Positions 1 through 64,000 of a stretch of DNA of 64,000 nt are shown piece after piece. Each line of letters opens with the position of its first letter. Position 1 is the first letter of the stretch. Origin of the DNA: Psammoneis japonica (Eukaryota). The notes beneath the pieces were generated by a model. The model had not been told where the DNA came from and did no database searches. It saw nothing but the letters and a program-made list of their open reading frames with translations. The stretch covers positions 466,404 to 530,403 of the forward strand of contig QPGO01000001.1 of assembly GCA_008632985.1 (NCBI GenBank), in the 5' to 3' direction. A program made the translations under genes and the position numbers.

Positions 1-620
1 ATCCCGTGTGCATGTGGACCATGCATGGCCAAGCTTCGACTTCCGTGGACTCCTGGAGTTCCTCCCGAAGAGCAACCAATGCACGCGGCAACGACAGACT
101 GCCACTGCTGTGCCCTCTTTGGGTCTCTCAATGACTGGCGAATTGTTGCCTTGGTGGACGGTGAGGATCATGATGCGGAAGAGGACGAGGTGGTGAAGTC
201 AAGTGTTCTCGCCGGCATGACGGAGACAATGGCGGACCTGATTCACCCTGGCGGATGCGGGGCGGTCTCGACAGATGATCCCACCACTGATGGTTGCTGT
301 GTTCTGCAATGGAAGGGTGAGCCTTTTACAGTTCAGGAGGATCGTGATGGAGTTCGAAAAGGAGATCTTGCAGTTGAGGGGGTTCACCTGACCCCAGTTC
401 CATGAGCCAAGCGTTGGTGCACAATGCCTCCTGCACAAGAGGAAAAAGGGCAAACAACAACGGTGAGACTCCAGTGTGTTGTAGCAGGAAAAATGGGTCC
501 ATTGCGAGAGGATGACGATGGCACAACAAGGCTCCCACGAAGTTGTGATCGAACACGTGCTAGACGACTCGGTGCAAGACACATGAGCAAACGAGATCAA
601 GAGACAATCTCAGATGAAAT
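1..620 (+). pseudogene. Degenerate 3' part of a probable transposon-associated ORF (family not identified)
   Basis: One frame runs through 25-405, a TGA, then 424 onward. Motifs such as DGCCVLQWKGEPFTVQED, VEGVHLTPVP and KRWCT read as an ordinary protein only if C/H are restored to Y. An acidic tail follows. Confidence 0.4.
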
Positions 621-840
621 TTCGCTCCGGGAAGTGATCGACTGTGAAGAGGCAGACAATGAAGATGATGATGACAACAGTGACTCCAACCATGACGAGG
701 AGGAGGGCATCAGCATCGCGGAGAATCTCAGCCTGTCTAGCAGCACCGGTGACTCCGAAAGCGAGGAGTCCGACCATGACCAACAATTTAGAAGCAACTG
801 TTGCAACCTTCACATTCTGCAATGAACTTGAAATAGAAAG

Positions 841-1437
841 AGCACAAGCAATGAATGGAAGAGAACAAGCAAATGCTCAACGACAATTCTTACCCGTAGG
901 CACCGCGGATGGAACATGCTGAGAACCGACGGGTGAGAATAGACCAAGCCTGTCAAAACCGCCAAACGCCCCTGAGTGCACCACCCACACACTGTTTTGG
1001 CATTCCTGCACAAACCAAGGACAGCACAAGCAATTGTGGGAGAGTAAAAGCAAACACTCAACGACTGTTCTTACCCGTAGGAACCGCGGATGGAACATGC
1101 TGAGAACCGACGGGTGAGAATAGATCAAGCCTGTCAAAACCGCCAAAAGCCCCTGAGTGTAAAACCTGCAAACTGTTTTGGCATTCCTGCACAAGCCAAG
1201 GACAGCATGAGCAATGAATGGAAGAGAACAAGCAAATACTCAACGACTGTTCTTACCCGTAGGCACCGCGGATGGAACATGCTGAGAACCGACGGGTGAG
1301 AATGGGTCGAGCCCATCAAAACCGCCAAACGCCCCTGAATGTGCCACCTGCACACTGTTTTGGCATTCCTGTGTAAACCAAGGACAGCACAAGCAATGAA
1401 TGGAATAGCAAAAGCAAATGCTCAACGACTGTTCTTA
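841..1437. repeat. Tandem repeat, ~181-182 bp unit, ~3.3 copies
   Basis: CCGCGGATGGAACATGCTGAGAACCGACGGGTGAGAAT recurs at ~903, ~1084 and ~1266. Unit starts are at ~841, ~1023, ~1205 and ~1387. Confidence 0.95.
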
Positions 1438-1909
1438 CTTTTTGCATCGATGGCATGAAACAGAAAACAGAAGAAAACAGAAGTGAGAAATAGAGCCCAT
1501 CAACTGATGCAACTGTGGAGGATGAACCGTGGCGAACGCAGCACTACATACAGTCCTTACAACAAAATAACATGAGGCGCCGACTAAAAGTGCATCAATC
1601 ACTGCAAAAGGGGTGTCATCGGGACCTTCCGTCCCATGGCAAGGCTGTGCTTTGTACATGTGGTTGTGGGATTCTTCAAGAGAAAAACGAAAACGATCCT
1701 TCGGCGGCATCTAGTGCGCTTACATGTTGTATGTTAATCTACAAACTATATAATCATTCACATATTAGGGAACTGAGAACAAGCATTAACGGTTTTTAAT
1801 TTTCATGTCCATTCTTTCAAAGAAAGATAAAAACGACTCGATCAAAAGAAAGCCGTTGACTTACGATGCAACTTGGGCAACGAAAAAGTGGCAATGCAAC
1901 GAAACGGAC

Positions 1910-1952
1910 TGTTTTGCAACACTAACGTGACTCTTGTTAGTGTTGCAAAACA
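1910..1952. repeat. Perfect 17-bp inverted repeat (hairpin, 9-nt loop)
   Basis: TGTTTTGCAACACTAAC (1910-1926), then GTGACTCTT, then GTTAGTGTTGCAAAACA (1936-1952). Confidence 0.9.
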
Positions 1953-2127
1953 TGTTCGTAAATTGGAGACCACGGGAAAACAGGGCGTCCGCCCAGACGG
2001 TGCGCAATTTTACCTTGTTTTCCGTTGAACAGTATGTAACATTTTAGAGAAGAATATATATATTCAACGGTCGGCTATCGCAAAAATTTGCGCGCGCTTT
2101 TGCTCGGACGTCGACGTGCCGCGCAGT

Positions 2128-2503
2128 TCTTTTTTACCGGATCGCCAAAACGCGTGCCGTTCGAGCAGTTTTTTTTTACCGGACGGTAAAAAAATAGCAT
2201 TCTTTTTTACCGGACGGTAACGGAGACGTTAAACTTTTGCCGTTGACGCAATTCAAAACCGTCTCCGGTTTCAGCATGAGAATCGACGGACGTTTTCCAT
2301 GCTGACGTTTGTCTTTGAGCTTTCCACATCCTCCGCCAAGCATCCGATCATACGAAGCCCTAAGGGAAGAAAGAAGGACTCAGTATAGGCCATGGTGTTT
2401 TTTTTTATGGCATCAGAGAGCGATCGCTGATGCTGTGTGCGAACAGTGTTTTTACCGGACGACGCAAAGTTGAGCCGTTCAAGCTGTTTTTTTTTTACCG
2501 CAC
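2128..2503. repeat. Cluster of five T(n)ACCG(G/C)A motifs, one forming a palindrome; probable transposon subterminal or regulatory repeats
   Basis: TTTTTACCG occurs at ~2131, ~2173, ~2204, ~2449 and ~2492. TTTTTTTACCG-GA-CGGTAAAAAAA is an inverted repeat. The segment is CpG-rich and retains TpA. Confidence 0.7.
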
Positions 2504-3893
2504 GACTCAACGTCAAGCCGTTCTCGCCAATGTCATTTAGCGAAATCGCCAACACAAACTTTTTTAGCGATCACAATTGTTGCCCACACACAAATTCTGC
2601 GTGAGCCCTTTGAAATGCATTTGACAACTTCTTTTCACAAATGTCCGAAGAACAACAGCCATTCAATTTTCCCGTGCTCTCTTGACAAAAATGTTGTTTT
2701 GGACTCGAAAGTTTGTTTGCAAGTTAGCGACCACGTGAAAATGTGGCTCTGCGTGGAAAATGTCATTTTTGTGCACGATTTCATTCACGCGCGGCTGGAA
2801 CACGTCTTGGGTTGCATCCACAAAGTCTTCTTCACCTCCTCCACGAAGCCGCAAGACCAAATTGGCGTGATCTTGTGTTGTTGGGTCAGAGCAGAGTCAC
2901 TGTGCATGGGTTGATCTGGATCCCAGCAAGCTGGTTCTTGATTTTGCAGTTTCTGTCTTCCAGGTGCACAAATCCATGGGGTTTTGTGTTCTTGCAATTT
3001 GCCAGGTCAGGTGGTGATGTCTCCAATGCCAGCACCAAGAAGCTCTTGATGAAGAGCCATGAGCCAGGATTGTTTGGGCTGCAGCTCCTGCTGGTGAAAT
3101 TTGTCCAACACCTGCAGATGAGAAAGAAATTGCAGTGTGAATGAAACCTGGCATTTTTGCAGAAGGCCCCACTTCACCACATCATGTCTTTGCATGGTTC
3201 ATTGGTTGAGACACACACAATGATTTCCTGCAGCGAAGTCAATGTGCCATCGCGGCACAACTGTGCAAAGCGCTCACAGATTTGTGTTGATTCCACAACA
3301 AATGAAAACCAGTTGTTGTTCAGCAACTGCTGCAATTTTGTGCAAGTGGGTGTTGGTGATGGTGGTGTCATCAAATCATCATCGTTGCTTTTGTCGTTTG
3401 GCTCATTTGGATGCCACCCCCATGGCAACAACAAAGGATGCGGCACCCAAATCCATTGGACTGCATCCCCACCCCTCAGTCTTGACAAATTGTCTTGGAA
3501 AGACATGAAAGTCGACTGCCAAAACAGCAACAATGGTCAACAACAGAACACATGATCGACACACCGTCACAGCATCATGCTTGACTGCATCTGCAGCAGC
3601 AGCAACAGCAACAGCGACAGCATCCTTTGACTGTGGCTGCTCTGTTTGTCTTTGTTCATGAGTCGTTGACACTGTCGTTCTCTTTTTCTTCTCGACAACT
3701 GCCACAAACCAACCAATCAGGACTTGGGAACTGCAGCAGGCAACACCCGCAGGACACAACATGCAGCTTTGACAGAGAATCATGGGAGCTCCAAAAGCTG
3801 CAGCTTCCAGCAGGATGGAATGCCAAAAGTGCAAAGAAGTGGAGGATGATTGTGCTGCAATGGACACACTTGAGATGACAAAACCACAATCCA

Positions 3894-5584
3894 ATGGCCG
3901 GAGTTGAACAAACCAACAACAATTCTTGTGGTGTCATTCCTTCATGGCCCGTTGCAAAGTCTTGTTTTTGTTCCTTCCAAGAAGATGACGATGGAGTCAT
4001 TGACGACGACATGACGTCGACCCAAAGTTCCTTGTTTTTGTTCAGTTTCAAGTGGAGGAGGCAGACAAGTGTGGGGGCAGATGATTCAACTCTACGTGCA
4101 TGCAAAGTGTTGGCTGGCAAGGGCACCATCATGGTGAAAGTCTCGACAACCATTTCTTGTAGAATTCGGGATGTTGTCCCAGTTTCTGACTTGCATTTCA
4201 ACTGCCGGCACACACAAACAAAGATGGATGCTGCGTTCGAAGCTGTGGAGCAGATCGCGAATCGCTTGCACTTTCTCAAAGGGATCCCTCTTTTCCATGC
4301 GAGGGTTGTTGATGGGTTGATGAAAGCTCTTTCAGACGAGCACATGTGAACTACATTGCTGGCTAACCGCGAGCTTCCTCCGGACGCAAAATTCAATGAA
4401 ATGCCAAAGTCTTTGCTGAAAGCAATCAACCACCGGAGCCATCAAGATGTTTTTGTTGCCGTTTGAACCCTTGCAGCAGGAGGGAACATTCGGGATTTTC
4501 ATTTGAACACGAACATGAATTTAGCGGACGTTGCTCAGCCCATCGTCAAGGTGAACGACTGTCTCACCCTGTTGGTGCACTCAGGTGCTGCACCCGTGAC
4601 GCAAGAAGCAACGTTGGATGGAACGGGTGTGCAGACGATGTTTCGACCCACCAGCACCCATCACCAACAACCTTTGTTCCAAGCACTGGTGAACGACACG
4701 ATGGGCTGCCTGATGACGATGAGGACTCTAGATGACATGTGCGGTTCTGGGGCGAGACTCGTCGAAGATTTCATGCTCACGCTGCCGAAGTCTGGCATGG
4801 CATCGATTGCATCTTGGGCGGAAAAAGAACCGCATTCTCGGGTTGCAATTTCAAGGACACGTGGTCGGCCGTCTGTCGGATTTATTGACGTGTTCCAGCT
4901 CTGGGTGGGACCTCACACTGCTGAACTGTGACACAATTATTTTTTGTCATCCGTCGCATGTTTCGCATGTGCATTTCTGCGTGTTCTGTCATAAAAAATT
5001 GTTCCACACTGCCTGTTTTGCAAAGCCAAAGGCTTTCTGTTATCTGCACTTGTGTCAATGCAAATGCACTGGGCACATTCTTTGATGTCTAAAGAACACA
5101 CCCGGGCATGCTGTAAAGAATGCACTTCAAGTGTGGAGGAGGAGATACGTTCGCAAAATTGCCTCTTTTTCTGTTGGCGATCATTCACATGTCCATTGCT
5201 TGACAATTTTACTGCGGAGCTCGCACGCAGAATTCTACGGGCCCAATGTCACAAAAAGTCCCACCTGGGGCTGGAACCCATCTGTTGTTGAATGTTGCGC
5301 AAGAAGAGCCGCTGCCAGAATCTGGTCGAACTGATGTTGCTCTTTCGAATGATCATGTTCTTGTTGTGCTGGAACTTAAGCAAAAACCAGAGGCCCATCC
5401 GCGCGCACCTTCGAAGATGCGAGAGCACCACGAACAGCTTAAATCGTGTGTCGCTGAACACGCTCAAATGGAAAAGGGAAAAGGAAATCCAAGACTCGTT
5501 GCGGGCTTTGTGGTTGCCATGTATGACAGTGGCACCAAGCTCCAAATCGAACGGACTGCATGCGTTTGCTCTCAATTGGTTTGA
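3894..5584 (+). pseudogene. Degenerate AAA-ATPase-like / PD-(D/E)XK nuclease gene
   Basis: The C-terminal ORF 5246-5584 carries GRTDVAL...VVLELKQK...HEQLKSC, the GR.D...E.K...Q...Y pattern of PD-(D/E)XK domains. Upstream, LTLLVHSGA resembles the LL.YSG/TGY motif of the associated AAA-like region. Stops and frameshifts break the gene. Confidence 0.5.
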
Positions 5585-6239
5585 ATTAATTCTACCTTTT
5601 CTATCTAGCATTTTTACATGCGATAATTTTCGTTTTTGTTTGTTCGTTTTTTTCATCAAAAGATGACCTTTTTAAGCATGACGACGTAAAAAAGCTGAGC
5701 ACCCCACTGCACTGCGCTAAATTACCTGGAAGACACCGGAATTTCGTTCCACGAATGGAATTTCAGTCGCGCAGCCAGGCGAACCGCGTTAAGGAAGACA
5801 CGATTTATGGACCGGGACTCGCATTGCCGTTTGCTGGTAAACAACCGTTGTTAACGAAGCGACAAAAGGTGTGTTGTTAGAGATGATGTTCCTGGAGTGC
5901 ACTCTAAGAGTAGAAAAAAAGTGCACCAAGTGCACTGAGTGCACTGAGCAAAACTCTAAAAAATGCACAGAGTGACAATGTGGCAGAACCATTTTCCATC
6001 GGCTGTTCATCATCATCATTTGTGACGAAATGACTGTGATTGACGTTTCCATTGTCAAAAGTTTGTGAGACAAAACAATGAAATGAATCACGCGAAGAAT
6101 TAAAAATTCAAATTCAGCGGATGTTTGACCTTCATAGATGGATTTGACACAGCATGGAGCAAAGTGATGTCACCTCGCGAACACAGTTGGCCATGTTGGA
6201 CAACAACAACACCGACAATGGCGACAATGGCGGGGTTCC

Positions 6240-9200
6240 CAATTGACGCCCACGAAACCCCCTGCCAAAAGAGCAAGAGTGGAGACTCGAGACCTTGCCA
6301 TTCTTACGAGTGAGGAAGTGCAAGCAAAGAGATTGAGCAAGAAGACATGCTGCAATTGCACCTTGGGGTCAACTTGCCAAACACGCACTTGTTCATGCCA
6401 CAAACATGACCAACCGTGTGCCAACTGTGTTTGCTTCCACAAATGTGAGAACAAGGAAGGGCTCCCAACTTGCAGCACAAGCAACAGGAATTTGGACAAG
6501 AAGCCACAGAAACTTCCAACCTCCCCGGAAACCAGTCCACTTCAACTGAAAATTTGTCAATTCATCAACGACACTCCCTGATGCCGCCGACAAACAAAGC
6601 AAAAACAAGGCCAACACCAAAGCCAACAAAGAAAACATTGCACCCAATGATCAAGTGACGGATGCTGATGAGGGTGGAAATGATGAGGAGGTTGACACTG
6701 CCACAAGGGACAGTGCGCAGTTGGAAGACAGACAGGGCTTGGAGGGAGCTGCCGTTCCGTCAATTGACGACACCAATGACACACCCAACGACTTCAACTC
6801 AGATGCAGAACGGATCATCTGTGAGACACATGGCAAGACATGTCACCTCAGCAACGGCACTGAACTGGATGGTGGAACATTGGACAACAAGATGTGGCAA
6901 GAGCATTGGCGCCAGCCAATGCCCTGCCCACCGCAATGATGCAACACACCAAATGGATCAGTCGGCGAACGATTCATCACGACATTGGCAGAGCTGCGAG
7001 ATGGAGTCACGAGGCAGAAGTGGAACTCAGAAAGATTCACAGCACATCAGTCAGTTGTTTTGCAGTGGGATTGCAGTGAAACTTTGCTCAGCACGCGCAT
7101 GGACGATTGGGATGCAGGCAAGCACAAAATGCTGGTCCAGTCAATGGAACGGCTGCTTGAAGCTAACCTGAAGACCATCCAAGGGGAGGAGACGCCTGTG
7201 CAGCACGCCAAGACATTCAATGGAATGGTGCTCCGAGGGAACCTGCGTGGAGCAGTTGGGCACATCTCCGAATGCGAGAAAGGTGGAATCCTCTCACCGG
7301 ATGATTTCAACAAAAAAACCAACGACTCAGTGTTTGAGGCATTTCAGAAGAAACATCCAGACAAGAGGATCCCGGACGAAGACCATTTTCATAAGTTTGG
7401 TGAGTTGCCTGAGCCTCAGGACATGCTCATCACCGATGGAACCATCAAGACCGTCGCGCGCAGACTGTCCAGAGGTGCAGGACTTGGCAGATCTGATGCT
7501 GACACAGCATCAAAATGGCTTCTCTGTCACGGAAAGGCCAGTGGGTTGCTCAGAGAAACGACTTGTCGCACTGGACAAAAACCCGGGCGTGCGTCCGGTT
7601 GGCACAGGGGAGGCATGGCAACAAGCCACAGTCAAAGCTGTTCTCCCAGCTGCTGGAGCAGAAGCCAAGGAAGCTTGTGGGACAGACCAGCCATGTGCTG
7701 GACTAGAAGCAGGCATCGAGGGCACCGTTCATGCAATGAGCATGCTCTGGGAGCAACACAAATTCGAAGACGACTGCGGATTTCTTTTTGTCGATGCCTC
7801 CAATGGATTCAACAAAGAGAACAGGATCTTGATGCCACACAATGCAAGGCACCTTTGGCCATCCGGTGCAAGGTTCACCTTCAATGGCTGCAAGCACTGG
7901 AGCATCCTGATCATCCGTGGAATCTTTGGAACCACCTTCATTTTGCTCAGCAAAGAAGGCATGATGCAGGGCGATCCACTGGGTGTGGTGGCATGTGGAA
8001 TGGGACTTCTTCCACCAGTCCATGAGATGAATGACCGTTTCAAAGACGCACTCACCCCTTGGCATGCCAACGACTCCTCAGCAGCAGCCGGGAAATTCAA
8101 TGTCCTGCAGGACTTCTTCCTCACTCTCCGAGCCGAAGGCCCCAAACACGGGTGCTGCTCTGCCGACAACTCCAAGAACATCCCAGCAGTCCCAGAACGC
8201 AACCTGGAAAATGCCAGAGCATGCTTTGGAGACCTGGGCTTTACTGTCAAGTCTGGCAGCCGTTGCCTCAGAGGCTTCGTCGGTGAGACGGACGCACGTG
8301 ACCGTTGGCCAGCTGAAAAAGCCAAGTCGTGGACCTCGGTCGTCCAAGGACTCGCCAAGATTGTGATTCACCAACCTCAGACCGCCCATGCCAGTCTGCA
8401 GAAATCCCCACAACACCAACGGCAATGTGTCCAATGGGTGGTGAAGGACTGTGGCGAATCGTTTGCCGACGTAGAATGCACAATGCAGCGCAACTTTCTG
8501 CCAGCACTGACAGGCGAGACCTTGGCCGACGATGATCCAAGAACAGCCCCATCCGTCCTCCCAATCAAATTTTTGGGACTGTCCATCCCTCATCCAACTG
8601 AGTCCACAGCCCACAACTGTGAAGCAAGTGCTCTCACGTGCTCCCACGTGATCGACTCACTCCGCGGCCGCTCCCAGTTCTCCCCTGCAGTCCACAAGGA
8701 CACCATGCACAAAGTGAAGCAGGAAGCAGCCAATGGAAAAGTAAAAGTGCATGGGGAGACCCTAAAAATGATCATCAGGACCCCACCCAACCTTCAGGCC
8801 AGAGCTGTCAAGCGCAGCACCAAGACTGGAGCGTGGCTGTCAGCGTGCCCTTCGTCACTGAATGGCACGGAACTCTCTAGCCAAGAGTTCCGTGATGCAC
8901 TCTGTCTGCAACATGGTGGTGCTCCACCCAACCTCCCAAAGTGCTGTGATGCATGTGGATGCAAGTTCTCTGTGAATCACTTTCTTCAGTGCAAGGAGGG
9001 CGGCCCAGTCATCTCACGACATGATGAAGCACGTGACAACCCAGGTGACCCAATGGGCAAGGCTTACAAACCTTCCTCCTGCGTGTGCAACGAACCTCCA
9101 ATCAAACCCACTGGTTGCAGCGCAGGAAGCTCAAGCACCCCCAATGGTTCCCCAGGAAACACCTCCTCCAACAAGTCCAAGGATGGCGATCGTGGAGACC

Positions 9201-9850
9201 TTCTCGGCATGAGATTTTGGGATGGAAGGACAGACATGGTGACGGATGTTCGCATCCCCGACACGGGCGTGAAGTCACACCTGTCCAAAACACCAGAAGA
9301 AGTCCTGGCAAGCCACGAACGTGAAAAGAAGCGCAAGCACCTCCAGCCATGTCTGGAACAACGCCGTCACTTCGCACCATTCGTTGTGTCATGCGACGGG
9401 CTTCTCGGCAAAGAAGCCAAGGCGATGCTCTCCGCAAGACAGCATCGAAACTTTCAGAAAAGTGGCAAAAGCCACATTCTGAAGCATGCGGCTGCATCAA
9501 TGCAAGAGTGAGCATCACCACAGCCAGGGCAACCCACCGTCGCCTCAGGGGATCCCGCATTCCCGCCTCTCAGACAGCTCCTGGCGACCCCAGTGGGGGA
9601 AGATGGCGCAGGTCTGTCCCTTTGCAGACACTAAACGAACCCGATGCAATCGACCCCCACCTATCCAGACCATTAACCAACCGACAGTCCACAGAGATTA
9701 CTAACACCACGCCTAGAAGACAACAAACACCCATCATCATGCTGAACACGGCGCCAGAATCAGTTCAAAATTCGCGCGCACTGCCTGTGTACGAAATTGC
9801 GCGTGTCAACCACCCCTTACTCGTACGATTGCATTATGATAACTAAATAA
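6240..9850 (+). mobile_element. Non-LTR retrotransposon, CRE-like (RT + Zn knuckle + restriction-like endonuclease), degenerate
   Basis: Cys-rich N-terminus (6243 ORF). RT motifs GVRPVGTGE, FVDASNGFN, EGMMQGDPLG and WHAND (expected WYADD). C-X2-C...H...C knuckle followed by RHD. RLE motifs RGDL...DVRI...EREKKRKH...PFVVSCDG. There are several frameshifts, and the boundaries are approximate. Confidence 0.88.
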
Positions 9851-10047
9851 TACAATATCCATTTTCTTATTTTGCATCCTAAAGCTTGTAAACATCATAA
9901 AACAAAAAAAGTATACAGATTAGAATAGATCGTTACAAATTGAAAATTTTGAAAGGATCGCGTTGAAGCCTTTGATCGACATGACAATCGGCAAGTCCAC
10001 CGCCTTGATCAGCTCCATCATCTTTTTGTCGCCGATCCAACGCGTCC

Positions 10048-12225
10048 ATGATGTTTGTTGTACGTTTCATCAAAAGGTTGATTGAGACGTTTACCCAGTT
10101 GCAGTATAGCACGCTTTGCTCATCAATCCGTTTTCTTCTTTTGTCTGTTATGATAAAAATCCAGGATAAACATTTGCCTCCAGCTCTGCACGCCGGGGGC
10201 AGGTTTCCATTGGCGTGCACAACTATTGCTTCAGTGGTCTTGCATGCTCCTGGATTATCGGCCAAGATTCGTTACAGTGACGGCCTTTTTTCGGTACTGA
10301 GTGCCTTGGCTGGAGCTGTCACGGAAGGGTTCTTGTTTTTCCTGTTGCTCAGCAAGGCTGCATCCTTGTGCATTCCCAGCACCTTTGAGACGAGAACGAA
10401 AGGCATTGGAAATGCCATTCGAGACCTTGCACGAGTTCATTGGCAAGAAGGCTTGTGGTCCTTCACGACAATGAAGCTTTTGTTTGCGTTGGCACTCGTA
10501 TCCATTTTGTTGGTGAGCTTTGTGGTGTTTTCGGTGGCAGACTACACGTTTCAATCAATGTCGGGAGGAGTATCTCCGACCATGTGGGTAGTTGTAGAGG
10601 GTATTCAACACGCTGCTGAGCATGCCGAGGCACAGTTTGCAAGAGATGGATCCATGATGACACGCATTCTTCAGACAACTGTCTGTTTGGTCCTTTCTAT
10701 ACTAATCTATGCTGCTGGTCAGATCTACTGTTATGAGACAGACCATAGCTTTTGGGGACTGCGGTATCAGCATTTAGCACGAGCGACAAAGACGGCAGTT
10801 GTCTTTTATGGCGCTGGAGCTTGGTCACCCGTGCTTCACGCATACTTGTGCTTTTATGGAAGCTTTGTGTTCGTTCCAGATGGTTTCAATACTGAATTTG
10901 CAAGTGGAGCCGTGATAAAGAACCTTGATCGAACCGTCAAACGTCCTAATGTCATTTTGTTGATTCACGAGTCACTCTCGGGAGCATATGCTCGTGATGT
11001 ACATGGCAAGAAAGCCTTTCGCTTTCTACAAGAACAAATTCAACACAACGATGACTTTTTCTGGTTTGTGAATTCACGATCCGTCTCGGGAGATACCGCC
11101 GATGCCTTGACGGCCATTACTACAGGCTGTCTTGCCATAACAGACAACGGAAGGGAAAAGTCATATGGCAGGTCAATCGCTACTGAGTTTAAGCGACAAG
11201 GCTATCGAACAGGATCCTTCTCGTCCAGAACAATAGACTTTGCAAAAACCAAATGGTTTATGCTTCAAAATTTTCTGACCCGGAACTTTGATGTTGTATA
11301 TGACCCCCTGAGACAGAACTTACCAAAGACAAATGAAAGAGGAGCGGATGATCGACTCTTTGTTCCATACTTCAAGGAGTGGGTTACGAATCAAACGGAT
11401 GACGATGACGAGTCGCCATTTTTTGCACAGTTCTATCAGTTTAACACGCATTGGCCATTTGTACAAGACAAGAACTCATCAGCTGCCCATCGTTATTATT
11501 CGTCCATGGAAACCGTCGATGGAAATTTGCGTGACATCTTTCAATTTCTCAACAAGACCGGTAAGCTAAACAATACTGTGATTATCGGAAGTGGCGATCA
11601 CGGGGAGCATTTGGCATGGCGGAAATACATTCGTCTTGGGAATTTCAAATCGCAAATTTTGAATCCTTTGACCTATATGTACGTGCCAAAGCAGTTGTTC
11701 TCGACAAAGGAAGCAAGGGAAATTCTAAAGGAAAATCAGAACCGCACGATATCAACCTTGGATCTCTATCCTACCATTCAGCACATTCTGTATGGAGGTG
11801 AATCGAAGATCACTTCGCAAGTGAGAAGAAAAAGCATGGCTGTTAATGTAGAAGAAGAACTGGAAGACTGCGTATCGGGACAAGACTTGATGAGCACCCG
11901 AATACCAGAGGATCGAGTGACTATATCGTGGAATACTTTTTCCAACCCCGAAGGAAGATCCAGTGACTTAACATTGGCGGCCATATCTAATGCTGAGGAA
12001 GCCCTATATTACAAGAAAAAGGGACAAAATGACAAGTTGAGACTCTTACTTTACGGCAATTGCAAAATCGGCTCTGGTGTACCCTGTGCTACATCACTGA
12101 CGGAAGAGGATCGTGACAAGTGGAAGAAGATCATTAACAGCATGTACAATTCGTCTTTTGTGAGCAAGTCTCTGATGCAGTCAAACTTTGTCAAGTACTT
12201 TCGTGATCAGCTTAAAATGATATGA
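10048..12225 (+). CDS. Membrane-anchored sulfatase/alkaline phosphatase superfamily protein (LTA synthase/phosphoethanolamine transferase-like)
   Basis: Intact 725-aa ORF with several N-terminal TM segments. Metal-binding motifs are PNVILLIHESLS, SGDT (Thr nucleophile), NTHWPF and GSGDHGE. Tyr and TpA content are normal. Confidence 0.85.
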   Translation: MMFVVRFIKRLIETFTQLQYSTLCSSIRFLLLSVMIKIQDKHLPPALHAGGRFPLACTTIASVVLHAPGLSAKIRYSDGLFSVLSALAGAVTEGFLFFLLLSKAASLCIPSTFETRTKGIGNAIRDLARVHWQEGLWSFTTMKLLFALALVSILLVSFVVFSVADYTFQSMSGGVSPTMWVVVEGIQHAAEHAEAQFARDGSMMTRILQTTVCLVLSILIYAAGQIYCYETDHSFWGLRYQHLARATKTAVVFYGAGAWSPVLHAYLCFYGSFVFVPDGFNTEFASGAVIKNLDRTVKRPNVILLIHESLSGAYARDVHGKKAFRFLQEQIQHNDDFFWFVNSRSVSGDTADALTAITTGCLAITDNGREKSYGRSIATEFKRQGYRTGSFSSRTIDFAKTKWFMLQNFLTRNFDVVYDPLRQNLPKTNERGADDRLFVPYFKEWVTNQTDDDDESPFFAQFYQFNTHWPFVQDKNSSAAHRYYSSMETVDGNLRDIFQFLNKTGKLNNTVIIGSGDHGEHLAWRKYIRLGNFKSQILNPLTYMYVPKQLFSTKEAREILKENQNRTISTLDLYPTIQHILYGGESKITSQVRRKSMAVNVEEELEDCVSGQDLMSTRIPEDRVTISWNTFSNPEGRSSDLTLAAISNAEEALYYKKKGQNDKLRLLLYGNCKIGSGVPCATSLTEEDRDKWKKIINSMYNSSFVSKSLMQSNFVKYFRDQLKMI

Positions 12226-12419
12226 CTCACGAGATATATTCGCAAGCAAGTGAAAGTGACATTTATCTCAATACGCATAACTATCAAAATTTTTAACATA
12301 CAAAATCACGTCAGAAACAATGCCCAGCTGGTTTCGCAGTGATTTGTCAAACACATGTTAGAGGCTAGCACATCGCTCCAAAAGGTAACTTCAAGTTAAC
12401 CAACAAACTCATTTACAAG

Positions 12420-13950
12420 GTAGGAGCAGGCATGGTGGACCTGTGTGGCTCCACATGTGAACGGGGCATGTCAGTCTGGTGAACTGCTGTTTTGGAAGCA
12501 TGACACTCTGCTGTCTAAGAACATTTAGGGTCGGGTGGGGAGTCCCCTGGGATCGAAAGGCCCAAACCTTGGTCAAGCTTTGGCTGCATGCAATGACTGC
12601 AAGACCCATCACTGAAATGAGCTGCTCCCAAGTTTGATCTTTTGTCAACAGCAGTCAGCAGCATGGCTGCCATGGCATTCTCCATTGTCAAGCCCATGGA
12701 CACAGCTGGCAGAGTGAAGCAGGGTGGAGCCCTTGCTTTCTTTGGAGCACATGACATGTTGTGTGGCACCTTGGCAGTGGACTTTTTGTCAAAATCCATG
12801 GTGGAGCTGGGCTTGGTGCCCTTGGCCTCTCTGCTTGTTGCAGCAGCAGTCATCCTTTTGAAGATCGTGTGAGACACAAGTTGAAAAGAAAGAAAGGTTC
12901 TGCCGTGGTGGCAGCCACATCTTCTCTTCATGAGCATTGGTGCTTGAGTGCAATTGTTGTCTCTTTGACAGCTGCAAAGTTGCAAAAGTCAGTTGATGGT
13001 GAAGCTTCATAATTTTGTGTTGATCTCACACTCTTTGCTGGCAAAAATGCAAGTGTCTGGGTGTGTTCTGTGGCAGGTTGGACACGAGTTCTCTTGTCAC
13101 ATTCTTTGGTGCATGTGCTTGATGCTCATGTCATGCCCTGTGGTGACAACCACCAACCCCAAGAGTTGTTCTCTCTGCTGATCATGCTTGCTTGCAATGG
13201 TGGTGGGGCACTTTTCTGATTGTTGTTGAAGCCTGCATTTGATCGAATTGAATGTTGCAAAAAAACACGCATGTTCTTGAAATGAAGCTCTGCCGTTGCA
13301 AGCAAAGCTTGCTTTGGAAAGCATGAGAAACAAGGTTTTTCATTGAAAATGCTTTGCTTTCTCCTGGGAAGAGCTGCCAAGAGTCATTGTGGCAGTTGCA
13401 GCCCAAGCTTCTGTTGCCAGAGGCTGTGGTGCATTTTCGCCATCAACAAGCAATCTGCCAATGCTTGCACCCACTGCTGGTTGCATGTTGCCCATCCCCA
13501 CCCAGCAGTCTCCAACATGGCTGCCCATCACTCTGCCCACGTGCTTTGCTCTTTGCATTTTCCACAACTTTTTCTCTCTGCTGTGTGCAGTTGTTGTTGC
13601 CTTGAGCACTTTTTTGGCAGCCATGTCATGGTTTTTGCTCTGCTTGTTTTCTGCAAAAGGGGTGCAGCAGAATGCATCAAAGCCAACCCATGTTCTTTGT
13701 TTGCCCACCATGTTGCTCATGCAATCAGCCGCTTCATTGAAAAGGGTGCTCATTTCTCCAGTCATGTGGCCTTGTGGAGAAGGACGTGCACGCACCACAT
13801 CCGCCCCGTCAACAAATTGTGTTTTGGGGCCTTGTTGATGTCGTCAGTTTTCAAAGATTGTGGGCTGTCAGAGATTTGCTGACTGCTTTTTGCAGGGCCA
13901 GGGGGTAGACAGAACAACTCACAATCGATGGCGACAGCTTGACCAAGCAC
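12420..13950 (-). mobile_element. Highly decayed repeat/TE relic of unidentified family
   Basis: The block is almost devoid of both TpA and CpG, contains fragmentary minus-strand protein-like frames, and has sharp compositional edges against the flanking genes. Confidence 0.35.
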
Positions 13951-14798
13951 ACGCTGGAACACATGCACTAAAATGATTGAAAGAATAAAGGCATCACGCA
14001 CACACAGCAGCGTGACTGGTCAGTCTGCACGTCATGCGATGCGGAAAGCAGAACCGTTATTTCAACGGCGGTCACATTACAATGTAATCAGTCATAAATG
14101 TTTATATGATCGTAAACTCTCGCCAAAAGCCAAAAAACAAGGCAGAACGCCATGAGCCATGAGATGGTAATAACAGCCAACCTTTTGTTTTTCAACCACA
14201 GGAAAAGACGTTCATTTCGACAGAACCTCATCCAAAGACACAACGTCCTGAATGGGTGAAAAGCAAAGTGCCGCTGCTGCTGTAAATTATGAACTTGAGG
14301 GGAGTGATTTGCTTCCGAAAAAGACAAGAAACAAGAAAGAGCCACTTGTGTCAGTGCCCGCGTTCACGCACATCATGCTTCAAAGGTCCCTGTGAAGAGA
14401 AGTGTGCCCATGGCATGCCACTTGTCGAATCGATGCGTTGATATGAAAGGATCGAAATTCGAAACAAAGCTTCTCGGACCTTATGTGTGGCATCATGGTG
14501 TGCGCATCGCGAATCTCTTCGTGCGGCACGAGCAAGTGTCGACATGCTCTTTTCGACAAGTGCTTGCACGGGGCCTCTCTTCAGTTTGGATTACAATCGC
14601 AAGAATGGCTTTCTCTCACTCTGTGGAGAGAACGCCATTGTGCCGTCTTTTTCCCTCGTTTGCGAACGCGAGTGTCGGAACATGTATCGACTGCGTAGAT
14701 TCTACGCAGGCAAGACTTGGGATCGCGGAAGCAAATGAGTTCTCATTATTCATTATTTTGTACCGGTACACATCAAGACCAGACTATTGTGAATTGCC

Positions 14799-16655
14799 AT
14801 GATGAATCATCGTAACAAGACATTGAAAAGATTGGAGAAACGTCTTGGTCGCCGTGGCAGGCAAAACCACGATGAAGGAGAAGGCTTACCGGCATTGGAA
14901 GGACGGGCAACAGCAAGATATGCTCTCGGCTCCATCAACGATATTCGTGTTGACGAGGAGAATATGGAAGAGGAAGAAAAGATTGAAGAAACTGATGAAA
15001 GTACTCCAGCATCTGCATCGGCTGGTGCTCATGCAGTGAATCAACAAGGGGAGGTCCGTCGTGGTAGTGCACAAGCAGGCGGCGACGATATTAGCATCGC
15101 CATTGAATCTGACTTGGAGACAGTACAATCGGATCCCATGCCTCCTCCACCGCCAATGCAGGGCAATGACGCACTTCTTGTAGAAGCCCATTTAGTTGAA
15201 CCGACTGATAATGCAGAAGATGTGCGAGAACAAATGGCTACACTCGAGCAAGAAAATATGCGACTTCGCAATAAAGTTCCGCTAGTACAAGCCGAGGTCG
15301 CTCAAGAAAGTGCGAGAAATAAGGGCCCTCGTCGCAAATGCTTTATTGTTCTGGGTGTTACAGCAGCTCTGGTCACTGTGGCAGTTGCAGTTGGAGTTTC
15401 TGTCGCTGGAGGCGGTGGCGCTTTTTCGCCGCCAACAAGCAGTCCATCAACGCTTGTGCCTGCTAGTTGGCAACTCGTCGGGCAAGTCTTGCATGGCGAA
15501 ACTGCTGTTGATTTGTTTGGCACTTCAATATGCTTGTCATCAAGTGGAAATATCATGGCGGTAGGAGCAGCTCAAACTTCCAATCCCGGCTATGTTGTTG
15601 TCAATCGATATAATCCAGCCACCCAACAATGGATGCAAATTGGCCAAGAATTGGTTGGACAAGCCCGGGGTGACAAGTTTGGCGAGTCTGTTTCGTTAAA
15701 TAGCGACGGTACAATTCTAGCAGTTGGAGCTCCATGGAATGACAGTGGTGGAACGAATGCCGGTCACGTTCGGGTATTTGAACACGACTCTGCATCGGAT
15801 CAATGGGTCCAACTCGGCAGCGATATTCAAGGACAAAGCGCTGGTGATCATTTTGGGTTTTCCGTGTCGCTTTCGGGTGCAGGAGACATTCTTGCTGTTG
15901 GAGCTGTTTATGATGACACGAAAAATGGCACCAAGTGTGGATCGGTTCGATTGTTTCAATACGACCGCGGCTCCTCATCCTGGAGCCATCTCGGACAAAC
16001 ACTATTTGGCCAAGCTGATGATGATCGTTTTGGTTTTTCTGTTTCCTTAAGTCAATTGGGAACCATTGTTGGGGTTGGAGCACCTCACAATGAATCGGGG
16101 GTAGACACTGCTGGCCAGGTGTCGGTGTTTGAATACAATTTTGCATCATCAAGCTGGGATCTGCTGGGTGATCCAATCAATGGACCAGTCGATCGTGGTT
16201 ACTTGGGACACTCTGTTTGTCTTGATGACAGTGGCTTGATCATGGCAGTGGGTGCTGCACATGGAAGCGAGAGAGTTCTGGTTCATTCGTACGACCGGTC
16301 AACTTCAGCATGGAATCAATGTGGCCAAACTCTCTCGACGCGACAGCCCGGTGATTGGTTTGGTGGGTCAGTGTCGTTGAGTGGCAATGGAGATGTGTTG
16401 GCTGTCGGAAGTCGTGATCATGAAGTAGATGGATCATCATACGTGGGTCAAGTCCGAATCTTTCAACACAACAGCAACACAACCAAGTGGAATCGGCTTG
16501 GTGATCCTTTAAATGGCATGGCTGAATTTGATAATTTTGGAAATTCCGTGTCTTTGTCGGCAAACGGAAGCATCGTTGGAGTTGGTGCGAGGTTCACTGA
16601 TGTCAATGGCGAATTTTCCGGATCGGTGTATGTGTTTAAATCGAAGATTGTTTAG
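14799..16655 (+). CDS. Type II membrane protein with FG-GAP/integrin-alpha-like 7-blade beta-propeller (copy 1, intact)
   Basis: 618 aa. An acidic disordered N-terminus with GAHAV and LVEAHLV motifs is followed by a coiled coil, basic residues, a single TM helix (CFIVLGVTAALVTVAVAVGVSV), a P/S/T stalk and seven FGxSVSLS...LAVGA repeats. Confidence 0.9.
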   Translation: MMNHRNKTLKRLEKRLGRRGRQNHDEGEGLPALEGRATARYALGSINDIRVDEENMEEEEKIEETDESTPASASAGAHAVNQQGEVRRGSAQAGGDDISIAIESDLETVQSDPMPPPPPMQGNDALLVEAHLVEPTDNAEDVREQMATLEQENMRLRNKVPLVQAEVAQESARNKGPRRKCFIVLGVTAALVTVAVAVGVSVAGGGGAFSPPTSSPSTLVPASWQLVGQVLHGETAVDLFGTSICLSSSGNIMAVGAAQTSNPGYVVVNRYNPATQQWMQIGQELVGQARGDKFGESVSLNSDGTILAVGAPWNDSGGTNAGHVRVFEHDSASDQWVQLGSDIQGQSAGDHFGFSVSLSGAGDILAVGAVYDDTKNGTKCGSVRLFQYDRGSSSWSHLGQTLFGQADDDRFGFSVSLSQLGTIVGVGAPHNESGVDTAGQVSVFEYNFASSSWDLLGDPINGPVDRGYLGHSVCLDDSGLIMAVGAAHGSERVLVHSYDRSTSAWNQCGQTLSTRQPGDWFGGSVSLSGNGDVLAVGSRDHEVDGSSYVGQVRIFQHNSNTTKWNRLGDPLNGMAEFDNFGNSVSLSANGSIVGVGARFTDVNGEFSGSVYVFKSKIV

Positions 16656-17249
16656 ATGTGCATTTTGCATTTCATGCCTTTGTCTCTTCAGTTGTTGAAT
16701 GACATTTTGCAGTCATAGAAAATAAATTCGATCGACTAGACTGCTGCTTCTTGCTCCTGACACATCATCATCATGTTCGTTGAAAATCAAAAGAGAGCAA
16801 CATGGCATCACATGCCCTTGGAGAGAAATGCAGCAGTGCAAAACAAAAACCAACATCTGCTGCGCTTGTTTTGCAATCATGGCACATGCAGAACTGCAAT
16901 GTGCAGTGCTGTTCAATCCATTGCTCCTTCTTCCCCACAACCAACTCCCACTCTAAGTGGAACATTGTCAAGCCAGAGATTTTGACAAACATTCACACAT
17001 GGAAAACAGTGAATCTGTGCACAGAATGTTGTGGTTTGTGAGCTTGCCTGTGAGCCCCTCCCTGAAATGATGGACTTTCTTGGCCATGTTCATGAGACTG
17101 GTGACAATGTGCGCCCCTCAAACTCAAATCATGAGCAGAAAGCTCTTGTGCATGCCTTGGTCAAGGAGGTGCATCCAACATCCTGGGTGACCAGCTGCTC
17201 TGTGACATCTTTAATGTTTGCAATCATCATGCAGCACTTGCAGCAGACA

Positions 17250-18150
17250 GCTTTTCTCTTTGCTCAAGACAACAAAATGGGAGCTCAAGGCATGCATGCC
17301 AAGAACGTTGCTGTGGAGTCACCACTGGACATGGTGCTCAGACCATTTTTCAGCTGACCTTGTCACATCATTGCCTGAAGAGATGTGCTCAAATGCCATG
17401 TTCTCATCTGTCAAGGCAATGCAAAAACACTTGTGGAAAGTTTTTGGGGGATGACCAATGGCTCTGGGCTTGCACCCACCCACACTTGAGTGTGATGCTG
17501 TGACAGCAAATGGCACAAAGGAAGCAGCAACAAATTGGGCAAATTTAGAATGACAACAAAGCCAGGGAGGCTGACAGTCACACCAAGCAGACCAAGCCAT
17601 GCACTTCTCAGTCTGTTGTTGCCAAGGGCACAATTTGCAAAAGCTCAAAAGAGAACAGTGGGACAAAAAATGGCAAAACCATGGTCTCCCAAAGAATGCC
17701 TTTGGGTTGGCTGCTTTGAACTTGAGTCAATGGGCAAGTGGTCCATCATTCCTTGCATCAGTCACTGAACCACTCCTCTCTTCTCCTCAAGAAGTAGAGT
17801 GCAAAGCTGCATGATCAGTTTGACAGCCAGCCAAACAAATGCCAGAGGTTGGGCACAAGCAAGGTGCAATTTGGGACACAGGCAGCCCAGACAAATTTGC
17901 TCCAACCTTCAAACCACATGAGGAAGATGATGAGCAAGATGCTCTGGAAACCACCCCTGACAAGAAACACCCAGAGGCTGCTCCTTGTGATGTGTTTGTT
18001 GACACAGAGGTGGTGCTTCCCCTTGGAGACTCATGAGGTCAAATTCCCCAGTGGCAAAGCTGCTGAGAACATCATCTCTAAGAACATGCTCACGCAGAAT
18101 CACAAAGGGCTGGTTTGTCCATCAAAGATGAGCAAGAGCCTGTGCATGTT
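17250..18150 (+). pseudogene. Decayed Ty1/copia pol (integrase region) fragment
   Basis: MCSNAMFSSVKA resembles the copia integrase start (Y.DTMFS.VKS). EAAPCDVFVDTEVVLPLGD resembles the integrase-RT linker of diatom copia elements. The fragment is heavily mutated. Confidence 0.4.
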
Positions 18151-18492
18151 TGGTTCTGTGCCAAAACCAGCACCGCTGCAAACAAGCAAGGTCACATCAG
18201 AGTGCACGAAATGTTAAAAATGTGTGGATTTGCATGATGACAATTTGTTAAAATGTTGCAAAATGTCATTGTCACATGATGAAAGGCCAACCTCTGGTTG
18301 CAAGTTTGGTGTGCCAACATTGCAACAACTTGTTGAGAATCATGCACGCTGTTTTTTCACCACATCCACATCACCATTTCTGCCTCCACCTTGTTGCCAC
18401 ATGCCAATGCGTGATTGCATTGCCACACAAACCTTGGTTTGTTAATTTTTGCAAACATTGTTTCAAACAAGAAAAACATTTCATCGGCCAAG

Positions 18493-19830
18493 TCAATTCC
18501 TTGTCACGTCTGCAGTGCAATGACTGAGTGCTGTGTCAACTGTGTGCACATTTTCTTGCCACAACTCTCTTAAACCAAGCTGACAATCATCATCAGACTC
18601 GTCTTCATTGGACTCGTCTTCATCGGATTTGTCTCCTCCATTGTTCGTTTTTCCTTTTGCGCCTTCCTCCTGCTCATCGTCGTCACTGTTGTCATCCCTG
18701 CTGCTCTCCACCATTGGGCTGTTCATTGCCTTCACCTTCTCCACATCACCGGTCGGTGCCATCTTCTTCTTCTTTTTTGCTTCTCCAGACTTCTCGTGCT
18801 CGCTTTTCTTGATCTCCGCGTGCCACTTTTCAAACTCCTTGCCCTCCTTGGAGTCTCTGTCTTTCGTCACCTCTGTGCACAAATCGTTGAACCAAATGAT
18901 TCCGTCGTCTCCCCAAGACTCTCGTTGTTTCTTTGGCTTTGTGCACCGAGGGGCAGGCCTTGTTTCTTTGGGCTCCATTTCCTCACCCAATTCTTCCACC
19001 GCCTCCTCCTTGTTCCTGTGTGCCCACACCTGCCAACAATTCTCCACAGCCAATGGCGCCAAAGCTTCGTCACCCACCGCAAACAACTGTGAGACCTGTG
19101 CATTCCCAGTTTTGATGGTGTGACTCCATGCCTGCTTTTGCTTGGTTTGAGGTGGGATGTGATCACAGAACCACTTGCATGCCTGCTTGTTCCTTCGTTT
19201 GCCGCCGGTGACAGTGTCCAGGCCAAACGGATCCCATGTCGGCACAAACGGGATGTCATTCTCTTCATTCTTGTCACGGCTTGACTTTTTCCTGTTTTGC
19301 TTTTTCCTCCTGACTGCCGCCTTGAGTTTCTTTTCTTTTTCCTTTCCCTCTTCCTCAGTGACAACGCCTGTGTAGATGAAGCATCACCGTCATCTTCTTG
19401 TGAGACACGTGCAACTCTCGAATCACACACATTGGTCACTTGGCTTGCGGGCCATTGTCTCCGCCCCAATGGCCGAACACACCGTGTTTCTGCGATTGTC
19501 AATTTGCCTTTTTACCGCCTTTTTTGCCCATTCCTCCCAAGTTCCTGACCAATTTGAAGTGTCCATGTTGCCACCAGCAATCTGTTTCTTGACAAACATT
19601 GAGACGCTCCCATTGCTTGCCAATTCTGACGGACTGAGAAACTTCACCTGTGGAAAGAGATCATTTCTAGCCACCTTCTCTACTTCTGATTTCAGTGCAC
19701 CATGCGCTGCCTGCGCACCTGTTCTCTTCAACACTGCCTGAAGTCTCAGGCTCATTGGCTTGAAAGTCTCATTTTTCTTTCTCTTCTTTGCCGGTGGTGC
19801 TGGAGATGACATCTTGATCTTCACACAGCA
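18493..19830 (-). pseudogene. Transposon-associated accessory ORF (two segments, probably intron-split or frameshifted)
   Basis: Motifs LFPQVKFL, DEALAPLAVENCW and PRCT...WGDDGIIWFNDL...DR fit the DEA..LL..ENY / YT...W...G...FN pattern I recall from diatom TE-linked hypothetical proteins. Tyr positions are converted to Cys. Confidence 0.5.
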
Positions 19831-20535
19831 ACAATGAGAGCAGTGTTGCTGTTCGACAGTGCAACCGTCGTCTGGGTCGTGTTGAGACAGCCAGCCACTC
19901 CATTTTTCTCTGTGACATTGCAAGGGTCATTGTCAGCAACATTGAAATTTGAAAACATGTTTGTGTGCAACAATGAATGGTCCAACTCACTTTTTGACAT
20001 GGCTGTCATTGCGTTCCAATGGAGATGGTGTCCTTCATTTTGACAGCAAATAAAAAAGAACAACATTCATTGTAAATGCCAGATAAAAAATCAAAATGCA
20101 GACATGTCACACCCATGAGAATCATCCAAATCTGGAAGACAATGTAATGTTTGCCATTTTCCCGCCATTTTTTGCACGCTGTTCTTCTTTTCCCTTCTCA
20201 TCCACAAGACAAGGATGACGAGCATGAGTCTTGATGAAGGCCCTGTCAACATTGACAAGAGAACTGTGAGGCAACGGCATCAGCGTGCAGACTTGGTCAG
20301 TCGCTGGCAGCTTGATCACAAATGAAACAACTGGCTTTCAATGCCTGAGAAGACTCAGTGCTCACCCAAGTCATGGGTTGTCCCTGTCGAAGCAATTGGG
20401 GACAATGTTTTGGTTTGTGAACAATGTCCAGGAGTGGCAGAAGTGCAAGAAAAGGCCACATTTGTTTGGGCTGCACAGGACAGAAGGAAGTGTTGGCAAG
20501 ATTTGTTTCTAAAACAGGGTGCGCGTGTCAATCTG

Positions 20536-21666
20536 TCATTCACTCACAGTGACCACCTGGCTCTTTCTTGCAAACATGATGAATTTGATCCTTTCAGAAT
20601 TGGCAAAGTCATTGCGGCACACGTGAAGCAGTGCGGTGCGAGCACCTTCCGTTGCTTTCGTTCTGATGTCTTCTTCGGAAACTCCAAGACAAGCTTCTTC
20701 CTGATCGGAAGGCTTTCCCAACCACCGTTCTCGTTGTTCTTGGGTCATAAGGTTGCTTGCAAAGAACACACCAGCATGGCTCTTTGCAGCATCCTTGTCC
20801 ATTGTGCATGTGTCGAACACAGCCAACAATTTCTTCCATTGTTTGACAACCTGGAAGAAGGTTGCAAGAGTGAAGGGAATCACTGTGTCCCCCCCTTCTT
20901 CGTTTTTGGAGAGCAAGGCCCGAAGATCAATTAGATTTTGGAAAAATTGAGTCGTCCCAAAACGACTGTCGCACCACTCTCCATCTGGCATCCAGCAGCA
21001 GTCCAACATGATTTGGTCGAACCCATGGTTGTTGAAATCAACAAGTTTCTCAAACTGCTGCTTGACTCTCTTGACAAAATCTCTTGCTTTCACATTGCAA
21101 TCCAAGTGCAGATCAGGATGTCTGTCTTGGAGAGAAACTGTTGGAACGACGTTTGTGATTGTTTTGTTAGATTCCTCAAATGCCACTGCGCGGGCCTTGT
21201 CTTGCCTGTGTTGGTCGGATGACACTAAGGCCACCCCCTTCTCAGAGCACAATTCTTGAGAAGACAGTTGCCTTGCATTGAGCGGACGGGTCATCCCCAA
21301 CCACAGCACATTGTGTGTTTCCCCGTTGGTTTCGTCACTTGCGAAACAATCTCCTGAGTTGCCATGGTCCTCTTCACCCTCAGAGCAATGTGCAACTTGG
21401 TTGTGCTCATCGTCAACAGGCTCTTCGCTTTTGTCCTCTTCACCCATGCAAGCAGTTGGAAGTTTGCTTGTTTTCTTGTCAATTGACTCCTCCTCGCAAT
21501 CGTCACTTTTGTTCATTGCGAATGACAACAAATCACCGGCGGCCTTCTTCCTGTTAGAACGAGAAATCAATGTGACAATGTTGGCACAATCAGACAAAAA
21601 ACAAATGTGATTGCCATGAAAAAGCAACCTCTCTTTGCCATTCCAGTTTGGCTCAAACTTCATCAA
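20536..21666 (-). CDS. Putative Rossmann-fold (amino-)methyltransferase-like protein, TpA-mutated
   Basis: 376-aa open frame with no Tyr. It has a motif I-like NVLWLGM, a motif IV-like FDQIMLDCCWMP (codons TGC TGC; restored LDYYW) and a motif VI-like LL...GGDTVIP. Confidence 0.45.
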   Translation of the reverse strand: MMKFEPNWNGKERLLFHGNHICFLSDCANIVTLISRSNRKKAAGDLLSFAMNKSDDCEEESIDKKTSKLPTACMGEEDKSEEPVDDEHNQVAHCSEGEEDHGNSGDCFASDETNGETHNVLWLGMTRPLNARQLSSQELCSEKGVALVSSDQHRQDKARAVAFEESNKTITNVVPTVSLQDRHPDLHLDCNVKARDFVKRVKQQFEKLVDFNNHGFDQIMLDCCWMPDGEWCDSRFGTTQFFQNLIDLRALLSKNEEGGDTVIPFTLATFFQVVKQWKKLLAVFDTCTMDKDAAKSHAGVFFASNLMTQEQRERWLGKPSDQEEACLGVSEEDIRTKATEGARTALLHVCRNDFANSERIKFIMFARKSQVVTVSE

Positions 21667-23956
21667 TCGTCACGAATGGGACTGGCTCCCATTCACACCT
21701 TCCAAACCGCTTGATCATTGATTGCCCATCAGAGAACAAGAGCAACAGATGCTGTCCGCAACAAAAGACATCGCAGATTCCCATCTTTTCACGAGCTGCA
21801 CTCAGGTCACATGGCAAATGCTCTGGGCCATTCTTTCCACAGTCTTCCAAATCAAAATCACCCTCGATCCGTTCCAAGAGTAAATCGCGCTCCTCCACCG
21901 GGACCTTCATTTCCTCCATTTGCTTTGCTGCTCCCAACTTGGCCACCGGACAGACAAGATTGCGAAGGTCAGGGTGAGGATGGATCCCTGTGCCACACAG
22001 CATCAACATCTGTGTAGAGTTCATGCATCTGAACTCTCCACAATCAGCACCTGCATGATCCCATGTTTGGACCACGGTTTTAAACACATCCTCGATCGCC
22101 TTGTGGTCAAACGTTGGCTTGCCAACATTGTCATTGATCCAGTCAATGACAACAACCAGTCCGCCAACAAGCAAATCCATCAAACTGTTGAGTTTCGTCC
22201 CGCACTCTGCCACATGAACCTCCTCGAAATCGAGCCCCGGGCTCTGCATGTGTCGGTCATTGCGATCCCCCGCAATGCTGCCGAACAGCCTTGCAGCTTC
22301 TCTGAAGTGATGAAGGACATGATTGCCAGCCACGAAAGGATGCTTCACAGCATCTGTGTTGCACAACAAGCAGTGAAAACAGGATGATCCGGTTTGATGC
22401 CCAGCCACAATGGCGTGATGAAAGCAATCGTGTGCACCAACCTCATCGAGGTTGTTGATGATTGCCGAACAACCGCAGAAGAAATTGAAGTCCTTCACAA
22501 TGGCAAACGGAAGACGTTTCCTTGGCATGACAACAATGGGATGCTTGACTGTGTCGGACGGAAGATTTGGCTTGCCAATTTCCTCTTCCACCCACACAGA
22601 GTGAGGGTCAAGGAAAAAATCTTTGATGTTTCTGTGGGTTGGCTTGCCCGACGGAGGACGACAAGGGCCACGGCATCTCATCATTTCTGCAGCATGTGAC
22701 AGATCAAGTTTTGCGAAATGACCAAGCACATGCGATCGGAACTCGGCACACCCATGTGCCGAACTGACACAGTTTCCAGCATTGCCTTTGGATGCAGTGA
22801 CAACCTTCAACGACCAAGAGCGACCAACAGCGTCTCGCAGTGACGAGCAAAGAGCACCAGTCTTGGTGTGCCCATCCATGTCACAATCCTCTTTGTCAAT
22901 GTGCAGCTCGGTTTTCGAATTGACGGATTTTTTGCCGGACGACGAGATGCACTTAACTTGAATTTCCACGCCTTCCCTTCTAATGTGCTTGGCTCCAACC
23001 ATCTTACGGAGCTCAGCCGCGAAAAGACTGTCACGGCACGGGTCATGGAAGGAACGCATTTCTTTCAATGCAACAAGATTGATTTCGTCCTCGCAGAGTT
23101 GCGTGGCGTCCAAGATTGAGGCTGTCATTGCCTGCACATCCTTTGGAAGCTTCTCCCACTCATCCCTGCCAAAGACAGCACCAGGCTTGTGAGCAGGTCC
23201 CACTTCAGCTAACTCACCGTTTGCGACTTCGCAATTCTGGCCACAACAACCAAAACAGATCCGACAGCGCAACTTGCATTCTGGTCCATCCCTGTTTTTG
23301 TTCAGCTCGCCATGTTCCAACACTGCACGGAGTGTTGACGACACACTGAATCGCAATCCAAAAAAGCATTTCTGACACATCTTGTCCGTGTGTCGCAAAT
23401 GAGTGACCACGTCGGAAAAATGAGAGGTTGACTGGGTCGGGCAAGTGATCGCAACCATCGATTCTTGCGTCGGTTCATTGGGAGCTGTGCCATTTTCAAA
23501 TCCATGCATGAACTTGCAGAGGTGATTCACCAAGTGGAAATCGGAGATGCTGTGGAACAACTGGTGCTTGACACAGTTCCCCTTGAAGGAACCGGAAATG
23601 GGGATTTCCTCAAAGACGACAAGGTGAGAATGTTGTGACTTCACCTCACCCGGAATCGCAAACGGAGATGGTTCAGGAAACACTTTCACAAGCTCTTCTT
23701 GTGTGAAATTGTCTGGCAGAGGAGGAGGTGACTGATGAGTCGTGCTGAGGGTCGGCCACTTTCTTTGGGAACATTCAAATTGTTCCTTGAGAGTCGGCAC
23801 ATCTTGGAGAATCAGCAATTCGTTCTGAGAAACATCAGAAGGTTCACCATCTTTGGGGTTTTTGAGACAGCGGCTTGAGGAGCAAAGGGAGGTGGCTAAA
23901 GAGGTGGCAAGAAGAACAGAAGAATTGGAGACAAGAAGAGGAGCATGAACAATCAA
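21653..23956 (-). CDS. Large protein with a TET/JBP-like 2OG-Fe(II) motif and a C-terminal aG/PT-pyrophosphorylase (HhH-like) motif set, TpA-mutated
   Basis: 767-aa open frame with no Tyr. It has an HxD motif, LHIDKED (~22890), followed by RSWSLKVVT. The C-terminus reads GEFRCMNSTQML, PVAKLGA, EHLPCDL (CCA restorable to CTA, giving EHLLCD) and DVFCCGQ. Confidence 0.4.
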   Translation of the reverse strand: MIVHAPLLVSNSSVLLATSLATSLCSSSRCLKNPKDGEPSDVSQNELLILQDVPTLKEQFECSQRKWPTLSTTHQSPPPLPDNFTQEELVKVFPEPSPFAIPGEVKSQHSHLVVFEEIPISGSFKGNCVKHQLFHSISDFHLVNHLCKFMHGFENGTAPNEPTQESMVAITCPTQSTSHFSDVVTHLRHTDKMCQKCFFGLRFSVSSTLRAVLEHGELNKNRDGPECKLRCRICFGCCGQNCEVANGELAEVGPAHKPGAVFGRDEWEKLPKDVQAMTASILDATQLCEDEINLVALKEMRSFHDPCRDSLFAAELRKMVGAKHIRREGVEIQVKCISSSGKKSVNSKTELHIDKEDCDMDGHTKTGALCSSLRDAVGRSWSLKVVTASKGNAGNCVSSAHGCAEFRSHVLGHFAKLDLSHAAEMMRCRGPCRPPSGKPTHRNIKDFFLDPHSVWVEEEIGKPNLPSDTVKHPIVVMPRKRLPFAIVKDFNFFCGCSAIINNLDEVGAHDCFHHAIVAGHQTGSSCFHCLLCNTDAVKHPFVAGNHVLHHFREAARLFGSIAGDRNDRHMQSPGLDFEEVHVAECGTKLNSLMDLLVGGLVVVIDWINDNVGKPTFDHKAIEDVFKTVVQTWDHAGADCGEFRCMNSTQMLMLCGTGIHPHPDLRNLVCPVAKLGAAKQMEEMKVPVEERDLLLERIEGDFDLEDCGKNGPEHLPCDLSAAREKMGICDVFCCGQHLLLLFSDGQSMIKRFGRCEWEPVPFVTIDEV

Positions 23957-24839
23957 TCAAACAATGTGACGGATTCATGCCATTTGGATTTTTTCGTTTC
24001 CGAGCATTTTTCGTAACGGATGGAATTGCATTGCCGATTTCTTTCTTCTTGCACTGAGTGGCAAAGTCACAAAGCCTGGCTTTCCACACAGCCTCAAAAC
24101 TTTTGCCGGAATCGTCAGCGGCAGAAACCACACGATCAATTTTCACACATCTTGAAAGAGTCTCATCGACATGTGTTGCATGCATTTGTTCTCGCTCGGC
24201 ATTGAGCATCGCTGGTCGCGTGGGCTTTCCCCAAGAATGTTTGTGTTGGTGGAACAACGACTTCACGAATTCAGGGAAGGACACAGGGCATTCGTCTTTG
24301 GTCGTCTCACAGTGACCAAGAGCCAGGAAATTCTCCAAAAAGTTGAAGCAAGTCGATGTCTCGTCACATTCGCCGAACAGGGAGCACAGCCAACAATCGC
24401 AATCACCATTCCTTTCAGGTGTGCACGGCAGAATCTTGTCACAAAGAATCAAAAAACCAATGTGAAGGCATTGCGCGTAACGCAAAACCTTCCCTTCAAA
24501 ACTTCTCAGCTCAATGTGCTTGACAAGTGGCTCTCCCTTTGGGTCGCACAATCCGGGATCATGGAGAAGCTTGCACAACATGGAAATCTTTGCCATCATG
24601 TTGATTTTGCCTTGTCGCCGACGACTTTCATGTCCTCTGCTTTGGGAGCATGGCGATGCTCCAATGCATGAGGATGTTTGGCGCCTTGACTGGAACAACT
24701 CCATCCTTTTGCGGAAAGAAAGTGCAGCAAGCTCTTGCACCCAAGTTCCTTTGCAACAATGCAGTTCACAGCCATCAGTTCTACAAAAAAATGAGGTCTG
24801 CCCTTCGACTTTTGCCACACATGGGCAAGCGCGATCCAA
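23844..24839 (-). CDS. Hypothetical protein of the same cassette, TpA-mutated
   Basis: 331-aa open frame, co-directional with and overlapping the next ORF, with one Tyr and many Cys/His. No family recognised. Confidence 0.45.
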   Translation of the reverse strand: MDRACPCVAKVEGQTSFFCRTDGCELHCCKGTWVQELAALSFRKRMELFQSRRQTSSCIGASPCSQSRGHESRRRQGKINMMAKISMLCKLLHDPGLCDPKGEPLVKHIELRSFEGKVLRYAQCLHIGFLILCDKILPCTPERNGDCDCWLCSLFGECDETSTCFNFLENFLALGHCETTKDECPVSFPEFVKSLFHQHKHSWGKPTRPAMLNAEREQMHATHVDETLSRCVKIDRVVSAADDSGKSFEAVWKARLCDFATQCKKKEIGNAIPSVTKNARKRKNPNGMNPSHCLIDCSCSSSCLQFFCSSCHLFSHLPLLLKPLSQKPQRW

Positions 24840-26611
24840 TTCAGAGAGGGATCACAAGTGGAATCGTGGTGAAACTGAACCTTGGATTTCACCGTCTCGA
24901 TTGTCGCTTTGACACGGCTCCGCTCGTTGCTGTCGATCACTCCAAAACCGTTGGCAAAGAGAGATTCAAATGCGGCCTCCTCGAGGTGGGAATCATTGTT
25001 GTCTTGCAACAGAGAGGCGACCGACAGGTCACGCGGCGCCATGGTTGCTGTTCCAACACCAAAAAATCTGGTTTCTGTAGAAATGTGCCAGAGTGGTGTG
25101 TGGGAGAAGTTGCACACGCGCCTGGCACGATTTGGAGTTTTAAACACAAAAACCTGCCAGACGCGCACGCAACTTCTCCCAGGGAAATCCTGCATGAGAT
25201 TGTGCCGGGAAAGGGCAACACGGAGTGTAGAATGGATGGAAGAAAACATTGTGCGGAACAGCATCAGGAGAAAGGGTGCATGTGCTGGAAAACAACATGG
25301 ATTTCTACATGCGCATCAAGGTGCATGAAAAACACGTGGGTGCCTTCAAGTGACGCATGCGAACAATCACAAAGAAACATTCGGAAATGGAGATGGCATG
25401 GAGAGAAGTCAGAAACATGGATCCAAAACAAAGTGACACAACAGAAAAAAAAAACAACAACAAGAGACAAAGGCGACGGCGATGGGATCGATGAAAAAGA
25501 AGGATTCGGATGGAAAGACGCCGGAGATGGTGAAAACAGGCGGCACCAAGACAAGGAAGGAAGAGAAAAACAGGACGGGCAAAATGAAGAAAGACAAAAA
25601 GAAGCCGATGACACGACGTCAAGAGGGGAGCAGCAACACGATTCAGCATTTTGAGGGACCTGTTCCTCTCGATGATGTTCACCCAAATGCAAGAAATGCA
25701 GTGTGGCTGTTTTGGAACGGTGACAAGGAAACATCCAACACGGCAGCGGCACATTTGAAATTCTTACAAGAGAGTGGACAAGACATGTGGAATGAAGAGG
25801 GCGATGCAGATGACCAGGCAAATTGGAGCACAGTCATTGACTGAATGATTGGTGCACACTTTGCATGATGAAAATTTCATTGCACACAATTGCAGTGTTT
25901 GGCTTGTCGTTAAAGATCGTCAGTTGTTGTGAAAAAGGCAGAGCACAAAAATTAAAAAACATCTGTGTTCAAACATGAAGAACAGCAGGAGATTGATGAT
26001 CAACTAAATGACAAAAACCGTCATGTGCAGATGAGTAGATTTTACAATGCAGCAACACATTTTTGTCATGTGTGCAGACATTACGACATCGTGCACTCTG
26101 ATGCACAAGTGGGCTCACTGGTGTGGGGTGCATGTTTCCAAGATGTGCAAGGGAGCAGCTCAAATTGATGATCAGAGTGGTGGCAGTTGACTGTGGCAAG
26201 ACACCATTGACAAGGAGGTGCGCACATCCTGGGGAAGGTTTTCTCAAGATTGCAAATGATGGCTTGTTGCCCCTGGCATGACACCAACCTGTCATGTCAC
26301 CCAGGTTTTGATGGCAGACTGCAAGACTTCACAGGTGTGTGGCTTGGTTCATCGTCGGGCGGCACACAACAAAGACCTGCCAATTTCAACATTTGCACCA
26401 TCATTTCCATTGTGACACACATTCCGCCCACTTCACATTGTTGATTGTTGCCACTCACGCAGCTGCAAAGTTGAAAAAAGTCAAAAGCAACCATGCACCA
26501 TCATGGCAAGCTCACTCAAAATGTCTCCCTGTGCACATGGACATTTTCATTGCTGACTCAGAAGCACTCTTTGGGCAAGACAAAATGTGGGCCATCAAAT
26601 TTGTGAAATCA

Positions 26612-26846
26612 AGTGCTCTCAACTGACAATTGTTTGCACAACTGGAAGATTTTGTCAATGCATCAACTCACACAGACAAACAAATCTCATCACTTTCAAG
26701 ATCAACGGCTCTTTGTTTTGTGGCACAATTGTCACAATGAAAGTGGGAAATGAAGCACAGCCACTTTTTTTGTTCTTCTGCAGCAGGTCTCTTGCTGGCA
26801 TTTTGGAACAACCACAAGTGGGAGAGTGAAGACATTCTTGTTTCAC
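26612..26846. repeat. Dispersed repeat copy A (~235 bp); copy B at ~32866-33096, diverged copy at ~43140-43300
   Basis: ACAGACAAACAAATCTCATCACT...AATGAAAGTGGGAAATGAAGCACAGCCAC...GGGAGAGTGAAGACATTCTTGTTTC is near-identical in copies A and B. Confidence 0.85.
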
Positions 26847-27449
26847 ACTCAACAGTTTGATCATTGGCTGGCAAAATGGGAAAACTGCAGAGTTGGTTTT
26901 TTGATGTTCATGTTCATGTGCAGCCAAACATGTCCAGGACAACAGCATTGATTTGGGGACTTTTGGAAGTGAGTTGGTGGCCACAAGAAATTGCAAAGAC
27001 TCAGAGAATGTTCACAGTGCTCCAATCCCAGTGCCTCTGGGCATGTTTTGTCACAATTTCTTTGGCAGCACTTCTCACATGCACCTCAGCTGTAAAAGCA
27101 AAATGTTGAGTGTGCAACACAAGATGACAATGATGGCACAAAAAGCCATTTGAGATTCCCCACAACCCCACCAAGAAAAGTCAATTTCAAACATCAATGG
27201 TGCCACGGCCAAACCCATGTGGCCCACCACCAAACCCACAAGCACCAAATTGGTTGTCATTGGCAAAGAAGATCAGTCAGGCCAGCAGCACTGTTGAGGG
27301 TGAAGATGCTGTGGTGGTGTGTCAACGGGCCTGTTCCTGCTCAAAATGATGGTGGATTGTGTTGCAGAAAACAGTTGCAAGCTGTTCTCTTGAATGTGAG
27401 GTGGGTGGTTCTTGGTGCTGGCAAGTGCAGTTGTGCTTCACTCTTGCTG

Positions 27450-28900
27450 TCATGACAAGCACTTTGAGCCAACCAGCAATGAGCTCATGCTTTTGAGTGT
27501 GAAGGGCATCATTGGATGCTTTGTCAAATCCATGGAATCAAGCCACAAGAAGATTGGAAAAATGAAGAGAGACCTGATGCTGGAAGCTGCCCAGTGCAAT
27601 CTGGGGTGGAAGATGTGGCCAGCAAACTGCAGCTCCATGGCATTGATGGACAGTGGCAAAGTCAAATTGGCAGAATGCTCTGATGTGTAAAAGCACACAA
27701 GATGACAACACCAGCCATGGCTGGCTGAACAAAATCAGTTTGAGCATGTCAGCACTCTTGGCTTGTCCTTGTCCAAAGCACTGTCAGTCATGCTGGAGAA
27801 GCAAAATTCCAAAAGCACAATGATTGCATGTGGCTGCCATGTGTTGGGTCAATTGACATCCACTGGACTGTGCTCAAGAAATGACAGCCAAGTGTGGTGC
27901 ATGCATTGTGCCTGATTGGAGCAGCCACCACCGTTGCTTTGTCTTCTGTGCTCTTGAACGTTCTTGGTTGGCAGGTGGGCTGTCTTGTTGCACATCATCT
28001 CAAGTCAGAAACAGCCAGACAGCTTGTCTTTCTGCCCAGCCCTCACAATCTGTGCAATTCATGATGGACGAGTTGCTCTGGTGCTGGCTGAAACCACTCA
28101 AGACTTTCTGCCTGATCCACTCTCTAACACATCAAGAAGCCCATGTCCATCAAGTCACTTTGCATGCAAATGGGGAGGGTTCCAAGAGTTTTCAGTGCAC
28201 CCAGAGATTGGTGTTTTGGAGTCAGCCATCCAGTCCAAACACTCAACAACTGGGGTGATGCAAGAAAACAGTCATGTGTTGTGACAGTGCATGTGTCACC
28301 AACAGTCTCCCCCATGATGGATGGGTCCAAGCAGGGTGGGGGAGCACCTGTGGGTGAGCTCACCTGCCCTCCCAACCAACTTCAAATGCCTTCAGAGTCA
28401 TGTTGCTTTGCTGTTGGATGCACTCATGGACAAATTGTGCACTGTCTTGCTGCCTGACTTTGGTCAAGATGGTCATCTTCATCCTCTTGTCCTTTGAAAA
28501 ACTGCTGCATCTCTGATGCAATGCACTGTCTCTCCAACCATGCTGGAAGATCTGGGGCATTGCAACATTGTTGCTGATGAGCTGCACAAGAAAGCACAAA
28601 AATCTGATCTTGGAGATGCAAGCCATCTGGAAGTTGGCCCCACAGAAGTCCTTGTCAACTGGCTCAATGCAGCCAATGGGAACTTCTGCAATGGGCGAAA
28701 CATTTGACTTCCATCTCTGGTCAAGTCACAGAATTGACAGTCCAATCTTCTTTGCAAAAATCTGTGAGGAGCAGGTGGCCTCATGTGGAGTGCTGAAAAT
28801 GGCATTTGAACAGATCATTGAACTTGGTGAGAATTGCTGTTCTTGGCTGTGTCAAGCACAGATCATTGACGTCAAAGAAAAGATCACACAGACTTTGACC
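27450..28900 (+). pseudogene. Possible decayed copia-like pol fragment
   Basis: PDWSSHHRCFVFCALERSWLAGG and GRVALVL loosely resemble the copia integrase C-terminal region (PD.S.L..FG..VYVL / SVALVL). The block is depleted in both TpA and CpG. Confidence 0.25.
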
Positions 28901-28909
28901 AGAGCATTG

Positions 28910-29440
28910 ATGTGCACGGCAACAATGTCCAAGCATGATGGCAAAGGATCATCTGGCTCAGGCTTTTGAGCAAAGCCCCATTGCACTGGACTTGACAGGT
29001 GGGTTTTGATGCACAATCCCAGTCAGAGCTCAAAGCAAGGGCCCCTCTTGAGGCCCACCAAACTGGTCTGCGCTGTGAGGGCAAGGCGCATCTTGCCAAA
29101 TCTGAGAGCCACATGGTGGGGTCAAAGCAGTCTTCAAGACAATTTTTTTCTTTTCTGCACTGAAGACAACTGCACTTTTGCTTCGTTCGAGGTGAAAGAA
29201 GCAGCTCTGCTAGAGAGAATGGAGAGACAGAGCAAGAGAGAGATGGGATCCACAGCACAGCAGCCCAATTCGTCACATGAAACGATGAGGATGCTATGAG
29301 CTCGCTCAGACCAAGCCGCGCTTTTTTCCGAGGTTGCGAGCTCGCATCTCAAAACATACCGTAATACTGTACCAGGGAACCTGTAGCTTCTACTGAGGAC
29401 TGAGGCACGACCGAGCATCGCGTTCCAGTTCTCATTTCTC
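28910..29440 (+). repeat. Upstream module of the FG-GAP repeat unit (copy before gene 2)
   Basis: CATCTGGCTCA...GCACTGG...AGGTGGGTTTTGATGCACAA...TTTTCTGCACTGAAGACAACTGCACTTTTGCTTC...GAAACGATGAGG is shared with 36075-36660 and 61547-61950. Confidence 0.9.
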
Positions 29441-29485
29441 GTGCTATTATTTTATGTGCTGCATAAAAAAAAAAGAGCGATCATC

Positions 29486-31425
29486 ATGATGAATCGTCGC
29501 AGCAAGGCCTTGGAAGTGTTAGAGAAAAGATTTGGCCGTGGTGGGAAGGGAGGCCACGAAGAAAAAGAAGAAGTGCAAGAGGAATTGGAACAAATCCAAC
29601 AAGAACAAGCAACTTGTGCCGCAGCCAGCGCTTCTCACGCAGACGAAGAGAATCAAGAAGAAGCTGATGAAACAACTCCGGCATCTGCCTTGGCCGGCGC
29701 TTTTGCAGTGAGTCAACAAGGGATGGTCCGTCGTGGTCGTGTACCAGCAAGCGGCGACGACACTAGCATTACCATTTTGTCTGACTTGGGGACGGTACAA
29801 TCTGAACAAACGATGCTTCATCCGCCGCCTACACAGGATGATGGCACACTTGTTGTAGAAGCCCATTTAGCTGAAGCGGATGACAATATAGAAGATGTAC
29901 GAGAGCAAATGGCTACGCTCGAGCAAGAAAACATTCGTCTTCGAAGTGAAGTTCCGCTGGTTCAAGCTGAGCTAGCTCAAGGAAGTGCGAGAAATAAGGG
30001 CCGGCGTCGCAAATGCTGCATTGTTCTGGGAGTTACCGCAGTTCTCATCACTGTCGCAGTTGTAGTTGGAGTTTCTTTCACTGGAGGCAGTGGCACTTTT
30101 CCGCCGTCAACAAGCAATTCATCAACAGTTTCTCCAACGTTGCCGCCCACTGTTCATCCCACTGCTGCTGGTTCTCTAACGTCGTGGCCGATCACTGTTG
30201 CACCCACGCTGTCTCCCACTAGAAGTCCGATTGCAGTCATTCCTACCGATTGGAATCCCGTTGGTCAAGTCTTACATGGCAAAGCGGAAGAAGATTATTT
30301 TGGCAATTCGGTGTCCTTATCTCGTGATGGTAGTGTCATGGCTGTAGGAGCAGTGCAAGGTTCCAATCCCGGCTATGTTGTTGTGCAACGATACGATCCA
30401 AGTACCCAACAATGGAAACAGATTGGCCAAGAATTGGTTGGACAAGCCAGTGGTGACGAATTTGGCGAGTCTGTTTCGTTAAATGGTGACGGTACAATTC
30501 TTGCCATTGGAGCAGACGAAAATGACGGTGGCGGGGACAATGCCGGTCATGTTCGTGTTTTGAATACAACTCTGTATCGGATCGTTGGATCCAACTTGGT
30601 AGCGATATTCAAGGACAAGACCTAGGTGATGAATTTGGTTCTTCCGTGTCGCTCTCGGATGCAGGAGACATTCTTGCCGTGGGCGCGCCTTTCGATAACA
30701 CGGAAAATGACAATAATTCTGGATCCGTTCGATTTTTTCGATACGACCGTGGCACATCCTTCTGGAGCCAACTTGGACAAACACTCATTGGTGGAGCTAG
30801 AGGTGATAATTTTGGCGTTTCTGTTTCCTTGAGTCAATCGGGAACCATTGTTGGCATTGGAGCGCATAAAGGCGATTCCGCTGGAGACAATGCTGGTTAT
30901 GCGTCAGTGTTTGAATACAATGCTGCATCGTCAAGATGGGATCTGTTGGGCGATCCAATCGAAGGACAAGTCGAACATGGTAAGTTTGGACGTTTAGTTT
31001 CTCTTGGTGATAGCGGTTTGGTCATGGCTATGGTTGAATATGGAAGAGTTATGGTTTCTGCATACGACCGCTCGACGTCGACTTGGAATCAACGTGGTCA
31101 AATTCTAGTCACGCAACAGCCCGATGATGATTTCGGTTTCTCAGTGTCGTTGAGTGGTAATGGAGATGTGTTAGCTGTTGGAAGTCCTGGTAATGACGTT
31201 GATGGACTCCTCGATGCGGGTCAAGTCCGAAACTTCGAATACAACAGCAACACAACCAAATGGAATCAAGTGGGCGATCCATTGAGTGGCGACTCTGAAG
31301 ACGATCGTTTTGGGTCTTCCGTGTCCTTGTCGGCCGATGGAAGCATCGTTGGAGTTGGTGCATGGTCAACCAATGTCAATGGCGACGCTTCTGGATCCGT
31401 GTATGTATTTACATCGAACAATTAG
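29486..31425 (+). pseudogene. FG-GAP beta-propeller membrane protein, copy 2 (single frameshift)
   Basis: MMNRRSK starts at 29486. GTTCGTGTTTTGAATAC at ~30551-30567 lacks one base relative to copy 4 (GTTCGTGTGTTTGAATAC). The propeller continues in ORF 30646-31425. The lesion could be a consensus error. Confidence 0.85.
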
Positions 31426-31560
31426 ATGTGTTTTTGCATTTCATGATTTTGTCTCTTCATATGGTCGACCAATGCCAATGGCGATGCTTCGGGATCTGTG
31501 CATGTATTTAAAAATCGAATAATTAGATGTGTATTTGCATTTCATGATTTTGCCTCTTCA
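31361..31560 (+). repeat. ~100-bp tandem duplication of the end of gene copy 2 and its proximal 3' flank
   Basis: ATGGTC(A/G)ACCAATG...AATTAGATGTG...TTCATGATTTTG.CTCTTCA occurs twice in tandem. Confidence 0.85.
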
Positions 31561-31774
31561 GTTTATAATGATTTCTTCGATCGAGTAGAGTGCTCCTTCT
31601 TACTCCTGATGCATCATCATCAGCACTTGTCTTACAAAGCATGGCATGTGCTGTACTGCAATGTTTGGTGTTGTTCAATCCATCGCCACTTCTCTGCCAA
31701 TCAACTTGCCACTGCTCCAAATTCCATTGCTCTCATTTTTATGCCAACGGTGAAATGCGAAAGGAGCAGGCATT

Positions 31775-31990
31775 TGACTGAATGACTCTGACAACACTTG
31801 CAAAAATCCCAAAGGCCGAGGCAAGAATTTCCACCATGAAAATCTTGACAAACAGAATGGCGTCTTTTGCATCCACCACCCCAGACAATGTTGATCAGAC
31901 CGAAACAGAGACTGGCCAAAAACATGCCATGGACTGCTGCCCAGCAGTGTCTGGCCCAAACCCAATTTTCACCCAATCAATGAAAAGAAT
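31775..31990 (-). pseudogene. Relic of the V-ATPase c'' proteolipid fragment
   Basis: The DNA is alignable to 39115-39365 (ATTTGACTGAATGA...AAAATCTTGACAAACAG...GCCAAAAACATGCCATG). It translates to HGMFLASL and, in another frame, LFVKIFMVEILASAFGIF. Confidence 0.7.
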
Positions 31991-32084
31991 TGGAGAAAAG
32001 AACGGTTGGCTGTGCTTGCAGCAAGTGAGGCAATGAAGAAATGGGGGCAGTGCAAGAAAACTTGGGACAAACCCAACAAGCAAG

Positions 32085-32830
32085 AACAGCATCATGAACA
32101 AAAAGTGTCATGACAGAACACTCATCTCAATGCTGCCAGTGCTTCTTGCACACTTGCAGATGAAAAGAATGCTGGAAAAGCTGGCAAAATGATTCCAACA
32201 TGCACATTGACTTGCAGTTTTGCAGCAGCAAATTGACAAGAAGGGGTGGTCCACTGTGGTCGCAGACAAGTGAGTGGGGACAATGCCAGCATCATTGTGT
32301 CATCATGTCTGGCATGGGAGTGATGCAATCTGAGCCTGTGCCTCCACCAGGACAATGGTGGACAGATGGCAGTGCAGAACATGTGTGAGAACAAGTGGCT
32401 GTGTTTGGTTGGGAAAATGAGCACCATTGTGAAATGAAGGTCTGCTGGAGCAAGCTGAGCTTTCTTTTAAATGCATGAGAAAGCAGGGCGGTCATCAAAA
32501 GTTCTTTGTTTTTCTGGGAGCTCTGTTGAGAGTCACTGTGGCAGTTGCAGTGGTTTTTGGACTTTCTCTGTTGCAGGAACTGTGCCACTTTTCTGCCATC
32601 AAAAAGCAAGCCATCATTGCTGGTTGCACCAACTGCCAGTGCCACCCCCAAGAACACAGTTGCCTGCCACTGGCCTCTGCCCATGCAGTCTCCTGCTGTT
32701 GGAACTCCAGGGTTGCCACAAACTCTCTTTGCAGATGTGGGTGACCAGCAAGCAAGCCTTGTTGGATGGCAAAACTGCTGCTGATTTGTTTGGTGCTTCA
32801 GCACCCCAGTCATCAGCACCAAGTGGATGC
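32085..32830 (+). pseudogene. Degenerate 5' part of an FG-GAP gene copy
   Basis: Homologous segments include GAGAACAAGTGGCT, CAAGCTGAGC, GTCACTGTGGCAGTTGCAG and ATGGCAAAACTGCTGCTGATTTGTTTGG. TpA and CpG are erased. Confidence 0.75.
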
Positions 32831-32999
32831 CAGCATCAAATTGAAACATTGGCTGGACACAAGCCAGCTCTCAATTGACAGCTGTTTGCACAACTGAAAG
32901 ATTTTGTCAACGCGCTGGCTTGCACAGACAAACAAATCTCATCACTCTCAAGATCAGTGCCTCTTTGTGTTGTGACACAATTGTTGCAATGAAAGTGGG

Positions 33000-35248
33000 A
33001 AATGAAGCACAGCCACTTTTTTGATTCTTCTGCAGCAGGTCTCTTGCTGGCATTTTGGAACAACCACAAGTGGGAGAGTGAAGACATTCTTGTTTCGATG
33101 AGCATGTCGGGAACAAAACATCCATCCCACGTTCAACGCATCGGTCTTCGACAAAAAAGATCAAAGGCAGTTCCCAACAAATCTTTTGGATGAATTGAGT
33201 CATGCACCAAAGAACAATTTTGTCAATCCACAAATGATCGACCACAATGGGACATTCTGGCGAGTCATGCTGTCACCAAAAATCATCAGAAGAGATGGGG
33301 CCAAAAAATGGAAATCCACCATGGTGAAGGATGCAGTGAAAATGAAGCAACAGTGGCCCTCCTGACAAACCAAAAAATCTGCCACATTTTGTGTTGCCCC
33401 TGAAAAACACATTGGACAAACAAAATGCATCGTAAAATTGCTCAACGTTGGAAGAACAGTGACGCATCGAAGGTGAGCATCACACAGCATTGAAAACGTG
33501 ATCATCACAGAAGGCATCTTGGAAGAATGCTGAATGCTCAGCAGCCTTGCATGCTTTCACTGTGCTGTGGGGATCCCTCCCCTGATCAAAAAATGCAAGG
33601 TCATCATTGGGGATGGTCGACAGGTTGGGGCGGGGTGCCAGGAAAAATGCCATTCAAAGCAACAATGGTCCTGACGGCGAAGGATGGAAGTGATGCAGTG
33701 GGAGGCAACGAGACTCGGTTGCCCTCTTTCAGGGTTGCCCCACTTCCAAGCTCAGTGAGCAAATGGAACACAGCCTGGAGTGCTTCATTGTCGGAAGAAG
33801 ATCGATGTGTGGTCGTGGAATTCTCCGTGACGTGCGAATCTTGGTCACCCAACATTTTTCCAGTGGAGACTGTTGCACACTGATCAATTTTGCACACTTC
33901 CTCTGCACACCACATTGCGCCCTCCCCTGATCAGGAATCAAAGGATCATCATCAGCGATGGTGGACAGGTCTGGAGCACCATGAAAAGTGCTTTTACACA
34001 CGACAATGGTCCTGACAACAGAGGAAAGAGACGGAACAGCAGAAGGCAGTGAGACTCTGTGGCCCTCTTTCATAACTGCCCCACTCCCCATTGGTCTTGT
34101 TCGGACAATGGAAGGAACGGCGGCACCGCACATCCGAAATTAACGACGGCCGAACCAAAAATCCGAGTGCAAATCAACTTGACAACCAACAGAGTGCTGG
34201 CAGCATCCGCAAGCATCAGATGACAGCAGCGTGCAGGTGGCAAGCAGCTTGGGTGCAACCTTGGTGATGGAGGGCAGTCCATCCTGGAGGTGAACATGAC
34301 CATCTTTGTGTGGAACAATGGAGCGGCCAGAAACAAAAAACTTTTGGGTCTCAAGCAGGCAGGAGCGGACGTCGGCAGGAAGTGCCATCGATTCGGCAGG
34401 AAGTTCGAGGGATCCAGCATCAATGTCTGTAGATGGCTCACCCACTGGTTCCACAGTGGACACAGCAGACTTGACATTCAAGGAACTGTCATCCGCAGGG
34501 TCCATCTGAGAGTCCACAGCGAGCGCATCTTCAACACGAGATGCAACAGCAGTGTTGTAGCCACTGGTGGCAGAGGCGGGATCTGGGCACAACTTGGACT
34601 CAGCATGTGCATGAGAACTCAAAATGCTCTTCAATCCATTGGTCACAGCTTGCCCATGCTCATTTGGACCAGGTGAATGAGTTTCTAAGGCCTTCGCAAA
34701 GTCTTCAGGAGCAGGACCTGTGGTGGCAACCGGTGGGGATGCAGAACTTGAAGCAGCCAGTGGGTCTGGACACGGATCATCTGAGATGTCATCCCAGCAA
34801 TCACAGTGCCGAAAACCCAAAAACGAGGGCTGGGGTGGAAACGTAAAGTCCCAACATGTGCATTTGTGGTGTTGTCGTTCTCTGAGATTGCTTTGATCAC
34901 AATCTTCTGAAGAGTGCTGAGGTTCAGATGAACCAGGGAGTCTTGGGGGATGGCCACAAAGAGAGGGGCCTTTTCAATGATCGGTCCGATTCATGCAAGA
35001 TCTTTGGTCAGGGCAGCTTCAGGGATGATGAGATTCTGAATGATCTTGTGATGGAGGACAGTGACAGCATTGCTCTTGAGGCCTTGAGGAGCAAATCCAT
35101 CCAAAAGATCTTCAGGAGCAGGGATCTCGTCTGAACAAAGGGCATTCAGGAAAATGTGGGCATCGGGTGGGCGATCATGTGGGCTGAATTCAACCCGCAT
35201 CGTCTTGATCTTGGTCAAATCGATGGCGTTTTGATTTTTGTCTACCAT
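33000..35248 (-). pseudogene. Degenerate minus-strand ORF of an unidentified element, with an internal ~340-bp duplication
   Basis: Collinear frames 34991-35248, 34685-34957 and 34140-34820. The segment ACAATGGTCCTGAC...GAGACTC...GCCCTCTTTCA...TGCCCCACT is repeated at ~33662 and ~34003. Confidence 0.4.
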
Positions 35249-36074
35249 GGTTGCGTGGGAAAAAAATCAAATTCCTGCGTAGAACGCTGGTGTGTGTTCC
35301 ATGGTGGTCGTCCGATCACAAATCGAGAGGTGAAAAAACAGCTGTGACAATGATGACGATTTCAACGAAGATGGACAAATCACACAATGGGTGTTGCAAC
35401 AGAGGAGCACAGAGGAAGAGGAACAGCGTGCTGCTGCTCACAACCTCACAGACCAGTGGTGTCAGGACAATCTAACGGATGTCTAGGACAGACGACAATC
35501 GTGTGCTAGATGAGAAAGAAAGTGAGCAAAGGAGAGATCATCGGATCTCTCCATGCTGTCCATGCTGGTCTGTCCGACACAAGGGAGTGCACTCCCCATC
35601 TTGGATGTCTGTCAGAAAAGATCACAGACATTGACCAGAACATCAAGTTGCTCAATCAGCAAGCCATTTGACGAGGCCCAGCTGCAGGATGCAGGTGGGC
35701 TGCAGCATGCGACTGTTGTGTGCATGTTTGTGATCACATGTTGTTTGTGTGTCAATCGCACCACAGTCGTGGATGCGTACAAAGGACAGAACGATCACAC
35801 AGAGTTGATCGGATGTCGAGAATTGCAAATACGATCGATTGACGATGTTGACATCTTACGTGTCAATGGCAATCGTGTCCGGACAATCTGTTGTCACGAA
35901 CACATTCTCCGAAAGGCCTTTTGTCTGTAGAAGCAGTGCAGAAGCTTCAGGCCATTGAGAACTCGTTCGGAGAAACCAAAAATCACAGAGCAAAATTTAA
36001 TCTTATAATTTCCACTTTTCGCACACTGTTCTGCTTTTGTTTGCACTCGTTCTTCGAGCACAGTGCATGGCACT

Positions 36075-36660
36075 GGCGGCAATTTGGGGACAATGTGCAC
36101 ATGGCAAAACAATGTCAAAGCATGATGGCAAATGAACATCTGGCTCAAGCTCTTGAGCAGAGCCCCATTGCACTGGTCTTGGCAGGTGGGTTTTGATGCA
36201 CAAACCAAATTAGAGCTCAAAGCAAGGGCCTCTTCAGGTGCACCCAAACTGGTCTGCTGGTGCACTGTGCTGAGGGCAAGGTGCTTCTTGCCAAATCTGA
36301 GAGCCACACAGTCAAAGCAGCCTTCAAAACAATTTATTTCTTTTCTGCACTGAAGACAACTGCACTTTTGCTTCGTTCGAGGTGAAAGAAGCAGCTCTGA
36401 CAGAGAGTGGAGAGACAGAGATAGAGCAGAGCGAGCGAGAGAGAGACAGGATCCACAGCACAGCAGCCTAATTCGTCACATGAAACGATGAGGATGCTCT
36501 CTCTACTCTAGCAGCTAGCCCCAGGTAGAGAGCTACTGTAGCCAGTAGAGAGAGTACGAGCTCAGACCAGGCCGCTTGCGACATACCAGGAGACCTGTAG
36601 ATTCTACTGAGGCACGACCGAGCACCGCAATATCAGAAATTCGCATCGCGTTCTCATTTC
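36075..36660 (+). repeat. Upstream module of the FG-GAP repeat unit (copy before gene 3)
   Basis: Same module as 28910-29440. Confidence 0.9.
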
Positions 36661-36701
36661 TCGTGTACCGCATGTTTAGCATAAAAAATAGAGCAATCAT
36701 C

Positions 36702-38684
36702 ATGATGAATCGTCGCAGCAAGGCCTTGGAAGTGTTAGAGAAAAGATTTGGCCGTGGTGGGAAGGGCGGCCATGAAGAAAAAGAGGAAGAAGTGCAAGAG
36801 GACCTGGAACAAATCCAACAAGAACAAGAACAAACACGATCGAATGCAGCTTCTGCCGCTGCCAGCGCTTCTCACGCAGACGAAGAGAATCAAGAAGAAG
36901 ATGATGAAACAACTCCAGCATCTGCCTTGGCCGGTGCTTTTGCGGTGAATCGATAAGGGATGGTCCGTCGTGGTCGTGTGCAAGCAAGCGGCGACGACAA
37001 TAGCACCACCATTGTGTCTGACTTGGGGACGGCACAATTTTGGGATCCCATGCCGCCTCCACCGCCTACGCAGGACGATGACACACTTCTTGTAGAAGCC
37101 CATTTAGCTGAAGCGGATGACAATATAGAAGATGTACGAGAACAAATGGCTACACTCGAGGAAGAAAACATGCGTCTTCGAAATGAAGTTCCGCTGGCAC
37201 AAGCTGAGCTAGCTCAAGAAAGTGCGAGAAATAAAGGCCGTCGTCGGACATGCTTTATTGTTCTGGGAGTTTCAGCACTTCTGATCACCGCGGCAGTTGC
37301 AGTTGGAGTTTCTGTCACTGGAGGTGGTGGCACTTCTCCACCGTCAACAAGCGAACCATCAACGCTTTCTCCAACGTTGCCGCCTACTGTTTATCCCACT
37401 GCTGCTGGCACGATTCCCCCGCAGTCTCCAACGTGGCCGATCACTGTTTCACCCACGCAGTCTCCCACTGGAACCCCGATTGCAGTCATTCCTACCGATT
37501 GGAATCCCGTTGGTCAAGTCTTGCATGGCAAAGCGGAAGGTGATCGTTTTGGCTATTCGGTGTCTCTGTCGGATGATGCAAGTGTCATGGCTATTGGAGC
37601 AGCGCAAGAATTCACTCACGGCTACGTTGTTGTGCAACGATATAATCCCGCTACGCAACAATGGACACAAATTGGCTCAGAATTACACGGACAAGAAGAA
37701 AGTTTTGGAGAGTCTGTTTCATTAAATGGCAACGGCACAGTTCTTGCGATTGGAGCGGATACGATTTACAGCGGAGGATCCAAAGCCGGTCATGTTAGCG
37801 TGTATGAATACAACTCTGTATCGGATCAATGGGTCCAACTCGGTAGCGACATTGTAAGAAAAGTTGATTCTACTGATTTTGGTTTTTCCGTGTCGCTCTC
37901 GGACGCGGGAGACGTTCTTGCAGTGGGAGCGTATGTGGATGATACGGAAAATGGCGATGGTTCTGGATCGGTTCGATTGTTCCAATACGATCGTCTGACA
38001 TCCTCCTGGAAGCAACTTGGACAGACTCTGATTGGTGAAGCTGGCGGTGATCGTTTTGGCATTTCCGTTTCTTTGAGCCGCTCGGGCTACATTGTTGGCA
38101 TTGGAGCGCCTTGGTGTGATTCGGGTGGAACTGATGCTGGTCAAGTGTCGGTATTTGAATACGATGCTGCATCCTCATCATGGGATGTGCTGGGTGATCC
38201 AATCAACGGGCAAGTTTCAGCTGGAGGGATTGGATATTCTATTTCTCTTGATGACAGTGGTTTCATCATGGCGGTGGGCAGCCCTGGATATTTGACCGAC
38301 GAGAGAGTTCTGGTTTATTCATACGACCGTTCCATGTCGACATGGAATCAACTTGGCCAAACTCTCTTTGCGCAACAGCCAAGCAATGATTTCGGCTCAT
38401 CAGTGTCGTTGAGTGGTAATGGAAATGTCTTGGCTGTCGGAAGTGATTCTTATATCATTAATGGATTAACTGACGTGGGTCAAGTCCGAATCTTTCAATA
38501 CGACAGCAACACGGCCAAATGGAATCAGTTGGGTGATCCTTTAAATGGTGAGGCTGAAGAAGATTATTTTGGGTATTCCGTGTCCTTGTCGGCAGACGGA
38601 AGCGTCGTTGGAGTTGGTGCGACTTGGACCGAATTCAATGGCTGGGAGTGCGGATCCGTGCATGTATTTTCATCGGACAATTAG
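36702..38684 (+). pseudogene. FG-GAP beta-propeller membrane protein, copy 3 (one in-frame TAA; may be expressed from ATG 36960)
   Basis: MMNRRSK starts at 36702. AAT CGA TAA GGG at 36948-36959 corresponds to AAT CAA CAA GGG in copies 1 and 4. The downstream 574-aa ORF retains the TM helix and the full propeller. Confidence 0.85.
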
Positions 38685-39114
38685 ACTTGTATTTGCATTT
38701 CATGATTCTGTCTCTTTCGTTAGAGTGCTCCTTCTTACTCAAGACGACCGACGCATCATCGTCATGTTTTTTGAAAAACAAAAGAGAACAACATACCATC
38801 ATACGTATCCATAAATTTGTAAAAGAAGTGTAGAACAAAAGCCACGGTCTACTACTTGATCCAGCCATCGCACTTCTTCTCCATAACCAACTCTAACTCC
38901 AACTAATTATCATTTTTTAGAATAGGTCGATTTGCTTGGACACTCCGTATGCTACAGAGAGAAATGCGGAAGAAGTGTCAAACAAAAGACAGCATCTACT
39001 ACTTGCTACTTTTGTTACAATCATGGTATATGTACGGTGTTGCAATGCCTAGTGTCGCGTTCAATCCATCGTTTCTTCTCCAACTCGCTACTACTCCAAA
39101 TATACAATTACTAC

Positions 39115-39460
39115 ACGCATTCGACTGAATGATGCCCACAATACCGGTAATTCCAAAAATACCCAACGCCGACGCAAAAATTTCCACAATTAAAATCTTG
39201 ACAAACAGACTGGCATCCTGTGCATCCGCCAAGGCACACGACGATCCGGCAATGCCGACACTGACGCCCGAGGCAATGTTGGTCAAGCCGACACTGAGTC
39301 CTGCCAAAAACATGCCATGCCCGGCACAACAATGTCCGGTCCAATCCCAATTTTCATCCAGATGACAAACGGCATCGTCCGGGGGCCTTGACCTTGTTGG
39401 CAAGAACAATGGCCATGATTGCTCCGTAAATGGCAGCGGCTTTGCAGAAAATGACACTGG
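39115..39460 (-). pseudogene. V-type ATPase 21-kDa proteolipid subunit c'' C-terminal fragment (VMA16/ATP6V0B-like), frameshifted
   Basis: [22 protein letters not shown] is followed, in another frame, by [58 protein letters not shown]. The proton-carrying Glu of IFCEA reads K, and no N-terminal half is visible. Confidence 0.85.
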
Positions 39461-39502
39461 CAGAGACACACATGCATGCAAATTTATGCACACATTCGTT
39501 TG

Positions 39503-39505
<3 letters not shown>

Positions 39506-39535
<30 letters not shown>
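39506..39535. repeat. (GA)n microsatellite
   Basis: Direct reading. Confidence 0.95.
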
Positions 39536-39538
<3 letters not shown>

Positions 39539-41881
39539 ACAAGCACTGCACCAAGTGCAACCACACCCACCGCCTCCCACAGCTTCACATTTGATTTGCC
39601 CACACCGCAACCAGTTGCTCACAATGGCTCAACTGTCATTTCATTCTGTGACTTTCCTTTCAACTCGACATGGAATCATCATCAGCAGTGCTCCTAGACA
39701 ATGTCACCTTGTTCTGATTGGCGGCGGCGGCAGCCACACCTGTCACCTGTTGCCTCTGCTGCAATGGACGACACCATGTTGAATGTGTGGGCTGAGTGCG
39801 GTGAATGAAGCAATGAACAAGCAAACGCAAACCGCACACCACACTTCTTGGCAGACTTTGTGCAAAATCACGCGTCCGCACGACAGCTTCGTGGTTTGGC
39901 GGACGTTGCACAAAATGTCCAATGAAATGGGCAAAAATGGTGCCTTGACGTCTGTTTGACACAATGCACAATTGGCTTTACAAGTTTTCTTGATTCTTAA
40001 AGTCTGACGCACCACTGGAGTGTCACCTTTCATCATTTTGAGCCTTGTGGTTCTGCTGGCATGGCACTTGCCTCTGTCCCAAATGCCGGGCGCTCATTCT
40101 TGGAACCACATCATCACAGTTCGCTGGTGCTGGCTGAAGGGTTTTGGAGCTGACTCCACTCATTGCACCCCTGAGAATCCCAGTGCTGTTTTCTGGTGTT
40201 GGTGCTGCACAGCAGTTTTGTTGGGACACAGAAATCTTGTGACAACTGCCCATGCTTTCCAGCACACTCAAAAGCAGTTCTCCCAAGAACAAAGCACGCT
40301 CACAATCAGATGACTTTTTTGCCTCTGTCAACAGCTTGTCTGTGTGTCAGTGTGGCTTTGCTTTGTCAGCTGCAAAGAGCTGCTGAGCAGCTTGACTTTC
40401 AGTCTGAAAGGGGATGATGGAGCCTGCAGTCACTGCACAAAAGCGTGACTGGCCCCACACACAAAGCTGAGCTCTTGCATGGTGGCTGACCACAGAGTTT
40501 TGAGTGCACCTGATTTTGCCAGCCCAATGTCCAAGAGAGCAATGAGAACAAACACCAAGCTGTCCCACAGCATTGGCAGTGTTGTGTGCTCAGGGGCAGA
40601 GCTTCTCTGTGGGACTGTGTCAAATTTCTGAATGCCTCAAAAAGTGTTTGTGCCCACACTGAGAATGCTGAGAACGTGCAGGTGTCCTCTCTCACAAAAG
40701 GTGGTTGGCCAGTCAAGAATTGGCTGTTTGCACACTCCTGCCTGCCAGCAGCAGTTTGGACACTCTGCATCATTGAGTGTGGCACAATGGGGCAGCCATT
40801 GCTGTTTGAGCCGAGCAGTGCACAACAACAGTGTGGCAGAGATGCTGATGGCATTTTGTGTTGCTTTTGGGCACTGGCCCACAGTGCTCTTGATGGAGGA
40901 GCATGTGGCAACACATCACTTCAAAGCATCACAAATCCTTGAGCCAAAACTTGGTTGAAAATGAGACCCTTTGGTTTGAGCATTTCTCCCTGACTGGAGC
41001 TCAGGGGCCATTGTGTTGTTGGTCTTGTTGGAGAGTCACACACCTGCAACAAACACATTTTTTTGCAGCCCAGATTCGCCATTGGGAATGACCAAATCAA
41101 CCAACCAGTCAGCCATGGTTTTGTCTGAACATTGTTTTTCCCTTTGTGACTGTGTGGTTTGACAATGTGTCATCTGATGGTGCTGTGCCAGGCATTGTTG
41201 CACAGTGCACTGCTTTGTTTTGTTTTGCCTTTGTTTTTGTTTTTGCACTTGCAGACATTTAACTTCATGGCACAGAACCAGCATGGCCAAAAACTCTACA
41301 AACACACACCAGCTTGAGAGAGAACGTCAGCTTCAGGGAGTGGAGCAACAGAGCTCTGCTGGCCAAGCAACATGTTGTGTGTGTGGTGAAGACAAGAAAG
41401 CAACAGATGCAGCACAAAAGAATGCTGAGTCTGCTGTTGATTGGACCCTCCTCTGTCAACAATTTCTCCAACAACTGCTGTTTGGCAGTGACAGAGCCTC
41501 TCTTTTTGCTGTGGCAGAGTGTGGTGTGTGTGTGTGCACAACAAAAGCAGTGGAAGCACAGCTTTGCCTGGGCAAATGCATGAAGCCTGTCTGCCCCACA
41601 GCTGCTGCCACTTGGATCTTTTTCACAAAACAGCTTCAACCCTGTGAACATCAGCAGCCAACCACTGACAAAGCTGCCATGAAAGTCTTGCTCCTCACTT
41701 TGACTGAGGCTGGCACCGATGTGCCTGCTGTGACTGTGGTGCAGAGCTTGGACAAACATCTGAACACCGGCTGCTGCCTCAGCTGCTTGCTTGCTTTTCG
41801 TTGGTCATCATTGATGGACAATTGGCTGCACCAGTCATTCATTCATTCATTGGAGAGAGATTGCACCAATTCCATTTGTTT

Positions 41882-41884
<3 letters not shown>

Positions 41885-41914
<30 letters not shown>
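41885..41914. repeat. (AG)n microsatellite
   Basis: Direct reading. Confidence 0.95.
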
Positions 41915-41915
<1 letters not shown>

Positions 41916-42097
41916 ACAGCAGTGAAGTTGTCGCGTGCATCAATGAGAAAAGGACTCTTGCACCTTTTCTTGAGTTTGCAAGCTTGCTTGCTTGCTGTGC
42001 AGCAGATCTACAGAGGCACAACCAAGCATCACAAAAATGATCTCGGGTTTGCATTTTGCGTTGTGCAAACAACACAACAGAAGCAAAAATGAAAAAA

Positions 42098-42925
42098 ATC
42101 ATGATGAGTCATCACAGCAAGGACTTCAAAGCATTTGAGAAAAGGTGTGGCTGCAGCAACAAAAGAGGCCTGGAAGAAGAAGAAGAAGAAGAAAAAGAAG
42201 TGCAAGAGGACTTGGAGCAAACACAAGAAGAGCAAGAGCAAGAACAAGCATGATCAAACATTGCCTTTGTTGCTGCCAATGCTTCTCATGCAGACAAAGA
42301 GAATCAAGAAAAAGAAGATGATGAAACAACTCCAGTGCCTGCCTTGGCCGGTGCTTTTGTGGCAAATCTACAAGGGATGGGGTTCGTCTTGGTTGTGCGC
42401 AAGCAAGTGGCAATGACACTTGCATTGGCATTTTGTCTGACTTGGGGAGGATGGCGCAATCTGAACTCATGCCTCCTCAACCACCACCCAGTTGAGATGC
42501 CAGCACACTGTTGGTTGAAGCTCATTTGGCTGAGCTGACTGACAAAGCAGAAAGAGCTGCAAGACAAGACTTGAGCAGAAATTTCAATTCTTCAAAAGTT
42601 GGCGCTGCTTGCTCAAGCTGAGCTGACCCCTGCCAATGAAGAGGAGCATTCACATGGCACCACATGGATCCAAAAATGATGGCCAGACCAAAGCCAACTG
42701 GGGTGTGGCTTTTATTTGTGAAGATGGAATCAAGATTCAATGCAAACACCTGAGATTGTGCTTGGATGTGTGTTGTTGACAGCTGCTGTTTCTGCAGTGA
42801 CTCCTGCAGTGGTGCTGATTTCAAGGAACAACAACAATTCTGAGCATTTTGAAATGCAGGTGCTAACTCCTGTTCCACCTGCCTGTTGGATTCCTGTTGG
42901 TCAAGTCTTGCATGGCAAAGCAGAG
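42098..42925 (+). pseudogene. Degenerate 5' part of an FG-GAP gene copy
   Basis: ATCATGATGAGTCATCACAGCAAGG...GAAGTGCAAGAGGACTTGGA...GCCTTGGCCGGTGCTTTTG...GTTGGTCAAGTCTTGCATGGCAAAGC aligns with copy 3. It has stops and frameshifts, and TpA and CpG are largely erased. Confidence 0.88.
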
Positions 42926-43989
42926 CACATGGCAATCCACAAAGAATTCTGCATGTGGGTTGGTGCATCGTGAAGTCATCAGCACAGGTCCAATGCATGA
43001 GAGCTTTTGACACTGGCTCAAAGTGCTCTTCATGAGACACAAGGAAATCACTGTCTGATTTGATCATGTGTGAGTTCCTGATGAGCACACATGCAAACAA
43101 TTGGAAGATTCAATTGAAATGAGCACTCACAAGGACAGTTAAAAATCACTCACAAGATCAATGACCCTTTGTGTTGTGATGCAATTGGCACAACAAAAAT
43201 TGGAAACAAAGAGCAGCCATTTGATTTGATGCACTCCGGCGGGTCTTGTTGATGCATCAAAACATTTGCAACTGCATGAAGACATTGTTCTCCAATCACC
43301 AAAGCAATCACAAGTTGGCGACCATGCAAAGATTGCGCAAATGTTTTTTTTGAATGCATGCATTCACCTGTGGCTGGAGCATGTCAGCAAAACGAACACA
43401 CCATTGCCACAAAGTGCACAGCGCCATGATGCCAACAAGCAGCTCACTTGGTTTCTCTTTTTCTTTGGTGCGCGTGCTTGCCCCAAGAGTTTGTTCTCTC
43501 TGAAAATGCCAGCTGGGGGAGGGGCCAGGAGATCAGCACTGGAGTGGGCAGCAAGTCTCCCACTGGGGAGGTGGCAAATGGCAGCCATTCTCTTTGCAGC
43601 ACAAGCTGAGCTTTTGTTTTGATCAAGATGGCAAGGAAGCAGTGGCTGCTGTTTCAATTGAATTGTGAGTGAGAGTTGGTGGTTGGATAAATGTCTGATT
43701 GAGCAGCTCCACCTTGGCCACTTGCATTGCCATTGTTTGTCACATTTGATGGAAAATTGGCTTCCCCAATTTTGATCATTCATTCATTTGTTGCAAAAAC
43801 TTTGGAAAGGAACCATGGCCCACCCAGCCTGCTCACCACCACTCTCCCAGTTCTGCAACCATGCCCACCAGTGCATTGGACTTGACTGCATGATCATCTG
43901 CTGCAGTTGATCACACCACCTTGGCAACCTCTTGTTGTGCCGCAACCTTTGCATCTCAACCGCCCCCCAGTTTTGTCTTTCCGGGTTAC

Positions 43990-44545
43990 AAACAGGGAGT
44001 CAGGCCATTGTCATGAGACGCTGCCAAAAATGTGTCACAAGGTCCATGACCTTGATGCCTTTCTTGCCAAGTGCAAGACAGTGAACACCATCCCCGACCT
44101 GCCACAACTGCTTGTTGCTTCCACTGCTCAAATGGCCAATGCCCAAGAATGAGACCAAGCCAGTGACTCCTTGTTCCTTGCACAAGAAGAAGCAGCAACA
44201 CCAGCACAAGCCCCTGTGCATGTCACCGCCAAACAACAGAAAATTGAGGCTGAACTCAGCAAGATCTTCTGGGCATTCGAGTGCATCTTTGTGGCTCCCT
44301 GGGAAACCTGCCTTGAAACCAAGAAGAAACACAATGTCAACCTCCAATTGAAAAAACTGAGCAAGGAACAATTCGAAACAGGGGCTGCCAAGAAAGCCAC
44401 CATGGAAATTGATGGCAAAGCTGCATTTGACCCCGGCACTCTCCAAGAACTGGTCTGCAAGGAGACCAAGAAAAACACCAAAAAATCTCTCTCAACAGGT
44501 CAACTTGCTTGCTCAACGCATCAAGCTGCCGTGCAAAAGAAGTGA
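43990..44545 (+). pseudogene. Fragment of a probable retroelement ORF1-like protein
   Basis: Helical, protein-like frame IFVAPWETCLETKKK...LKKL...ATMEIDG...LQELVCKETKK. The family assignment is from recall only. Confidence 0.25.
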
Positions 44546-46669
44546 GGAATGCCGAGAAATTCTGGAATTTTATGTTCTGTGCATGTGCATGTTGCAATGT
44601 GCACAGCACCACACTGTGCACCGTGCTGCCGCTGCACTGGTGTGACCATGATGTTGCTCCAACACAGTCGCAACTCTGACAAACACTGGCAGACTGACAA
44701 ACAATGACAGCCATTGAGATTTAATGTTTTGTCTTGAAAGACACAACTGAGACAAAATGAAATTGTTGGCAACAAACAGGACAAAAATGATGCATTGTTC
44801 AGTGATTGGATGTTTCATGTGATGTAAGCACAACATGTGTGTTGGCGATGTCCTTTCAATGAGTGTTGCATTTAACAAAATTTGGCAATCTTTGTCATCG
44901 CCAAAACATTTTGTGACAAAATTTGGTGCACGACAAAATTTGTCGTGTGTGACATGACAAGACACAACAAGACACAACACGACATGTCACGTCACATCAT
45001 GACAAGACACGACTCACAAAAACAAACACCCACGGTGCGTGACTGAGCCTGTGGTCTCACTCGTTGACACATTGTCTCTTGTGCACAATGATGGTGCATC
45101 GACACATCGACGCGATGCAGCCCCTTCTGGTGGAATGAGGAGGAATGAGTTTTTCCATTAAATTCTCCATGTTGACATTGTGGCCTCATCCTTTGCTGTG
45201 GATGCCTTGCGGCATGCATTTGTGGCCACACAACAAAAGCATGACAATGCGATCTGCTGTGTTCTGCACATGAGATGCGATGAATGGAGGAAAGAACATG
45301 GCTGTTCAATCCACAATGTTTTTGTCAGCCACATGTGGTTCTACTTTTGCTTTGGCCATCACTCTGGTTGCCTTGTGATTTGCATTTGTGATGACATGAC
45401 ACAAGAACAGCACTTTTCTGACAACCAATCTGTTGTGCCAGTGTTCTGCAAATGAGCCACCACATTTCACCTTGTGTTTCATGCTGCAGATGACATTCAA
45501 TCAACAGTGTCGACTGCACTGACTTGTGTCATGATTGATTGACAATTGCCATCATAAAATGGATTCGAGCGTGCAATTGCATGTCTTGCCCCTTTTGTTT
45601 GTTGTGGTCTGCAGTCATCTCAATGTAGCCACATTGTTGCGAGTGGCTCCGCAGGGCCCCACTGCACAAGTGCACACGTGGCAAATCACATGTGTTCTAC
45701 ATTTGTCTGCTTTTGTCTGCATTTGTTGGCATTTGTCGCATGGCGTTGGCGTTTGTCGCATGGTGTCGGGGTTTGTCGGCATCATTTGTTGCACGTGCGA
45801 CAAATTTGTCATGCATGCAATAAAATCGTCAAAAAATTGTTTGGTGCACTCATCTTCACAAAAAATCAATTTCATCATTTGTTGCTCAAGTTGGAAGCGT
45901 GTTTGTGAAGGAGACACAACATCGTCAATTAAATGACAATTTTGTCTCATTCATCGCCAATGATTTAATTTTGTTTCAAAGTGCATTTTTCACGACAAAT
46001 CATCCAACTCATTTGTGGGAATGTCACAATTGGCGACAAAATGCCGTGTGTGTCCCGGAGAAGGCCGCTTGCGCTTTTTTTCCTGTGCACTGACCCATTT
46101 TCACATGACAACCTTGCGAAAACGGAATTTGCACCAGAGTCTGCGCAGCAATCTTTCCATGGTTTTCATGCATGGGATGCAGGCTTCACACAATGTGGAA
46201 GATGAGATGACAATGCCCAAGACTCCTCCTCCTCCTCCTTCTCCTCACACATCACATTCATCATCATTGGCACTGCAATCAAATTGGCGGCGTGTTGTCG
46301 TTGCATTGGCAATGTCGACAATGAACCAAGAGCGGCATGCAAAGAATGACTGTGAGAAGATTCTCTTTTGGCAACTGTCATTTTGAGAGAGGCTGCTGCA
46401 TGAACTGGATGTGTCCACTTCCATGTCTCTCACCAAAGGCCATCCGCATTGTTTTGCAGATCAGACTGTGATGACACAATCAAAGCATGCGGTTGGTTGG
46501 ACAGCAAAAATGACAATCGTGCAAGCACTTGTCCGAAGATTGAAATCACTGAGCTGCAACAGAATGGTGTCATTCATGGGGCATGGTGGAGTTGCTCTGT
46601 CATGGTCTTGCAGCTCACTCCATCGGCTGTGACATTCGTGGTTTGGGATCTCCAAGTCAATGGCTTTTT

Positions 46670-47125
46670 CTCTCTTTAGAGTTTTGGAAGAACAAAAGAG
46701 CAGCAGTGTTGAAAAAAAGGTGTGAGTCATTGAAATTGCTGTGTGAAATGTTGTGAGTGCTCATTCATTCTGTTTCTTTTCTGCATCCACTCCCAAAGGA
46801 CAAAACACCAGCTTTCGTGGATGGCGATGGTCTTTCTTCTCTTTGAAGTTTTGGCAGAATGAAGAGCAGCATCATTGGGAAAACAGGCACAAGTGTGTTG
46901 TTGGAATTGCTGCACAAAACATGTGAGCACTCATTCATTCTGTTTCTTTCCTGCTTTTTTTCATCTGCGCCCACAGGACACCGCAGCTCTCGCGGATGGC
47001 AGTGCTTTTCCTCTTTGGATTCTGGAAGAAGGAGCAGCAGCATTGCAGACAAGGTGTGCGCGCGTTGCCGCAATTTTGTGCACAAAATGTACAAATGCTC
47101 ATTCACTCTGTTTCTTTTTGTTTGC
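46670..47125. repeat. Diverged tandem repeat, ~170-bp unit, ~3 copies
   Basis: CTCATTCA(T/C)TCTGTTTCTTT occurs at ~46760, ~46930 and ~47098, each preceded by GAGCAGCA. Confidence 0.8.
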
Positions 47126-47801
47126 GCTTGTTCTTGTGGGTGTGGCGTTGCATCGACATTGTTGTTGGTGGGGCCGGTGCGTTGTCTCTTTCATTCATTT
47201 CCTTCATCACATGTTTCTCTTGACCTGTTCTTGGCGGCTCTTTGGCAACAGAATGCTTCAAGGGAGAGGCGAAGCTTTGACAGCAACTTGTCGGGGAGTG
47301 TGGCTTGATTTTGGGGCGGCTTGTTTGCAAGAGAATTCCTCGTGTCACAGCTTCCACGGGAAATAAAATGCTCTTGCTGGTTTCCTCGCTGCCTGCCAAA
47401 AAAAGGTGAGATCCAAGTCTTGGGCGATGTTGCTTTGTTTTCAAACTTTTCCCACAATTTTTGTCTCGCAGACATTGCTTCCCCTTTCCTGAACATTCCT
47501 GCCAAACCACCATTGTGCGTGGCAAACATGCACTGAATGGCTCCTGCACTTGATTCTCGGTGAGTGATCTCGCAAATGGTTGATTGGAGGGCAGCCTTCA
47601 CAGTGTTCCGACAATCAACGCGTGAGATTCCCCCTTCTCGAGCATCGTGGGTGATGGATCGGCGGCACCCGTTGTTGATTTGCACGACATCTTTTGGACC
47701 GCAAACAACCAAATCTTCCGGCATTAGACGCAGCTGAAAATTCATCGTAGTGTCTGTCGATCTGCAGTGTCCGAAGTTTTAAAACTTAAAACTCTTAGTA
47801 C

Positions 47802-47825
47802 GTTTTCGCGCTTTCGCGCGAAAAC
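47802..47825. repeat. GC-rich 10-bp hairpin at an insertion boundary
   Basis: GTTTTCGCGC-TTTC-GCGCGAAAAC lies a few bases before homology to the FG-GAP upstream module resumes. Confidence 0.75.
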
Positions 47826-48003
47826 CACGATTTTTCCCCGAGTTTGCGAGCTCGCATGTCAAGACATACCAGGAGAGCTGTAGATTCTACAGAGGCATGA
47901 CCGAGCGTCGCGAAAATGATGTCGGGTTCGCATCGTTCTCATGCACACATACAGTGCAGAACAACTCGATGCTGATTTTTGTGGATTTTTCGCAGTAATC
48001 ATC

Positions 48004-49905
48004 ATGATGAATCGTCGCAGCAAGGCCGTGAAGGTGTTAGAGAAAAGGTTTGGCCGTGGTGGGAAGGGAGGCCACGAAGAAAAAGAAAAAGTGCAAGACT
48101 TGGAACAAATCCAACAACAACAAGAACAAGCAAGATCGAATAATGCGTGCGCCGCTCCCGGTGCTTCTCATGTAGACGAAGAGAATCAAGAAGAAGCAGA
48201 TGAAACTACTCCAGCATCTGCCTTTACCGGAGCTTTTGCAGTGAATCAACAAGGGATGGTCCGTCGCGACCGTGTACAAGCAAGTGGAGACATTACTAGC
48301 ATGAGCATTCTGTCTGACTTGTCGACGGTGCAATCGGATCCCATGCCCCCCCCGCCACCCGGTCGAGATGCCAGTGCACTGCTGGTCGAAGCGCATTTGG
48401 CGGAAACGACTGATGATGCGGAACGAATGGCTACACTCGAGCAAGAAAACATGCGTCTTCGCAATGAAGTTCCGCTAGCACAAGCTGAGGTTGCTCAAGA
48501 AAGTGCGACAAATAAAGGCCGTCGTCGGACATGCTTTATTGTTCTGGGAGTTTCAGCACTTCTGATCACTGTGGCGGTTGTAGTTGGAGTTTCTGTCACT
48601 GGAGACCGCGGTGCTTTTCTACCGCCAACAAACAGTCCATCAACGCTTGCGCCTACTACTGGTGATACGAGTTCCCCGCAGCCTCCAATGTGGTCGCCCA
48701 CTACTAATTGGCAACTTGTAGGGAATGTCTTGCATGGCACAACTGCTTCAGAGTTTTTCGGCACTTCAATATCCTTGTCATCAAATGGAAATACCATAGC
48801 GGTAGGAGCAACGCAAGGTACCACTCCTGGTTACGTGATGGTCCACCGATACAATCAAGCCACACAACAGTGGTCGCCCATTGGACAAGCATTGGTTGGA
48901 CAAGCCGGTGGTGACGATTTTGGCGAGTCTGTTTCGTTAAATGGTGACGGTACAATTCTTGCCATTGGAGCCAACGAAAATGATGGTGGCGGGGAAAATG
49001 CCGGTCACGTTCGTGTGTTTGAATACGACTCTGCATCGGATCGTTGGGTCCAACTCGGTAGCGATATTCTTGGACAAGACGCTGGTGATGAATTTGGTAT
49101 TTCCGTGTCGCTCTCTGATGCAGGAGATATTCTGGCCGTGGGAGCTTTTCGGGATGACACCAATGGTGAGCGTTCAGGGTCTGTTCGATTGTTTCAATAT
49201 AACCGTGACACTTCATCCTGGAACCAACTTGGCCAGACACTATTTGGTCAAGCTAGTGGTGATTTTTTTGGGTTCTCGGTCTCCTTGAGTCGGTTGGGAA
49301 CTATAGTTGCCGTTGGAGCAGAGGGGAATGATTCCGGTGGTGGCAATGTTGGTCAAGTCTCGGTATATGAATACAATTCTTCGTCTTTGAAGTTTTATCC
49401 ATTGGGCAATCCAATCAACGGAGGTAACCATAGTACATATTTGGGTAGTTCTGTATGCCTCGATGACAGTGGATTGGTCATGGCTGTGGGTGCACCATCA
49501 TGGAACAATGAAGACGAAAGAGTTGTCGTCTTCGTCCACGACCGTTCGACGTCGACATGGAATCAACGAGGTCAAATTTACTCATCATTTCTTCAACAAG
49601 ATCTTTTTGGCCACCCTGTTTCTTTGAGTGGAAATGGGAATATATTGGCTGCTGGAACTCAGTTGTCGTATGGCACCGAAGATGGAAACTATCTAGTGGG
49701 TCAAGTTTTGATATTTCAATACAACAGCTCCGCAGATGACTGGATTCAATTCGGCAATCCTTTAAGCAGCGGGGATATTGAAGATAGCTTTGGACAATCC
49801 ATTTCATTGTCGGCCGATGGAAGCATCGTTGGAATTGGTGCGAGGTGGGCTGATGTCAATAGTGTTGGTTCAGGATCCGCATATGTATTTACATCGAACA
49901 ATTAG
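48004..49905 (+). CDS. Type II membrane FG-GAP beta-propeller protein, copy 4 (intact)
   Basis: MMNRRSK starts at 48004, within ORF 47941-49905. The architecture matches copy 1, with seven blades. Confidence 0.9.
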   Translation: MMNRRSKAVKVLEKRFGRGGKGGHEEKEKVQDLEQIQQQQEQARSNNACAAPGASHVDEENQEEADETTPASAFTGAFAVNQQGMVRRDRVQASGDITSMSILSDLSTVQSDPMPPPPPGRDASALLVEAHLAETTDDAERMATLEQENMRLRNEVPLAQAEVAQESATNKGRRRTCFIVLGVSALLITVAVVVGVSVTGDRGAFLPPTNSPSTLAPTTGDTSSPQPPMWSPTTNWQLVGNVLHGTTASEFFGTSISLSSNGNTIAVGATQGTTPGYVMVHRYNQATQQWSPIGQALVGQAGGDDFGESVSLNGDGTILAIGANENDGGGENAGHVRVFEYDSASDRWVQLGSDILGQDAGDEFGISVSLSDAGDILAVGAFRDDTNGERSGSVRLFQYNRDTSSWNQLGQTLFGQASGDFFGFSVSLSRLGTIVAVGAEGNDSGGGNVGQVSVYEYNSSSLKFYPLGNPINGGNHSTYLGSSVCLDDSGLVMAVGAPSWNNEDERVVVFVHDRSTSTWNQRGQIYSSFLQQDLFGHPVSLSGNGNILAAGTQLSYGTEDGNYLVGQVLIFQYNSSADDWIQFGNPLSSGDIEDSFGQSISLSADGSIVGIGARWADVNSVGSGSAYVFTSNN

Positions 49906-50145
49906 ATTCGTATCAAGTTCGAATCTTTCAAATCAACAGCTACACGACCAAATGGAATCATTTTGGTGATCCTTTAAGTGGCGAGTCTGAATATGGTCAT
50001 TTGGATATTCCCTTTCCTTCTCGGCAGACGGAAGCGTGTTGGAGTTGGTGCGATTCATGCTGACATCAATGGTGAATTTTCCGGATCCGTTTACATCGAA
50101 CAATTAGATTTGTATTTGCATTTCATTATTTTGTCTCTTTCGTTG
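49906..50145 (+). pseudogene. Extra degenerate last propeller blade plus 3' flank
   Basis: CAAGTTCGAATCTTTCAA...GGTGATCCTTTAAGTGGCGAG...GGCAGACGGAAGC...ACATCGAACAATTAG repeats the gene end, with indels. Confidence 0.85.
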
Positions 50146-52799
50146 ATCATGTTTGTTGAAAAGTCAAAGACAGCAGCAGTTTTTTAATAGAGAGAAATAC
50201 AAAAGAAGTGTGTGGCAAAAGGCAACGTCTAACACTTGTCATATACGTGTGCCGGCAGTGGTGTTCAATCCTCTCGGAGGAGTCACCGCATGACAGTGGC
50301 ATGCAGCAGAAGGCAGACAGATGACAGACAAGAACAATGAGAGGCCACCCCAGTTCCCCTCATTGTGCTTGGCGGATCACCAGTGACAATGGGATCAGTT
50401 GCATTGACCTGACATGTTCCTGCAATGCTGAAAATTCCCACCTGTCCCAGCCCTCTGTTTCACACAGTGTTGGGGAACAAAATGGAAGGAACCAGATCCA
50501 CAGATTTGTTCCTGTTTTCCAGCTGCTGTCTCAGCAGCACCACACAAACACATGCACTTGTGTGTTTTTCCACATGTTGGATGTGTTCATGTGCTGATTT
50601 TGCAGCTGGTCACTGTGAAATGTCATCGGGGTTGTAGTCAAGCCAAGGCAGTGGCGGGGAATCTGTGATTCCGAGGTCTTTGAGTGCTTCATTTTTGCTT
50701 CAGATGAGCATTTGTTGCAAATTTTGCGATTCGGCAGCAAACAGGTGTCAGGAACAAACAGGCACATCAGATGAAGCATGGACCAACCACAAAAAGCAAG
50801 GGAACTTTCTCGCAAGTTCTTCCGTGCAAGACAAGCAGGTGACAGACAGACAAATGTGATGGAAGAGTCATTCATCAACCAATTTTTGTGAGACAAAAAA
50901 CATCAGATGCGTCACATGGTGAGCGACAAGCACAGATGTGCACCCACATTGACCCTGGATGCATGTGGTTGATTTCAGGGCATCATTGCTGCTGGCTGAT
51001 TGGAGCTGTTGGATGGACACCAGCGAGCCCAACATTGCATCAGCTGCACTTGTCATGTTTGTGTTGTTGCTGCTGCATGCCTGAAATTAGAGCAGATGAT
51101 GTTTTTATCCCCACATGGTTGCCGTTGTTGCTTGTCATGTTGTGTCACATTTTTGTGCATCTCTGTTGTGTTTTTGTGTGTCTCAGTTGCATTTTTTCAT
51201 TCAACTCAATCCTTTTTTGAAATTGTGCGCAATGGACAGCTTGCCAAGTTCATTTTTGGCATGTCAGCATGAAGTTGTGCAGATCTGCACACACAAGTTT
51301 CTGTGTGCATTTGCAGTGAAGCAGCAGTTGGACCCATCAGCTCATTCAATTTGTGCAGCAACCCACCTTGCATGCCACACTCACAGTGGTGATGACATGC
51401 AACGGCGTTGTTTGTGCTCTGACGTGACCTTGCCACATCACATCTCCCTCGCCATGGAGTTTTAGAATGTCGCTGACAATTGTCTCAAGATGATGGCCAG
51501 TTGTGACTGAGTGCTGGGGGTTTTGCTTCACCATGAAAGGATGCTGTTAAACCCATCAACATGAAGTGCAATGGCACTGGTGTTGGAACAGTGACAATGC
51601 ATTCCCCTTGGCATCATCAAGATGCTGGCATGCAGTGTGGAAGACTCAGCAGTTCTCAATGTAGCGGCACGAGACAGTGGAGTTGGCTGGGAGCCCAAGG
51701 AGCACTTGTCCTGAATGTGTTTCTGTGGATGCAAGAACCGCAAATGATGTGTTGGCCACATTGGAAGTTGCAGAGAGCATTGGTGGAATTGAACACAGCG
51801 ACTTGGCAGAGAAGTTTTCAGCAATGTTGGTGAGGAAGTTGGGTGTGGCAGTCATTTGAGAATGATTCAAAGTGGGTGATGCAGGCAACCCAACAACATG
51901 CAAACAGCTGTGCAGTCTGTTGAAGCTTCTGACCAGCTTTGAAGGCAATTTGTTTTGTCTGTTGATGGACCAACCATCTGTGTGTCATGTGACAACAATG
52001 TTTTGGCATTTTGCACTTTGCATTCATGCCAGCAGTGTTTTGGCAATGACGTTTGCTCTCTTGCAACCTCTTGCTTCATGCCACATGTTGTTCTTGTGTT
52101 GGAGCTTGCAGAAATTGTGATTTTTGTGTGCATGTGTGAGAAACTGTTGCACGCAGAAACACATTGAATTTCCACTGGCACACCAAAAATGAAACTCGGC
52201 AAGCTGTCCATTCCCAAATGGTTGGTTTGCCAGTCAGCAAAACACCAGGAAACAGTGTCTGACTCCTGCTCATTCTTTTTGTGGCAGCTGACATCACCTC
52301 CTGCATCTTTTGCAAAGAACCCATAAAAAAATGGTTGCACTCCACCTGGAAACAGAAAATTGATGCAACAGCAGCATCACACCAACTGGGTGTTGGAATG
52401 ATGTGATGCCAATGATGGCAGCAGCACAAGAAGACATCTGCAGTGCATGAGCTGGGTGCCCAATTGCACAAAGAGTGTGGTTGCACATTCTGTGGGCACA
52501 TGCATTGCAAAATGTGACACCAGTCTTTTTTTGTGTCAAACGCAATTGTCGGCCATCAGGAAGTGCTGAAGCAGACCCAACATTGCTCCTTTCCAAAGCC
52601 AAGATTGAAGCACCTGCTGAAGCAACACTTTCTTTCACAATTGCAAGAGCTTTGTTCTCTGCATGTTGAAAAGGATGGGGTTGATGGGGTCAATGAGTCG
52701 TTTGACAACAAGCGACAAGAGAGAGTCACCTTTCCAACTCTTTTGCCAGATTCACTTGACAGAGTGCTCCATCCATTGTTCTAACTTTGATTTGAAGGA

Positions 52800-53050
52800 C
52801 AGAGCCAGATCTTTTCCATGTCCTTGTCAGCAGATGGAAGCACTGCAGGAGAGGCATCAATGGCAAGGAAAACAGTTGGGATGTGTGCACCCGCATTTTA
52901 TGATTTTGTCTCTTTCACAAAAAAACCAATTTGTGCAATGGAGTCATGCAGAGTTCTCCTTCTCACTCAAGATGACTGGCACACAATCATCATGTTTGTT
53001 GTTGAATTTCAGAAGACAGTGACATGGCATCACATGTCCACCATGTGGAG
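52800..53050 (+). pseudogene. Relic of an FG-GAP gene 3' end and 3' flank
   Basis: TGTCCTTGTCAGCAGATGGAAGCA...ATGATTTTGTCTCTTTCA...CTCCTTCTCACTCAAGATGAC matches 38580-38760. Confidence 0.7.
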
Positions 53051-53924
53051 AAGTGCAGAGATTGAGTGTGGCTTGAACTCAACACCAACCATCCTGAAAA
53101 TGAGAGAGGAGCCACTTTTGGCTCACACAGGGCTTGGATGGTGTCATCTGCAATGTGCTGAGAAGCTGGCATCATTCTTCCACCTGAGAGATCAATGGTG
53201 CAAGTGCTGCAGTCAAGCAAACTTGTTGCAGAATGGAGCTTTTGAATTGACTGGAATGTGAAATGTGAAGATCAATGGTTGGATCAAGAAGGGGCTGCTT
53301 GATGTTCCATTGAACAGAGCCCAGTTGGAGAGGATCTGTTGCTTGCAGCATGTGGAACATTTCATGGAGAACATGTGAGGAATGACTGGCTTGTTCAACA
53401 ACATGATTGACTTCTCTGACAAGGAATGAGATGCAGGTCTGCACTGATGCAATCTTGAGGATGTCAGCACTGAGACAACAGGATTTGCTGATGTTGGTCT
53501 GGTTGCTGTGCCCAAGGGGGCGGTGTTCCCCAGCGCTGTTGACCCCAATTTTTAGAAACATGGATGTGAGTGGCAGGATTGTGTTGGAGCATCTAGATTT
53601 GGGGCATTGCAAGAGGCATTGACACGTTGAAGAAAAGATGCATGACTCCTGATGTGGCCTGAAGAACGGTTCTTTGGGTGGAGAATCTCACTGCCATCAA
53701 TCATTTGCCTTTGATTTTCATCTCACTCTTTGGAGCAAATTGTTTGGTGTGTCTGTTGGCATCACTGGGGGCCTGTTGCACACAATGTTTCAGCTCCCAT
53801 GTTAACTGGCTGTTTGGCAACCCACAGCCACCACATTCAGCACCAAGGTGAGTGCAACCAGTGTCACAGGCAGGAACAAGCCTGACAGGATTCCATCCAT
53901 CACATTTCTTCTCCATCATCAACT

Positions 53925-54130
53925 CTCTCTGAATGATTTTGACAATGATTTCAAGAATCCCCAACACCGAGACAAAGATTTCCACAAACAAAATCTTGAC
54001 AAATGCAGACAACAATTTCAAGAATCCCAACGTCTCAAGGCAAAGATTTCCACAATGAAAATGTTGAAAACTGCAGACTGTGGCTTGCATTCTGATCATC
54101 TGCCTCCAAGGCACACAATGATCTGGCAAA
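53925..54130 (-). pseudogene. Relic of the V-ATPase c'' fragment (partly duplicated)
   Basis: Translates FVKILFVEIFVSVLGILEIIVKIIQ. AAGATTTCCACAA occurs twice. Confidence 0.65.
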
Positions 54131-54250
54131 GCCAACAATGCAATGCCCGGTGCTTGCACACGCAATCATGAAAAAGAGAATGACAACAATTCCGTGTGCA
54201 ATCATCTGATGACAACAACTGCCACGCTGCATTGTGCCACACATTTTTCT

Positions 54251-54252
<2 letters not shown>

Positions 54253-54332
<80 letters not shown>
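54253..54332. repeat. Compound (TG)n(AG)n microsatellite
   Basis: Direct reading. Confidence 0.95.
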
Positions 54333-54333
<1 letters not shown>

Positions 54334-54776
54334 ACAATGGATTTGAAAATCGATTGATCGAGTCCGCCAGTCAGTCTTCTGCTTGGACATTTTTAACACA
54401 GCGACAACCTCGCCACACACATTGACAACAGCAGCCAGCTGCTGAAAAAGCCACTGCAAAAGTCTTGCTCCTGACTTCAGCCAACATTGTTGTGCTCACT
54501 GTTTGTCAAATGATTGGACCAACATCGGAGCTGGCAGCTCCACCTTGGCTGCTTTTGCTGGCGTGTTTGCCACATTTGACGGAAAATCAGCTGTGCTGAT
54601 TTTGTCGTTTGCTCCAGAGAGAGAGAGAGAGAGAGAGTGAGTGAATGAAAGAGAGAGACAGAGAGCACAGCTTTCAGATTTAAAAAAAAATTCTCGCAAC
54701 AATGCCAAGCTGTGGGAAGGGGGTGGGGGAGCGGCGGTGGCAATTTGGGGACAATGTGCACAGCAATGACATGTCG

Positions 54777-55052
54777 TGACAGGATTTGAACAGGATTCAG
54801 GTGCGCGCGAAACATCGCGCGCTGTTTAGTTTACCGTGCACAGTTTTGTGTGCTTTGGTTCCGCGCGGTCGCGCGCGATGTAGTTTGCTTTCGAGCCACA
54901 AGGCTCACAAGAATAACAACAGTGGCCCGATCACACCGACTCACACGTCTTTCGGCTCCTGTGATGGTCTCTGAGCGGAGACTCATCTGCCATTTAGACA
55001 GCAGCAAGGAGTCATTGTTTGAATTCTTGCCATTTGCCTTCAATTTCTGTCA
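54777..55052 (+). repeat. 5' LTR
   Basis: TGACAGGATTTGAACAGG...CAATTTCTGTCA, with terminal inverted TGACAG/CTGTCA. Confidence 0.97.
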
Positions 55053-55653
55053 GATTGACAGTCTTGCTCATTGTCAACCCATTGAGCAACCGCCATCGTC
55101 GTCGTTGATTTACCGATGATGCCATCTCAATTCTGCGTGGACCTCCGTGTGTGTTCTACGTGCATCGGCAAGTCCACGCGCATTCAATGCCAGGGCATCG
55201 GCAGGAAGTTAACGTCACCGTCAAGTCTCCTTGCCGCTGGACATCTGGATTGATCACATTGCCTTTGATCGCTGAAGACATGCATTCAACGGTCATGTCC
55301 AAGTCCATCCTTGATCCTCATCCCTTGATGTGCCCATTCAATGGTTGACGGTCAAGAACCCTGCATGTTCAAGGATCTCCGTCGCTGAAGACACACATGC
55401 GCTGCTCCGCTCGCAAGCAACCCAAAGCACCACCAGCTGCGGGTTCGGACGTGCCGGCACAACTCTACGGACCGGATGGGAAGTTTAGCACTTGACAACG
55501 AACGGGACAGCACAGCCCGGCGACTTCTGATTTTAAGGTGGTTCAAGATTTCAAGTCAAGTCTGTTTCAAGTCAAGTCCATCCTCACCCAAGTTTCAAGT
55601 CTGCCTTCGCTTCCCAACAAGAATTGCTTGTCCTGACACCACTTTTGTCCACC

Positions 55654-58600
55654 ATGGTTCTCACTCGTCAGCAACAAACCGATGGTTTCGAGCACGTTGT
55701 TGGAACCGTGCTTGCCCAAGGTGCTGGGAGCCCTCTTCGTTTGGCTTTGACCCAAGACGGCACGGACTCGTGTCAAGAACTGTTCATGTTCATGCTGTCC
55801 CAAATCAACTCGCTTGAGCACGACAACGGCACCAATGTGATCCCTTTGCCCCGCGGTTGTAAGAACATGTTAGCAGCTCCAATTGGTCTGCACATTGTCA
55901 AAGCACACGAAGGTCTTGACGTTGCCAATGACTCCTCGTTGTTCACGCATGACGAGTTCCTTGCCTGCCGCCTCAGCCCCGACTGCATGTCTTCTGTGTC
56001 CGTCGGCAGCTCACCCCTCACACCTCTGCATGTCACCAACCCGACCAAGGCACGCGACCCGGTGCGAGACTTCAAGTGAGGCATCAAGCATGACCCCGCC
56101 GCTTTCACGGCTCTCAAATCCGACAAGCAGTGGCACACTTGGCACACCTCACTTGTGGCACAAGCCCGTGCCCAAGACGTCGAGTGCATTCTAGACTCGT
56201 CGTACAAACCGACCAGCCCCGAAGACAAACTGCTCTTTGCTGAACAGCAAAAGCACATGTTCGCCATCTTCGAATGCATTCTTCTCACCGACAAGGGCAA
56301 GGCTCTCATTCGCGAAAATGTGGGGTCTTCTGACGCCCAGACCGTCTGCCGCGCCTTGTCTGAGCATGCGCTCGCCTCCACCCGCGCATCTGTCGAGTCC
56401 TCCACCTTGCTCACTTGCCTTGCCACCACACGTCTTGGTGATGGCACTTGGAAAGGTCCGACCCACGGGTTCATCCTCCATTGGCAAGATCAGTTGCGCA
56501 AGCACGAGGCACTCATCCCGGCCAGTGACCACTTCTCTGAAGGACAGAAGCGCGTCATGCTCGAGAATGCCGCACACCCTGTCAAGGAACTCCGTGCTGT
56601 CAAGAACCAAGCTGATCAGCATCGCACGCAGAGTGGCAAGAGCCTCACATGCGATCAATGCTGTGGCTTGCTCCTCTCCGCAGCGGCTCAATGCGACAGC
56701 GCATTTCAACCCAAGACGACACCTCGAGCCACCCGACGTGCCACACACGCACACGACGTTCACTCCGAGGAACCGTCCGACGATGTGTTCTGTGACATTG
56801 ACAGCGACATTGACGTCCTTCAGGCCAATGCTGCCTGCACCCGTGGTCCCAGCCTCACCGGTGACCAATGGAAATGTCTCCCCCCCGACCACCAATGGAT
56901 TTGTGATTCGTTGCCCCATTCCTCCAAGGCAATCATCCTGGAGCATTCTCGTCCGCCTCCCCATGACCCGCGAGACAGCAACTGCCATGAGTCCGTTACG
57001 GTCAACCTTCACGACCAACGCCTTGGGAGTGACGGTGATGTCAACTTGTCCAACACGACTCCTGCTGACTCTGGTGACCCCGCTCCAAATGTGGGTGCCA
57101 CTTCGGATGATCCCATCCTGGCACACCTCACCAAGCACAAGCCACTGCCACCCGGTGATCTGCAACGTCTGTTGTCTCCTAACCAAGCCCCCAACACCAG
57201 TCGACCGGGGCCATCCGCCACTCCCTCCACTCCGCCAGCTCCTGCCGATGACACAGAACTTGACGGCCGCACTTGCCGCCGCGTTGACAACCACAATGTC
57301 ATTTGCTCTGCCTCTGCTCATCGCTCCACACGCACTGGTGCTCCAGTCGATTGTGGGGCCAATGGCGGCATTGCTGGCGACGACGTTCGCGTCATTGCAC
57401 GCACCTCTCGCCAAGTCGACGTTCAGGGCATTGACGACCATCAATTGGTGGACATCCCCATTGTCACCGCTGGTGCCGTCATTGAGACCCAGCGTGGTCC
57501 CGTCATCGCCATCCTTCATCAGCACGCATGCACAGGCAAGGGCAAGACCATTCATTCCTGCGGCCAACTCGAGTGGCACAAACAGGATGTCAACGATCGC
57601 TCTGTCAAGGTGCCCAACGGCTTGCAACGCATTGCCACTCCTGATGGCCATGTCATCCACATTGACATCAAGGGCGGCTTGCCTTGTGTTGCCATGCGAC
57701 CTCACACTGACGCCGAATGGGACACCCTGCCCCATGTCATCCTCACCGGTGATGACACATGGGATCCTTCCATCCTCGATCACTCTGTCACTGACGACGA
57801 CCAGTGGTGCGACGCGATCTCTGACCCACAGGACGATCCCACTGCCAACCCATTTGACGAATGCGGCAACTGCCGTCATCGTGTCGTTGTCAACAAGACC
57901 ATCATGTCCACTTCCTTGTCTGCCGATCACGCGTCCGCCCTCGATGATCACCTCATTCCGAACAACGACGTGTTCTGCGAGTGTCATCCACACGCGATTG
58001 ACCCCAAGGACGACGACGTTCCGCCCCCGGAGCGCACTGTGCAGCCCAAGGACCCCCCCTTCGAGTCTCTTCGGCCTTGCTTTGGCTTCCTCCCTGCCGA
58101 TGCGGTCCATCGCACTTTTGTCTGCACCACGCAGTGCATCCGCATGCCCGCCGGTGCACACCTTGGGAAGGCCCACAAATCACCCAACCCCGCCCTTAAT
58201 GTGCACCGCCGCAATGAGCCCATCGCCACTGACACCGTTCATGCCGACACCCCGGCCATCGACTCTGGTTGCACCAGCGCCCAACTGTTTGTTGGCACCG
58301 AGTCTACCGTCACTGACGTCTGCGGCACCAAGATGGACAAAGAGTTTGCCAACACACTCGAGGATCAGATCCGGGAGCGCGGTGCCCCATCCAAACTCAT
58401 TGGCGACCGTGCTCAAGTTGAAATCAGCAACAAGGTGCTCGGGATCCTACGAGCCCTCTTCATCTCCAGCTGGCAAAGTGAGCCTCACCAGCAACACCAA
58501 AACTTTGCCAAGCGTCGACACCAGACTGTGAAGCGCATGGCGAACACTGTCATGGATCGTTTTGGTTCGCCCGCCCACACATGGCTGCTGGCGCTCATGT

Positions 58601-61323
58601 GTGTGTGCTTCATGCTCAACCACACAGCATCCCCACGTCTCCACTGGCGCACGCCCCTCGAGACTCTCACTGGCTCCACCCCAGACATCAGCCCATTGCT
58701 TCGCTTTCACTGGTGGGAACCCGTGTGCTTCCACCTCGATGACTCCGATTGGCTGTCCGAATCCCGTGAGTTGCGTGGACGCTTTGTTGGCATTGCTGAG
58801 CACGTCGGCCACCAGATGACCTTCAAGATTCTCTCTGACGAGACTCAAAAGATCCTCTGCCGGTCCAACGTACGCTCCGCTGCCACCGATCCTGCCGCTC
58901 GAAACCTGCGTCTTGATCCTCCTGATGGGGAGCCACCTGAACCCATCATCAAATCTTGCCATGACGACAACCCCGTTGATTCTCCTGATGGGGAGATCAG
59001 GACACCCAAGATGCCAGTTTTCGATCCGCAAGACATCATCGGATGCACCTTCCTCATGCAGCCACAAGAGGACGGACAACGCCACAGAGCTCGCATCGTC
59101 AAGGCCGTCGAAGACCATGAATGGAAAGTGAATGGCAATCCCGAGCTCACCAAGTTTGTCTGCTCTGTCAACAACGATGAATGCGAGGAAGTCCTTGCCC
59201 ACAACGACATCATGAATCACATTGAGCAAGAAGACGAAGACACCACTGTTTGGAAATTTCGACGCATCGTGTCACACGAAGGACCTCTGAAGCCTCATGA
59301 CCCAACCTGGAAAGGCTCAAGCTACAACATCATGCTTGAATGGGAAAGTGGGGAGATCACGTCCAAGCCTCTTGCCATCATCGCCAAGGACGACCCCGTC
59401 ACCTGCGCCATCCATGCACGAGAGAACGGACTTCTCGACACTGATGGCTGGAAGCGGTTCCGCACCATCGCGAGGTGCCAAAAGAAGCTGTTTCGCGTGG
59501 CCAACCAAGCCAAGCTTTGCTCCTTCCACACTGCACCTCGAGGCAAGTACGGATGCGAAGATCCCCGGAACTGCAAACACACCATGTCACCAGACGAACG
59601 CAATGGCAACCGCAAATGGGGAGATGCAACTAATCTCAAGATGGACCAACTCGAGGAATGCGAAGTCTTCCATGACTGCGGGCCCTTCGAGTCTTCCACT
59701 CCTCCTGCGGGACACAAGAAGATCCGAGTGCACCCAGCGCACGACGTGAAACACAACGGTCGCCACAAGGCACGACTCGCAGCCGATGGGCACCTCATGG
59801 ATGCACCTGTCGACAGTGTCTGCTCCGGAGCAGTCTCCCTCCGTGGCCTTCGGCTGATGATTTTCCTGGCTGAACTCAACGAGTTGGAGACATGGGCCAC
59901 CAACATTGGCAATGCCCACCTTGAAGCCACCACCAAGGAGAAGCTCTACATTGCAGCCGGACCCGAATTTGGCAAACTCGAAGGACACATCCTTGTCATC
60001 CACAAGGCCCTGTGTGGACTCCGCAGCTCTGGTCTCCGCTGGCACGAGCGCTTCGCCGACTGCCTGCAAGCTGAAGGATTCTTCCCCTGTCACGCCAAAC
60101 CCGACATTTGGATGCGCAGGAACGGCAACCACTGTGAACACATTGCCATTTATGTGGATGACCTCGCCATTGCCATGAAGGACCCTCAATCTTTCGTCGA
60201 CACTCTCACAAAAAAGCACAAGTTCAAGCTCAAGGGTGCGGGGCCCATTGAGTTCCATCTGGGTTGCGACTTTTCCCGGGATCCCGACGGAACCTTTTGC
60301 CTGTCTCCGCGCAAGTGCATCGAGCGCATGGTCGACAGCCACGCCCGACTGTTTGGGGAGAAACCCACCACCAACGCCCTGTCACCTCTGGAGAAGGGTG
60401 ACCACCCCGAACTGGACACTTCCGAACTGCTGGGGCCCGATGGCATTCACAAGTTCCAGTCTCTTGTTGGTTCACTCCAATGGGCAGTGTCCCTTGGTCG
60501 AATTGACATCACCACAGCCATCATGTCACTCTCTAGTTTCTGAGCTGCACCCCGTCAAGGCCACTTGGATCATGCCAAACGCGTCTGTGGGTGCCTCTCC
60601 AAGATGCGACACGGCACTCTCCGTGTTCGCACGGAAGAGCCCGACTGTTCGGATCTCCCTGCCCCGGCCTGTGAATGGATGCATTCCATGTACGGCGAAG
60701 CAGAAGAGATGATCCCAAAGGACGCTCCACCGCCCCTTGGCAAGTTCGTCACCACCACCCACTGCGTCGATGCAAACTTGCACCATTGCATGCTCACCGG
60801 ACGCTCTGTCATGGGAATGCTCCACTTCCTCAACAAATTCCCGGCTGACTGGTTCTCCAAGAAGCAAGCCACCATGGAGACTGCGACCTGCGGGTCTGAA
60901 TTTGTTGCCGCAAGGACTTGTGTTGAGCAGATTGTTGACCTGCGCATCACCCTGCGCCACCTTGGCGTCCCGACCCGCAATGTCAGTTGCATGTTCGGTG
61001 ACAACAAGTCGGTTGTAGACAGTGCCACCATCCCGCACTCCAAGTTACACAAGCGACACACCGCACTGTCGTTCCACCGTGTGCGTGAGGCAATTGCCTC
61101 TGGTTGCCTTGAGCTCCACTTCATCGAAGGCTCCCGCAACCCTGCTGACATTCTCAGCAAGCATTGGGGTCACTCCCAAATCTGGGACCTTCTCCGCCCC
61201 CTCATGTTCTGGAACTTCATTCCATCCAAAGTCGAATCTGTTTCTGTGGCTCCTCGAGCAAACTGGGGAGTGACAGGATTTGAACAGGATTCAGGTGCGC
61301 GCGAAACATCGCGCGCTGTTTAG
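55654..61323 (+). pseudogene. Copia gag-pol polyprotein with two in-frame TGA stops
   Basis: Single frame with stops at 56077 (FK*GIK) and 60541 (SF*AAP), both explicable as CGA->TGA. Motifs are protease VDCGANGG, integrase TDTVH...SEPHQQHQN, RT KARL...YVDDL and RNase H VDAN...GSEFVAA...NPADILSK. Confidence 0.93.
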
Positions 61324-61546
61324 TTCACTGTGCACAGTTTTGTGTGCTTTAGTTCCGCGCGTTCGCGCGCGATGCAGTTTGCTTTCGAGCCACAAGGCTC
61401 ACAAGAACAACAACAGCAGCCCGATCACACTGACTTGCATGTCTTTCGGCTCCTGTGATGGTCTCTGAGCGGAGACTCATCTGCCATTTAGACAGCAGTG
61501 AGGAGTTGTTGTTTGAATTCTTGCCATTTGCCTTCAATTTCTGTCA
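61271..61546 (+). repeat. 3' LTR
   Basis: Collinear with the 5' LTR and the same length. Confidence 0.97.
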
Positions 61547-61950
61547 TGTCGAAGCATGAAGGCAAATGAACGTCATCTGGCTCAAGCTCTTGAACAGAGC
61601 CCTGTTGCACTGGACTTGGCAGGTGGGTTTTGATGCACAAGCCAAGTCAGAGCTCAAAGCAAAGGCCTCTTGTTGAGGCGCACCCAAACCGTGGTGAGGT
61701 GCGAGGGCGCGCAGAAGGAGTGCCTTGCCAAACCTGAGAGCCACGCAGTCAAAGCAGTCTTCAACACAATTTTTTTCTTTTCTGCACTGAAGACAACTGC
61801 ACTTTTGCTTCCTTCGAGGTGAAAAAAGCAGCTCTGCCAGCTAGAGAGTGCAGTGGAGAGAGACAGGATCCACAGCAGCCCAGTTCGTCACCCACATGAA
61901 ACGATGAGGCTGCCATGAGCTTAGAACAGGCCGCTTGCGCTTTTTTCTGG
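61547..61950 (+). repeat. Upstream module of the FG-GAP unit (continues from 54737-54776; not followed by the gene)
   Basis: Matches 36110-36580 and 28925-29330 up to GCGCTTTTTTC, then homology stops. Confidence 0.88.
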
Positions 61951-62222
61951 AATAGATTTGGCAACTTTCAGAAGAAGTAACCCGAAAGTTCTCTGAAAGT
62001 TGATGCAAATATAACATCACATGTCTGCACACACACATGACCTTGAAACGCGCCAGAATTTTTACATCATCAGATTCACCACCACCCGCAAGACTTCTGC
62101 GACACCGTGCTAAAGTTCGAGACTAGAGACACGGCACGGAGGAGACATCGTCTCACAAAAAAGCAGACGCAGCCACACAGCTGTCACAGAAGCCACCCGC
62201 AACAACAGAGCAGCCGTGCAGC

Positions 62223-64000
62223 ATGCCCACTTCGACCCTTGAGGCGCCAATCATGAAGGCGTCTAGGGCCCCTTCTACCACAAGTGGCGACAAGTCTGCA
62301 ATCAAAACGTTTGACGCGTTTCAAGACAAAAAACAAGACAAGCCGTTTCACGGATTGGAGGAACGTCATGTGGATGGATGCCACCTCAGGACACTTGTGA
62401 TGCGCTTCAGCAAGTTCTTGTCGGATGAGCCCATCTGTCGGTATGACAATCCCTCCAACGGGCTAGCAGGAATTGACGGAAAGCAGCGAATTTTTGGAAA
62501 GGTCAAAGAAGCGCTAAAAATGAAGTTCCCCAAGCACCCTGACTGGGAAGACGAGGACAAGTGGCACAAGCCTCTGTTCAAAGATGTGGCAAAGGCCACT
62601 GATAAAGCCAACCTCCTTAGCATGGAGTGTTCTGACAAAAGGACTTTGCCCCTGGTTCCAAACGTGTCTTCAGAATGTGTTCGAGCCAAGCAGCGAAATG
62701 CTGTTCTTACGTCTGACAGAAATTCAATGTTGAGACGCGAGAACGGTGCATTCGCAAACGACATCGAGACGTTGCTTCTTGCTCTTGTTCTGCAATGCAA
62801 TTATCCAATGATGAACAATGGCCCTCTTCAGCAGCGTTGCTGGATTTTGATGGGTGCCATGGCTGCTGGACGTGGAGGGGAAGTGAGGCATCAACGGCAC
62901 GATGAATGGTTCTGGGATTTATTTTATGAGAATTTGGAAGCAACGTGGTGTGAGCCGAAGACTGTGGATTTGTGTGGACTCCTCTTCCCACCAAACAAAA
63001 AGTCTCATCTCTTTGATCTCTACCATGCTTTCGCGTGTTTCTATTCTTGTGAGAAAGGTCTCTATCGTCCAGACAGCATGGAGAAGGAGCTCCACAAGCA
63101 CACTTTTCCAGACTTGTGGAGCGTGAGCGACAAGTGTGTTGCCGCTAAGTTGACGTCTATTGTTCGAAGCAAGGTCAACCCGGTTCTACAGAACGATCAT
63201 TCTTCTAAGTCCATTCGAGTTGGCATGGCTACATTCTTGAATTCGCATCGAGGAGTGTCAGTTGAAGAAGCGGACGCTCGAGTTGGATGGGCGCCCGGAG
63301 CTGCCAATGGCAAGACTTACAAACGAATTACACCGCAGCTCACTCTTCCAGCGGCAAACGCGATGATGGGCTGGGATGACACTGCCGGCAAGAAATTTGC
63401 TCCAAACTTGGAATGCCTTGGGAGCCATGTGCAAGATGATGTTGAACGTCTCATTGAAAAATTGCACATGATCTCTGACTCTCTTGCTCAATTTCTGAAA
63501 GGAGGGGAGCTGCGTCCCTTCTTGCGTTCTTGCACGGCTAGTGTGATTCGGCATCACGCTGAAGTTTCGAAGGAGCTTCGTCAAAACCATCAAATCGTGT
63601 ACACGTTGGAGCGTGCTGCAGCAGAAGCGAAGATTCGTGATGGTGACACGGCTGACACCTCACAAGTGCTTCGGATCTGGGGAAAGAAAATAGACGCTAG
63701 CTTTCAAGACCGCAACCCGGATCTTTCAAGTGACATCAACCTTGCTTTACAGATAAAGCAGCAGAATGAGCTATTGTCTCGTGCATTGTCAGTGTGTGAT
63801 GCACAACGTACCGAGCTTTCCGAGCAAGCCCACGCGATTCGCAACTTGGAGATGGCTCAGCTTGAGGCCAATCAGTCCAGTAAGAAAAGGAACATTGAAC
63901 TCCTATCATCGGAGGAGGAAGATGGCACGACGGATTTTGCGGACGAAAAAATATCCAATCGAGACGGCGGCATCGAGTGCAACGTCATTGATGAAAACGC
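62223..64000 (+). CDS. Tyrosine recombinase, Crypton-like (open to the window end; absent from the ORF track because no stop is reached)
   Basis: My translation from ATG 62223 is open to 64000. It gives MAAGRGGE (Arg, ~62871), WCEPKT (Lys), SSKSIRVG (~63201-63224), ARVGW and GKTY (Tyr, 63318), the R-K-xxR-W-Y catalytic set of tyrosine recombinases. Confidence 0.82.
   Translation, partial: MPTSTLEAPIMKASRAPSTTSGDKSAIKTFDAFQDKKQDKPFHGLEERHVDGCHLRTLVMRFSKFLSDEPICRYDNPSNGLAGIDGKQRIFGKVKEALKMKFPKHPDWEDEDKWHKPLFKDVAKATDKANLLSMECSDKRTLPLVPNVSSECVRAKQRNAVLTSDRNSMLRRENGAFANDIETLLLALVLQCNYPMMNNGPLQQRCWILMGAMAAGRGGEVRHQRHDEWFWDLFYENLEATWCEPKTVDLCGLLFPPNKKSHLFDLYHAFACFYSCEKGLYRPDSMEKELHKHTFPDLWSVSDKCVAAKLTSIVRSKVNPVLQNDHSSKSIRVGMATFLNSHRGVSVEEADARVGWAPGAANGKTYKRITPQLTLPAANAMMGWDDTAGKKFAPNLECLGSHVQDDVERLIEKLHMISDSLAQFLKGGELRPFLRSCTASVIRHHAEVSKELRQNHQIVYTLERAAAEAKIRDGDTADTSQVLRIWGKKIDASFQDRNPDLSSDINLALQIKQQNELLSRALSVCDAQRTELSEQAHAIRNLEMAQLEANQSSKKRNIELLSSEEEDGTTDFADEKISNRDGGIECNVIDEN

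Follow-up and report, generated by a model that had tools for sequence, protein, structure and literature searches.

Domain-confined depletion of TpA dinucleotides in transposon-rich DNA of Psammoneis japonica

TpA dinucleotides are nearly erased from transposon-rich stretches of the Psammoneis japonica contig QPGO01000001.1. We analyzed one window of this contig in full (64,000 nt, positions 466,404-530,403), and the near-erasure is confirmed as a real observation. Overall, it is probably best explained by a domain-confined mutational process that converts TA to TG or CA, with an adenine deaminase as the likeliest chemistry.

TpA-poor blocks and spared genes

Across the whole window, the observed/expected ratio (o/e) of TpA is 0.19, with CA at 1.55 and TG at 1.57. 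Using a two-state Poisson HMM on 100-bp bins, we divided the window into LOW (TpA-poor) and NORMAL blocks. The nine LOW blocks cover 44,300 bp (69% of the window) and hold 159 TA (0.36% of dinucleotides; TpA o/e 0.06, CA 1.65, TG 1.71), compared with ~1,439 expected there at NORMAL density; over the 19,700 bp of NORMAL blocks there are 640 TA (TpA o/e 0.46, CA 1.32, TG 1.28). At 100-bp resolution the blocks begin and end abruptly, and the three longest TA-free runs span 1,368, 1,262, and 1,086 bp. Long blocks almost devoid of TpA beside normal host genes had been listed in a preliminary description, and the HMM returns essentially the same blocks, the sole edge mismatch being the end of its first block (4.9 kb by HMM, 5.5 kb as described).

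TpA-poor blocks (HMM, no strand) and spared regions:
1-700: TA o/e 0.08, CpG o/e 0.72
2601-4900: TA o/e 0.05; contains the GWT1 fragment
6001-9600: TA o/e 0.06; contains ORF 7172-9511
12601-13900: 1 TA per 1.3 kb, CpG o/e 0.18
16801-25900: TA o/e 0.06; adjoins the next block
26101-29200: TA o/e 0.01, CpG o/e 0.11
31701-35800: TA o/e 0.06, CpG o/e 0.40
39201-47700: TA o/e 0.05, CpG o/e 0.36
50301-61900: TA o/e 0.07; contains copia and ~350 bp of its 3′ flank
9601-12600, + strand: normal block with the sulfatase gene (intronless ORF 10009-12225), a spared control
13901-16800, + strand: normal block with an FG-GAP_2 repeat gene (ORF 14793-16655), spared
29387-31425, 36957-38684, 47920-49905, and 62127-64000: other spared FG-GAP paralogues

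Synonymous TA survives in host genes: where a four-fold third position is followed by A, TA has an o/e of 0.49 (73 sites), against 0.12 in transposable element (TE) ORFs. The process is thus confined to domains, as the preliminary description had proposed, and 8 kb of non-ORF DNA in the normal blocks likewise retains 285 TA (o/e 0.48). CA at four-fold sites is raised (1.61). In the elements, TA in the Tyr-codon phase (1-2) has an o/e of 0.03, compared with 0.08-0.09 in synonymous phases; because depletion is no weaker in Tyr codons, no selection protects the protein.

Several other sequences lie within the blocks or at their edges:
3406-3933, - strand: Tyr-free GWT1 gene fragment (Pfam GWT1, E 5.4e-26, profile positions 37-163 of 437)
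42098-42555, + strand: FG-GAP pseudogene fragment of the neighboring gene family (self-BLAST, 71-74% identity to three paralogues)
39149-39330, - strand: V-ATPase c″ proteolipid gene fragment at a block edge (AGHGMF in the window, AGYSMF in human)
31767-31975 and 54014-54140: diverged V-ATPase c″ copies
7172-9511, + strand: ORF of a probable degenerate non-LTR reverse transcriptase (Tyr 1/779)
20536-21669 and 21653-23956, both - strand: long Tyr-free ORFs with no family assigned

Since host-gene fragments inside the blocks are also TA-depleted, position rather than lineage counts. The GWT1 fragment reads VTVCRSC where yeast Gwt1 (8xij) has ITAYRGG, a Tyr-to-Cys change, and the V-ATPase c″ fragment carries a Tyr-to-His change. 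Compared with four functional paralogues, the FG-GAP pseudogene has lost 6/6 inferred ancestral TA and 13/15 CpG; the numbers are small, and three of the six lost TA are TAG-to-TTG transversions, not transitions. ORF 7172-9511 has no match in Pfam or PDB, and all 30 of its feature matches in a protein atlas are RVT_1 clusters (score 0.97), a lead to its identity. Tandem FG-GAP paralogues (71-79% identity) and a tandem repeat (88% identity) stand untouched in normal blocks; at these identities, the earlier term 'RIP-like', if taken to mean triggered by repeats, is not backed.

CpG o/e ranges from 0.11 to 0.72 across the LOW blocks. Over 41 LOW 1-kb windows it correlates with TA o/e (Spearman 0.59, p 6e-5), which fits both dinucleotides decaying with age, TA first.

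Direction and timing of loss in a copia element

The direction of change can be read from a copia element whose two LTRs also date the loss:
56080-60543, + strand: gag-pol reading frame, 1487 codons, RVT_2 domain, frame break at 60543/60544
54777-55052, + strand: 5′ LTR with TG...CA ends; 5 TA (16.4 expected), 20 CpG (17.8 expected)
61271-61546, + strand: 3′ LTR; 3 TA (16.7 expected)
54772-54776 and 61547-61551: 5-bp target-site duplication TGTCG

Tyr makes up 0.3% of the copia frame, Cys 3.5%, and His 5.6%; median Tyr is 3.7% among the best 150 copia homologues and 1.3-3.8% in host ORFs. Our recount upholds the Tyr scarcity noted earlier in four frames (5/1487 in copia, 1/779 in ORF 7172, 0/767 in ORF 21653, and 0/377 in ORF 20536). 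All eight peptide motifs quoted with it are present. The copia frame encodes VCSGAVS, NAHLEA, ALCGL, VHPAHDVK, and KCIER, the frame that follows its break encodes ATCGSE, and ORF 7172-9511 encodes WHAND and KRKH. At 15 conserved-Tyr columns (≥70% Tyr among 12 copia homologues), the window element has Cys at six (all TGY), His at six (all CAY), and Phe and Gly at one each, retaining a single Tyr, that of the catalytic YVDD. Other conserved residues are mostly retained (81-100%; exceptions Val 56%, Thr 71%, Glu 75%). The equal split of Cys and His indicates that both strands are affected. Together with the GWT1, V-ATPase c″, and FG-GAP fragments, these columns bear out a TA-to-TG/CA direction. 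Of the residue changes previously cited, Tyr to Cys/His stands, and Val to Ala (3/18 conserved Val) and Leu to Pro (0 conserved Leu) are weakly backed. Related metagenomic copia loci have TA o/e of 0.61-0.79 in 3/3 found. Independent data come from an ENA metagenome protein 47% identical to the window copia (P0087), which contains no Tyr in 381 aa; its 13 conserved-Tyr columns hold Cys at nine, His at three, and Phe at one.

The two LTRs differ at 12 sites over 277 aligned bp, and 11 of these are TA- or CG-derived dinucleotides: four CA/TG doubles, four TA versus TG/CA, and three CG versus TG/CA, alongside one transversion and no other transitions. In three control pairs of gene paralogues, such dinucleotide kinds account for only 88/347, 88/409, and 113/498 difference sites. 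If CpG decayed at the single-hit rate observed, ~0.05 opposite-direction doubles would be expected, against four seen. Both LTRs share 2 TA and 17 CpG. From the pair, at least 10 TA sites can be traced back to insertion, against 16.5 expected from composition, so the LTRs began with ordinary TpA content; because they have since diverged at TA- and CG-derived sites, at least part of the TA loss postdates insertion. A process acting on resident DNA after integration is thereby supported. With CpG o/e at ~1.0-1.1 while TA o/e is 0.18-0.30, TpA loss outpaces CpG decay, from which it is distinct, roughly tenfold in the same LTRs; this ratio, like that to ordinary substitution, rests on the single background difference of the pair. 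Since TpA is removed and the LTR pair separates its loss from that of CpG, the claimed distinction from fungal RIP and 5mC decay also holds.

For a read check, we used Logan contigs of a public run (X1), which is possibly the source sample of the assembly and whose platform is not on record, so its support is not fully independent. At depth 31-38, six pieces of LOW sequence, each 461-2,054 bp long, agree with these contigs at every position (42001-43719, 43878-44466, 44689-45149, 45521-46038, 51139-51656, and 52184-54237). Copia copies in X1 do differ: the best-supported 40 of 369 difference rows (35 sites) include 18 of CpG type, 5 CA/TG doubles, and only 3 TA versus TG/CA singles. So few singles suggest that many TA losses may be common to the copies and predate this insertion; if so, the copia family may have spread while already TpA-poor, or neighboring bases may set the product at each site. 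In the window, Tyr codon 548 (59821-59822) reads TG; ~19-26% of the summed X1 contig depth there carries the changes that would give CA, provided that the two changes share their contigs.

Proposed process and alternatives

Survival of TA in the LOW blocks depends on its neighbors. ATAC/GTAT is absent (368 expected), as is ATAT (179 expected), and ATAG/CTAT occurs once (353 expected), so that VTAT/ATAB sites are essentially extinct; the remaining classes have o/e of 0.035-0.145, TTAA surviving best. Any candidate enzyme must reproduce this fingerprint. The natural substrates of ADAT2 and the neighbor preferences of ADAR do not fit such a TAT/ATA preference.

The process we propose makes T:A-to-C:G transitions at 5′-TA-3′ in DNA, giving TG or CA in about equal amounts. 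It acts on sequence already in the chromosome, within transposon-rich domains whose edges lie a few hundred bp beyond neighboring genes, and anything inside is affected: LTR retroelements, the probable non-LTR one, DNA of no assigned class, and host-gene fragments. A site ceases to be a target after one change, so no CG forms, and the speed far exceeds ordinary substitution. We infer that the chromatin of the domains is silenced and probably cytosine-methylated. Transposon reading frames would be wrecked, with Tyr becoming Cys or His and TAA/TAG stops lost. A role in genome defense, as suggested in the preliminary description, is putative. For the chemistry, we tentatively suggest that adenine following T could be deaminated to hypoxanthine and read as G, a TadA/ADAT2-type enzyme being one candidate. 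The natural tRNA substrate of such enzymes is A34 after an invariant U33. Because TpA reads alike on both strands, this one reaction would yield TG or CA according to which strand it hits.

An unlikely variant keeps the targeted process and alters its chemistry: a TET/JBP-type dioxygenase would oxidize or otherwise modify the thymine of TpA (to 5hmU/5fU), perhaps to mark DNA for silencing, and the modified base would mispair with G, giving T-to-C changes on either strand. The base pair changed is identical to that in adenine deamination, so sequence cannot tell them apart; moreover, 5hmU is reported to help silence transposable elements in dinoflagellates, and older Crypthecodinium work described there found T in TA and TC preferentially replaced (PMC11572971). 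Yet a base-resolution 5hmU map in Breviolum is reported to lack sequence preference (PMC11071213), and TC is not depleted in the window (o/e 1.04 LOW, 1.11 NORMAL). That the elements are TpA-poor by nature, because TA/UA is selected against in their DNA or RNA and not because the host mutates resident copies, is very improbable and largely refuted. The scarcity of TA versus TG/CA singles among the best-supported 40 of 369 copia differences and the retention of the catalytic Tyr would suit such selection, but one survivor among 15 Tyr is as expected from 5-10% survival, depletion in Tyr codons is no weaker than in synonymous phases, host-gene fragments in the blocks share the depletion, related copia loci have normal TA, and the LTRs, ordinary in TA content at insertion, have diverged at TA sites since. 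Just as improbable is a genome-wide TpA-to-TpG/CpA bias from which purifying selection alone rescues genic TA, with no domain targeting. TpA is indeed lowish even in normal blocks (0.46) and four-fold CA is raised, but synonymous TA in host genes is depleted no further than TA in the other phases, non-ORF DNA of the normal blocks keeps its TA, and the block edges are sharp.

Modified bases can cause systematic long-read miscalls. An assembly, base-calling, or polishing artefact at modified TpA could arise in this way, the platforms of both the assembly and X1 not being on record, but we give it even less weight: k-mer contigs of X1 reproduce the blocks exactly, the two LTRs bear opposite products (CA and TG) in identical contexts, as a systematic miscall would not produce, a Tyr-free copia of another family occurs in an unrelated metagenome assembly (P0087), and the same signature is reported de novo in Bigelowiella natans lines (10.64898/2026.01.13.699255). 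The least probable reading is A-to-I editing of retroelement transcripts by an ADAR-like or fungal TAD-like enzyme, favoring U 5′ of A and fixed by reverse transcription. Such enzymes are described as having that preference (10.64898/2026.01.13.699255), and retroelements are the best-studied targets in the window; however, this reading is already contradicted, as sense-strand T-to-C is as frequent as A-to-G (six His, six Cys), LTRs identical at integration have since diverged at TA sites, and non-retroelement host fragments and ~350 bp of flank are also affected.

Comparison with known systems

Like the proposed process, fungal RIP makes dinucleotide-specific transitions in resident transposon DNA, wrecks reading frames, and leaks into neighboring sequence. 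RIP, however, is triggered by duplication and changes C:G to T:A, mostly CpA to TpA, creating TpA and lowering GC; in the window, TpA is destroyed, GC rises, and paralogues at 71-88% identity are untouched. Deamination of 5mC yields the same TpG/CpA products in the same blocks (CpG o/e 0.11-0.72) but cannot remove TpA, which is at 0.18-0.30 in young copia LTRs with CpG at ~1.0-1.1. Animal ADAR and APOBEC also cause deaminase-driven, clustered transitions in retroelements, and ADAR is described as favoring U 5′ of A; they act on RNA or pre-integration cDNA and mark one strand, unlike the window, where both strands change after integration and non-retroelement DNA is included. Dinoflagellate 5hmU resembles our case in that a modified thymine is placed on transposable elements, and older work reports a preference for TA/TC, but 5hmU is described as an epigenetic mark, with no mutational signature reported in that account (PMC11572971).

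The preliminary description knew of no account of such a system, which no longer holds. So far, the TpA-erasing signature has been reported in one 2026 bioRxiv preprint only, on an unrelated alga: Mettrop et al. (10.64898/2026.01.13.699255) report hypermutation solely of TpA to TpG or CpA in mutation-accumulation lines of B. natans. According to the preprint, A-to-G or T-to-C changes make up 210/211 mutations in an NCLDV region and 20/20 in a virophage region, all such GC-biased mutations fall on TpA, the rate is ~6e-7 against a baseline of 3.5e-10, and TpA-poor clusters are enriched in RT and DDE domains, with ADAT2 as a candidate. The window may record the same kind of localized TpA hypermutation. 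Alike are the restriction to TpA, the two products, the confinement to foreign or invading DNA, a rate orders of magnitude over background, and the adenine-deaminase hypothesis. B. natans, however, is a chlorarachniophyte (Rhizaria), whereas the only named eukaryotic relatives of the window's host genes are diatoms, and the window probably comes from a diatom. The process was measured there in real time, ours is read from sequence, and the preprint's main text, as far as we found, discusses neither flanking bases nor the dating of LTRs. Its targets, integrated NCLDV and virophage DNA, are still TA-rich (3.3% and 9.2% of dinucleotides), whereas the retrotransposon-rich DNA of the window is near saturation (0.36% TA, o/e 0.06). 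The window is a stronger, transposon-wide case.

TpA-poor blocks and their contents

Across the window as a whole, TpA is the sole grossly abnormal dinucleotide, with an observed/expected ratio (o/e) of 0.19 alongside 1.55 for CA and 1.57 for TG. Using a two-state Poisson hidden Markov model on 100-bp bins, we divided the window into nine TpA-poor (LOW) and nine ordinary (NORMAL) blocks, recovering almost exactly the edges of the TpA-poor blocks listed in a preliminary description made from the sequence alone. With a combined length of 44,300 bp, the LOW blocks contain 159 TA (o/e 0.06, with CA and TG averaging 1.68), where about 1,439 would be expected at the density of the NORMAL blocks, which hold 640 TA in 19,700 bp (o/e 0.46). 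Seven LOW blocks span at least 2.3 kb, the longest reaching 11.6 kb, and TA-free runs extend up to 1,368 bp. Logan contigs of a public sequencing run (X1) match six stretches of LOW sequence (461-2,054 bp each) without a difference, at single-copy depth; X1 may itself be the window's source sample. The TpA depletion is confirmed, and the peptide motifs and tyrosine counts given in the preliminary description all proved correct on re-checking.

Within this one 64-kb window, the LOW blocks hold a copia element, a probable non-LTR reverse transcriptase (RT), gene fragments and long open reading frames (ORFs) without a known family, while host genes and their flanks retain TA. The main features are as follows.

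841-1438: tandem repeat, period about 182 bp, units about 88% identical; NORMAL block with TA o/e 0.49
3406-3933 (-): fragment of GWT1 (GPI-anchor acyltransferase); 176-codon open frame, profile positions 37-163 of 437, no Tyr
7172-9511: ORF of 779 aa, probably a degenerate non-LTR RT
10009-12225: sulfatase gene
14793-16655, 29387-31425, 36957-38684, 47920-49905 and 62127-64000: five FG-GAP_2 paralogues arranged in tandem, 71-79% identical
39149-39330 (-), 31767-31975 and 54014-54140: final part of the V-ATPase c'' proteolipid gene, in three diverged copies
42098-42555: piece of an FG-GAP pseudogene, inside a LOW block
54777-55052 and 61271-61546: LTRs of the copia element, which has the target-site duplication TGTCG and an RVT_2 domain

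The host genes of the NORMAL blocks, namely the sulfatase and the five FG-GAP_2 repeat-protein paralogues, are intronless. Their only named eukaryotic relatives are from diatoms (Cyclotella, Ditylum and Cyclostephanos; three matches at 35-36% identity), and a collection of 5.8 billion proteins contained no relative above 48% identity. The host is thus probably a diatom or something closely related, and presumably not Bigelowiella natans. The FG-GAP proteins match mostly bacterial repeat proteins and one diatom protein, and the sulfatase returned only bacterial sulfatase clusters from the protein atlas. A conserved unit of about 400 bp lies upstream of three of the FG-GAP_2 paralogues, each copy containing few TA; the copia element is inserted about 15-20 bp within the unit upstream of the last paralogue. 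The V-ATPase c'' copies all lie at or near block edges: two follow an FG-GAP paralogue, and the copy at 54014-54140 is upstream of both the copia insertion and the paralogue at 62127. They look like part of an ancestral tandem-duplication unit. The GWT1 piece is a housekeeping-gene fragment stranded in a TpA-poor block, with no further GWT1 parts among same-strand ORFs of at least 35 aa between 2.2 and 5.7 kb.

The copia element is identified by its RVT_2 domain (E = 1.1e-20), 276-bp LTRs with TGACAG...CTGTCA ends and 5-bp target-site duplication, and has homologues of up to 58% identity across 787 aa in a search of 50% representatives. Its true gag-pol frame is broken at 60543/60544. After the loss of TAA and TAG stops, several reading frames on both strands stay open over long, overlapping stretches of the region 56080-61320, including 56194-58179 (-; 662 codons) and 56195-58528 (+; 778 codons). 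X1 contigs over the element sum to a depth of about 57,000-122,000, compared with about 35 for single-copy pieces, indicating that the copia family is very abundant; when X1 contigs are compared with a 20-kb stretch, most of them matching the copia, 309 of 359 differing places are transitions. For the ORF at 7172-9511, all 30 atlas feature matches are RVT_1 clusters. Pfam and PDB searches gave no match for this ORF or for that at 21653-23956, nor did a Pfam search for the ORF at 20536-21669. Such regions are hazardous to annotate: where TAA and TAG have been lost, spurious long ORFs arise in all frames and would mislead gene callers, and Tyr-free proteins are missed by Pfam; the 779-aa probable RT is without a Pfam match.

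The sparing of TA in gene regions extends to sites that are free to change. Host ORFs have a TA o/e of 0.41-0.48 across all three codon phases, with 0.49 at four-fold-degenerate third positions followed by A (73 sites) and 0.48 in the 8 kb of non-ORF DNA of the NORMAL blocks. Because these four-fold and non-ORF sites escape erasure, selection alone does not explain the pattern, and the earlier proposal that TpA loss is restricted to domains is borne out. The corresponding values in transposable-element ORFs are 0.03-0.09 by phase and 0.12 at four-fold sites; the depletion of Tyr codons matches that of synonymous sites, indicating that the affected copies were without protein-level selection. 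On the upstream side of ORFs the NORMAL state reaches roughly 150-1,150 bp, on the downstream side 150-520 bp, and the LOW state continues for about 350 bp past the copia 3′ LTR into host-derived flank.

Direction and timing of TpA loss

The direction of change can be read from conserved tyrosines. Of 150 copia homologues drawn from 1.84 billion searched representatives, we aligned the best 12 with residues 701-1487 of the window's element and considered the 15 columns in which at least 70% of these 12 carry Tyr. At these columns, the element encodes six Cys, each by TGY, six His, each by CAY, and one each of Tyr (in YVDD), Phe and Gly; 12 of the 14 changed tyrosines are therefore TGY or CAY codons. 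Other conserved residues are mostly 81-100% retained, the lower values being Val (56%), Thr (71%) and Glu (75%). The homologues themselves have a median Tyr content of 3.7% and about 1% Cys. A metagenome scan for relatives yielded only three loci (51-55% protein identity, none of the same family), and all three have a TpA o/e of 0.61-0.79. The copia clade is thus not natively poor in TA.

Host-gene fragments, for which the outgroup is clean, point the same way. A Tyr of yeast Gwt1 is replaced by Cys in the GWT1 fragment, and a V-ATPase fragment has His at a Tyr position of human c''. In the FG-GAP pseudogene, all six TA sites common to at least three of four functional paralogues are lost, as are 13 of 15 CpG sites. 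Three of these six TA losses (42098-42555) are TAG>TTG transversions, which counts against a model of transitions only. The copia tyrosines, the TpA-normal relatives and these fragments support the TA to TG/CA direction proposed in the preliminary description. A metagenome protein from ENA (P0087), encoded on a 10-kb contig, is an RT fragment of another copia family, 47% identical to the window's element. It contains no Tyr in 381 aa, with 6.3% Cys, 5.8% His and HVDD in place of YVDD, and carries Cys or His at 12 of 13 conserved-Tyr columns, a hint that other environmental data hold the TpA-loss signature too.

The two LTRs of an element are identical at integration, and differences between them date from after insertion. 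The copia pair differs at 12 sites in 277 aligned bp: four CA-versus-TG doubles, four TA-versus-TG/CA, three CG-versus-TG/CA and one transversion, with no other transitions. Common to both LTRs are 17 CpG and only two TA. With three of about 20 CpG sites showing a single hit, about 0.05 opposite-direction CpG doubles would be expected, compared with the four seen; the doubles must thus stem from TA sites that mutated separately in the two LTRs, and eight of the 12 differing sites are TA-derived. At least 10 TA sites are therefore visible at insertion (16.5 expected from composition), such that the LTRs, as reconstructed from this pair, had an ordinary TpA content when the element inserted. Of these sites, five and seven have since been lost in the two LTRs. 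Rough loss amounts to about 0.9 hits per TA site, 0.08 per CpG and 0.002 per other site; the excess at TA is a few hundred-fold as an order of magnitude only, the background figure being a single event. In three pairs of gene paralogues used as controls, just 21-25% of difference sites fall into TA- or CG-derived classes.

Other copies of the family provide a second comparison. At the conserved Tyr codon at 59821-59822, where the window has TG, contigs of other copies that make up roughly 20-25% of the summed depth show a pair of changes that would give CA. Among the best 40 of 369 rows of between-copy differences (35 sites), 18 are CpG-type, five are doubles and only three are TA singles; part of the internal TA loss may therefore predate this insertion.

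Sequence context and possible mechanism

TpA alone is affected in LOW blocks, where AT, AA, TT and TC remain near their NORMAL values. The TG and CA products are equally common, and no CG is formed, indicating that one hit ends the susceptibility of a TA site. Flanking bases have a strong influence: for ATAC/GTAT, ATAG/CTAT and ATAT (together VTAT/ATAB), one site survives compared with about 900 expected from composition. Survival in other contexts ranges from 0.035 to 0.145 (o/e), with TTAA surviving best (0.145), and the 20 surviving ATAA/TTAT sites exceed the prediction of a simple multiplicative model. TAG/CTA is also among the better-surviving contexts. Tetranucleotide products in LOW versus NORMAL blocks lean weakly towards ATAy>ACAy, a comparison confounded by CpG decay and differing starting compositions, and no clear rule for a Cys or a His product emerged among the neighbors of the 12 Tyr>Cys/His codons.

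CpG decay yields the same products and is also at work here. CpG o/e ranges from 0.11 to 0.72 in LOW blocks and correlates with TA o/e over 41 LOW 1-kb windows (Spearman 0.59). As the full source of the TG/CA excess it can be rejected: the gain in TG+CA, about 0.76 o/e units, roughly equals the losses of TA (0.40) and CpG (0.43) combined, of which CpG covers only part, and the young copia LTRs have lost TA while their CpG is undepleted. Two processes therefore lead to the same products, and the TpA process is the faster.

The sequence constraints would fit an enzyme that reads a short DNA motif in a particular chromatin state. Our leading idea is adenine deamination at 5′-TA by a TadA/ADAT2-type enzyme. 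ADAT2 is reported to be able to deaminate DNA in amphioxus (PMC10354150), and ADAT2-type deamination is also the hypothesis put forward by the authors of a preprint on the alga Bigelowiella natans (10.64898/2026.01.13.699255). The main alternative, oxidation of thymine, would leave a pattern indistinguishable from that of adenine deamination by sequence alone. The chemistry, a defence function and a repeat trigger are at present inferences. More broadly, a chromatin-guided, TpA-specific enzyme system, whether DNA adenine deaminase or thymine modifier, might be an old genome defence common to stramenopiles and rhizarians, a proposal that we regard as somewhat unlikely. If true, transposons and integrated viruses would be permanently disabled faster than by cytosine-methylation decay, the VTAT/ATAB preference would be a biochemical fingerprint of the system, and comparison with B. 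natans would reveal the enzyme, which might be a naturally occurring DNA adenine deaminase.

Relation to known hypermutation systems

To our knowledge, targeted mutation of invading DNA is a feature of few processes other than RIP in fungi and APOBEC/ADAR editing in animals. Fungal RIP is triggered by sequence duplication and converts C:G to T:A (CpA>TpA), enriching TpA. It is rejected here, since the direction is opposite: TpA falls to an o/e of 0.06, and CA and TG are enriched. As to duplication, the paralogues at 71-79% identity and the tandem repeat at 88% are spared, a comparison limited to lower-identity repeats; the position of the repeat in a NORMAL block indicates that tandem repetition at about 88% identity does not attract the process. 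ADAR-like editing of RNA before integration would produce A>G on the transcript strand only and leave the LTRs identical at TA-derived sites. The 6:6 ratio of Cys to His and the eight TA-derived sites at which the LTRs differ lead us to reject it.

A TpA-specific T:A>C:G process has been reported once only, in the 2026 preprint on B. natans, a rhizarian. On this point the preliminary description, which knew of no such system, has been overtaken by this preprint (10.64898/2026.01.13.699255). A search of the full-text literature, with subscription journals outside its scope, found no second description of hypermutation that removes TpA. In the window the same signature approaches saturation on retrotransposons, in a diatom-like host that is probably unrelated; this suggests that the process is widespread in marine protists and not peculiar to one species. 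It also supplies a second genome, with which the enzyme could be sought comparatively; an adenine deaminase that naturally acts on double-stranded genomic DNA would be of interest to base editing and evolutionary biology alike.

As described in the preprint (10.64898/2026.01.13.699255), the B. natans process was studied in mutation-accumulation lines, where it targets an integrated giant virus and virophage at a de novo rate about 1000-fold over baseline and is active in some lines only; TpA-poor clusters in that genome are enriched in RT and DDE domains. Its defining pattern, nearly exclusive T:A>C:G change at TpA giving TpG/CpA, is found in the window with the exception of the three TAG>TTG changes. 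Judged from sequence, the window shows every feature of B. natans-type TpA hypermutation set out in the preprint. Relative to its main text, what is new here is the probably stramenopile host, the near-saturation on retrotransposons, the LTR-dated change after insertion and the flanking-base preference. The window is a stronger example of a very recently described TpA hypermutation.

Follow-up and report, generated by a model that had tools for sequence, protein, structure and literature searches.

TpA loss largely spares duplicated genes in a diatom-like genome and is likely aimed by local chromatin

RIP mutates both copies of a duplication, depends on RID/DIM-2 and is premeiotic. It needs at least 80% identity over at least 400 bp, according to the part of the literature drawn on here (PMC3017866). 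A mutation type of opposite chemistry has been described for Bigelowiella natans, in which integrated NCLDV and virophage DNA is TpA-hypermutated; in the sections of the report covered here, the hypermutated NCLDV region occurs once and is not transcribed, and no test of duplicated host genes appears (Mettrop et al., bioRxiv 10.64898/2026.01.13.699255). Two chromatin systems are also relevant, as described in the covered portions of their sources: DNMT5-dependent CG methylation occurs with H3K9me2/3 and H3K27me3 on transposons of Phaeodactylum tricornutum (PMC9998398), and in plants H3K4me1 goes with reduced mutation of gene bodies (PMC8810380; bioRxiv 10.1101/2022.05.28.493846). No account of diatom TpA loss came up in our literature searches, and for this mutation type only that of Mettrop et al. 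was found.

Here we compare with these systems a locus from Psammoneis japonica, namely a window of 64,000 nucleotides (contig QPGO01000001.1, positions 466,404 to 530,403), together with 890 kb of contig sequence. A sequence-only reading of the window had proposed that duplicated host genes escape mutagenesis while their dead siblings are converted. All of the coordinates it gave hold (Table 1). Copies 1–4 do retain TpA (obs/exp 0.40–0.52) and CpG, and the 32.1 and 42.1 kb relics are stripped (TpA 0.02–0.05), with 1 TA in 871 bp and 3 TA in 833 bp, respectively. At 9 sites with TA in the majority of live copies, neither relic retains it (0 of 9), and 2 of 32 CG survive in the alignment to live copies, against a background of 5–11% for T>C and A>G. 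The escape is incomplete, however: of 25 TA shared across the family, copy 1 lacks 11 (8 of 23 by a stricter count, versus 2–6 in the other copies). The dead siblings are indeed converted, but both are ∼0.8-kb 5' fragments lacking the propeller rather than full-length siblings. That the 42.1 kb relic is stripped despite ∼200 bp of upstream homology speaks against a reading based on promoter or position. Elsewhere, the FG-GAP copy at C2:729.0-731.2 kb is near-full-length, lacks promoter and ATG, and is stripped to 0.09; its sole coding break is one CGA>TGA stop. A protein homolog search with the FG-GAP genes yielded no outgroup, its matches all being remote propellers, for the most part from bacteria.

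Table 1. Features of the window, with dinucleotide content as observed/expected where calculated.
Feature	Coordinates	Strand	TpA	CpG	Remarks
Sulfatase-domain gene	10048..12225	+			Control island with same-sized margins: 416 bp 5', 301 bp 3'
Additional relic fragment	13240..13480	+			Stripped; absent from the earlier list
FG-GAP copy 1	14799..16655	+	0.40	0.90	Intact; predicted TM segment and PF14312 propeller; TpA retained, leakiest copy; 3' margin 82 bp
Copy 2 upstream module	28910..29400	+			Repeated at 36093-36600 and 61546-61947; first TA 29211, 29295; dense from 29357
FG-GAP copy 2	29486..31425	+	0.45	1.01	T-run 1-bp loss near 30557, likely assembly error or very recent; TpA and CpG retained
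Short dead 3'-end duplicate	31461..31560	+			Behind copy 2; TpA retained
Older V-ATPase fragment	31640..32000	-			14/15 aligned TA converted
32.1 kb relic	31980..32850	+	0.02	0.06	5' fragment lacking both a start codon and homology upstream; TpA and CpG stripped
FG-GAP copy 3	36702..38684	+	0.43	0.98	TAA at 36954 (CAA in paralogs); TpA retained
V-ATPase proteolipid (PF00137) fragment	38940..39460	-			Spans the boundary; most TA survive up to 39192, conversion begins at 39278; CpG survives along the whole fragment
42.1 kb relic	42098..42930	+	0.05	0.11	5' fragment ending where propeller starts; ∼200 bp homologous upstream DNA; stripped
FG-GAP copy 4	48004..49905	+	0.52	0.93	Intact
Old dead 3'-end duplicate	49913..50145	+	0.40	1.19	Directly behind copy 4 stop; 70-80% to live copies
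Relic of FG-GAP family 3' end and 3' flank	52740..53060	+			Stripped
Two short V-ATPase fragments	53920..54145	-			Stripped; 0 TA in 226 bp
Copia-type element	54776..61546	+			TA stripped from body and both LTRs alike; most CpG remains

The retention of TpA in the two lesioned copies, also proposed earlier, is real but tells little, the lesions being probably recent or artefactual. The copy 2 lesion, a 1-bp loss in a T run, carries little weight because changes of that type account for 9 indels, versus 7 substitutions, between two haplotype-like contigs over ∼6 kb. In copy 3 an in-frame ATG at 36960, one codon past the stop, opens 574 aa with the TM segment and propeller. Values of dN/dS are 0.36–0.52 for the lesioned copies and 0.31–0.55 for intact pairs. 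Given this unrelaxed dN/dS, the T-run indel and the ATG after the stop, copies 2 and 3 were rejected as examples of dead but protected genes. A frameshift in copy 6, shared by two contigs, was useless for dating lesions; 3 substitutions separate those contigs over the 2.1 kb concerned.

An HMM run over the 890 kb separated stripped DNA (TpA obs/exp 0.07; 62% of the sequence) from TA-keeping DNA (0.54). In eight one-sided alignments, 239 of 296 ancestral TA had become TG (115) or CA (124). In an LTR pair, 12 of 16 TA are converted and 256 sites show 1 other change; in a second pair 20 of 35 are converted and 671 sites show 2 other changes; and in one pair 20/35 TA were lost versus 0/32 CG. Conversion is fast, acts on both strands, is one-sided between identical repeats and comes earlier than CpG loss. 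A Copia element at C2:229-236 kb retains TA in its 5' LTR and leader between stripped flanks, and its 3' LTR has lost 12/16 with 1 other change. General protection of 5' LTRs was considered and rejected, as this is one element only and the family's other full-length 5' LTR matches keep 2–5 of 16 TA. Youth may also preserve TA, since MITE copies lying 1.7–2 kb from a live ORF keep 85% of theirs amid stripped flanks; for retention against distance, rho was -0.68 (p=0.06, n=8).

The TA-keeping islands of the four FG-GAP genes span 13906-16737, 29211-31654, 35778-39191 and 47725-50244, and reach 82–507 bp past the stop and 275–924 bp before the ATG. The proposal that protection extends beyond the genes is thus borne out, at margins of ∼80–900 bp. 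At the upstream module the first TA lie at 29211 and 29295 and become dense from 29357; the V-ATPase fragment shows more of a step than a fade, with 13 of 15 ancestral TA kept at 38940-39235 and 12 of 13 converted at 39235-39460 (Fisher p about 7e-5, computed with 12 kept proximal sites, one fewer than the 13 of the alignment). Against a shield, the converted half is 87% identical to the intact gene versus 76% for the kept half, in which the highly similar coding part has only 4 TA sites, 3 of them kept. Just outside the window, another V-ATPase fragment between two live genes is old by its divergence (74%) yet has a TpA of 0.71; its 6 TA lost versus 2 gained argue against full shielding. Dead fragments right beside a gene mostly retain TpA, and the same sequences farther off do not. 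Across the 890 kb, none of the 28 gaps shorter than 2 kb between live ORFs is stripped, versus all 39 of those longer than 5 kb. Median island margins are 514 bp on the 5' side (n=62) and 720 bp on the 3' side (n=44). A decay of protection with promoter distance within long genes was rejected: the pooled trend (0.31 to 0.17) is an FG-GAP family effect because it is absent in non-FG genes, which are flat by thirds (0.32, 0.33, 0.33). Counting against gene shielding, 44 of 100 islands lack a long Tyr-rich ORF.

The alternative that survives best, albeit an unlikely one, is that the attack is seeded by silencing, spreads outward from transposons and halts near genes, which would project no shield of their own. 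The relics adjoin inserted repeats and microsatellites, the stripped gaps are the long intergenic ones that hold transposons, and margins vary from 16 bp to more than 3 kb, all as spreading would predict. It is harder to reconcile with the unconverted 5' LTR and leader, with 5' margins clustered at 220–980 bp (10th–75th percentile), or with two stripped 2-kb stretches for which no partner was returned over most or all of their length, a weak point as the search does not prove rarity.

Somewhat less probable still is that homology starts conversion, such that recognition of repeats through pairing or small RNA leads to silencing and conversion of one copy, the live paralogs that survive having drifted below the threshold. 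Too low an identity had been named in advance as refuting evidence, and within the window this partly applies: copies 1–4 are 76–83% identical over aligned columns and 82–89% in their best 400 bp, with a longest exact run of 65 bp, and so lie at the edge of the RIP rule. Contig-wide, however, many close duplicate pairs are free of conversion. Among 97 repeat alignments (at least 85% identity, at least 400 bp; not independent, many being from one Copia family), both copies are stripped in 58, as homology would have it, but both retain TpA in 17, at up to 97% identity, of which some same-contig pairs may be mis-joined haplotypes. In a further 15 one copy is converted and its partner untouched. 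A both-kept pair at C2:558676/611027 shares 58/58 TA at 95.9% identity, a both-kept FG-GAP pair (90.1% over 2.9 kb) shares 47 TA with 8 versus 6 lost, and one copy of a one-sided pair has lost 61/67 TA (91%) at 1.6% other divergence. Partners on this contig were found for 39% of the bases in stripped DNA and for 37% of those in kept DNA.

Silent sites point the same way, with TpA odds ratios of 0.35 in 51 genes for which the contig offers no partner, 0.39 in 20 non-FG genes that are duplicated and 0.41 in the 13 with partners at 85% or more, versus 0.06 in low-Tyr ORFs. Because TA is kept at silent sites, amino-acid selection alone does not explain its retention. The FG-GAP family falls to about half of other genes (0.19, bootstrap 0.16–0.23; 0.15 in the propeller common to at least 72 genome-wide matches), which favors homology; high copy number could raise exposure. 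The earlier contention that duplication itself is not the trigger is therefore upheld by evidence from beyond its own basis: both-kept pairs at 85–97%, one-sided pairs and equal silent TpA. Duplication is not sufficient for conversion, and position is the likely rule. That time and selection alone suffice, with non-functional DNA converting steadily, selection keeping genic TpA and TA-keeping dead copies having died recently, is quite improbable: the recent or artefactual lesions of copies 2 and 3 and the TA-keeping MITE copies fit it, but genes retain silent TA six times as well as low-Tyr ORFs do, the single-age V-ATPase fragment is split into kept and converted halves, and old dead fragments (70–80% identity) retain TA while 91% is converted elsewhere at 1.6% divergence.

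That targeting is set by chromatin or transcription state is probably the best account of these patterns. Our main reading, to which we assign a probability of about 0.55, is that a mutator turns TpA into TpG or CpA across blocks made up of transposons and broken genes and is likely excluded by the chromatin of a 2–3 kb domain around each promoter-bearing gene, regardless of copy number. The shield would be active chromatin at promoter and gene body rather than protein function, because it extends over ∼0.5 kb before the ATG and over the 5' LTR and leader of a retrotransposon; it appears to be leaky. Promoter loss or truncation would lead to silent chromatin and to conversion within 1–3% background divergence, and the converted copy would then lose CpG, more slowly, by methyl-C deamination. 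The spectrum, together with Mettrop et al., suggests a putative ADAT/TadA-like adenine deaminase as the enzyme; for an ADAT2-like candidate the genome has 9 PF00383 matches, such genes being universal. For RID/DIM-2, the domain considered was PF00145, with 27 matches in the genome. More tentatively, a default-on diatom adenine mutator may erase TpA unless a promoter holds the DNA open, active chromatin serving as the self signal, so that family expansion would be licensed and every promoterless copy, host or foreign, killed within 1–3% divergence, as a genome defence whose logic is opposite to that of RIP.

What decides the targets is the question that the Bigelowiella report leaves, and the boundaries described here make it testable with RNA-seq, ATAC and ChIP. 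If position decides, rather than homology or foreign origin, the defence would permit gene duplication, unlike RIP, as the size of the FG-GAP family might illustrate; TpA content would record, like a fossil, where genes were once active, and silencing would endanger transgenes in diatoms of this kind.

As in Neurospora and other Pezizomycotina, the transitions here are dinucleotide-specific and ruin repeats and dead copies of genes once these have inserted. RIP, however, converts C:G to T:A and makes TpA from CpA/TpG, whereas here TpA is lost, duplicates above its threshold are spared (17/97, some possibly mis-joined haplotypes), and conversion may be one-sided (15/97), leaving the intact V-ATPase gene and one LTR untouched. 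A silent-chromatin compartment on transposons like that of Phaeodactylum could mark out the target and account for the decay of CpG; the covered sections of that source report no TpA mutation, and here TpA loss precedes CpG loss. In the plant work, as far as covered, active-gene chromatin likewise lowers local mutation, but as a modest bias against general mutation rather than exclusion of a context-specific hypermutator. With Bigelowiella, as described in the sections covered, the locus shares the TpA>TpG/CpA spectrum, with A>G/T>C restricted to TpA, regional confinement and depleted TE-like ORFs. In Bigelowiella itself no second copy is needed, an ADAT-type deaminase is the candidate, and mutation-accumulation lines show TpA mutations confined to silent blocks. 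Unlike in Bigelowiella, 62% of 890 kb is stripped here, to 0.07, boundaries lie within ∼0.5 kb of genes, CpG loss follows, and the process is read from sequence comparison. Host V-ATPase and FG-GAP fragments are also converted, and because targets include such fragments foreign origin is not the rule here. The mutation type is already published for Bigelowiella; in this diatom-like genome it largely spares duplicated genes, with a few hundred bases on either side, and is likely aimed by local chromatin.

The window belongs to a 91-Mb eukaryotic assembly, and its TpA stands at 0.19 of expectation, with CpA at 1.55 and TpG at 1.57. The best Atlas cluster of the neighbouring HOOK protein consists mostly of Bacillariophyta sequences, hence the label diatom-like for this genome. 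Its four live FG-GAP genes (copies 1–4), assigned to PF14312 (FG-GAP_2) by a Pfam scan, lie inside TA-keeping islands and, as the sequence-only reading had held, retain both TpA and CpG (observed/expected 0.40–0.52 and 0.90–1.01), while two relics, at 32.1 kb and 42.1 kb, are stripped (TpA 0.02 and 0.05; CpG 0.06 and 0.11). Of the sites shared across the family, these relics retain 0/9 TA and 2/32 CG, with background transitions at 5–11%. The sparing of live copies and stripping of relics is real. The escape is nevertheless leaky: copy 1 has lost 11/25 shared TA (8/23 in another count, versus 2–6 for the other copies). At silent sites, the 22 FG-GAP ORFs that the contig holds have a TpA odds ratio of 0.19 (0.16–0.23), against 0.35–0.39 for other genes, a low value that may reflect one old event because these ORFs share ancestry.

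Locations of the features discussed (G000:C2, contig carrying the window; G000:C315, another contig of the assembly; L041 and L043–L047, further stretches compared)
Feature	Location	Content
Live FG-GAP copies 1–4	window 14799-16655, 29486-31425, 36702-38684, 48004-49905 (all +)	
Further relics	window 13.2 kb and 52.7 kb	
Array outside the window	L041:722-10307 (window-equivalent 66356-74711)	copy 5, V-ATPase fragment, HOOK gene, intact V-ATPase proteolipid gene, inverted copy 6
Differing FG-GAP array	G000:C315:1-50000 (L043–L047)	
(GA)n tracts	window 39506-39535, 41877-41914, 54300-54332, 54615-54644	
Long-ORF region	window 18493-25844	
Dead 3'-end duplicate	window 49913-50145	
Promoterless FG-GAP copy	G000:C2:728798-731158	
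Young Copia element	G000:C2:229103-236220	
Large direct duplication	G000:C2:91176-120162 and 142226-167936	
Inverted duplicate	G000:C2:414459-415173 and 443150-443860	
390-bp MITE family (examples)	G000:C2 170957, 685457, 727494	

Beyond the window, the stretch from copy 5 to copy 6, the latter with a 5' frameshift, is a single TA-keeping island of ~13 kb. The G000:C315 stretch, probably an alternate haplotype, carries the 32.1-kb relic in tandem duplicate, along with the Copia in inverted orientation; the array is rearranging fast. The (GA)n tracts lie on or close to junctions of rearranged fragments and just inside stripped DNA. The long-ORF region is TA-stripped with CpG retained, two of its ORFs scanned against Pfam gave no match, and it probably inserted as a mobile cassette and was then converted. 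The best-listed database relatives of the propeller (window 14799-49905) are mostly bacterial (31–46% identity), many annotated as Bacteroidota T9SS-sorted proteins; the domain may therefore have come from bacteria and then expanded to 70+ copies.

The sequence-only reading took the spared duplicates as evidence against a trigger of the RIP type. The paralogs are indeed clearly similar (76–83% of aligned columns, 69–80% with gaps, 82–89% over the best 400 bp, exact runs up to 65 bp), but this does not exclude homology recognition: PMC3017866 puts the RIP requirement at at least 80% identity across at least 400 bp, so from these four genes alone a homology threshold stays possible. No numeric threshold appears in the accessible portions of PMC7296669 and PMC7882544. 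The two lesioned copies do keep TpA, but they carry little weight as dead yet protected genes. The break in copy 2 is one base missing within a T run, and because two haplotype-like contigs (window-equivalent 72–78 kb) differ by nine 1-bp indels, every one in runs, versus 7 substitutions, it points to assembly error. In copy 3, an in-frame ATG after the TAA opens a predicted 574-aa product with a membrane segment and propeller. Pairs involving copy 2 or 3 have dN/dS of 0.36–0.52, and intact pairs 0.31–0.55. The supposed dead siblings are stripped as described, but are truncated 5' pieces rather than full-length genes.

Stronger grounds came from the contig, 890,000 of whose 1,169,119 bases were examined; 62% of this is stripped (TpA 0.07, versus 0.54 in kept DNA). 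RIP mutates both copies of a duplicate. Among 97 self-alignments (at least 400 bp and 85% identity; non-independent, and some possibly mis-joined haplotypes), 58 were stripped on both sides, 17 kept on both, 15 one-sided and 7 mixed. One both-kept pair is 95.9% identical across 1.7 kb and shares 58/58 TA; a both-kept FG-GAP pair is 90.1% identical across 2.9 kb. By comparison, a one-sided pair lost 61/67 TA with 1.6% other divergence, and two LTRs differ by 12/16 TA lost with one other change, so conversion takes far less time than the kept pairs have existed. Silent TpA odds ratios were 0.39 for duplicated non-FG genes (n = 20), 0.41 for the subset at 85% or above (13) and 0.35 for genes with no contig partner (51). 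For two stripped 2-kb stretches the search returned no partner along the whole or most of the sequence, a kind of negative that the tool flags as weak evidence. Duplication itself is thus probably not the trigger, a claim that holds for better reasons than those first given: kept and one-sided pairs, and equal silent TpA. The large direct duplication, which may instead be a mis-joined haplotype, holds two gene pairs with TpA retained on both sides, together with a 2.8-kb ORF region of which just one copy has been converted.

Protection was said to run past each gene and fade. It extends 82–507 bp after the stop and 275–924 bp before the ATG, and a sulfatase gene island has similar margins, but at the 39-kb V-ATPase fragment the edge is a step, ~510–590 bp past the copy 3 stop. 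Aligned to the intact gene, this fragment keeps 13/15 TA before 39235 and has 12/13 converted beyond it (Fisher ~7e-5), with CpG kept on either side; homology is not cleanly excluded here because the converted half is closer overall to the intact gene (87% versus 76%). At ~500–700 bp outside either end of 93 Tyr-containing ORFs, TpA has dropped to roughly half of what it is at the gene edge, this definition of a live ORF being circular for the ORF and non-circular for its flanks. Stripped gaps numbered 0/28 below 2 kb, 3/10 at 2–3 kb, 13/14 at 3–5 kb and 39/39 above 5 kb, although the HMM may miss short stripped stretches. Old dead pieces beside genes keep TpA (0.40 in the dead 3'-end duplicate; 0.71 in the V-ATPase piece flanked by copy 5 and the HOOK gene, with 6 TA lost versus 2 gained), unlike V-ATPase sequence at 31.8 kb and at 53.9 kb, which has none. 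The promoterless FG-GAP copy, near full length but beginning within the coding region after unrelated DNA and so lacking the ATG, is stripped; its frame is interrupted once, by a CGA>TGA stop, and never shifted, and it is an intermediate on the path to a relic. Some members with broken frames retain TA in their own islands.

We infer that chromatin or transcription state directs targeting. Active chromatin over promoter and gene body would keep the mutator out or bring in repair; chromatin is favoured over transcription as such because protection spans upstream DNA and ends where a retrotransposon coding body starts. In the young Copia, a single case of this pattern, the 5' LTR and leader (1.15 kb) keep TA while the body and 3' LTR are converted and both flanks stripped. 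According to PMC9998398, diatom transposons carry silent chromatin (5mC, H3K9me2/3, H3K27me3). MITE copies lying between stripped flanks still carry as much as 85% of their TA, so youth too preserves TA, which counts against a pure position rule. In the 390-bp family, TA retention ranges from 27% to 100% at 1–3% background divergence, and converted sites common to several copies suggest that partly converted copies transposed.

Conversion is TpA-specific, one-sided and bounded near genes, with products on both strands (TG 115, CA 124); ATAT and ATAC are nearly gone and survivors are enriched in TTAA and CTAA. The inverted duplicate, at 0.3% background divergence, has 20/35 TA converted in a mosaic and 0/32 CG lost, so TpA conversion comes before CpG decay. 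Whole-genome searches gave 9 PF00383 and 27 PF00145 matches, at family level only and unclassified. A literature search found no report of TpA loss in diatoms. TpA hypermutation has already been described: according to Mettrop et al. (bioRxiv 10.64898/2026.01.13.699255), whose proposal of an ADAT/TadA-like deaminase would suit the enzyme here, Bigelowiella has an equal spectrum, there in a single-copy, silent viral insert.

Follow-up and report, generated by a model that had tools for sequence, protein, structure and literature searches.

What process makes a single site read TG in one LTR of a retrotransposon and CA in the other? An element in a 64,000-nt stretch of genomic DNA (hereafter the window) from a probable diatom raises this question, along with those of when such changes arise, on which strand and from which ancestral dinucleotide. 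We consider it very probable that a post-insertion, strand-symmetric process converting TpA to CpA or TpG has acted on this retrotransposon and on the non-genic DNA of the window.

A dead Copia element with an intact insertion footprint

The direct-repeat search of the window returned a single direct pair (54776-55052 and 61270-61546; 94% identity, spacing 6,494 bp). Alignment and a script set the limits of the plus-strand LTRs at 54777-55052 and 61271-61546, i.e., 276 bp each, with TG...CA termini (TGACAGGA...TTCTGTCA) and TGTCG on either side as a 5-bp target-site duplication (54772-54776 and 61547-61551). The 5' LTR holds four (CG)3-4 runs and five remaining TpA, the 3' LTR three TpA. The insertion site is present in empty form in two paralogous units of the same window, reading TGTCC once and TGTCA once. 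A chimera of two elements is ruled out by the intact duplication together with these empty sites.

The gag-pol reading frame (55654-61323, plus strand) comprises 1,889 codons and a TAG stop within the 3' LTR (61321-61323), and is free of frameshifts. It is interrupted by two in-frame TGA codons, one in gag (56077-56079, plus strand), where all other family copies aligned carry C at 56077 (T>C, 26850.1 of 26850.1 depth), and one at 60541-60543 (plus strand), in a column where 80% or more of 32 relatives carry Arg. The frame aligns end to end with relatives of 1,850-1,900 aa and contains RVT_2 (PF07727; E = 1.1e-20, 74.7 bits against the Pfam cut-off of 31.6), a family listed for every one of more than 1,000 related polyproteins; Pfam made no integrase or protease call in the polyprotein of this copy. 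By its LTRs, target-site duplication and RVT_2 domain, the element is a Ty1/Copia LTR retrotransposon, and this copy is dead. Within the window, blastn returned its own LTR pair and no further copies, and LTR-derived patterns had 0 matches in metagenome_contigs, genome_contigs and viral_contigs.

LTR differences concentrate in pyrimidine-purine steps

The LTRs differ in 16 nucleotides at 12 sites. Realignment reproduced exactly the class counts of the initial annotation: three TA/CA sites (LTR positions 56, 105 and 138), one TG/TA site (81), three CG/TG sites (59, 161 and 170), four reciprocal TG/CA doublets (147-148, 166-167, 229-230 and 237-238) and a sole transversion (G/T at 92). Both example pairs quoted there (ACAGTGGCC/ACAGCAGCC and GAGTCATTG/GAGTTGTTG) were found in the LTRs. 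The first doublet is TG at 54923-54924 against CA at 61417-61418, a site where TA accounts for about half of the family depth. The other three have CA in the 5' LTR and TG in the 3' LTR (54942-54943 and 61436-61437; 55005-55006 and 61499-61500; 55013-55014 and 61507-61508).

All 15 transitions fall in pyrimidine-purine (YpR) steps, which cover 144 of the 276 LTR positions (P = 5.8e-5 under an even spread; P = 7.8e-4 with doublets taken as single events), and the 132 positions outside such steps hold 1 difference. Each LTR carries both product types, TpG and CpA. Between the LTRs, the K2P distance is 0.061 when all sites are counted and 0.0076 when YpR steps are excluded, which bears out the earlier suggestion that LTR dating would overestimate the age of the element; divergence dating is here inflated about eight-fold.

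Three terminal-repeat pairs of metagenomic relatives (L001, L023 and L075), with 16-20 substitutions each, served as controls and contain 0, 1 and 0 TG/CA doublets. They are 3 of 13 pairs recovered from 34 relative loci of at least 6 kb; the ten left out comprise seven short, nearly identical repeats (123-137 bp, 96-100% identity) and three long, divergent ones (L008, L012 and L030, each above 1 kb), which do not represent LTR pairs. Within the window, such doublets also occur in other repeat pairs, with 3 doublets in 22 substitutions and 6 in 49.

The ancestral dinucleotide was TpA

The initial annotation read the reciprocal doublets as a palindromic ancestor struck on opposite strands, and left the choice between TA and CG to be made. 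The class counts are well described by TA ancestors with a per-LTR conversion of 0.70 (P = 0.2), whereas CG ancestry is rejected (P = 8e-5; P = 0.024 once the 13 CpGs in (CG)n runs are set aside), the gain in log-likelihood of TA over CG ancestors being 6.8 to 10.7. The ancestral LTR inferred in this way had about 13 TpA (obs/exp ~0.68), in agreement with the metagenomic relatives (centre ~0.66, read off the sorted list; range 0.31-1.09).

The polyprotein tells the same direction. The 32 relatives compared are only 48-58% identical to the element. Among 716 conserved columns, at which 80% or more of them agree, this copy is identical in 617. At the 36 conserved Tyr columns it has Tyr in 5, Cys in 16, His in 12 and Phe in 3; at the 54 conserved Arg columns it has 46 Arg, 4 Cys, 2 His, 1 Thr and 1 stop. 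Tyr makes up 0.34% of the element protein, compared with a mean of 3.78% and a lowest value of at least 3.25% in relatives. A single TA>CA/TG step accounts for 38 of the 99 changed conserved columns and a single CG>CA/TG step for 24; the remainder are 7 other transitions, 15 transversions and 15 columns needing at least two changes, and part of these 37 probably reflects family divergence.

Other copies of the family add polarity at the DNA level. These are Logan contigs from one sample, possibly the source of the window itself, and hence not independent of its assembly; their depths are summed contig depths that give no copy number. Among the 32 best-supported differences inside the element, drawn from the 40 of 585 difference rows listed, 19 have CA or TG in our element and TA in the others, 0 show the reverse, 6 oppose our TG/CA to CG, 1 opposes our CG to CA, and 6 are of other kinds. 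At position 54924, A stands in place of G in 24729.8 of 46714.3 depth (53%, 39 contigs), and position 54923 is without change among the differences listed, which points to TA in those copies. This is direct polarity at one of the four reciprocal sites. Taken together, the LTR model, the Tyr columns and the 19-to-0 asymmetry settle the question for TA, and the change runs from TA to CA or TG.

The converse history, in which the reciprocal sites were once CG and decayed as CpG while the TA/CA and TA/TG sites were once CA or TG and underwent RIP-type C>T change, is extremely unlikely. It would be in keeping with the three clean CG/TG sites of the LTRs, with real CpG decay in the element body, to which both TGA stops and 24 of the 99 conserved columns that changed are assigned, and with the CpG obs/exp of 0-0.3 in older depleted compartments. 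Nevertheless, 17 CpGs are intact in both LTRs and 3 are hit singly, so that four double hits are unexpected at the P values given above for CG ancestors; RIP creates TpA, yet TpA obs/exp in the element body is 0.085; and neither the conversion of 28 of 36 conserved Tyr to Cys or His nor the absence of reverse differences among those listed in family copies fits such a course. CG at the reciprocal sites with ancestral CA/TG at the TA sites, the outcome by which the initial annotation would have been refuted, is thus contradicted, with direct evidence from other copies at the one doublet.

CpG decay is instead a slower, secondary component beside the conversion from TA, with a per-site probability per LTR of ~0.08 compared with 0.70 for TpA. 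It gave rise to both in-frame TGA stops and is further visible at 3 sites of the LTRs and in 24 columns of the coding region. The familiar 5-methylcytosine-driven CpG decay of methylated transposons is present here, in the same compartments as TpA loss, but cannot account for that loss. Compared with 1 difference among the 132 positions outside YpR steps, a conversion of 0.70 per TpA per LTR amounts to an excess on the order of 100-fold or more, a figure that rests on a single background event.

TpA loss extends across the non-genic DNA of the window

Over the whole window, TpA obs/exp is 0.19, with CA at 1.55 and TG at 1.57, and the element as a whole is at 0.10. None of 79 related metagenomic loci falls below 0.31; these have 42-68% amino-acid identity, form a separate family in nucleotide sequence, and serve as composition and LTR-pair controls only. 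In 500-bp bins, TpA obs/exp reaches 0.4-0.7 in gene islands and is mostly 0-0.15 elsewhere, with abrupt steps between the two (from 0.04 to 0.72 at 9500, and from 0.62 to 0.07 at 12500; further steps lie at 39500 and 47500). The upstream low-copy flank (50501-54776; TpA obs/exp 0-0.2; CpG 0-0.9, mostly <0.4) is an older depleted compartment that received the element; summed contig depth is 125 over this flank compared with 4e4-1.8e5 over the element. Downstream, a gene island on the plus strand (62001-64000; TpA obs/exp 0.21-0.36) contains an ORF at 62223-63998 that is open at the window end. ORFs in depleted compartments (6985-9511, 18493-25654 and 41205-42092) matched no Pfam family at the curated cut-off, with E values up to 1 tried. 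The susceptibility of TpA to loss is ordered by its flanking bases, from ATAT through ATAC and ATAG, then GTAC and ATAA, down to CTAA and TTAA.

As regards the host genes themselves, a sulfatase-like gene has three named homologues, all from diatoms, at 33-35% identity, and the homologues found for an FG-GAP gene are mostly bacterial repeat proteins. The proteins encoded in the window are themselves absent from the protein collection searched, and the assignment of the host to the diatoms is tentative.

A compartment pattern of this kind might arise from a genome-wide, untargeted TpA>CpA/TpG bias, with selection alone keeping TpA in genes. Host ORFs are indeed somewhat TpA-poor (obs/exp 0.42-0.48), and 43,500 of the 64,000 bases sit in 500-bp bins with TpA obs/exp <0.2. 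However, TpA is kept equally at codon positions 2-3 (0.47) and 3-1 (0.48), which are prone to synonymous change, and at positions 1-2 (0.42), which argues that genes are spared and not merely selected. NTA codons are in ordinary use in host ORFs (ATA for 20 of 133 Ile, GTA for 34 of 242 Val), the non-coding flanks of ORFs retain TpA (0.72 at 9501-10000; 0.53-0.60 at 38501-39500), and the borders are stepwise, without a gradient. An untargeted bias is therefore very unlikely as the explanation, and a targeted loss of TpA outside genes is preferred. A host-gene TpA obs/exp of ~0.45 is lower than in many eukaryotic coding sequences, and some untargeted TpA pressure may act on host genes as well.

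The changes followed insertion and fell on both strands

Conserved Tyr codons provide a strand count, as sense-strand A>G changes (Tyr>Cys) number 16 and T>C changes (Tyr>His) 12 (binomial P = 0.57); TpA conversion thus affects both strands equally. The proposal that the LTR changes arose in situ is upheld by the intact target-site duplication and by the empty site in two paralogous units, and its corollary, that RNA editing or reverse transcription errors are not responsible, by the differing LTRs, the strand counts and low-copy flanks as poor in TpA as the element. The process is post-insertion and chromosomal.

Editing before integration, either by ADAR-type A>I conversion of the element RNA or by an APOBEC3-like attack on single-stranded cDNA while reverse transcription is under way, is accordingly exceedingly improbable. 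In the retroviral replication scheme, LTRs that differ before integration might in principle be obtained if deamination followed plus-strand strong-stop synthesis. A recent preprint also states that ADAR prefers U 5' of the edited A (bioRxiv 10.64898/2026.01.13.699255). Against this, editing before integration should mark one strand and leave identical LTRs; we found 12 differing sites, both product types in each LTR and symmetric strands. The same depletion is shared, with sharp borders, by low-copy flanks and all DNA between the gene islands, and unrelated repeats in the window carry the same doublets.

Modified motifs cause systematic long-read miscalls. Heavy TpA modification in silent DNA, read as CA or TG by long-read callers, would therefore be a technical route to the same pattern, and the compartments are compatible with a chromatin-linked modification. 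Such a base-calling or assembly artefact is very unlikely, as miscalls should match in identical LTR contexts and the LTRs differ reciprocally. Moreover, contigs of run X1 (657,387 records, 140.7 million letters, mean ~214 bases, resembling a short-read assembly, with the library type not given) hold, site for site, TA in some copies and CA/TG in others, in shares of 0.13-0.97. One X1 contig equals 54500-54804 with 0 differences, and 51% of the 31-mers sampled from the stretch occur in this run.

A proposed course of events

Post-insertion conversion of TpA very probably proceeded as follows. A Ty1/Copia-type element would have landed upstream of a host gene, after which a chromosomal process would have turned TpA, and only TpA, into CpA or TpG by A:T to G:C transitions. 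Some 70-85% of the TpA of the element would have been converted, independently in each LTR, and a site struck on opposite strands in the two LTRs ends up as TG in one and CA in the other. In parallel, CpG decay of the ordinary kind, at about one tenth of the per-site probability of TpA, would have yielded the two TGA stops, leaving the element otherwise almost unchanged. The process is not specific to the element; it acts on all DNA outside the gene islands of the 64-kb window and spares genes and their short flanks, so that it appears aimed at silent or foreign DNA, like a genome defence.

Direction, TpA specificity, strand symmetry, post-insertion timing and compartment pattern are observations; from them we infer that an enzyme carries out the conversion and that chromatin state directs it. 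Our leading guess for this enzyme is a DNA adenine deaminase reading 5'-TA, with thymine modification at TpA as an alternative source of the changes. In its fullest form, the picture would be of a diatom-like alga that edits TpA to CpA/TpG enzymatically and under chromatin direction across its non-genic DNA, as a mirror image of RIP, with Tyr to Cys/His missense changes in place of stops, raised GC, a rate ~100-1000x background and a flanking-base order that would be the fingerprint of the enzyme. We put this extended picture forward tentatively, as a possibility with nearly as much for it as against it.

Known systems and significance

Our full-text search of the literature returned a single report of TpA-specific hypermutation of integrated DNA, a 2026 preprint on viral DNA in Bigelowiella natans, and none for diatoms. 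According to that preprint (Mettrop et al., 2026, bioRxiv 10.64898/2026.01.13.699255), A>G or T>C changes make up 230 of 231 mutations in two regions of B. natans mutation-accumulation lines, all of them on TpA and at ~1000x background by the authors' account, with an ADAT2-like deaminase as a candidate, unproven enzyme. Both systems have in common A:T>G:C change at TpA, giving TpG or CpA by strand, and a long-term depletion of TpA with gain of CpA and TpG. In both, transitions at TpA fall on both strands and are confined to regions, as judged here from one 64-kb window. Non-host DNA of B. natans is mutated orders of magnitude above background, as our element appears to be by the indirect ratio given above. 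Among the coding sequences of B. natans with low TpA, reverse transcriptase and DDE domains are over-represented, which recalls the retrotransposon described here.

The two cases also differ. B. natans is a chlorarachniophyte (Rhizaria), whereas the present host is probably a diatom. In B. natans, two viral regions are described as active, the Rho_TpA of the hypermutable giant-virus region is 0.45, and short depleted clusters number only 124; here, near-saturating depletion (0-0.15) covers about two-thirds of the 64-kb window and involves an LTR retrotransposon. Unlike that of B. natans, the present spectrum is not purely TpA, as CpG decay accompanies it. LTRs are mentioned 0 times in the preprint, and the LTR pair is thus an addition of this study. 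We have here the same signature in a probable diatom, at saturation and on an LTR retrotransposon.

Among better-known systems, RIP of ascomycete fungi is likewise a post-integration, DNA-level process of dinucleotide-specific transitions on both strands that inactivates transposons. RIP is C:G>T:A change mostly at CpA, which lowers GC and gives rise to TpA and to stop codons (RIPCAL, PMC2621366). The element shows the opposite, as TpA is destroyed rather than raised at the expense of CpA/TpG, TAA and TAG are removed, and the 1,889-codon frame is open except for the two CpG-derived TGA. Furthermore, RIP requires duplicated sequence, and low-copy flanks are affected here too. APOBEC3 hypermutation and ADAR hyperediting are also deaminase-driven, context-specific transitions that disable retroelements, but they act on single-stranded cDNA or RNA, before integration and on one strand, whereas the changes described here are post-insertion and strand-symmetric. 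In dinoflagellates, 5-hydroxymethyluracil is an enzymatic thymine modification on transposable elements; older work in Crypthecodinium cohnii found it to favour TA and TC, and a study of Breviolum minutum described it without strong sequence preference, the passages at hand reporting no mutational consequence (PMC11572971, PMC11071213). As a dinoflagellate feature, it suggests by analogy only a possible T-side route from TpA to CpA.

Three results lie beyond the reach of the mutation-accumulation work. The LTR pair acts as an internal clock, which places the process after integration and on both strands. The sharp borders between edited DNA and spared gene islands point to an address at the level of chromatin, and the flanking-base hierarchy is a feature that any candidate enzyme must reproduce. 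For annotation, TpA loss disfigures transposon proteins, and the concomitant loss of TAA and TAG opens long spurious ORFs on both strands that are bound to mislead gene finders. If the process holds in both Rhizaria and a probable stramenopile, i.e., in distant SAR lineages, TpA editing would be an old or repeatedly evolved genome defence of eukaryotes.

A Copia-type element inserted once

A repeat search of positions 53500-63000 returned a single long direct-repeat pair (54776-55052 and 61270-61546; 94% identity, 6,494 bp apart), which alignment and scripts delimited as 276-bp LTRs at 54777-55052 (5') and 61271-61546 (3'). Both LTRs start with TGACAGGA and end with TTCTGTCA, and the target-site duplication TGTCG flanks them at 54772-54776 and 61547-61551. 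The ORF 56155-60543 contains Pfam RVT_2 (E = 1.1e-20) and is related to more than 1,000 metagenome-derived polyproteins of about 1,850 to 1,900 aa (55 to 67% identity). These LTRs, the duplication, and the reverse transcriptase identify a Ty1/Copia-type LTR retrotransposon. Pfam made no integrase call in this copy, and the predicted placement of this domain rests on end-to-end alignment with relatives. A gag-pol frame of 1,889 codons, opened by the ATG at 55654 and closed by a TAG at 61321 within the 3' LTR, is free of frameshifts and interrupted only by two in-frame TGA stops. Both look like CpG decay products, since the column of the TGA at 60541 is Arg in at least 80% of 32 relatives and the T at 56077 is C in every other family copy aligned there. 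Two paralogous gene units of the window (28900-29460 and 36085-36640) span the insertion point and contain the unoccupied site once, which indicates one insertion event later than the gene duplications and rules out an LTR pair made chimerically from two elements.

LTR transitions are confined to YpR steps

The LTRs differ at 16 nucleotides grouped in 12 sites, and alignment and scripting reproduced in full the list of the initial annotation, including both examples quoted there. TA/CA differences occur at LTR positions 56, 105, and 138, TG/TA at 81, CG/TG at 59, 161, and 170, and reciprocal TG/CA doublets at 147-148, 166-167, 229-230, and 237-238; a G/T transversion at position 92 completes the set. 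All 15 transitions fall within pyrimidine-purine (YpR) steps, which cover 144 of the 276 positions (P = 5.8e-5 under an even spread; P = 7.8e-4 with each doublet counted once), and the 132 non-YpR positions hold one difference. Each LTR also has four (CG)3-4 runs set as two near-palindromes (54804-54822, 54862-54878, and 3' LTR equivalents). All 13 run CpGs are intact in both LTRs, and three of seven isolated CpGs have changed in one of the two LTRs (Fisher P = 0.037). The runs may lack methylation, be protected by structure, or have a function.

TA is the ancestral state

Sequence comparison along three independent lines, i.e., proteins, other copies, and the LTR pair, settles TA as the ancestor and CA/TG as the product. 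For the first, columns conserved in at least 80% of 32 relatives were compared with this copy, which left 617 of 716 unchanged. Only 5 of 36 conserved Tyr are kept, 16 having become Cys (TAY>TGY), 12 His (TAY>CAY), and 3 Phe, and the Tyr content of the element protein is 0.34% versus a mean of 3.78% (minimum, 3.25%) in relatives. Conserved Arg is kept in 46 of 54 columns (4 to Cys, 2 to His, 1 to Thr, 1 to stop). One TA>CA/TG step explains 38 of the 99 changed columns and one CG>CA/TG step 24; other transitions account for 7. The 15 columns with transversions and the 15 with two or more changes are probably family divergence, as the relatives are only 48 to 58% identical.

Other copies were taken from contigs of one sample (sequencing runs X1 to X4) containing the stretch and placed at a likeness of at least 80%, including 12,666 X1 pieces on the element. 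Summed contig depth, which gives no copy number, is 4e4 to 1.8e5 over the element versus 100 to 125 over the flanks, so the family is highly repeated in this sample. Of 40 listed differences out of 585, the 32 inside the element were classed by context. At 19 of the 32, this copy reads CA or TG where others read TA, with no case of the reverse; one of them, 55434, pairs with 55435 as a complete CA/TG flip. Six more are TG/CA here and CG elsewhere, one is CG here and CA elsewhere, and six are other changes. TA shares at the listed sites span 0.13 to 1.0, as expected from independent conversion of each copy. At the first reciprocal doublet, 54923-54924, A makes up 53% of depth at 54924 (G in this copy) and 54923 is absent among the listed differences; other copies thus have TA there. 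Position 54932, CA in both LTRs and T in 51% of depth, is a candidate hidden double hit in the same direction.

The LTR pair itself discriminates between ancestors. Its YpR classes are CA/CA 22, TG/TG 20, CG/CG 17, CA/TG 4, CA/TA 3, CG/TG 3, TA/TA 2, and TA/TG 1. A model that gives each ancestral TA the probability p of conversion in an LTR, with CA and TG as equally frequent products, fits the 2 intact, 4 single, and 4 reciprocal sites (p = 0.70, P = 0.2). Derivation of the reciprocal sites from CG (17 intact, 3 single, 4 reciprocal) is rejected at its best q of 0.25 (P = 8e-5), also without the 13 CpGs of the (CG)n runs (P = 0.024), and log-likelihood favors TA by 6.8 to 10.7. The palindromic ancestor, TA or CG, proposed from the doublets is therefore borne out, with TA chosen by proteins, other copies, and LTR model; at three of the four reciprocal sites, TA would follow from the model and analogy with the element body. 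Under the TA model, the ancestral LTR had about 13 TpA and an observed/expected ratio (obs/exp) of about 0.68, in agreement with 79 related metagenomic Copia loci (0.31 to 1.09, with a center near 0.66 read from the sorted list).

Conversion is chromosomal and follows insertion

The differing LTRs and the intact target duplication date the changes after insertion, as first proposed. Conserved Tyr codons record sense-strand A>G as Cys (16) and T>C as His (12) in balanced numbers (binomial P = 0.57), and both products, CA and TG, occur in each LTR. This rules out editing of a transcript or of a single cDNA strand, and the double-stranded chromosomal process put forward initially stands. The suspicion that LTR dating overestimates age also proved sound, by about eight-fold with wide uncertainty (K2P distance of 0.061 overall versus 0.0076 outside YpR steps, from one transversion only). 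Comparing TpA conversion (0.70 per site per LTR) with the non-YpR background suggests a rate excess of about 100-fold or more. TpA changes would be useless as a clock if conversion comes in episodes, as it does in mutation-accumulation lines of Bigelowiella natans.

Genes are spared in a TpA-depleted window

Across the window, obs/exp is 0.19 for TpA, 0.62 for CpG, 1.55 for CpA, and 1.57 for TpG. In 500-bp bins, TpA is mostly 0 to 0.15 outside islands where TpA is 0.4 to 0.7 and CpG about 0.8 to 1.2 (1001-2500, 5501-6000, 9501-12500, 14001-16500, 29001-32000, 36501-39500, 47501-50500, and 62001-64000). Island borders are steps (e.g., 0.04 to 0.72 at 9500, 0.62 to 0.07 at 12500, 0.53 to 0.09 at 39500). 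Islands match long ATG-started ORFs, i.e., one sulfatase/DUF229-like gene and an FG-GAP_2 tandem family, and each reaches a few hundred bases past its ORF. Even TpA across codon positions in five host ORFs (1-2, 0.42; 2-3, 0.47; 3-1, 0.48) and ordinary use of NTA codons indicate that genes are spared, and speak against TpA being kept by amino acid selection alone.

The 45,744 bases outside host ORFs and the element have TpA 0.133, CpG 0.505, CpA 1.63, and TpG 1.66. CpG in depleted DNA ranges from 0 to 0.96 while TpA remains below 0.2; TpA loss thus reaches saturation well ahead of CpG loss. The Copia element (TpA 0.10, CpG 0.85) is a young member of this compartment. TG/CA doublets recur in the repeat pair 26615-26844 and 32867-33096 (3 among 22 substitutions) and in the tandem repeat 841-1438 (period about 182 bp, copies 88% identical), whose 49 substitutions include 6 doublets and 6 TA/CA-or-TG sites. 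Contig depth marks the flank 54001-54776 as low-copy, but it is TpA-depleted, so that repetition is not needed, unlike in RIP. A profile like that of the element occurs at 18501-26000 and 6001-9500 (TpA 0.0 to 0.14, CpG 0.32 to 0.96); no family was recognized in either, and they may be further recent insertions. Next to the Copia insertion, ORF 62223-63998, with no Pfam family at the curated cutoff, lies in an island of lower TpA (0.21 to 0.36 over 62001-64000) than the others, which could reflect leakage from the inserted element or a decaying gene.

The four FG-GAP_2 paralogs (14799-16655, 29441-31425, 36960-38684, and 47941-49905) are an intronless same-strand tandem with 71 to 83% DNA identity; the second is split into two ORFs, and upstream homology is present at 61546-61947. 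Their top named matches are secreted proteins of Flavobacteriia and other Bacteroidota (about 35 to 42% identity), and the array may be an expanded family from bacteria. The window does not derive from the B. natans reference; its host proteins had no match above 43% identity in a collection including NCBI and UniRef. The only named homologs of the sulfatase-like gene, 3 of 13 matches at 33 to 35% identity, are from the diatoms Skeletonema menzelii, Ditylum brightwellii, and Skeletonema marinoi, which gives a tentative assignment to diatoms.

ORFs of up to 767 aa occur in depleted DNA on either strand and in frames that overlap (56191-58176 and 21653-23956, minus; 56237-58531 and 7220-9511, plus), with no Pfam family at the curated cutoff, even with E up to 1. 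The simplest explanation for them is the near absence of TAA and TAG, and such spurious ORFs would mislead gene finders.

A flank hierarchy and a putative mechanism

Surviving TpA in depleted bins (n = 176) and islands (n = 623) was counted by symmetrized tetranucleotide, giving depleted/island counts of ATAT 0/57, ATAC 1/90, ATAG 3/58, GTAC 6/36, ATAA 23/85, GTAA 29/86, CTAG 11/30, CTAC 35/86, CTAA 40/58, and TTAA 28/37. TpA with T next is most fully lost and with A next least. Three LTR survivors, the two TpA intact in both LTRs and the one specific to the 3' LTR, each belong to TTTAG (CTAA class), consistent with the window-wide order.

In this one window and one sample, the process is TpA specific, converts A:T to G:C on both strands after insertion, targets a compartment, and follows a flank hierarchy. 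A base-calling artifact of base modification has a small probability, as the LTRs carry reciprocal states and short X1 contigs show mixed TA and CA-TG states. Conversion would involve an enzyme acting on chromosomal DNA. TadA/ADAT2 act on tRNA A34, preceded by U33, and early TadA-derived base editors preferred a pyrimidine before A. The leading candidate would be adenine-to-inosine deamination in a 5'-TA context, as the B. natans preprint proposes. Alternatively, the route may involve a modified thymine within TpA. Excerpts of PMC11572971 and PMC11071213 describe 5-hydroxymethyluracil marking transposons in a dinoflagellate, preferentially in TA and TC according to old work and with no strong preference in the Breviolum minutum study. 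TpA being palindromic, sequence does not separate A-side from T-side routes. Conversion to CA or TG abolishes the target, which explains why TA>CG double changes are not the norm.

Full-text searches found TpA>CpA/TpG hypermutation reported only for B. natans; RIP, in the literature on the same terms, runs in the opposite direction. According to that preprint (Mettrop et al., bioRxiv 10.64898/2026.01.13.699255), two integrated viral regions hold 231 of 302 nuclear point mutations in mutation-accumulation lines, of which 230 are A>G or T>C, all placed on TpA by the authors. The viral-region rate is about 6e-7, with 3.5e-10 as background; reverse transcriptase and DDE domains are overrepresented among low-TpA coding sequences, and an ADAT2-like DNA adenine deaminase is proposed. 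A whole-text term search of the preprint gave 0 mentions of LTRs or retrotransposons.

TpA obs/exp is at least 0.31 in all 79 related metagenomic Copia loci, which makes the effect the host's rather than the element family's. Several of the loci L039, L023, L004, L015, L076, and L055, which come from other environments, show ordinary methylation decay (very low CpG, 0.05 to 0.24; TpA 0.49 to 0.70). The lowest TpA (0.31) belongs to L039 (CpG 0.76), whose host might have the process in weaker form. The P. japonica window provides a second instance of the just-described TpA-directed hypermutation of nongenic DNA, and probably the first from a stramenopile; here, the process is saturating and is placed in time by an LTR pair.
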